A program made the translations under genes and the position numbers. DNA of 32,000 nucleotides from an uncultured Alphaproteobacteria bacterium (GTDB lineage Bacteria; Pseudomonadota; Alphaproteobacteria; Rhizobiales; Rhizobiaceae): assembly GCA_963711195.1 (NCBI GenBank), contig CAVQDK010000003.1:93423-125422 (forward strand), written 5' to 3'. The notes under the pieces are model-generated. The model ran no database searches, had not been told where the DNA came from, and worked only from the letters and a program-made list of their open reading frames with translations. This document shows, piece by piece, positions 1 through 32,000 of the stretch (position 1 is the stretch's first letter; each line of letters begins with the position of its first letter).

Positions 1-514
1 CGACAATGTGCGCAGATAGGCGAGGATCTCGGCACGTTCCTCATCGTCGCGAATGCCGTTGAAACCCATCGACGTGCCGGGCACGTGGTCCTTCGGCCGG
101 TAGAGAAATCCGTTCATTTCGGTGAACGACCAGACCTTGCCTTCGCCGTATTCCTTCAGCGCCGTGGAATAGCCAAAGTCCGGTTTGGCCGCGATCGGCT
201 TGCCGATGATGTTCCAGAGATACGGGCCGACCTTGCTTGGCCTCGCCCTCGCCGAAATTGTGGCAGGCCACGCATTTCTTGGCGACGTTCTGCCCTGCGG
301 CAGGGTCCGCGTTGGCCATCATGAAGGAGGCGTCGACGATGACCTCCTCTTCCTCGGCAACGTCCGCGACTTCCAGCGGACCGCCTTCGATCTCGTAACC
401 GGCGGTTTCCGGCACGTCGGAATGGTACAGCACTTCCGACAGCAGGTTGGCGCCGAACACCACGAAGATGGCCCCAAGAAAGGCCATTGCCAGATCGTTC
501 CAATCGAATTTCAC
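1..514 (-). pseudogene. Membrane-anchored c-type cytochrome (CycM-like), reading frame broken by one extra base near 236; 3' end runs off the window
   Basis: GTG at 514. N-terminal hydrophobic anchor [25 protein letters not shown], acidic linker, then haem motif CVACH. After GEGEA the ORF-track frame becomes nonsense. The adjacent frame reads [79 protein letters not shown] down to position 1, a typical class I cytochrome c body. Confidence 0.8.
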
Positions 515-739
515 GCCATATGCTCCCGGGCCAAAACGCCCTGTTCGTTACCACTATCAACACGTCGGTTGCGCCAGATGCCGAACGCCGCCAGTCGGTA
601 TGGCAGGCGGGTGCGGGTGGCTGTCGGGAAGCGTTTAAGTCCTTTGCCCCGTGCGGGCAACCGCTATAAGGCGGCACGGGAGCAGGTTTCGGCGGGACGA
701 ATTGACCCGCCTTTTCCTTCGCAGATGAGGAACGTGGCA

Positions 740-1478
740 ATGGCGCAGGCAGGATCGACCGTCGTGATGGTGCCCGCCCGCATGGGCTCCACCCGCCTGC
801 CGGGCAAGCCCATGGCCGAAATCGGCGGCGTGCCGATGATCGTGCAGGTCGCCCGCCGCGCCGCCGAAGCCGATGTGGGCCGCGTGATCGTGGCGACCGA
901 CGACGACGCCATCGCCGCCGCCGCTCGCGACGCGGGTTTCGAGGCTGCCATGACCCGCGCCGACCACGCCAGCGGCTCCGACCGCATCTTCGAGGCGGTG
1001 CAGGCGATCGACCCGGACGGGCACATCGATACCATCGTCAACGTGCAGGGCGACCTGCCGACGATCGACCCCGCCGCCATCCGCGCCAGCCTCGTGCCCC
1101 TGGATGACCCTGCCGTGGACTTCGCCACTCTGGCCGCGCTGATCGTGCGCGAGGAGGAGCGCGACAACGAGAACGTGGTCAAGCTGGTCGGGTCGCCGTG
1201 TCGACGAAGATCGCATGCGTGCGCTTTACTTCACCCGCGCCACCGCGCCCCACGGGCCGGGGCCGCTCTACCACCATATCGGCCTCTACGCCTGGCGGCG
1301 GTCTGCGCTTGCCCGCTTCGTCGCCCTGCCGCCCTCACCGCTGGAACTGCGGGAGCGGCTGGAACAGCTGCGCGCGCTGGAGGCTGGGATGCGCTGCGAT
1401 GCGATGGTGGTGGACACCGTGCCGCTGGGCGTCGATACCGCCGAGGACTTGGAACGGGCACGGGCCCTGTTGGCTTGA
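740..1478 (+). pseudogene. kdsB: 3-deoxy-manno-octulosonate cytidylyltransferase (CMP-KDO synthetase), frameshifted near 1199
   Basis: GAGGA lies 8 nt upstream of ATG 740. The N-terminal part [30 protein letters not shown]...NVVKLVGSP is in the frame of 740. The C-terminal part [14 protein letters not shown]...[17 protein letters not shown] is in the frame of ORF 1215..1478. Junction ccg[t]gtcgac; removing one base at ~1199 restores a single frame. Confidence 0.85.
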
Positions 1479-1489
1479 GTAATGTTGGC

Positions 1490-2336
1490 ATGAACGACAC
1501 GAGAACCGGCACCATCGCCTTTCAGGGCGAGGCGGGGGCCAATTCCGACACCGCCTGCCGCAACGTCTTCCCGCAGATGGACACGCTGCCCTGCGACACG
1601 TTCGAGGACGCCTTTGCAGCCCTTTCCGGCGGGCAGGCGGACCTCGCCATGATCCCCATCGAAAACACGCTGGCCGGTCGGGTGGCGGATATTCACGCCC
1701 TGATGCCCGATAGCGGACTGCACATCGTCGGCGAATATTTCCTGCCCATCCACTTCCACCTGATGGCACGACCCGGCGTGGCGCTGGACGACATCGAGAC
1801 CGTCTACAGCCACATCCACGCGCTCGGCCAATGCCGCGACATCATCCGCGCCAATGGCTGGCAGGGCGTCGTTGCGGGCGACACGGCGGGCGCGGCCCGT
1901 ATGGTGAGCGAGATGGAGGCGCGCAACGTGGCGGCGCTGGCACCGGAACTGGCGGCCTCGCTCTACGGCCTCGACATCGTCGAACGCCATGTGGAGGACG
2001 CCGACCACAACACGACCCGTTTCGTCGTCCTGTCCCGCACGCCGGACTGGCCGTCGGTGGATGCGGGCGACGCCATCACCACCTTCGTCTTCCGCGTCCG
2101 CAACGTGCCCGCCGCGCTCTACAAGGTGATGGGCGGCTTTGCGACCAACGGCGTCAACATGACCAAGCTGGAATCCTACCAGATCGGCGGCCAGTTCACG
2201 GCCACACGGTTCTACGCCGATATCGAAGGGCACCCGGAGCAGAAGAACGTCGCAGCTGGCGCTGGAAGAAATGGAGTTCTTCTGCGCCGAAAAGCACGTG
2301 TTGGGCGTCTATCCGGCGAGTGACTGGCGGGGGTAG
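1490..2336 (+). pseudogene. pheA: Prephenate dehydratase, frameshifted near 2252
   Basis: [20 protein letters not shown]...[10 protein letters not shown]...[14 protein letters not shown] is typical PheA (PDT domain plus ACT domain). After aac gtc [g] cag ctg the conserved tail [27 protein letters not shown] is in the next frame, with stop TAG at 2334-2336. Confidence 0.85.
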
Positions 2337-2364
2337 GGGCGGCTTCGCCTCCTCCGCTCTCGGT

Positions 2365-2450
2365 CGTCATCCTCGGGCTTGTCCCGAGGATCCGGTGAGG
2401 CGCTGCAGAACGAGAGGCTCCAGATCCCCGGGTCGAGCCCGAGGATGACG
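2365..2450. repeat. Nested inverted-repeat element downstream of pheA (REP/MITE-like hairpin module)
   Basis: cgtcatcctcgggc (2365-2378) is the exact reverse complement of gcccgaggatgacg (2437-2450). Inside the left arm a second hairpin forms: atcctcggg (2369-2377) / cttgt / cccgaggat (2383-2391). From memory, the ...CCTCGGG...CCCGAGGAT... motif resembles short intergenic repeats in alphaproteobacterial genomes; only one copy is visible here. Confidence 0.55.
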
Positions 2451-3036
2451 GCGTGTTAGGAGCCGGCGGAGTGCAATGCGCACGTGCGGAAACGCCCGCT
2501 GGCTGATTGCAATTCAGCGCGGGAGGCGCGCGCAGCAAAGCGGAGCCACACGAAAGCCATGAGCGCCACAAGCAAAGCGATCTTGCAGGCCTGAGCCTGC
2601 GAGATTGAACCGGCGGGGCATATGTGCCAGACCGTATGCCGTCGTTTCGGCGGAGAGGATCCGCGCCATTCGCCCCGCCCGGTTGGTCTGCGCTTGTCGC
2701 CTCGCTTCCCGTGCCGTCTCCGATGCAGTTTTCACTGCACCTCGACCCATGCCTCCGCGCCGAATGCATCGCACCCCGCGTCAACACTGGCACGCGAACG
2801 GAGCAGCCACCCCTCTGTTGCCAGAAAGGCCCGCCTTGCGACGGGACGGGAGTTTCACCCGCGTCTTACCCCTGAAGCCCGCGCTCCCCCCGGATGGATC
2901 GTTAACCCCACCCGACAGGACAACCGCCCCCACGCGGCGAAGATGACGGTCATGATCCGCCGGTTCCTGCGTGGGAAGGGGGTCAGGGTAGCAGGGGTGT
3001 GGGAGGGGGTGGATAAGGTTTTGGCGCAAAACACTT

Positions 3037-3116
3037 TGCGACAGAATTTTGCGACGGCCAAGCTGCTGATTTCATTTGCCTGCGACAGGCGTTGCAAAAA
3101 GATGGTTTTTGCGACA
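3037..3116. repeat. Four direct copies of a TGCGAC(A/G) core in AT-rich context, function unknown
   Basis: tttgcgacag 3035-3044 (core 3037-3043); ttttgcgacgg (core 3050-3056); cctgcgacagg (core 3081-3087); ttttgcgacaa (core 3110-3116). Three of four are preceded by a T-run. They lie just past the stop of the minus-strand gene 3121..3510. Confidence 0.35.
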
Positions 3117-3120
3117 ATCA

Positions 3121-3510
3121 CTAATCGACCCGAACAAATTCGCGCATAGTTAGACCGAGTTTCGTATGGAAGGACGTTGGGCGAGGTTGACCTTCATCGG
3201 CGGCAACAAAGCGAAATGTCGTTTTGGTCAGTTCGTAGATGGAAGGCAGGGTTTTCCCTGCATCTGCGCCGATGGAATCCACCCAGTCAATAGATTTTGG
3301 ATTGGTGTTAGCATCGAGGCTAAAAACACCTTTGAGCAATATCGTGCCGTCGGGTTTGGTTACACGGAACTCGGAGCCAACAAACGTGCAAATCGCACCA
3401 TCGGCAGAATGTTCGTCGTCTGGAGGTTCGGCAACACCATCGGCCTCAAGGTATGTTTGAGACCAATTTCCTTGAAGTCGTTTGAAATCTGCGCGGCTAT
3501 CCTTAGTCAT
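3121..3510 (-). CDS. Small soluble protein resembling the TIGR03067 (lipocalin-like, uncharacterised) family; encoded on a low-GC islet
   Basis: Intact 129-aa ORF. Motifs recalled for that family: LQGNW near the N-terminus, F.LD....PK.IDW, GKTLPSIYEL, RPTSF. Hand counts of three 60-nt lines inside the gene give 47-53% G+C, versus ~65% in the adjacent bciB line. Confidence 0.55.
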   Translation of the reverse strand: MTKDSRADFKRLQGNWSQTYLEADGVAEPPDDEHSADGAICTFVGSEFRVTKPDGTILLKGVFSLDANTNPKSIDWVDSIGADAGKTLPSIYELTKTTFRFVAADEGQPRPTSFHTKLGLTMREFVRVD

Positions 3511-3574
3511 ATCGGCTTCTTCTCATGAAAGTCGCATTATTGAATGTACGGAACTTTTCCGAACCATAACATCC

Positions 3575-4796
3575 TCACTCCCCCGCCCCCCGCTTCAACC
3601 CATACCGCTCCACCAGCCGCCAGACATGCCCCGGCACCATGGTCTTCATCCGCTTCGGCATCCGCTGGCGCAGGTGAAGCACGGTTTCCACCGCTTTCAT
3701 CTCCACCCGCGCCCGCGCGAATTCGGTGCCTGAGGGGCCGATCTTGGGCATCAGCCAGGCGGCGAGGGGGCGGATGAAATCGGGCATGGCGCGCACGGGC
3801 AGGCCACCGGCGGCGCGCTCTACGTTGGCCATGAAACCGGCCACATGCTTGTGCCGCTTGCCGCTCGTGCCGGGGGCGGAGAGGGCCACCTCGTCGCCCA
3901 GCAGGTCGAGCAATTCCTCGCCCCGCTCGTTGCGCACGATCAGCCATTGCTCCCCCTGTCCGCCCATGTAGCCCACCGTAATGTCGGCCAGCGCGTTGGT
4001 GTAATCGACGCAGGTGCGACAGGTCAGCGGAAAGAAATCCGGGCGCAGTTTGGAAATCGGCAGTTTCAGGAACGGGATCGTTTTCACCCTGCCATCGTCG
4101 AAGCGCAGTTCCACCCGGTAGTCGGCGCGAAACTCCAGATAGCTGATCGTCTCGGGCCGGTCCGACAGCAGGGCGAGAAACTCGTGAAAGTTCTCCGTCG
4201 TCGTGTTGTCGGAACAGGGCGTGCCGATGACGTAGAGCCGTTCCAGCCCCAGTTCCGCCTCCAGCGCCCGCAGCGCATAGACCTGACAGGGAATGCCGAC
4301 GATGCCGATGCGCTTGTGACCCGCCGCGATGGCCGGTTCCAGCAAAGCGAGCAGGGGCGCATAGCCCATCCGCATGCCGCGGCATTGCTTCATGTCTTCG
4401 GCGCGCGTGACGACCGCCGGCACGGGCCGCCAGCGGTCGTCCGGGTCCGGCTTCATGGCGAGGATCGCGTCCACCGCCCCCGTTTCCAGTAGCCGTTCGG
4501 CGATGCGCGTGGTGATCCCCGTCCACTGCGCGCCTTCGCGCGGCACTTTCAGCGACGCGCGGACGATGCGGCGGAAGGGCCCGAAGAACAGCTCGTCCGG
4601 GTTGGCATCCTCGTCCCGCGCGCGCCCGTGAACGGCGGTTTCGGCTGCCGGATAATCCGGCGCGATGAACTGGCAGGCCCGTCCGCACCGGGCCGGGATC
4701 GTCGGTGCGCGACACGCCGCAATCGGTGCACATCTTCCGCGGCGGGGCGGGGGCGAAGCCGGGAATTGACGGGAATTGATCGGGCGCTTGCGTCAT
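3575..4796 (-). pseudogene. bciB: Coenzyme F420 hydrogenase/dehydrogenase beta-subunit family protein, probable ferredoxin-dependent 8-vinyl reductase BciB; frameshifted near 4691
   Basis: ATG at 4796 gives MTQAPDQFPSIPGFAPAPPRKMCTDCGVSRTDDPG. After ggc[c]cgg the next frame reads RCGRACQFIAPDYPAAETAVHGRARDEDANPDELFFGPFRRIVRASLKVPREGAQWTGITT... and joins ORF 3575..4546. That ORF has FrhB-like features: IGIVGIPCQVYALR, CRTCVDYTNALADITVGYMG. 1222 nt minus 1 gives 407 codons. It sits at the PGC edge, divergent from a PpsR-type operator. Confidence 0.6.
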
Positions 4797-4838
4797 GGCG
4801 TTCGCGTCGTCCCGCACACTATACAGATGCCCATGACG

Positions 4839-4876
4839 TGTCATATTGGGCCGATGACTGTCAACGAAAGTGGACA
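4839..4876. promoter_or_regulatory. CrtJ/PpsR-type operator in the bciB / DUF3422-bchIDO divergent intergenic region
   Basis: Perfect TGTC-N10-GACA at 4859-4876 (tgtcaacgaaagtggaca). Imperfect TGTC-N10-GATG at 4839-4856. The consensus TGT-N12-ACA is established for CrtJ/PpsR. Confidence 0.6.
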
Positions 4877-4904
4877 GGTGACGACCTTGGGAAAACAGGC
4901 TCTT

Positions 4905-6237
4905 ATGGCGACAAGCCCCTCCACCGACACGCCTCCAAGCCCGCCCGCCAGCCCGAACGCATGGCTGCAACGGTTCGAGACCGACCCGCGCCGCGCCTTC
5001 GTGCAGGCCGAACGCCATGCCCGCCCGCCGCTGCCCATCGACCCGCCCGGCATCTGCCAGCACCTCGTCTTCCAGACCGAACTGAAGAATTTAGCCGACG
5101 AACGCCGGTCCTGCTTCGACCTGTGCGAGAGGATGGGGCTGGTGCCGGCCAGCGAACTGACGGACCAGATCAAGGCCGAGGGAAAGGGGGCACAGGGCAA
5201 CGGCGTGACGCTGAAGTGGGAGCGCCATACGGAATGCTCCACCTACACGTTCATCGCCGAGAACATCGCCGACCGGCAGGGCTTTCAGCTGTGGACCGAG
5301 CAGGATCTGGGCTGGGAAAACGTGCCCGGCAAGCTGCTCGTCTCCATGGTCGTCGGCATCGAACGCAAGGACGATCCCGTCTGGGCGCAGTCCGGCCATT
5401 TCGACTGGGAGACCACCCCGCCGCTCTGCGCCTCCCTCGTGACCAGCGGGCTGACGCGCATCCAGTCCGACATGCAGATCGGCCCCGCCGGCAGCACCCG
5501 TTTCCTGCTCACCACGTCCAGCACCGAACCGGCCCGGCTTGGTCGCCTGCTGCAGCGGCTGATCGAGATCGAGACCTACGGCGCGTTGTGTCTGTATGCG
5601 TGGAAGGACGTGAAGGAAATCGGCCCTCTGCTGGCCGATGCCGAGGACAAGCTGGGCGGATTGACCAAAAGCCTGTCGCAGGATTCCGGCGTGTCGGACG
5701 AGACGCTGCTGGCCGAACTGACCGCCCTGTCGGCGGCGCATGAGGGAACGACGGCCAAATCCCACTTCCGTCTCAACGCGTCGCTCGCCTACCACGAGAT
5801 CGTCACCCGCCGTCTGGCGGAATTGCGCGAGGAACGCATCGAGGGCTGCCAGCGGCTGGCCAACTTCATCCAGCGCCGCATGAACCCGGCCGCGCGCACC
5901 TACCGCGCCATCCTCACCCGGCAGGAGGAGACCGCCCAGCGCATTTCGCGCGCGACCCAGCTTCTGCGCGGGCGTATCGACGTGGCCATCGGCAAGCAGA
6001 ACCAGCAGCTTGCTCTCTTCCATGAACGAGCGCGCCGAGGCGCAATACCGCCTGCAACGCACGGTGGAAGGCCTGTCCATCGTCGCCATCAGCTACTATG
6101 CGCTGGGCATTCTGGCCTATCTGGCCGCGGTCGTGGCGGGTTATGTGGACGGGGTGGGGGTGAAGGAACTGGTGGGTTTCTCCGTGCCCTTCGTTCTGGC
6201 AATGGTCTGGTTCGGCATTCGCAAAGTGAAGGCATAG
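4905..6237 (+). pseudogene. DUF3422 (COG4949) membrane-anchored protein of unknown function; frameshifted near 6009; first gene of the bchI-bchD-bchO transcription unit
   Basis: KWERHTECSTYTF motif and overall layout recalled for DUF3422. The body is in the frame of ORF 4776..6461 up to ...AIGKQNQQ. The conserved C-terminal membrane part LLSSMNERAEAQYRLQRTVEGLSIVAISYYALGILAYL...RKVKA* is in the frame of ORF 6010..6237 (junction cag cag [c] ttg). ATG 4905 is chosen because it lies downstream of the operator; 4827, 4833 and 4854 are alternatives. The stop is 6 nt before the bchI ATG. Confidence 0.65.
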
Positions 6238-6243
6238 GCAGAC

Positions 6244-7284
6244 ATGGCATCTTCCGCCTACCCGTTTTCAGCCATCGTCGGGCAGGACGACCTGAAACAT
6301 GCGCTCCTGCTGTCCGCCGTCGACCCGTCGCTGGGCGGCGTGCTGGCCTTCGGCGACCGGGGCACGGGCAAGACCACCGCCGTGCGCGGGCTGGCGGCCC
6401 TGCTGCCCGCGATGCAGACCGTGCCGGGGTGCCGCTACCATTGCGACCCGACCACCACTGACAGGCTTTGCGAAGATTGCGCGGCGCGCAAGGATCTGGC
6501 CGAAATCAAACCGCAGACCATCCCCGTGCCGGTCGTCGACCTGCCGCTGGGCGCGACGGAAGACCGGGTGCTGGGCGCGCTCGACATCGAACGGGCGCTG
6601 GTGGACGGCGAACGGGCCTTCGAGCCGGGCCTGCTGGCGGACGCCAATCGCGGCTATCTCTACATCGACGAGGTCAACCTGCTGGAGGACCATCTGGTGG
6701 ACGTGCTGCTGGACGTCGCCGCCTCCGGCTGGAACGTGGTGGAGCGCGAGGGGCTGAGCCTGCGCCACCCGGCCCGGTTCGTGCTCGTCGGCAGCGGCAA
6801 CCCGGAAGAGGGCGAATTGCGCCCGCAGCTTCTCGACCGGTTCGGCCTGTCGGTGGACGTGGAAACCCCGCGCGACATCGCCGCGCGGGTCGAAGTCATC
6901 AAGCGGCGCGAGGCCTACGATGCCGATCCCGCAGCCTTTGCGAAAAAATGGAAGAGCGGCACCACCAAATTGCGCAACCGCATCACCCGCGCCCGGGATG
7001 TTCTGCCGAATGTGAAGGCCGACGATGCCATTCTGGCGCTCGTCGCGGAAATCTGCATCGCGCTCGGCACGGATGGGCTGCGGGGCGAACTGACCCTGAT
7101 AAAGGCCGCCCGCGCCGAAGCCGCGCTGGCCGGGGATGCGGCGATCCTGCCCGCCCATGTACGGGCCATGGCGCCTATGGCGCTGAGCCACCGGTTGCGC
7201 CGCAACCCGCTGGACGAGGCCCGCGCCACCGTGCGTGTGGAGCGCGTGCTGGACGGCATCTTCTCCGCCCGCGACGCGGCCTGA
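6244..7284 (+). CDS. bchI: Magnesium chelatase ATPase subunit I
   Basis: Intact 346 aa. YPFSAIVGQDDLKHALLL, Walker A GDRGTGKTT, YIDEVNLLEDHLVD, RPQLLDRFGL. Confidence 0.95.
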   Translation: MASSAYPFSAIVGQDDLKHALLLSAVDPSLGGVLAFGDRGTGKTTAVRGLAALLPAMQTVPGCRYHCDPTTTDRLCEDCAARKDLAEIKPQTIPVPVVDLPLGATEDRVLGALDIERALVDGERAFEPGLLADANRGYLYIDEVNLLEDHLVDVLLDVAASGWNVVEREGLSLRHPARFVLVGSGNPEEGELRPQLLDRFGLSVDVETPRDIAARVEVIKRREAYDADPAAFAKKWKSGTTKLRNRITRARDVLPNVKADDAILALVAEICIALGTDGLRGELTLIKAARAEAALAGDAAILPAHVRAMAPMALSHRLRRNPLDEARATVRVERVLDGIFSARDAA

Positions 7285-7285
7285 C

Positions 7286-9077
7286 ATGCAGCCGGTTGCG
7301 ATGCAGGCCGCAGACGACCGCACCGCCTTCGAGACCGGCCTGTGGCAGGATGCCTGTCTGGCCGCCGATATTCTGGCGCTCCTCGTCGCCGATGGTCGCC
7401 TGCGCCACGCGGGGATCGTCGTCAGGGGCCATGCCGGACCGGTGCGCGACCTGTGGATGGAGCGGTTGCAAGCCGCGCTTCCGAACCATGTCGCCATCCG
7501 CACCGTCCCCACCGGCATCGCGCCAGACCGCCTGCTCGGCGGTCTCGACCTGTCGGCCACGCTGGCGGCGGGCCGCAAGGTCGTGGCGCAAGGGCTGTTG
7601 GCGCAGGCCGACGGGCATATGCTGCTGCTGCCGATGGCGGATATCTGCGAAGCGGAAACGGCGGCGCTGATCGGCAGCCGCGATGGACAACGGCGCGGTG
7701 CGGGTGGAGCGCGACGGGGTCAGCCGCAGCGAGCCTGCCCGTTTCGGACTGATCGCGTTCGACGAAAGCGCGCCGGACGAGGACGGTATCGCCAAGGGCC
7801 TGCAGGACCGGCTGGCCCTGCATATCGACCTCACCGAAATCAGCATTCGCACGGCACGCAACCGGTTTCGCCATGCCAGCGCACCAGCCGCTTCGGCAGA
7901 TATCGGCGACGATCAGCGCAGCCAGATCTGCACCTATGCTGCCTCCCTCGGTCTCCATTCCCTCCGCCCGGCCATGCAGGCCGTCGAACTGGCCCGCGCC
8001 CATTGCCGCCTGCTGGGTCGCAGCGAAGTGGAGGATGCGGACGTGGCCGCCGCCGTCCGGCTGGGTCTGGCCCATCGCGCGCGATACGTCGCCGCCCCAC
8101 CGCCGCCGGAAGAGGCCGATGCGCAGCCCGAACCGCAACAGGCACCGGACGACGGCAAAGCCGCGCAGGACGACGAGCGAGAATCCACCGCCTCCGCCGA
8201 TGTGCCCGACACGATGCTGCTCGACGCTCTCGCGTCCGCCTTGCCGCCCGGCCTGCTGGCAGACCTGAAAAGCGCCGCCGCCGCGCGATCGTCCCGCGCA
8301 AAGGCCGGACGCAGGGGTGCGCGGCGCGATGCGGCCAGACGGGGCCGACCGCTGACCAGCCGCAAGGGCGAATTGCGCGCCGGAAAACGTCTCGACCTGA
8401 TGGCGACGCTGCGCACCGCTGCCCCATGGCAGAAATTGCGCAGGACGACCGCCCGTGGCGACCGCCACATCCACATCCGTCCGGCCGATTTCTGCATCCG
8501 CCGCTACCGCGAGCATACGGAAACATCGACCATCTTCGTGGTGGACGCTTCCGGTTCCACCGCCATGAACCGGCTGGCGGAAGCCAAGGGGGCCATCGAA
8601 CTGCTGCTGGGCGAAACCTATGCCCGCCGCGACCACGTGGCGCTCGTCAGCTTTCGCGGGCGGGAGGCGGAATTGCTGCTGTCTCCAACCCGCGCACTGG
8701 CGCGCGCGCGCAAATCGCTGGCAGCCCTGCCCGGTGGCGGGGGCACGCCGCTGGCGAGCGGATTGCGCACCGCGCTTGCAGTCGCCGACGAAGAGGCGCG
8801 CCGGGGCAGGGAACCGTCCATCATTCTCATGACCGATGGCAGCGCCAATGTGGGGGCGGACGGCACCGGCGGGCGCAAGCAGGCGGGGCAGGATGCCGAG
8901 ACCGCCGCCCGCGCCATCGCCGCCGCCGGGTTCCGCTGCATCCTCATCGATGTCAGCCGCCAGCCCCAGCCCCGCGCGAAAAATCTCGCTGCCCTCATGG
9001 ACGCGACCTATGTGCCCATGCCGCTGGCCAGTTCGCGCAGCCTGTCGGACGCGGTCAAAGCGGGGCTGGCGTCGTGA
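7286..9077 (+). pseudogene. bchD: Magnesium chelatase subunit D, frameshifted near 7673
   Basis: The ATG is 1 nt after the bchI stop. The N-terminal AAA-like part runs to ...EAETAALI. After atc[g]gca the next frame (ORF 7683..9077) continues AAAMDNGAVRVERDGVS..., then the acidic/proline linker and the C-terminal vWA domain (IFVVDASGSTAMNRL...ILMTDGSANV). 1792 nt minus 1 gives 597 codons. Confidence 0.9.
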
Positions 9078-9952
9078 ACTGGACGCGCGACAGGGCCGGT
9101 TGGCCGAATGCGGATGCCAGCCGCATCGTCGAGATCGACCGGATGCGCTGGCACGTGCAGCAGATGGGCAGCGGTCCGCCGGTTCTGCTGCTGCACGGCA
9201 CCGGCGCGACCACCCATTCCTACGCCGCTCTCATGCCGTTGCTCGCAGAGCGGTATGCAGTGACCGCCATCGACCTGCCCGGCCATGGCTTCACCGGCCG
9301 CATCACCAGCGGCAGCCCCGCCTTGCCGAACGTGGCACGCGCAATTGCAGGCCTGCTCGACAGGGAAGGTATCGTGCCGCAAGCCGTCGTCGGTCATTCG
9401 GCAGGCGCGGCCATCGCGGTCCACATGAGCGGCGAAAAGCTGGTGGACCCCAAGGCGCTCGTCGCCATCAACGGCGCGTTCTATCCCTTTCCCGGTTTCG
9501 CCGGACACATCTTTCCCGCCGCCGCAAAACTGCTGTTCTTGAATCCCTTCGCGCCGCGCCTGTTCGCCTTCGGTGCGGGCAGGCGTCGGCGTGTGGTGGA
9601 CCTGATCGCCTCCACCGGCTCCACCCTCGACGAGCGGGGCATCGACCTTTACCAGCGCGCGCTGACTTCGAGCGACCACGTGGAGGGGACGCTGGCGATG
9701 ATGGCGCACTGGAACCTGAACGACATGCAGCGCCGGTTGGCCGCCCTCGACCTGCCCCTGCTGCAGATCGTCGGTGGCAGGGACGCCACGATCGATCCCG
9801 CCGCCGCCAACAGGACGGCGGACGTGCTACAGCACGGCGAAATGCGCACGTTCGACGGGTGTGGCCACCTGGTCCACGAGGAGAAGCCTGCCGAGGTGGC
9901 GGAAACCATTGCAGAATTTCTCGCGCGCCACGGCATCGCCCGACACGAATGA
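9074..9952 (+). CDS. bchO: Magnesium chelatase accessory protein BchO (alpha/beta hydrolase)
   Basis: GTG overlaps the bchD stop (GTGA). RWHVQQMGSGPPVLLLHGTGATTHSY, nucleophile elbow GHSAGAA, C-terminal GCGHLVHEEKP. Position after bchD as in other PGCs. Confidence 0.85.
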   Translation: MNWTRDRAGWPNADASRIVEIDRMRWHVQQMGSGPPVLLLHGTGATTHSYAALMPLLAERYAVTAIDLPGHGFTGRITSGSPALPNVARAIAGLLDREGIVPQAVVGHSAGAAIAVHMSGEKLVDPKALVAINGAFYPFPGFAGHIFPAAAKLLFLNPFAPRLFAFGAGRRRRVVDLIASTGSTLDERGIDLYQRALTSSDHVEGTLAMMAHWNLNDMQRRLAALDLPLLQIVGGRDATIDPAAANRTADVLQHGEMRTFDGCGHLVHEEKPAEVAETIAEFLARHGIARHE

Positions 9953-9968
9953 TGCTTGCGCAAATTAA

Positions 9969-10000
9969 TTGGACACTGATAGTGTCCAATTATGACGACA
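9969..10000. promoter_or_regulatory. CrtJ/PpsR-type operator overlapping the crtI start codon, embedded in a 21-bp perfect palindrome
   Basis: tgtccaattatgacgaca at 9983-10000 is TGTC-N10-GACA and contains the crtI ATG (9992). ttggacact-gat-agtgtccaa at 9969-9989 is a perfect 9+3+9 palindrome. No Shine-Dalgarno-like purine run lies before ATG 9992. Confidence 0.65.
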
Positions 10001-11545
10001 CACGTTCCCCCGTCCGACCTCGTACCCTCGGTTCCGATCGGTAGGCCAGACCGGCCTCACGCGGTCGTCATCGGCTCGGGCTTCGGCGGTCTGGCAGCCG
10101 CCGTCCGCCTCGGTGCTCGCGGCTACCGGGTCACGGTGCTGGAAAAGCTGGAACAGGCGGGTGGACGCGCCAGCGTCTTCCGGCAGGACGGTTTCACCTT
10201 CGACGCCGGCCCCACCATCATCACCGCGCCGTTCTGCTTCGAGGAATTGTGGGCCCTGTGCGGGCGCACCATGGCCGACGATGTGACCCTCGTGCCGATG
10301 GAGCCGTTCTATCGTATCCGCTTCGACGATGGCGAAACCTTCGCCCCCTGTTCCGACACGGCGCAGATGCACGCCGAGATCGCCAAGTTCAATCCCGACG
10401 ATATTGCGGGCTACGAGGCCTTCATGAAGGTCAGCAAGAAGCTGTACGATTTCGGCTTCGGCGAGATGGGGGACAAGTCCTTCGAGAACGTGTCCACTAT
10501 GGGCCGTATGCTGCCGAAGCTGGTCACGAACCGCGCCGACCGGTCGGTCTATGCGCAGGTTTCGAAATACATCAAGGACGAGCGCCTGCGTATCGCGCTC
10601 AGTTTCTATCCGCTCTTCGTCGGCGGCAATCCGCTGCGCGTCACCTGCATCTACAACCTCATCCGCCATCTGGAAGGCACTTACGGCGTGCATTTCGCGA
10701 TGGGCGGGACAGGCTCGCTCGTCGACGGGCTGGTGGGGCTTATCGAGGGGCAGGGCGGATCGGTCGTGCTGAACGCCCCGGTCGACCGTATCATCGTCAA
10801 GGACGATGCCGCCTGCGGCGTGCGGCTGGAAGGCGGCGAGATCATCGATGCCGATGTGGTCGTCTCCAACGCCGATGCCGTGTGGGCCTATGAGAACCTG
10901 ATGCCGGAGCGGCCTGCCAAGCGCTGGACAGGCAAGAAGCTGTCGAAGGTGCACCATTCGATGAGCCTGTTCGTGTGGTATTTCGGAACGGACCGTCAGT
11001 TCGAAGACGTCGACCACCACACGATCCTGATGGGCCCTCGCTACGAGGAATTGCTGCGCGACATCTTCGACCGCAAAATTCTGGCGGAAGATTTCAGCCT
11101 CTACCTGCATCGCCCCACCGCGACCGACCCGTCGCTGGCACCGGATGGGTGCGATGCCTTCTACGTGCTCTCCCCCGTGCCCCATCTGGAGGCCGATGTG
11201 GACTGGACGGTGGAGGCAGAACGCTACCGCGCGAAAATCGAGCAGCGGCTGGAGGACACCATCATGCCCGGCCTGTCCGGCTCGGTGGTGACATCGAAAA
11301 TCATGACGCCGCTCGACTTCGAAGACCGTCTCAACGCCCCGTTCGGGGCTGCCTTCGGGCCGGAGCCACGGCTGCTGCAAAGCGCATGGTTCCGTCCACA
11401 CAATGTCAGCGAAGAGGTGGACAACCTCTATCTCGTGGGCGCAGGCACCCATCCCGGCGCAGGCGTGCCCGGGGTCGTGACCTCGGCGAAGGTGCTCGAC
11501 CGGGTCGTGCCCCATGGCGACAGCGTGGTGCGCACCGATGGCTGA
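9992..11545 (+). CDS. crtI: Phytoene desaturase
   Basis: Intact 517 aa. AVVIGSGFGGLAAAVRLGARGYRVTVLEK FAD fold, C-terminal LYLVGAGTHPGAGVPGV. Confidence 0.93.
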   Translation: MTTHVPPSDLVPSVPIGRPDRPHAVVIGSGFGGLAAAVRLGARGYRVTVLEKLEQAGGRASVFRQDGFTFDAGPTIITAPFCFEELWALCGRTMADDVTLVPMEPFYRIRFDDGETFAPCSDTAQMHAEIAKFNPDDIAGYEAFMKVSKKLYDFGFGEMGDKSFENVSTMGRMLPKLVTNRADRSVYAQVSKYIKDERLRIALSFYPLFVGGNPLRVTCIYNLIRHLEGTYGVHFAMGGTGSLVDGLVGLIEGQGGSVVLNAPVDRIIVKDDAACGVRLEGGEIIDADVVVSNADAVWAYENLMPERPAKRWTGKKLSKVHHSMSLFVWYFGTDRQFEDVDHHTILMGPRYEELLRDIFDRKILAEDFSLYLHRPTATDPSLAPDGCDAFYVLSPVPHLEADVDWTVEAERYRAKIEQRLEDTIMPGLSGSVVTSKIMTPLDFEDRLNAPFGAAFGPEPRLLQSAWFRPHNVSEEVDNLYLVGAGTHPGAGVPGVVTSAKVLDRVVPHGDSVVRTDG

Positions 11546-12626
11546 GACCCTCGACGCATCCGGCCTGACGCCTGCCCATATTCGGGCATGCCGGGAATCG
11601 ATCCGGCTGGGCTCGAAATCCTTCTTCGCCGCCTCACTCATCCTGCCGCGCCGACAACGCAATGCGGCCTCCGCCCTCTACGCCTTCTGCCGCCTGTCCG
11701 ACGACGTGGCCGATGCGCCCTGCGCCACCCACGCCTCCATCGACGGGCTGGAGAAACGGTTGGCCGCCGCCTACCGCAACCGCGCGCCCGCCTGCTCGAT
11801 CGACGAGGCCTTCGCCCGGGTCGTGGATCGCTACGCCATTCCGCGCAGCGTTCCTGCTTCCATGCTGGAGGGCTTTCGCTGGGACATCGATGGCAGACGC
11901 TACGAAACGCTGGGCGATTTGACGGCCTACGCCGCCCGCGTTGCAGGCACCGTAGGCGTGATGATGACGCTCATCATGGGCCGCAACGGGGCCGCGACGC
12001 TTGCGCGGGCCTGCGACCTCGGCGTGGCCATGCAACTGACAAACATCGCCCGCGACGTGGGGGAAGATGCCCGCAACGGGCGACTTTATCTGCCCCGTCA
12101 ATGGCTGCGCGAGGAGGGTATCTGTCCCGATGCGTTTCTGAGCTCACCCATCTTCACACCGGCACTGGCGCGTGTGGTCGCCCGGCTGCTGAACGAGGCC
12201 GACACGATCTACGCCCGCTCGCTGACGGGGCTCGCCGATCTGCCGCTGTCGTGCCGTCCGGGCATCCGCACCGCCGGTCTGGTCTATGCCGAAATCGGCC
12301 AGCAGGTGCGCGCCAACGGCTACGATTCCGTCAGCCGCCGCGCCCATACGTCGGGCCGCCGCAAGATGGCGCTTCTGGCGAGGGGCTGCGCGAGCAGTCT
12401 CGCCTCGACCGTCGCCGGCGCGCGCTGCGACGACAGTCCGACCTTGGTCGAAACCGCCTATCTGGTGGAGGCCACTGCCCGGGCACAGACTGCGACCATG
12501 AGCGGGGGCGAGTGGTTCTTCGATCTCGTGGCACGGTTGAACGAGCGTGATACCGCCCTCGTGGCCCACATGGCTTCAAACGGAACGAGTAGCACGGTCA
12601 GTGGTTCTTCGGCCCAGACGTCCTGA
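11538..12626 (+). CDS. crtB: Phytoene synthase
   Basis: ATG 11538 overlaps the crtI stop (atggctga). GSKSFFAASLILP, YAFCRLSDDVAD, DIDGRRYETLGDLTAYAARVAGTVG, NIARDVGEDARNGRLYLP. Confidence 0.9.
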   Translation: MAETLDASGLTPAHIRACRESIRLGSKSFFAASLILPRRQRNAASALYAFCRLSDDVADAPCATHASIDGLEKRLAAAYRNRAPACSIDEAFARVVDRYAIPRSVPASMLEGFRWDIDGRRYETLGDLTAYAARVAGTVGVMMTLIMGRNGAATLARACDLGVAMQLTNIARDVGEDARNGRLYLPRQWLREEGICPDAFLSSPIFTPALARVVARLLNEADTIYARSLTGLADLPLSCRPGIRTAGLVYAEIGQQVRANGYDSVSRRAHTSGRRKMALLARGCASSLASTVAGARCDDSPTLVETAYLVEATARAQTATMSGGEWFFDLVARLNERDTALVAHMASNGTSSTVSGSSAQTS

Positions 12627-12689
12627 GGCGATACGCGGCAGCCATGTCGTGCTAGGCTTCCATTTTGCAACAACCGGAGATGCGCGAAC

Positions 12690-13190
12690 ATGAGCTGGTC
12701 CCTGCTGGCATTCGTGGGTGTCAATTTCCTCACGGCCATGAGCGGCGGCTTCTTCCGGCCCGGCGCGTGGTTCCGCAACCTGAAGAAGCCGTCCTGGCAA
12801 CCGCCGGACTGGGCGTTTCCGGTGGTCTGGTCGGTGCTCTACGCCATCAACGCCTTCGCGGGCTGGCTGGTCTGGCGCGAGGTCGGGTTTGCCGGTGCGG
12901 GCGTGCTGGCCTTTACGGTATACGGCGTCTCGCTGGTGCTGAACGCGGCATGGTCGGCAATATTTTTCGGCATGAAGCGCATGGGGCTGGCGACGTTGGA
13001 AGCGGTCCTGCTCTGGTTGTCGGTCGCCGCGCAGATTGTCCTGTTCCTGCCCATCAACGCGCTGGCGGGGTGGATTCTCGTGCCCTACCTGCTCTGGGTA
13101 ACCATCGCGGTGGCACTCAGCGGCACGGTCTGGAAGTTGAACCCGGAGGAACGCGTCCGGCGCGGGTCGGGCGGTGGCGGGCTGAAATGA
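12690..13190 (+). CDS. tspO: Tryptophan-rich sensory protein TspO (CrtK)
   Basis: Intact 166 aa, five hydrophobic segments. KPSWQPPDWAFPVVWSVLY and LNAAWSAIFFG motifs. Classical position after crtB. Confidence 0.9.
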   Translation: MSWSLLAFVGVNFLTAMSGGFFRPGAWFRNLKKPSWQPPDWAFPVVWSVLYAINAFAGWLVWREVGFAGAGVLAFTVYGVSLVLNAAWSAIFFGMKRMGLATLEAVLLWLSVAAQIVLFLPINALAGWILVPYLLWVTIAVALSGTVWKLNPEERVRRGSGGGGLK

Positions 13191-13333
13191 AGGGCTCCAC
13201 CATCGCCTTCATTCTCGAATTCGGCCTGATCTTCGGCTCCGCCCTCGGCTTCGGCTTCTGGCAATTGTGGAGTTTGAAGAAGCTGAAACGGGAGCGCGAG
13301 GCGAAGGAGGCGGCCGAACGCAACGGCGACTAG
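13187..13333 (+). CDS. Hypothetical 48-aa single-helix membrane protein, translationally coupled to tspO
   Basis: The ATG overlaps the tspO stop (ATGA at 13187-13190). MKGSTIAFILEFGLIFGSALGFGFWQLWSL followed by KKLKREREAKEAAERNGD. Third codon positions are almost all G/C in the hydrophobic part, as in the neighbouring real genes. Its TAG overlaps the crtC stop on the other strand (CTAG at 13330-13333). Confidence 0.5.
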   Translation: MKGSTIAFILEFGLIFGSALGFGFWQLWSLKKLKREREAKEAAERNGD

Positions 13334-14247
13334 GGCCGCCGCGGCATGCGAAACGGAAGCAGGCACCGCACCCACGGCTTCGAGAAACGGTCGAGGTCGA
13401 GGCTTTCGTGCACGGCGGTGACCCGCTCGTCGTCGAACGACGTGGCAATCCGCGAGCGTGTGTAGAACGGCGTGTCCTCCAGCATCGCCAGCGTCTTTGC
13501 CTGCGTGCTGCCTGCAACGGGTGTTTCGCGCGCAACGCGCCAGATGGGGCCGGGGGGAAGCTTTTGCCGTGCCGGTAGCGGGATATGGCGCACCGTCGCC
13601 TTCTCGTCGAACCGCAGCGCCAGATGCCGTTCCTCGCCGTCCCGGGCAATGGCATCGTAGTAGACGCCTGCCCCGTCCGGCAGGGCGGCACGGGACCAGT
13701 TCCACGACCGGAACCCGTCTTCCAGCGGCTCCGACCCCCAGTTGGAATCGATATAGGCCTCCCCCGACCAGTCTCCGCCGGGTGATGCCATGGCGACGGT
13801 TGCCCGCGCGGCAGGCGCGATGGGCTGCCAGAAATGGCGTCCGTTCGCGTCCAATGCAAACGGCGCGGTGGTGCGAGACGGTGCGCTGACGCGGATCGTC
13901 CCCTTCACCTTGCGGGGGATGGGCACCGTCCACTCGTCGATCTCGATGACCAGATCGTCCCCGTCCCAGCGCAGGCTGCTTGGGCCGATATCGAGTCGGC
14001 GTGGTGCCTGCGTAAGCGCCGACCGGCCCCGCTCCGTCATCGTCCATCGATTAAAGCCCGGACCGTAGAGACCGACGTTGAGCGCCACGTGGTTGCGCGG
14101 ATTCGTGCGGCCCGACCAGGCGTAATAGGGCGAGAAGACGGAGCCGATCAGCGCGATGATGGAGAAGCCGTAGCGCCCGCAATCGCTGATCGCATCCGCA
14201 TACCACCAGGCATAGCCGCCCGCGGGAACGTCTATGTCGAAGCGTGG
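13330..14247 (-). CDS. crtC: Hydroxyneurosporene synthase (acyclic carotenoid 1,2-hydratase); start codon unresolved
   Basis: PRFDIDVPAGGYAWWYADAISDCGRYGFSIIALIGSVFSPYYAWSGR... through ...RCLLPFRMPRRP* is CrtC-like over ~305 aa. No ATG/GTG/TTG occurs in frame within ~45 codons upstream of PRFDIDV. The 5' end overlaps the crtD stop (14232-14234). 14247 is the first confidently homologous codon, not a start. Confidence 0.82.
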   Translation of the reverse strand, partial: PRFDIDVPAGGYAWWYADAISDCGRYGFSIIALIGSVFSPYYAWSGRTNPRNHVALNVGLYGPGFNRWTMTERGRSALTQAPRRLDIGPSSLRWDGDDLVIEIDEWTVPIPRKVKGTIRVSAPSRTTAPFALDANGRHFWQPIAPAARATVAMASPGGDWSGEAYIDSNWGSEPLEDGFRSWNWSRAALPDGAGVYYDAIARDGEERHLALRFDEKATVRHIPLPARQKLPPGPIWRVARETPVAGSTQAKTLAMLEDTPFYTRSRIATSFDDERVTAVHESLDLDRFSKPWVRCLLPFRMPRRP

Positions 14248-15698
14248 TCCGCCATGATCCGCTCCGCCGCCAGCATCCCCGAAAGGGTTGCCATCGGCAC
14301 GCCCGCCCCCGGATGCACGCTGCCCCCTGCCAGATACAGTCCGCCGATCCGGGTCTTGGTGCCCGACCGTGCGAAGGATGCCGTCCAGCCGTGGGAGGCC
14401 CGCCCGTAGAGCGCTCCGCCGGAGCCGGGAAACAGCGTCTCGAAATCCGCCGGTTGTGTCGCGGTCAATCGGCCCGCGTCCTCGTTCAGGTCGAGGCCAC
14501 ACCGGCGCAGGTGCGAGAATGTCGTCTCTTTGCATAGGGCCAGTTCCTCGTCGGTCAGGCGGCGTTCGTCCCCGAAGGCGGGGGCGTTGATCAGGCACAG
14601 CAGCCGTTCCGGACCATCGGGAACGGCACTGTCAGAAGTCCTGTCCCCGGTTCTGTCCTGCGCGCAGATATAGACGGTTGGCTCGTCCGGCATCTGCCTT
14701 TGGCGGAAGATGCGGTCGAACTCCCGTCTGTAGTCCGACGAGAAGAAGACGTTGTGATGCTGCAATGCAAAGCCGGACGCCGTCGCGGTGCCTGTCCATG
14801 TCAGCGCCGACAGGGAGCGTTTGGCGGGCGGTACGGTCAGGCTCCGCGCCTTGCGTCCTGCGAAGTCGTTCTGCGAAAGGCGCGAGGCGTCGCCGTTATA
14901 GACGACCGTGTCCGCCTCCAGCACGTCGCCGCTGGCCAGCCGAACGCCCGTCACCCGCCCGTCGACGGGTTTCCAGCCCCGCCACGTCGCTCCCGTGCGA
15001 ATATCCGCGCCCTGCGCCGAAGCCACCCGCGCCATGGCCAAAGCCAATTCGTGCATCCCGCCCCGCACGGTCCACACGCCCTCCCGCTCCACATGGGCGA
15101 TGAGCATGAGCGTTGCGGGCGCTTGATACGGGGAGGAGCCGACATAGGTCGCGTATCGCCCGAACAGCTGCCGCAGCCGGTCGTCTGGAAAATAGTCGCC
15201 GAGCGCCTGCCACAGAGTATGGAATGGGCGCAGCGCCAGCAGCTTCCCGGGATTGCCAAGCCCGATGCGCTGACCGAGACCGATGGGAGAGGGCCGGGGG
15301 GCTGCGATGAACGTGTCTCTCAGCGTTTCGAACACTGCTTTGGAATCGGCGCAGAACCGACGATAGCCGGCAGCGTTGTCGCCGCCGAAGACCCGCTCGA
15401 CCTCCGCTTCCGTACGCGCCTGATCGGCGAACAGGTCGAACGGCCCTGTATCGGCCCAACCGTGCCGGGCGAGAACGCTGGCCCGATCGACGCCCACCTC
15501 ACGGTCCACCGACGTGCCCGCAAGCGCGAAGAGGCGGTCGAATACCCATTTCATCGTGAGCACGGTCGGCCCCGCGTCGATCGCGTGACCATCGACATCC
15601 ACCCGGCGCATCTTGCCGCCCGGTGCGGCTTCCTTTTCCAGCACGAGCACCTTGCGCCCTTGCGCCGACAGGGCGATGGCCGCCGAAAGCCCGGCCAT
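14232..15698 (-). CDS. crtD: Methoxyneurosporene / hydroxyneurosporene dehydrogenase (C-3,4 desaturase); N-terminus unresolved
   Basis: 488-aa ORF with a CrtI-family body and C-terminal GGSVHPGAGVPMA. ATG 15698 falls inside the dinucleotide-binding motif. The in-frame codons just upstream read GRTIIIGAG-MAGLSAA, but that frame has no start between the stop at 15768-15770 and 15698. Confidence 0.85.
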   Translation of the reverse strand: MAGLSAAIALSAQGRKVLVLEKEAAPGGKMRRVDVDGHAIDAGPTVLTMKWVFDRLFALAGTSVDREVGVDRASVLARHGWADTGPFDLFADQARTEAEVERVFGGDNAAGYRRFCADSKAVFETLRDTFIAAPRPSPIGLGQRIGLGNPGKLLALRPFHTLWQALGDYFPDDRLRQLFGRYATYVGSSPYQAPATLMLIAHVEREGVWTVRGGMHELALAMARVASAQGADIRTGATWRGWKPVDGRVTGVRLASGDVLEADTVVYNGDASRLSQNDFAGRKARSLTVPPAKRSLSALTWTGTATASGFALQHHNVFFSSDYRREFDRIFRQRQMPDEPTVYICAQDRTGDRTSDSAVPDGPERLLCLINAPAFGDERRLTDEELALCKETTFSHLRRCGLDLNEDAGRLTATQPADFETLFPGSGGALYGRASHGWTASFARSGTKTRIGGLYLAGGSVHPGAGVPMATLSGMLAAERIMADHAST

Positions 15699-15774
15699 TC
15701 CGGCACCGATGATGATTGTCCGACCAGGAATTGATCGACGCTCCGAAACAGGCTGTTGATTTCGCCGTCAATAT

Positions 15775-15818
15775 CGTCAACATTATTGGACAATTCAAGC
15801 TGTCAAATCGATTGGACA
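15775..15818. promoter_or_regulatory. Tandem CrtJ/PpsR-type operator in the crtD / crtE divergent region
   Basis: CGTC-N10-GACA at 15775-15792 (one mismatch) and perfect TGTC-N10-GACA at 15801-15818 (tgtcaaatcgattggaca), separated by 8 bp. This is the same architecture as the bchC site. On the minus strand, TTGACA (15806-15801) could serve as a -35 for crtD. Confidence 0.7.
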
Positions 15819-15853
15819 CCATCGATTTCGACGCGGAAGCGGGGGGACGATCG

Positions 15854-16724
15854 ATGGAAAGTGCTGCACGGATCGAACAGGCGCTGGAAGCCGCCATCGC
15901 GCGGGCAACCGCCAAACCCTGCCCGCCGAAACTGGCCATGGCCGTCCATCACGCCCTGTTTCCCGGCGGTGCCCGGGTGCGCCCGCAACTGACCTTGGCG
16001 GTGGCCGAATCCTGCGGCGCGCGGGACGATGCGCTTGTGGACAGCGCCGCTGCCGCCATCGAGATGCTGCACTGCGCCTCCCTGGTCCACGACGATCTGC
16101 CCTGTTTCGACGACGCCGATATCCGCCGCGGCAAGAAGAGCGTCCATACGCTCTACGGCGAGCCGATCGCCGTCCTGACCGGCGATGCGCTGATCGTGGA
16201 AGCCTTCAACACCGTGGCGCTTGCCGCCGCCCGGAACCCCGAACGGCTTGCACCGCTCATCACATGCATCACGAAAGCCGTCGGCATGCCCGGTGGAATT
16301 GTCGCCGGGCAGGCATGGGAGAGCGAAGACCGAGATCGACGTCACCGAATATCACCGTGCGAAGACCGGCGCCCTGTTCGTCGGCGCGGTGAGTGCCGGT
16401 GCCATCGCGGCGGGGCAGGATCCCGCCCAGTGGCGCCCGCTCGGCACCTATATCGGGCAGGCCTACCAGCTGGCCGACGATCTACTCGACGCCGTGGGCG
16501 GCTCCGAGGAATGCGGCAAGCCGGTGGCGCAGGACACGGCCAATGCGCGCCCCAACGCGGTGCTGCAATTCGGCCTGCAGGCCACCATCCGGCGGCTGAA
16601 GGACACCGTCGAATTGGCCGCGTCTTCGGTGCCGGACTGCGATGGTGCCGACGGCCTGCGCGGGTTGATCGTGGCGCAGGCGACCCGGCTCGTACCGGCG
16701 GAACTGGCCAAACAGGCCGCCTGA
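15854..16724 (+). pseudogene. crtE: Geranylgeranyl diphosphate synthase, frameshifted near 16328
   Basis: ATG 15854 is preceded by a G-rich SD. LVHDDLPCFDDADIRRG (first DDxxD) is in the first frame up to ...GQAWESE. After gaa[g]acc the next frame (ORF 16221..16724) reads TEIDVTEYHRAKTGALFVGA...GQAYQLADDLLD (second DDxxD). 871 nt minus 1 gives 290 codons. Confidence 0.88.
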
Positions 16725-16743
16725 CCCGTCCGGTCTCACCGAC

Positions 16744-17864
16744 GTGAGCCTCACCACCCGCTGGATCGCGTTCCGCAACCTCTGTCTGCGGTCGCCCCGC
16801 TTCCACGCCTTCGCCACGCGCTTTCCCCTCACCCGCCCGATCGTGCGCAAGCGCCAGAGCGAACTGTTCGACCTCGTCTCCGGCTTCGTCTACTCGCAAA
16901 TCCTGTCGGCATGCATCGAACTCGACGTGCTGGCCAAGGTCGGCGACGGGATCGGCCTGACGGATCTGGCGACGACGAATCGGTTTGCCGGACGACGAGA
17001 CCCGCCGGCTGGCCGATGGAGCCGCCTCGCTACGACTGTTGCAACATGACGACGGCCTCTACCGGCTGGGCGATCTCGGCGCGGCGCTCACGGCCAATCC
17101 TGGCGTCATCGCCATGATTCGCCACCACGGCGCGTTCTACCGCGACATGGCCGATCCGGTGGCCATGCTGCGCTCCGGCAGGGGCGAGACCCACCTGTCG
17201 CGCTATTGGGATTATGCGCGCAGCGGCAACCCTGCCGACAGCGACGCCGATGCCGTGCGCGCCTATTCGCAGCTGATGGCCGAGAGCCAGGCGATGGTCG
17301 CAGCCGAGGTGAACGCTGTCATCGACTTTTCGCAGCACCGCACACTGCTGGATGTGGGGGGCGGACACGGTGCCTTCCTGAAAGCCGTCGCGGAGCGGAA
17401 CCCTGCGCTGCGCCTGCAACTGTTCGACCTGCCCGCAGTGGTGGCACAGGCCGAGCCGGAACTTGCAGCAGCAGGACTGGCGGACCGGTCCGAAACTTTC
17501 GGCGGTTCCTTCTTCGACGACCCGCTTCCCCGCGGCGCGGACCTCGTTTCTCTCGTGCGCATCCTGCACGACCACGACGACGAACCGGCTTCGGCGATCC
17601 TGAAAGCCGTGTTCGACGCGTCTGCCCGGCGGCGGCAGGCTCATTGTGTGCGAACCCATGTCCACCGGCGGTTCGGCCCACCGCATCAGCGACGCCTATT
17701 TCAACTTCTATCTCCACGCCATGGGCAGCGGCCGTCCGCGCCCGCCGCAAATGCTCATCGCCATGCTGGAGCAGGCCGGATTCGAGGACGTGACGTTGGT
17801 GAAAACCCGTTCGCCTTTAATCACCAGCGTGATCTCGGCTCGTCGACCCGCAGATAATGTGTAG
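16744..17864 (+). pseudogene. crtF: Demethylspheroidene / hydroxyneurosporene O-methyltransferase, two frameshifts (near 16972 and 17621)
   Basis: Three consecutive frames carry the homology. Frame 1: GTG 16744 ...PLTRPIVRKRQSELFDLVSGFVYSQILSACIELDV...LTDLA. Frame 2: RRIGLPDDETRRLADGAASLRLL...LLDVGGGHGAFL (SAM motif)...ILKAVFDA. Frame 3: LPGGGRLIVCEPMSTGG...GFEDVTLVKTRSPLITSVISARRPADNV*. Junctions gcg[a]cga and gcg[t]ctg. 1121 nt minus 2 gives 373 codons. Confidence 0.85.
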
Positions 17865-17903
17865 AGTTTGCTTGACATTAAAAAGTGTCAAAATACTATG
17901 ACA
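17860..17903. promoter_or_regulatory. bchC promoter with tandem CrtJ/PpsR operators
   Basis: TGTA-N10-GACA at 17860-17877 and TGTC-N10-GACA at 17886-17903, 8 bp apart. TTGACA (17872-17877), a 16-nt spacer and TACTAT (17894-17899) form a near-consensus sigma-70 promoter. Its -35 and -10 each lie inside one palindrome, the arrangement established for the Rhodobacter bchC promoter. Confidence 0.8.
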
Positions 17904-17960
17904 CATGAATGGGGGCCAATTCGACCGGCAATCGCGCCGGGGCCAGATTGGGAAGAGCGC

Positions 17961-18900
17961 ATGCACACACGTGCCGTCATCTTTGAAAAGCCGGGCAAGC
18001 TGGTCGTCGACGATGTGGATCTGAACGATCCCTCCGCTCGACGATCTGACCGTCGCGGTGGACTGGAGCGGCATCAGCACCGGCACGGAGCGCCTGTTGT
18101 GGACTGGCGACATGCCGGCCTTCCCCGGCATGGGATATCCCCTCGTGCCCGGCTACGAGACGGTCGGTACCGTCGTGGATGCACCCTCAAAACACGCTAC
18201 CCGTATCGGCGAGCGGGTCTATGTGCCCGGTTGCGCAGCTTACAAGGACGTGCGCGGCCTGTTCGGCGGGTCCGCTTCCACGCTGATCGTCGACGCTGCC
18301 AAGGCCAAGCCGGTCGATGCCTCCATCGGCAGCGACGCCGTTCTCATGGCGCTTGCCGCAACGGCCCACCATGCAATTGCCGCCGAGGGCGCGGCTCTGC
18401 CGGACCTGATCGTCGGCCACGGCATTCTGGGCCGCCTAACGGCCCGCCTGACACTGGCTCTGGGTGGCACACCGACCGTCTGGGAAACGAACGCGGCGCG
18501 CCGTGCCACCACTGATTCCTACCGTGTCGTCGATCCGGCCGAAGATGCTGGCACCGCCTATTCCGCGATCTACGACGTGAGCGGCGACAGCGCCATTCTC
18601 GACACGTTGGTCGGTGGCTTGTCCCGCGGTGGCGAGATCGTGCTGGCGGGCTTCTACAGCAAGCGGCTCGATTTCGCCTTTCCGCCCGCCTTCATGAAAG
18701 AGGCCCGCATCCGCATCGCCGCCGAATGGCAGGACGCCGATCTGGAGGCCGTTCGACGCCTGTTGGGCGAGGGCAAACTGTCTCTCGCCGGTCTCGTCAC
18801 CCACCGCAGCACGGCGGACGACGCCGCGCAGGCCTACGACACCGCATTCGGCGACCCCGCCTGCCTCAAGATGGTTCTCGACTGGAGCACGAAGCAATGA
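17961..18900 (+). pseudogene. bchC: Bacteriochlorophyllide a dehydrogenase (3-hydroxyethyl oxidase), frameshifted near 18033
   Basis: MHTRAVIFEKPGKLVVDDVDLNDP is in the first frame. After ccc[t]ccg the next frame (ORF 18058..18900) reads PLDDLTVAVDWSGISTGTERLLWTGDMPAFPGMGYPLVPGYE..., a zinc-type alcohol dehydrogenase fold. 940 nt minus 1 gives 313 codons. Confidence 0.9.
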
Positions 18901-19938
18901 GCGAAGGTTTTACTCTCAACACGGACGCCGAACCGCAGGTCGAGGCGGAAGCAGACGCCGCCGACATCTTCGCCCTGCTGAAGGAAGAGGCCGATACCGA
19001 GCCGGACGCCGTTCACACCGGTGAAGTGACCAAGGAAACCCAGGTCATCGCCATCTATGGCAAGGGCGGCATCGGCAAGAGCTTTTCGCTGGCCAACCTC
19101 TCCTACAACCTCGCCCAGAGCGGCAAGAAGGTTCTGCTGATCGGTTGCGACCCGAAGTCCGACACGACCTCGCTGCTGTTCGGCGGCAAGTCCTGCCCCA
19201 CCATCATCGAGACCTCGTCGCGCAAGAAGGCCGCCGGTGAGGACGTCGCCATCGGCGACGTGTGCTTCAAGCGCGATGGTGTCTACGCCATGGAACTGGG
19301 CGGCCCCGAAGTCGGTCGCGGGTGCGGCGGGCGCGGCATCATCCACGGTTTCGAGCTGCTGGAGAAAGCTCGGCTTCCACGAGTGGGATTTCGACTATGT
19401 GCTGCTCGATTTTCTCGGCGACGTGGTCTGCGGCGGCTTCGGCCTGCCGATCGCCCGCGACATGTGCCAGAAGGTCATCGTCGTCGCCTCCAACGACCTG
19501 CAATCGCTCTACGTCGCCAACAATGTCTGCTCGGCGGTCGAATATTTCCGCAAGCTCGGCGGCAATGTCGGCGTGGCCGGCATTCTCATCAACAAGGACG
19601 ACGGCACCGGCGAAGCGGAAGCCTTTGCCAAGGCGGTGAAGATTCCGGTTCTGGCGTCCATTCCCCAGCACGAGGATATCCGCCGCAAGTCCGCCAAATA
19701 CGAGATCGTCGGCGATCCTGCAGGCGAGTGGGGTCCGATGTTCACGGACCTTGCCAACAACATGATGACCGCTCCGCCGCGCCAGCCCGCGCCGCTGACG
19801 CAGGACGGCCTGCTCGCCCTGTTTTCCGACGACGACACCGGCGCCAACTACGTGCTGGTGCCCGCCGCTGCCGAGGACATGTGCCCCCCTTCGATGATGA
19901 AGAAGGAGTCCCTGGAGGTTGTCTACGACAACGTCTGA
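18897..19938 (+). pseudogene. bchX: Chlorophyllide a reductase iron protein subunit X, frameshifted near 19367
   Basis: The ATG overlaps the bchC stop (ATGA). IAIYGKGGIGKSF P-loop, GCDPKSDTT, GGPEVGRGCGGRGIIHGFELLEK in the first frame. After gag aa[a]g the next frame (ORF 19237..19938) reads LGFHEWDFDYVLLDFLGDVVCGGFGLPIARD... Confidence 0.92.
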
Positions 19939-19945
19939 TCCAGCC

Positions 19946-21558
19946 ATGACCGACACCCACACCCTCCATGACAGCCTGAGCGACGTCGAGCGCGACGTGG
20001 TCGATGCATCCGTCTCCAGCGGTGCTTCCGACGGTGCGGGCTGCCATGCGGGTGCGGACAAGATGCTGCAAGCGGCCAAGCAGGCTGGCAAGAGCGAGAT
20101 TCTAGGGCAATACGCCAAGGACTATCCGCAAGGGCCGCACGACCAGCCCCAGAGCATGTGCCCCGCTTTCGGCTCGCTCCGTGTCGGCTTGCGTATGCGC
20201 CGCACGGCCACGATCTTGTCCGGCTCCGCCTGCTGCGTTTACGGCCTGACCTTCACGTCCCACTTCTACGGTGCACGGCGCACGGTGGGCTACGTGCCGT
20301 TCGACAGCGAAAGCCTCGTGACCGGCAAGCTGTTCGAGGACATCCGCGACGCCGTCCACGAAATGGCCGATCCGGAAAAATACGACGCCATTGTCATCAC
20401 CAATCTGTGCGTGCCGACGGCTTCCGGCGTGCCGTTGCAGATGCTGCCGAAGGTCATCGACGGCGTGCGCATCGTCGGCATCGACGTGCCCGGCTTCGGC
20501 ATCCCCACCCATGCGGAAGCCAAGGACGTGCTGGCCGGTGCGATGCTGAACTATGCGCGGCAGGAAATCGCCGCCGGTCCGGTGCAGGCGCCCGAAAAGA
20601 AATCCGACAGCGACAAGCCGCGCATCACGCTGGTGGGCGAGATGTTCCCCGTCGACCCGATCAGCATCGGGCAGATGCTGGAGCCCATGGGGCTGGAAGC
20701 GGGCACCGTTCTGCCGGGCCGTGAGTGGCGCGAACTTTATTCCGCGCTCGATTGCGCGGCCGTTGCCGCCATCCACCCGTTCTACACCGCCTCCTTCCGC
20801 GAGTTCGACGCGGCAGGCCGATCCATTGTCGGTTCCGCGCCTGTCGGTGTGGAGGGAACGCAAGCCTGGCTGAAAACCATCGGCGAGACCTGCAACGTCG
20901 AGCAGTCCAAGATCGACGCCGCGACGAACGCCATCCTGCCCGCCATCAAGGGTGCGCTGGCTGCCATGCCCATCAAGGGCCGCATCACGCTTTCCGGCTA
21001 CGAAGGCTCCGAACTGCTCGTCGCCCGCCTGCTGATCGAGTCCGGCGCGGACCTGCGCTATGTCGGCACGGCTTGCCCCAAGACGAAATGGTCCGCCGAC
21101 GACGCCGCATGGCTCGAAGCCCACGGCGTCCACGTGCAATACCGTGCATCGCTCGAAAACGATCTGGCCGCGCTGAAGGAGTTCGAACCGGACCTCGCCA
21201 TCGGCACCACGCCTGTCGTGCAGAAGGCGAAGGAGCAGGGCACCCCGTCGCTCTACTTCACCAACCTCATTTCCGCCCGCCCGCTCATGGGCCCAGCCGG
21301 TGCCGGGTCGCTGGCTCAGGTCATCAACGGCGCGATTGCCAACAAGCCGCGCTTCGATGCGATGAAATCGTTCTTCGAGGGCGTCGGCACCGACTACACC
21401 GCAGGCGTGTGGGAAAACACGCCGGAAGACCGCCCGGCCTTCAAGAAAAAGTTTGCCGCCCGCGCCGCCCGTTCGGCCAACGCCGTCGACGGTGGAGAGG
21501 CGGTGGGAGTCATCATCGCCCATCGCTCGTTTCTTGCCTGCCCACGGGAGGAACATGA
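19946..21558 (+). CDS. bchY: Chlorophyllide a reductase subunit Y; 3' end unresolved (no in-frame stop before bchZ)
   Basis: MTDTHTL...[35 protein letters not shown]... is BchY/NifD-like and continuous to ...[34 protein letters not shown]. The same frame then reads through bchZ out of frame to 22087. A TGA overlapping the bchZ ATG (ATGA, 21555-21558) exists only in the -1 frame. The quoted end is that expected stop, not an observed in-frame one. Confidence 0.88.
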
Positions 21559-23015
21559 CTCTCGTTCTCGATCACGATCGCGCCGGCGGCTATTGGGGGT
21601 CGGTCTATGCCTTCACCGCCATCAAGGGCCTGCAGGTCATCATCGATGGTCCGGTCGGCTGCGAAAACCTGCCCGTCACGTCCGTCCTGCATTACACCGA
21701 CGCGCTGCCGCCCCACGAATTGCCCATCGTCGTCACCGGTCTTGGCGAAGACGAACTGGGCCAGCACGGCACGGAAGAGGCCATGCGCCGCTCCCGCAAG
21801 GTGCTCGATCCCGACCTCCCGGCTGTCGTCGTCACCGGTTCCATCGCAGAGATGATCGGTGGCGGCGTCACGCCGGAGGGGGCCAATATCCAGCGCTTCC
21901 TGCCCCGCACCATCGACGAGGACCAGTGGCAGAGCGCCGACCGCGCACTCAAGTGGCTGTGGACGGAATACGGCCCCAAGAAGGGCAAGGTGCTGCCGCC
22001 GCGCAAGCGCAAGGAGGGCGACCGCCCCCGCGTCAATATCATCGGCCCGATCTACGGCACCTTCAACATGCCATCCGATCTGGCTGAAATCCGCCGTCTG
22101 GTCGAAGGCATCGGGGCAGAGGTCAACATGACCTTCCCGCTCGGTTCCCATCTGGCGGACGTGACGAAACTGTCCAATGCCGAAGCCAATATCTGCATGT
22201 ACCGCGAGTTCGGTCGTCTGCTGTGCGAAGAGCTCGACCGGCCTTTCCTGCAGGCGCCGCTTGGCATTCATTCTACCACGGCGTTCCTGCGCAAGCTGGG
22301 CGATATGCTCGGCCTCGACCCGGAACCGTTCATCGAGCGGGAAAAGCACACGACATTGAAACCCATGTGGGATCTGTGGCGCTCGGTGACGCAGGACTTC
22401 TTCGGCACCGCCAGCTTCGCCATCGTCGCCAACGAGACCTACACCCGCGGTGTGCGCAATTTCCTCGAAGAGGAGATGGGGCTGCCCTGCACCTTCGCCG
22501 TGGCCCGCGTGCCCGGCAAGAAGACCGACAATCAGTCCGTGCAGGATCTCATTCGCGACAAGCCGCCGATGATCCTGTTCGGTTCCTACAATGAACGCAT
22601 GTATCTGGCCGACCAGGGCTCGCGGGCCATGTATATGCCCGCGTCCTTCCCCGGTGCCGTCATCCGCCGCCACACCGGCACGCCCTTCATGGGATATTCC
22701 GGCGCGTCCTATCTGGTGCAGGAAGTCTGCAACAGCCTGTTCGACGCCCTGTTCCACATCCTGCCGCTCCAGTCCGACATGGACCGGGCCGCCCCTGCCG
22801 TTCCCGCCCGCGCACGCAACACGTTGCCGTGGGATGTGGATGCGCGTCGTGCGCTCGACGAGGCGGTCGATGCCCAACCCATTCTCGTGCGCATTTCGGC
22901 AGCCAAGACCCTGCGCGACGAGACCGAACGCGACGCCCTCGATGCCGGTGAAGACCGGGTCACCGTCGAGCGGGTCGCCGCCACCACACGAACCCATTCA
23001 AGGCAGGCGGCATGA
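21555..23015 (+). CDS. bchZ: Chlorophyllide a reductase subunit Z
   Basis: GGGAGG lies 4 nt upstream of the ATG. Intact 486 aa. [68 protein letters not shown]. Confidence 0.93.
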
Positions 23016-23060
23016 GGGTTTCACCTCGCACCGCAGGCACCATCAGGAAGGATGAATTCC

Positions 23061-23270
23061 ATGTCTGACATCACCGCACATCACGTCGGTCTGCACGATC
23101 ACGTCAAGGCGTCTTCGCTGCTTTACCGGGTTCTGTTCGCCCTGCTGTTCACCGTGGGTCTGGCGACCTTCGCCCTTGCCCGCCTGATCGGGCGCAGCGA
23201 GGCCGGCAGCCTGATCGCGCAGGCCCGGCAGGCGGCCCATGCATCGGCCGGCTACGCGGTCCGGTACTGA
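23061..23270 (+). CDS. pufQ: PufQ-like small membrane protein (position and architecture only)
   Basis: Located between bchZ and pufB as pufQ is in Rhodobacter. 69 aa with a His-rich N-terminus (ITAHHVGLHDHV), one hydrophobic helix (LLYRVLFALLFTVGLATFALA) and a basic C-terminal part. AGGAAGG (23045-23051) is well spaced for ATG 23061; ATG 23052 is an alternative. G/C-rich third positions. Confidence 0.5.
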   Translation: MSDITAHHVGLHDHVKASSLLYRVLFALLFTVGLATFALARLIGRSEAGSLIAQARQAAHASAGYAVRY

Positions 23271-23385
23271 AGGTTTCGAATTTTCCCACCGCACTGGTGG
23301 GGGATAGCGGTCCGTGTGGGCCGCGCAATCCGGCCGCGGGATATTCAGCGGCATCTGCCGAAAGGCAGGAGACTAGGAGGCTAAT

Positions 23386-23613
23386 ATGGCTAGTCCAGAA
23401 AATGTGTCCCTCTCCGGCATGACCGCCGGGGAAGCACAGGAATTCCACAAGCAGTTCATTGGTGGATTCATCGGATTTACGGTCATCGCCATCATCGCGC
23501 ATTTGCTTGTGTGGTTCTGGCGCCCGTGGATCCCAGGCGACGACGGACTGTACTCATCGCTGATGGATGGTGTCACCACCACCGTCACCGCGTTGAGCAC
23601 GGTTCTGGTATAG
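23386..23613 (+). CDS. pufB: Light-harvesting 1 (B870) beta polypeptide, with an unusually long C-terminal extension
   Basis: AGGAGG lies 5 nt upstream. [33 protein letters not shown] contains the conserved BChl-ligand His and the WRPW end motif. 27 further residues follow. Confidence 0.92.
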
Positions 23614-23627
23614 GGAGGGGCTGAACA

Positions 23628-23813
23628 ATGTATAGAGTTTGGCTCATCTTCGATCCGCGGCGTGTACTCGTCGCACTCGCCGTATTCCTGTTCACGCTGG
23701 CAATCTTGATTCACTTCATCTTGCTCAGCACGGACCGGTACAACTGGCTCGATGCCCAACCGGCCGCCGTTGTCAGCTCGCTGACGACGCTCGGCTCCGG
23801 GTCCTTGACCTGA
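23628..23813 (+). CDS. pufA: Light-harvesting 1 (B870) alpha polypeptide
   Basis: [41 protein letters not shown] is the canonical LH1-alpha pattern (FDPRR, ligand His in [10 protein letters not shown]). GGGAGGGG SD overlaps the pufB stop. Confidence 0.92.
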
Positions 23814-23830
23814 CGGGTATCTCACCACTT

Positions 23831-23864
23831 CGGCAGGCGGGAAACCACGTGTTCCCGCCTGTCG
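23831..23864 (+). promoter_or_regulatory. Intercistronic pufA-pufL RNA hairpin (mRNA-stabilising / partial terminator type)
   Basis: 13-bp stem cggcaggcgggaa (23831-23843) / ttcccgcctgtcg (23852-23864) with one G-U pair and an 8-nt loop. It is not followed by a U-run. The position matches the well-known hairpins that give pufBA mRNA a longer life than pufLM in Rhodobacter. Confidence 0.6.
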
Positions 23865-23895
23865 AAAACCGCACTGCATTCACGGAGACAGGGCA

Positions 23896-24771
23896 ATGGC
23901 CTTACTGAGTTTCGAGCGCAAATACCGGGTTCGCGGAGGCACCCTCATCGGGGGTGACCTGTTCGATTTCTGGGTCGGTCCTTTCTATGTCGGCTTCTTC
24001 GGGGTCGCCACGCTGTTCTTTTCCATCCTCGGCACACTGCTCATCATCTACGGTGCGTCGCAGGGTCCGACGTGGAACATCTGGCAGATCAGCATCAACC
24101 CGCCGGACCTCGATTACGGCCTGGCACTGGCCCCCATGCGAGAGGGCGGGTTGTGGCAGATCATCACTATCTGTGCCGTCGGCGCGTTCGTCACCTGGGC
24201 GCTGCGAGAGGTCGAAATCTGCCGCAAATTGGGCATGGGCTACCATGTGCCGTTCGCATTCTCGATCGCCATCTTCGCCTATGTCAGCCTGGTGGTCATT
24301 CGCCCGCTGCTCATGGGCGCCTGGGGACATGGCTTCCCCTACGGCATCTATTCCCACCTCGAATGGGTCAACAATGTCGGCTACGCCTTCGGCAACTTTC
24401 ACTACAACCCGGCGCATATGATCGCCATCACGTTCTTCTTCACCACCGGGCTGGCGCTTGCGCTTCACGGTGGGCTGGTTCTGTCCTCCACCAACCCCGG
24501 TCGCGGGCAGGAAGTGAAGACACCGGAACACGAGGACACCTATTTCCGCGACTTCATCGGCTATTCGGTCGGTACGCTGGGCATCCACCGGGTCGGGCTG
24601 TTTCTGGCTCTCAGCGCGGCGTTCTGGAGCGGCATCTGCATCATCATCAGCGGTCCGTCGATCTTCTGGATCGATGCATGGAGCGACTGGTGGGACTGGT
24701 GGCTGCAACTTCCCGTCTTCCCGCAGGACGATCTCGTGCGCGAAATCGGCGACCTGCGCACCCAACCATGA
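23896..24771 (+). CDS. pufL: Photosynthetic reaction centre L subunit
   Basis: [36 protein letters not shown]..., [37 protein letters not shown]. Intact 291 aa. Confidence 0.97.
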
Positions 24772-24786
24772 TCGGAGGCTTGTATC

Positions 24787-25728
24787 ATGCGTGAATATCA
24801 AAACCTCTTCACCGCCGTTCAGGTGGAGACCAAACCGGGTGCAGGCATCCTGTTGCCCTATCAGGACGCCCGCACCGGCGGCGGCAAGATCTACCACCTC
24901 GTCGGACGGTTCGGGAACGCGCAGATCGGGCCGATCTATATCGGCTTTCTCGGCACCATCTCCATCGTCTGCTTCCTGATCGCCTTCAACATCATCGGCC
25001 TCAACTATTGGGCGCAGGTGAACTGGGATCCGGTGCAGTTCGTGCGCCAGCTGTTCTGGCTGTCGCTCGACCCGCCCTTCGAGGAATACGGGTTGAAGGT
25101 TCTGCCGCCATTGAAGGAAGGCGGGTGGTTCATGATCACCGGCTTCTTCCTGACGGTCTCGGTGCTGACCTGGTGGCTGCGCACCTACCGTCGCGCCAAG
25201 GCGCTCGGGCTGGGCATGCATGTGCCCATCGCCTTCGGGGCCGCCATCTGGCTGTTTCTGGTGCTGGGCTTCATCCGCCCCGTTCTGCTGGGCTCGTGGT
25301 CCCACGCGGTGCCCTACGGCATCTTTTCCCACCTCGACTGGACGAACGCGTTTTCGCTGAACTACGGCAACCTGTTCTACAACCCGTTCCACGCGCTTTC
25401 CATCGTGTTTCTCTACGGGTCCGCCCTGTTGTTTGCCATGCACGGCGCGACCATTCTGGCGGTCAGCCGCTACGGTGGCGAGCGCGAGATCGAGCAGATC
25501 ACCGACCGGGGCACGGCGTCGGAACGCGCGGCCCTCTTCTGGCGCTGGACCATGGGCTTCAACGCGACGATGGAGTCGGTCCACCGCTGGGCTTGGTGGT
25601 TCGCCATGTTGACGACCCTGACCGGCGGCATCGGCATCCTGCTGACCGGAACCGTGGTGATGGACTGGTCCGAATGGGCGATCAAGCACGGTGTGCTGCA
25701 CGAGAGCGGCTCCAACTGGTACCGCTGA
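24787..25728 (+). CDS. pufM: Photosynthetic reaction centre M subunit
   Basis: GGAGG lies 8 nt upstream. [11 protein letters not shown]..., [67 protein letters not shown]. Intact 313 aa. Confidence 0.97.
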
Positions 25729-25757
25729 CGACCACCCGTGCCGACCTGACACTGCAA

Positions 25758-25790
25758 GAACCCGCGGTCCATCCGGCCGCGGGTTTTCGT
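25758..25790 (+). terminator. Rho-independent terminator after pufM
   Basis: aacccgcgg (25759-25767) pairs with ccgcgggtt (25777-25785), and the stem is followed by tttt/cgtt. It lies 30 nt past the pufM stop. Confidence 0.7.
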
Positions 25791-25906
25791 TCGCAGGGAT
25801 GGGAATGGCGTAAGCGCCCGGACACTTGTGCGATCTACGAGGCCGACGGGAACCAACTGGTCGCCAGGCGATTGATCGTGCAACCGAAACTTGCGGAGAT
25901 CGACCA

Positions 25907-26128
25907 ATGGACAATCAGGGAATACTGCTCACGCTGGCGCTCATGACCTTTCTCGCCGTCATCGGATGGCTGGCGTTCTCCTTCTTCAAGACCAAGAAGG
26001 CGGCGGACCGGGGCGAAAGCGGCTCTCTGGCCGAACGCTCGGCCGCTCAGCATGCCCGTGGCGAGAGCCTGATGCAGCAGAACGATGCGGAAGAGAAATC
26101 CGGCACCACGTTCAAACCGCGTCCGTAG
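25907..26128 (+). CDS. Hypothetical 73-aa single-helix membrane protein in the PufX / PufC position
   Basis: MDNQGILLTLALMTFLAVIGWLAFSFFKTKKAADRGE... has one ~23-residue hydrophobic helix and then a charged tail. Third positions are predominantly G/C. GGAG lies ~10 nt upstream. I recognise no sequence similarity to Rhodobacter PufX. It lies after the puf terminator and converges on idi. Confidence 0.45.
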   Translation: MDNQGILLTLALMTFLAVIGWLAFSFFKTKKAADRGESGSLAERSAAQHARGESLMQQNDAEEKSGTTFKPRP

Positions 26129-26150
26129 CAACCGGTCGCGTCACAAGCCT

Positions 26151-26738
26151 CTAGAAGTCCAAGTCCGGATAACGGTTCAGGTAGATACGAAACCACGGCG
26201 TGTAGCGGTCCGGATGCCGGACGACGTCGTCGCGTAGGATGTCGGCACAAATCCACCGCGTCTCGGCCACTTCGGCAGGGTTGGGTCGTATGTCGACACG
26301 GCTCTTCTCCACGTCGGCGCGGAACATGTGAACACGTTCCTTCTCCCAAAGTCCTCCGCCCACGTCGGCGGAGTATTCCACCACCAACCGCTTTTCGATC
26401 GGGACCGTGAAGCCGAGTTCCTCGTCAAGCCTGCGCGCGGCCGCGCTGACGACGTCTTCGTTCCAGTGCGGATGGGTGCAGCATGTGTTGGCCCATTGCC
26501 CCGCGCAATGATACTTGCTCTCGGCCCGGCGCTGGATCAGCAGATCGGTGCCGTCGAACACGAATACGGAGACCGCTAGATGGTGCAGGCCACGAAGGTG
26601 GGCCTCCATCTTCTCCACCGGATAAAGCGTATCGTTCGCAGCGATGCCCGGAATGAGAATGTCCGGCTCCGTAGAGGCAGGAGTGGCGCCAGCAGGCCTC
26701 GGCTCATGCCCGCGGGGGTCGCCATAGGGCTCCAGCAT
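26151..26738 (-). CDS. idi: Isopentenyl-diphosphate delta-isomerase, type 1 (Nudix)
   Basis: LHHLAVSVFVFDGTDLLIQRRAESKYHCAGQWANTCCTHPHW plus a Nudix-like RRLDEELG. ATG 26738 is 24 nt after the hemA stop. The much longer ORF 26151..27830 is an out-of-frame read-through into hemA. Confidence 0.85.
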   Translation of the reverse strand: MLEPYGDPRGHEPRPAGATPASTEPDILIPGIAANDTLYPVEKMEAHLRGLHHLAVSVFVFDGTDLLIQRRAESKYHCAGQWANTCCTHPHWNEDVVSAAARRLDEELGFTVPIEKRLVVEYSADVGGGLWEKERVHMFRADVEKSRVDIRPNPAEVAETRWICADILRDDVVRHPDRYTPWFRIYLNRYPDLDF

Positions 26739-26761
26739 GACGGGGTCGTCGAACACCGGTT

Positions 26762-27979
26762 TCAGGCAACCGCCCGCGACAGGGCGCAACGCGACCACAG
26801 TTCGGACAAGGCCGTCGTCAGGCGGTCCATGTCCTGAGGCGTGTGCAGCGGCGAAGGCGTGATGCGCAGCCGCTCGGTGCCTTCGGGCACCGTGGGATAG
26901 TTGATCGGCTGCACGTAGATGCCGTAGCTTTCCAGCAGCAGGTCGGAGATGAACTTGCACTTCTTGGCATCCCCCACCATCACCGGCACGATGTGGCTCT
27001 CGTTCTTCATGTAGGGAATGCCCATCGCGTCGAACCGCTCGCGCAGAACACGCACGTTGCGCTGCTGGCGCATGCGCTCCATCTCGCTGCGCTTCAGATG
27101 CACGATCGATGCCCGCGCGCCGGCGGCCAGCGCCGGGGGCAGGGCGGTGGAAAAGATGAAGCCGGAGGCGAAGGAGCGCACGAAGTCGATCAGGTTGTGG
27201 GAGGCTGCGATATAGCCGCCCATCACGCCGAACGCCTTGCCCAACGTGCCCTGAATGACCGTTACCCGGTCCATCAGGCCTTCCCGCTCCGCGATGCCGC
27301 CACCACGCGGGCCGTAGAGACCGACGGCATGGACCTCGTCGAGATACGAGATCGCCCCGTGCTTCTCGCAAACGTCGAGAATCTCCGCCATCGGGCAGAT
27401 GTCGCCGTCCATCGAATAGACGCTTTCGAAGGCGACCAGCTTGGCCACGTCGGGCCCGGCTTCGGTGAGAAGACGGTCGAGATCCTTCGGGTCGTTGTGG
27501 TTCCAGATGTGCTTTGGCGCACGGGAATGGCGGATGCCTTCGATCATGGAGGCGTGGTTTTCGGAATCGGAGAAGATCTCGCAGTTGGGGATCCGCGAGG
27601 CCAGAGTGCCGAGCGCTGCCCAGTTGGCCACATAGCCGGAGGTCAGCAGCAACGCTGCTTCCTTCCCGTGGAGGTCCGACAGCTCTTCTTCCAACAGCAC
27701 GTGGTAGTGGTTGGTGCCGGAAATGTTGCGGGTGCCGCCTGCGCCCGCGCCGCATTTGTCGATCGCGTCCTTCATGGCCTGCAGGGTTGCCGGGTGCTGG
27801 CCCATGCCGAGGTAGTCGTTGGAACACCACACGGTGACCTCCTCGCTCTCTCCCTCGGCATTGTAGCGGGTGGCGCGGGGAAACTGCCCCTGCCGACGTT
27901 CGAGATCGGCGAAGACGCGGTAATTCCCCGCTTCGCGCAAGCCGCTCAGTTCGCTTTCGAAGAAATGTTCGAAATCCAT
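26762..27979 (-). CDS. hemA: 5-aminolevulinate synthase
   Basis: Intact 405 aa. [64 protein letters not shown] (PLP lysine). Confidence 0.95.
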
Positions 27980-27994
27980 GGATAGTCCCCCAGT

Positions 27995-28822
27995 TCAGTC
28001 AGCCGCGCCGATGGCGGGTCTTGGTTTTTTCGCATGACGCAAGGTCGGTTTCAGATCGGTCGCAGGCGCTTCGGCGGGCATCGCCCAGCGCCACAGGGCA
28101 CTGTCGGCCACCGGCAGCACCATGAACCAGTGTTCCAGCACGGCCAGTGCAAGGAAGGTCGTCAGCATGAGCGCGAAGACCGTATCGGTCGCAGGCACGT
28201 GACCGGTCGCGAAGGCCCAGACCGCGGCCAGCAGCGCGACTGTGGACAGCAGCGTGGAGGCCCAGAAGACGGGTCCGGTCCTGTCCAGCCGGAAATAGCT
28301 CGGCAGATGGGCAAGCGCCCGCGGCATCATGTCGACGGAAAAATTGGGTGCGCCGGAAAACAGCGTCAGCTTCGCGCTCACCCGCATGGCCCATAGAAGG
28401 GCGAAGAACCAGAAGGCTTCGAACGATCCGCCGAGGAAGCAGATGAGACCGGTCAGCCCGAGCGCGGCCACCAGCGCGTATTCGTGGTGGTCCACCGCCG
28501 CGAAAGCCTGTTTGAAGCGTTTCACCCCGGTAGCACCACGCCCGCAGGCCACGGTGCGTGAGCCGGTGATCCGCCCGGACAGGAAGGTGAACTCGACCCA
28601 GGCCCAAACGGCGAGCGCCGAGACCAATGCGAGATAGGGCGTGTGCGAACCCACGCCACGCGCGCTGGCATAGGTGCCCGCAAGACCGAGAAAAGCCACG
28701 CCGGTCATGAGCCCGAACGACCCGCGCCCGCGCCCCCGTTCGCCGCCTGCCAGCCACAGAACCGCCCCGGTGGAAAACCACCAGACGGCTATGACGAACA
28801 GGATCGGGACGAGGATTGTCAT
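27995..28822 (-). CDS. puhE: Photosynthetic complex assembly protein PuhE
   Basis: Intact 275-aa polytopic membrane protein. Start MTILVPILFVIAVWWFSTGAVLWL and conserved LEHWFMVLP near the C-terminus. Position between acsF and hemA as in other PGCs. Confidence 0.82.
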   Translation of the reverse strand: MTILVPILFVIAVWWFSTGAVLWLAGGERGRGRGSFGLMTGVAFLGLAGTYASARGVGSHTPYLALVSALAVWAWVEFTFLSGRITGSRTVACGRGATGVKRFKQAFAAVDHHEYALVAALGLTGLICFLGGSFEAFWFFALLWAMRVSAKLTLFSGAPNFSVDMMPRALAHLPSYFRLDRTGPVFWASTLLSTVALLAAVWAFATGHVPATDTVFALMLTTFLALAVLEHWFMVLPVADSALWRWAMPAEAPATDLKPTLRHAKKPRPAIGAAD

Positions 28823-28843
28823 GGATGCGCAGCCAGCACCCTC

Positions 28844-29950
28844 CTACCAGGCCGGAACGAGGTGGCTCGTTTCCGGTATCTCGTTCTTGTTGGTGGGCAG
28901 CATGTAGAGCCGCGCGAAGTTGGTCGCAGCCGCCGCCATCAGCCTGGCCTTCTTGGCCTTGCCGATGATCCCGCCCTGTTTCTCCGCTGCCTGCATGGCG
29001 ACGGCGATCTCGTTCAAACGGCGCAGCCGGGTGCGGAACTTCGGATTGTCCAGATCGAGGGTGAACGGGAAGCACTGCTTGGTAATCTCGTTGGTGATTT
29101 CGAAGACGCGGAAATCGTATTCCTCGATATCGAGACCGAGCGCCTCGTGGAAATGCGGCCGGGCATGGTCGCGCACATACATGGTGGCATAGACGGCGCA
29201 GAGGAAGAACTTGATCCACAGCTTGTTGTGACCGGCCAGCAGCTTCGGGTCCGCCCGCATCAGCAGCGAGAACGCCTCGCCGTGGCGAAACTCGTCGTTG
29301 CACCATTCCAGGAACCACTTGAAAATCGGGTGGATGCGGTTTTCCGGATGCTTCTCCAGGTGCCGGTAGATCGTGATGTAGCGGGCGTAGCCGATCTTCT
29401 CCGACAGGTAGGTGGCGTAGAAGATGAACTTCGGACGGAAATAGGTGTATTTCTTCGCCTTGGTCAGGAAGCCCAGATTGACGCCGATATCGAAGTCCTT
29501 CAGCGCATCGTTGATGAAGCCTGCATGGCGGGCTTCGTCCCGGCTCATGTAGGAAAACAGCTCCTTGATGTCCGGGTTCGTGCCGCGCCGCTTCATTTCC
29601 TTATAGAGGACGCAGCCGGAAAACTCCGCAGTCAGCGAACTGACGAGGAAGTCGACGAGTTCCTTGCGCAGGCCTTCGGGCAGGGCGTCGAGATCGATCT
29701 TTTCCCACTCTTCATTGCGCTTGAAGTGGCCTCTGTTGGGGTCGCTCTTCATCTCGGCGATGAGCGTGTCCCATTCGCCGCGCACGCTGGACACGTCCGT
29801 CTTGTCCAGCTTGTCGAAATCCGTGGTGTAGAACCGCGGGTTCAGCATGGTGGTTTCGTGGGCGAGTTTGGTGGTCTCGCTCTGGTCGTTCAGGGCGACG
29901 GGCTTGCCCTTGGCGGGTCCGGTAGCAGGAATAGGGGCATGGGCGTTCAT
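28844..29950 (-). CDS. acsF: Mg-protoporphyrin IX monomethyl ester oxidative (aerobic) cyclase
   Basis: ATG 29950 overlaps the upstream stop (ATGA). [10 protein letters not shown], two di-iron E-x-x-H motifs ([10 protein letters not shown] and [11 protein letters not shown]), YKEMKRR. 368 aa. Confidence 0.95.
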
Positions 29951-30249
29951 AGGGCTTCCTCCGAAAAGCTGAATTCGCACAGTTCCATAAATTCGAAATC
30001 GCCGGTAGCCCGCGTCCACATCCGTTCGAGCCATCCGGCGCGTTTGACGGTGGCCATGCGGCGGAAGGTCTGCGCTTCTCCGTAGGGAACGGAGATCGGC
30101 TGCCCGTGAACGGTCACCTCGTCACCGGGATTGACGGTGACGCCATCGTCGAACCGCACATGGGCGTGCAGGCTTTCGAACGTGTGTTCTATCTCCACGG
30201 TGCAACCGACATCGATGGTCCGCGCCCCCCGCTTCATACTCGCCAACAT
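29947..30249 (-). CDS. bciE: Small protein immediately upstream of and overlapping acsF; probable aerobic-cyclase auxiliary subunit BciE
   Basis: Intact 100 aa, soluble. ATGA overlap with acsF, and its start lies 4 nt after the puhC stop. The assignment rests on the established finding that alphaproteobacterial AcsF needs a small subunit encoded directly upstream of acsF. I cannot verify sequence identity from memory. Confidence 0.5.
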
Positions 30250-30252
30250 CGC

Positions 30253-30720
30253 TCAGGCTCCCTGTTTCGAATGATCTGGCAGAAGGGCGGAAAAACTGGA
30301 GATCGCCACGGGCCCGAACGCATTCAGCTTGATGAAATGACCCGTCTGCGGGTCGATGAAGGACATCTTGCCACTGTCGGTGCGGGTGAGGCGATAGGGC
30401 AAGTCGTAGCGGATGCGTTTGGACGTGCGCTGGAAGGTCATGCTGCGCACGGCCATGCGCAGAAACGCGCCCTCGCCGACGCCGAAACTGCCGATCGTCT
30501 CGTTGGTTTCCGCGTCGAACACGGCAACGACACCGCCGGCTTCGTCCCGAAACCCGATCATGCGCTCGGCCACGGGCACGCCGATCGTGCGCCCGACCGT
30601 GCCCGCACCGGTGGACACAGACCCGACCACCGTGACGATGGCGAGCAACACGACGGCCAACGCTCCGAAAAGCGGCAGCTTGTGAATGCCCGTTATCTGG
30701 TCACGCCGTGGTTGGTTCAT
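30253..30720 (-). CDS. puhC: Photosynthetic complex assembly protein PuhC
   Basis: 155 aa. N-terminal anchor LPLFGALAVVLLAIVTVVGSV, then a periplasmic-type domain with FLRMAVRSMTFQR and GPVAISSF. Position after puhB. Confidence 0.8.
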   Translation of the reverse strand: MNQPRRDQITGIHKLPLFGALAVVLLAIVTVVGSVSTGAGTVGRTIGVPVAERMIGFRDEAGGVVAVFDAETNETIGSFGVGEGAFLRMAVRSMTFQRTSKRIRYDLPYRLTRTDSGKMSFIDPQTGHFIKLNAFGPVAISSFSALLPDHSKQGA

Positions 30721-30758
30721 CTCGTCATTCCTAGCATATCGCGGCTGAAAAAGCGCGC

Positions 30759-31436
30759 TTAAACGGCCACCATTCTCGAATTACCGACAGGTATCGGGGC
30801 CATCGTGTCGTCCGTATCACGCAAATCGACGGTATCGGGCCGCCCTACACCGGCATGGGTCGCCGTCAGCCCTTCGGTCAGGTGGGCCGCCGCTGCGCTG
30901 GCATCGCCGACCGCGCGCATGGCGGGTTGCGGCGTCGCCAGTTTCCACGGACGGGCGTGGGGCCACAACACGGCCCAGGACACTTTCGTGTGCTCCTTCA
31001 GCGTCAGGGCGATCGTACCGCTGTCGGCATCGAGCTGCCGCATGTCCGCGGACAGGATCTGGGAAAACGGGTAGTTGAACGTGACGGGAATGGCGATGCC
31101 GAAGCGCATGACAACCCGCTTGTTGGTGATGGTGTAGATCGTCGTGCGGGCGACCGCCCGGGAGAACCACCAGGCAAGCGCGAACAGGATGGCACCCAGC
31201 ATGACGGCCACGCCGACCGATACGGCGATGGCCCCCATAGCGTCGCCGTCGTAAAGTCCCGTCACCACCCGCCATGCGATCAGCGCGCCGAAATACAGCG
31301 GGATGAACCGGGCATGCAAGACGTGCCGCAGAAAGACGGACGCATCCGGCATACCCTGCCACACGATGTGCTCCCCTTCCGGCAGACGTGCCGGAAGGCC
31401 GGGGACAGGCTCCTTCTCGTAGTCGTCGTGGCTCAC
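30759..31436 (-). CDS. puhB: Photosynthetic complex assembly protein PuhB (two TM helices plus bPH-like domain)
   Basis: GTG overlaps the puhA stop (GTGA). EPVPGLPARLPEGEHIVWQGMP, two hydrophobic helices, TIYTITNKRVVMRFGIA. 225 aa. Confidence 0.8.
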   Translation of the reverse strand: MSHDDYEKEPVPGLPARLPEGEHIVWQGMPDASVFLRHVLHARFIPLYFGALIAWRVVTGLYDGDAMGAIAVSVGVAVMLGAILFALAWWFSRAVARTTIYTITNKRVVMRFGIAIPVTFNYPFSQILSADMRQLDADSGTIALTLKEHTKVSWAVLWPHARPWKLATPQPAMRAVGDASAAAAHLTEGLTATHAGVGRPDTVDLRDTDDTMAPIPVGNSRMVAV

Positions 31437-32000
31437 AGCAGCGGCTCCGAACGGGCAGGCATGGCGTACAGATTGCCGCCACCGAAATAGGCCATGATCT
31501 TCTCTTCCTCCAGCATGGTGATCTGGTCGGGAGAGGCGGTCACGGGAATGTCGGGGTAATGGACCGGAAGCAGGGCGTGAACGTACAGTTCCTTCCCCTT
31601 GCCGCGCGCCACGTTGCGCAGGACGGCGAATCCGTGCGGAATGAGACGGGTCTGACCGCCCGTTTCGATCTCGTAGTAGCGCATGACGGACTCGGTCTGA
31701 TCGACCCAGACGTCCTTCACCACTCCGACGACGGAGCCGTCGGCGGCGATGACGTTGTAGCCGCGCGGGTCAGGGCTCTGGGCGGAGACCTTGTAGGCGG
31801 TGGCAACCCGCAGGGGCACGATCTTGGCCGTGCCATGGGGCGTGAGGTCTGGATGGTCCGGGCGTTCGCACCAGGAAGCCGGGCCCACGCCGTCGATCAG
31901 CGGGTTGCCCGTGGGAATGAGCGGAGCACCGGCGAAGGCGGCCGTCCGCACGGCGGCGATGGGCCGGGTGTCCCGGTCGGCCGGGTGCGGAAAGGTGCGG
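31433..32000 (-). CDS. puhA: Photosynthetic reaction centre H subunit, C-terminal part (5' end beyond the window)
   Basis: The frame is open to position 32000 (RTFPHPADRDTRPIAAVRTAAFAGAPLIPTGNPLIDGVGPASW...). IVPLRVA, VVGVVKDVWVD, RYYEIE, LIPHGF are PRC-barrel motifs of RC-H. Confidence 0.9.
   Translation of the reverse strand, partial: RTFPHPADRDTRPIAAVRTAAFAGAPLIPTGNPLIDGVGPASWCERPDHPDLTPHGTAKIVPLRVATAYKVSAQSPDPRGYNVIAADGSVVGVVKDVWVDQTESVMRYYEIETGGQTRLIPHGFAVLRNVARGKGKELYVHALLPVHYPDIPVTASPDQITMLEEEKIMAYFGGGNLYAMPARSEPLL

Follow-up and report, generated by a model that had tools for sequence, protein, structure and literature searches.

Errors in assembled genomes, genuine gene decay and programmed recoding can each leave conserved genes split between reading frames. 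Frameshift-causing indels are well known in long-read consensus sequence (Sereika et al. 2022, PMC9262707). Flye merges strains of ~97.6-98.7% identity into one consensus (Strainberry, PMC8302730), and polishers misbehave at heterozygous sites, where coding sequence may suffer (Hapo-G, PMC8092372). Here we describe a 32,000-nucleotide stretch of bacterial DNA (the window) in which genes of a photosynthesis cluster and its neighbours are broken by single extra bases.

The window resembles long-read assembly indel errors (PMC9262707; proovframe preprint 10.1101/2021.08.23.457338) in its 1-nt splits, in their repair by a single base and in their varying density, and the defect recurs in a related metagenome contig. 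However, the Nanopore errors of PMC9262707 are homopolymer-associated indels, whereas those of the window are non-homopolymer insertions at synonymous sites. Collapsed-strain consensus errors (PMC8092372, PMC8302730) are likewise local and can damage coding sequence, and the codon-phase bias of the window fits an origin in polymorphism; a +1 outcome from alleles written in tandem is our own proposal and was not found in the Hapo-G or Strainberry papers. Pseudogenes and phototrophy loss in aerobic anoxygenic phototrophs also involve several frameshifted bch and crt genes, but unlike genuine loss the window lacks both mixed lesion types and substitutional decay, and it has breaks in kdsB and pheA as well. 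Programmed frameshifting of the prfB/RF2 type shares the +1 direction, although in the window there is no conserved shift site, the shift is not kept in orthologues and the eleven sites are unrelated.

Overall organization of the window

The window is best explained as a photosynthesis gene cluster that is intact, with acsF present and pufC absent, and that is flanked by housekeeping genes, in a relative of Ahrensia and Pseudahrensia. The organism is probably an aerobic anoxygenic phototroph. Exact matching of the CrtI, PufM and BchI proteins gave zero hits; in scans of genome and metagenome contigs CrtI reached at most 68% amino-acid identity, and restored CrtF reached at most 70%. Close relatives were reached by restored PheA only (92-93%), a plasmid collection gave distant matches only, and a chimeric query of CrtD, CrtE, BchC, PufL and PufM returned two matches, both distant. 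The six left-hand extra bases were placed at the DNA level with close relatives at 82-84% nucleotide identity, of which there were two: the contig L164, which belongs to a related species and comes from ENA metagenome assembly ERZ25039505, and L165. A literature search found no paper for accessions ERZ25039505 or SRR28062978, and the window had zero Rfam or tRNA matches.

An earlier note, made from the sequence alone, held that one extra base breaks the frame at each of eleven sites, and alignments to protein orthologues and to the DNA of relatives bear this out. The frameshift-aware protein-to-DNA alignment that it proposed as a check shows a single 1-nt insertion per aligned site, with homology continuing in the adjacent frame. 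Dynamic programming of protein against DNA, with four to six orthologues per gene, called a 1-nt insertion with zero residues missing at each of eight sites: bciB (4691-4697), DUF3422 (6003-6009), bchD (7673-7679), crtE (16328), crtF (16972-16981 and 17621), bchC (18039) and bchX (19365). The breaks in the cytochrome c gene (236), kdsB (1199) and pheA (2252-2255) are visible in three-frame translation and supported by DNA alignment with L164 and L165. The sites thus exist, but some of the coordinates first given shift: the best placements are 4698 rather than ~4691 and 18038/18039 rather than 18033, together with 2254/2255 and 7675/7676. The five right-hand sites were placed by profile scoring only, with those in crtE and bchX ambiguous. 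L164 and L165 lack the extra bases, and kdsB and pheA are intact in both; by this comparison the extra bases are derived insertions in the window.

All 11 uncompensated lesions are +1, with zero nonsense codons and zero larger indels. Deletion of one base had been said to restore a full-length protein of normal size, and matches to NCBIfam models and the lengths of homologues agree. The restored reading frames are of orthologue length without internal stops, and restored KdsB, PheA, BchD, BchC and BchX each match their NCBIfam model in one uninterrupted stretch.

Extra bases in the flanking genes

The window begins within a gene for a membrane-anchored c-type cytochrome (1..514, minus strand), which is truncated by the window start to its N-terminal 171 codons. 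Its extra base at 236, a C on the plus strand and AA[G]C on the coding strand, makes the frame jump from -2 to -3 and is absent from both L164 and L165; the site is non-synonymous (Asn/Lys). The restored cytochrome matches the CycA cytochrome c-550 model NF043008 with an E value of 4e-20, under the curated cut-off of the model.

The normally essential kdsB (740..1478, plus strand) carries an extra T at 1199 (CCG/T GTC). Here the window equals L164 plus one base, whereas L165 is five bases longer, or two codons once the window is corrected. Restored KdsB has 245 residues, the same length as L164 KdsB as called, and residues 4-244 align with positions 3-243 of 248 of NF003948 (383 bits, over the curated cut-off). 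In pheA (prephenate dehydratase; 1490..2336, plus strand), the extra base lies at 2254/2255 (GCA/G), where the window reads GCAG against GCA in L165 and GCG in L164; at 2255 it is one base longer than both. Restored PheA (281 residues) aligns over residues 5-280 with positions 4-279 of 283 of NF008866, over the curated cut-off, and its relatives have 281 (93% identity) and 282 residues (92% identity), with L164 PheA called at 281. The DUF3422 gene (4905..6237, plus strand) contains an extra base at 6009 ([C]TTG), placed exactly against L164 DNA.

Extra bases in the photosynthesis genes

bciB, encoding an F420-hydrogenase-beta-like divinyl reductase (3575..4796, minus strand), has an extra A on the plus strand at 4698, GA[T]C on the coding strand; the placement is exact, with 24 bases on either side identical to L164. 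bchD, for the Mg-chelatase D subunit (7286..9077, plus strand), has its extra base at 7675/7676 (GGC/A), and L164 DNA has one base fewer than the window at 4698, 6009 and 7675. Residues 17-593 of the 596 in restored BchD align with positions 5-582 of 585 of NF009943 (660 bits, over the curated cut-off).

Farther right, all on the plus strand, the extra base of crtE (GGPP synthase; 15854..16724) falls within 16326-16335, its placement ambiguous within 1 bit. crtF (16744..17864) carries two, at 16971-16979 and at 17620-17622 (GCG/T or T/CTG); an alignment of restored CrtF (372 residues) with homologues of 366-372 residues covers 97-100% of its length. The extra base of bchC (17961..18900) is at 18038/18039 (GCT/C), and that of bchX (18897..19938) within 19364-19368 (GAG/A AAG). 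Restored BchC aligns over residues 3-307 of 312 with positions 2-308 of 308 of TIGR01202, and restored BchX over residues 49-330 of 346 with positions 1-289 of 296 of TIGR02016, both over the curated cut-offs.

Distribution and sequence context

The distribution is uneven, as had been noticed before, and the genes listed as clean lack a lesion (clustering P = 0.004-0.007). Dynamic programming against orthologues found no frame break in bchI, bchO, crtI, crtB, tspO and crtC, nor in bchZ, pufLM, the Nudix/idi gene, hemA, puhE, acsF and puhCBA. The tract 21555..32000, which comprises these last genes with the whole of pufBALM, is one in which no frame break was detected. By statistics devised after the pattern had been seen, P = 0.004 for zero sites in the last 12.6 kb and P = 0.007 for the two largest gaps added together. 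L166, a contig of another sequencing run that was found through exact PufA/PufB matches, is 98.6% identical to the window over 22857-24107, an overlap within the clean region; the two differ in length by a single nucleotide, in the pufB-pufA spacer. The presence of a window-like population in a second public run shows that conspecific variants exist.

Most sites lie outside homopolymers, in agreement with the earlier observation. A run of three, the longest near any site, is in reach at bciB and bchX only, and the DNA of relatives puts the bciB base outside its run. A homopolymer-error model of the 454, Ion Torrent or Nanopore type was accordingly rejected, since at most two of the 11 sites are near such a run. 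A random-insertion model predicts 44% homopolymer extensions, 28% insertions that are the synonymous alternative of a neighbouring base and 28% others. The 11 extra bases comprise eight of the synonymous-neighbour kind (for example GCA/G, GA[T]C and [C]TTG), one other, two ambiguous and no definite homopolymer extension; P = 0.003 for at least eight of 11 synonymous neighbours and P = 0.006 for zero homopolymer extensions among nine resolved sites, both post hoc statistics. The pattern suggests that a consensus step may have written the two alleles of a strain polymorphism in tandem.

A methylation-motif model was also rejected. GATC occurs within 8 nt of four of the 11 sites (P = 0.026, uncorrected), a signal lost once the testing of several motifs is considered, and the GATC at 4698 arises from the insertion itself. 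GANTC and CCWGG showed no association with the eleven sites.

Artefact or inactivation

The earlier note preferred an insertion-biased assembly or base-calling artefact, and the data support this. The insertion-only spectrum, the lack of decay, the broken kdsB and the recurrence in L164 together make it very unlikely that the bases are biological. L164 itself has six frameshifts, each of them +1 and none -1 (one in bciB, three in bchD, and one each in bchO and crtB), all at positions different from those in the window; from its 'contig_N' names and these frameshifts only, L164 would be a long-read assembly. On the sequence evidence, the extra bases are very probably errors of the deposited consensus and not part of the genome of the organism.

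The fallback of the same note, a freshly inactivated photosynthesis cluster, finds no such support. Were the bases real, a burst of +1 insertions would have disabled the cluster and its neighbours only very recently while the genome was otherwise left intact, which we consider very improbable. Phototrophy is indeed patchy in the group, as L165 has kdsB-pheA without an adjacent photosynthesis cluster. However, the lesions are indifferent to essentiality, breaking kdsB and pheA alongside bch and crt genes, and in place of the mixed spectrum of pseudogenes there are only +1 shifts (P = 0.0005 at 50:50, a statistic devised after seeing the pattern) without in-frame stops. Conserved residues show no excess of change: in columns conserved at 95% or more, broken genes deviate at five of 515 and intact genes at eight of 853, both at the median of other genomes. 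Third-position bias is also kept downstream of every break, with third codon positions accounting for 0.61-0.86 of the differences from L164 upstream and 0.56-0.95 downstream in the restored frame. Moreover, bacterial mutation is usually deletion-biased and its 1-bp indels concentrate in homopolymers, both of which are absent here, and +1 lesions recur at different sites in a relative that was assembled independently. That a free-living phototroph population carries a burst of at least eleven real +1 insertions at synonymous positions, both in photosynthesis genes and in kdsB, has hardly any probability on the sequence evidence; if true, it would point either to a so far unknown mutational process that makes insertions alone and is in its earliest phase, or to some means of reading through +1 shifts. 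Such reading through, by programmed +1 ribosomal frameshifting or transcriptional slippage, would suit shifts that all run in one direction, but the eleven contexts have no motif, slippery site or in-frame stop in common, no homopolymer exceeds three at any site, and none of the orthologues examined, including the relatives at 82-84% nucleotide identity, is frameshifted. Recoding is effectively refuted by these comparisons, its probability being negligible.

If the bases are artefacts, their most likely source would be a mixed-population assembly, probably a long-read metagenome, in which strains that occur together were merged into a single contig; at some of the positions where these strains differ, consensus building or polishing would then write both alleles in succession rather than pick one, adding one base. 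Strain polymorphisms in coding sequence are mostly synonymous, so the extra base should be the synonymous alternative of its neighbour and adjoin the third position of a codon or, in Leu codons, the first. The model would account for insertions only, for the avoidance of homopolymers, for essential genes being affected equally and for the lack of other decay, and clustering would reflect tracts rich in polymorphism or thinly covered. Given an artefact, we put this mechanism at roughly an even chance; its exact description was not found in the literature. Alternatively, random read-level insertion errors, unrelated to polymorphism, may have been left in a thinly covered or unpolished consensus. 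Examples would be PacBio CLR-like reads and low-quality read ends. Insertion-only, non-homopolymer, clustered lesions are the residue expected of low coverage, and the arguments against real decay hold equally; yet random errors should ignore codon phase and often extend homopolymers, unlike the extra bases of the window. The synonymous-neighbour bias also appears in L164, where four to five of the six extra bases follow it (GCG/A, GGC/T, GTC/T, CGG/C), and an origin in random errors is rather unlikely.

The breakage is biologically unimportant, the cluster is to be read as intact, and the value of the case lies mainly in a warning about data quality. Annotators would call Mg-chelatase, chlorophyllide reductase, BchC, CrtE, CrtF, KdsB and PheA pseudogenes; in an uncorrected assembly completeness would be underestimated, and loss of phototrophy possibly inferred wrongly. 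If the tandem-allele signature holds, such frameshifts in mixed-population assemblies could be recognized and repaired without a reference, and would also mark the location of strain variation.

Additional lesions in crtD and bchY

Two lesions were absent from the earlier note. The crtD frame (14232..15698, minus strand) is open, but probably holds a compensated -1/+1 pair, called by five of six orthologues in dynamic programming, with a base lost around 14986-14995 and another gained around 14961-14965 (CGT/C). Between the two shifts 'ATWRGWKPV' stands in place of the family-like 'SDVAGLETR', and repair raises the score against a 93-sequence CrtD HMM from 722.4 to 731.9 bits (+9.5). The earlier statement that no site behaves as a deletion therefore stands for the uncompensated lesions and probably fails for crtD. 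The pair implies one deletion or more, which sits awkwardly with tandem alleles and with an artefact, as does the non-synonymous site at 236.

bchY (19919..21558, plus strand) has no stop codon at the expected place. Homology to orthologues stops at ~21496 and frame 2 stays open to 22087, so that the ORF 19919-22087 runs into bchZ. A net -1, two +1 insertions and a lost stop codon are candidates for this 3' lesion. At the start of bchZ there is an ATGA (21555-21558) whose TGA is in frame 1; the bchY and bchZ genes of Pseudahrensia share a 4-nt overlap.

Gene content and synteny

The window has a G+C content of 65% and opens on a minus-strand c-type cytochrome gene, truncated by the window start, followed by kdsB and then pheA, which form the left flank of a photosynthesis gene cluster. 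The cluster begins with bciB (minus strand), a DUF3422 gene, bchI, bchD, bchO, crtI, crtB, tspO, crtC and crtD (the last two on the minus strand), continues through crtE, crtF, bchC, bchX, bchY, bchZ, pufB, pufA, pufL and pufM, and ends on the minus strand with a Nudix/idi gene, hemA, puhE, acsF, puhC, puhB and puhA. Between pheA and bciB lies a 1.26-kb spacer (2343-3599) of lower G+C content (57% over 3001-4000), whose sole convincing open reading frame (3121-3510, minus strand, 129 residues) has no match in Pfam. The best syntenic genomes, Pseudahrensia aquimaris and a marine MAG, are collinear with the window nearly base for base at a CrtI identity of only 68%, and none of the metagenome contigs scanned was nearer than these.

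Single extra bases at eleven sites

Each cluster gene was aligned with four to six orthologues by a protein-versus-DNA dynamic programme that permits frame changes of one or two nucleotides. The programme returned one event of a single extra nucleotide per site, consistent among orthologues, at 4691-4697 in bciB, 6003-6009 in the DUF3422 gene, 7673-7679 in bchD, 16328 in crtE, 16972-16981 and 17621 in crtF, 18039 in bchC and 19365 in bchX, and, crtD and bchY apart (see below), no consistent frame change in the remaining cluster genes. Three-frame translations placed the frame jumps of the cytochrome c gene, kdsB and pheA at 236, 1199 and about 2252, respectively. Local alignments of the orthologue-tested sites revealed no missing residue at any junction, and the lesions are thus +1 insertions rather than -2 deletions.

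When one base is removed per site, the restored proteins exceed the curated cut-offs of their NCBIfam models, each model being covered from end to end by one continuous match (for example KdsB, 383 bits; PheA, 463; BchD, 660; BchC, 420; BchX, 412), and the restored CrtF of 372 residues aligns over 97-100% of its length with homologues of 366-372 residues. All eleven sites are therefore confirmed, and the single extra base that the earlier note had read at each of them is borne out by frameshift-aware alignment, by three-frame translation and by the full-length proteins recovered. As a list of lesions, that note was slightly incomplete, since it missed a pair of frame changes in crtD and the 3' end of bchY.

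In crtD (minus strand, 14961-14995), five of six orthologue alignments place a -1 change followed about 30 nucleotides later by a +1 change. The approximately nine in-frame codons between them (ATWRGWKPV, within GATWRGWKPV) are unlike the CrtD family, whereas the shifted reading, SDVAGLETR, fits the conserved motif V.EI...GR..GV. Repair of the pair raises the score against an HMM of 93 CrtD sequences by 9.5 bits, from 722.4 to 731.9, and crtD probably carries a compensated -1/+1 pair. In bchY, homology stops at about 21496 with no stop codon after it, and the reading frame runs on uninterrupted as far as 22087. The usual ATGA overlap with the start of bchZ is present at 21555-21558 but out of frame with bchY, and 58 nucleotides separate the end of bchY homology from the bchZ ATG, compared with a 4-nucleotide bchY-bchZ overlap in Pseudahrensia. 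This points to one of three changes at the bchY 3' end: a net -1, a double +1 insertion or loss of the stop codon.

Close relatives and exact placement

A search with the restored PheA returned two proteins that are 93% and 92% identical to it, both encoded on contigs of the ENA metagenome assembly ERZ25039505 (L164 and L165); these contigs are 82-84% identical to the window in nucleotides. L164 has the layout of the window (cytochrome-kdsB-pheA-bciB-DUF3422-bchID and onward), with pheA and bciB adjacent and the 1.26-kb spacer absent. At position 236 (C) the window is one base longer than both contigs, and at 2254/5 it reads GCAG against GCA in L165 and GCG in L164, again one base more than either. 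At 1199 (T) the window exceeds L164 by a single base, while L165 has two additional codons there. The left 2.3 kb contains no further coding indel outside multiples of three relative to these contigs, and the L164 gene calls for KdsB (245 residues) and PheA (281 residues) equal the restored window lengths. Comparison with L164 DNA also places the extra base at 4698 (A) in bciB, 6009 (C) in the DUF3422 gene and 7675/6 in bchD.

On L165 (contig_18909, around 9249-10849), a cytochrome c gene and unrelated genes come after kdsB and pheA, and no photosynthesis cluster adjoins them; presence of the cluster at this locus therefore varies among close relatives.

A third contig, of 1.25 kb and from another run (L166; Logan SRR28062978_200153), is 98.6% identical to window positions 22857-24107 and encodes exactly the PufA and PufB of the window. 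Conspecific variants at about 1.4% divergence thus exist in nature, a degree of difference at which strains would be expected to collapse. The sole indel in the 1251 aligned bases lies in the pufB-pufA spacer (23617-23620), GGGG in the window and GGG in L166, which may be another consensus error or natural variation.

Artefact or inactivation

The earlier note had preferred an artefact, with a recently inactivated photosynthesis cluster as its fallback. All eleven uncompensated lesions are +1 (P = 0.0005 if insertions and deletions were equally frequent) and they are clustered along the window (P = 0.004-0.007), although the statistics on the lesion pattern were drawn up after the pattern had been seen. 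The restored frames contain no stop codon and, in the orthologue alignments, no larger indel. Nor is there an excess of change at conserved residues: across alignment columns with a conservation of 95% or more, taken from genes that have 46-161 orthologues, the broken genes deviate at 5 of 515 columns and the intact genes at 8 of 853, both equal to the median of other genomes. Similarly, the fraction of window-L164 differences that fall on third codon positions, counted in the restored frame, is alike upstream (0.61-0.86) and downstream (0.56-0.95) of the breaks. The broken genes include kdsB and pheA, which lie outside the photosynthesis cluster, and because such genes are also affected, the clustering is not predicted by selection on phototrophy alone.

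L164, which belongs to another species and comes from a separate assembly, shows six +1 frameshifts and no -1 frameshift; the six lie in bciB, three times in bchD, and in bchO and crtB (about 4912-4918, 9540, 9856, 10130-10133, 11032 and 13725-13740), where the window is intact; its gene calls accordingly split bchD and fuse crtB to tspO. Insertion-only lesions at different sites in two relatives are explained much better by the type of data than by biology. These six lines of evidence speak against the fallback reading and support the artefact: the extra bases are very probably not in the organism, real inactivation is highly improbable, and recoding of real extra bases is more improbable still. 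The genes of the window should be treated as intact.

Codon phase and a proposed mechanism

The extra bases had been described as lying mostly outside homopolymers, and that description holds. Insertions with flanks identical to the relative read GA[T]C, [C]TTG or GCA|G, and profile scoring assigns those at crtF 16971-16973, crtF 17620-17622 and bchC 18038-18039 to classes holding only unlike neighbouring bases, leaving no definite homopolymer extension. In nearly all cases the extra base adjoins a third codon position (or a leucine first position) and would be a synonymous substitution for the base there, as in CCG|T, GCA|G, GAT|C, C|TTG, GGC|A, GCG|T and GCT|C. Random insertions simulated in the restored genes gave 44% homopolymer extensions, 28% synonymous neighbours and 28% others; the observed sites comprise eight synonymous neighbours, one other (AA[G]C, Asn/Lys) and two ambiguous cases. 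By tests devised post hoc, the probability of at least 8 synonymous neighbours among 11 is 0.003 and that of no homopolymer among the 9 resolved is 0.006. Four to five of the six extra bases in L164 behave in the same way.

Codon phase is invisible to read-level noise but not to natural polymorphism, from which we infer that co-occurring strains may have been collapsed into one consensus and that, at some SNPs, both alleles would have been emitted in tandem. Flye merges strains that are about 97.6-98.7% identical (PMC8302730), indels in long-read consensus sequences are a common source of frameshifts (PMC9262707), and heterozygous sites are a known difficulty for polishers, coding sequence included (PMC8092372). 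The tandem-allele outcome itself was not found described in any paper, and we therefore offer it as a hypothesis. Within our strong overall preference for an artefact, about half the weight goes to this mechanism and most of the rest to generic low-coverage insertion errors.

GANTC is scarce in the window, with 30 occurrences in 32 kb against 185 of GATC, and a GATC lies within 8 nucleotides of four of the eleven frameshift sites (P = 0.026, uncorrected).
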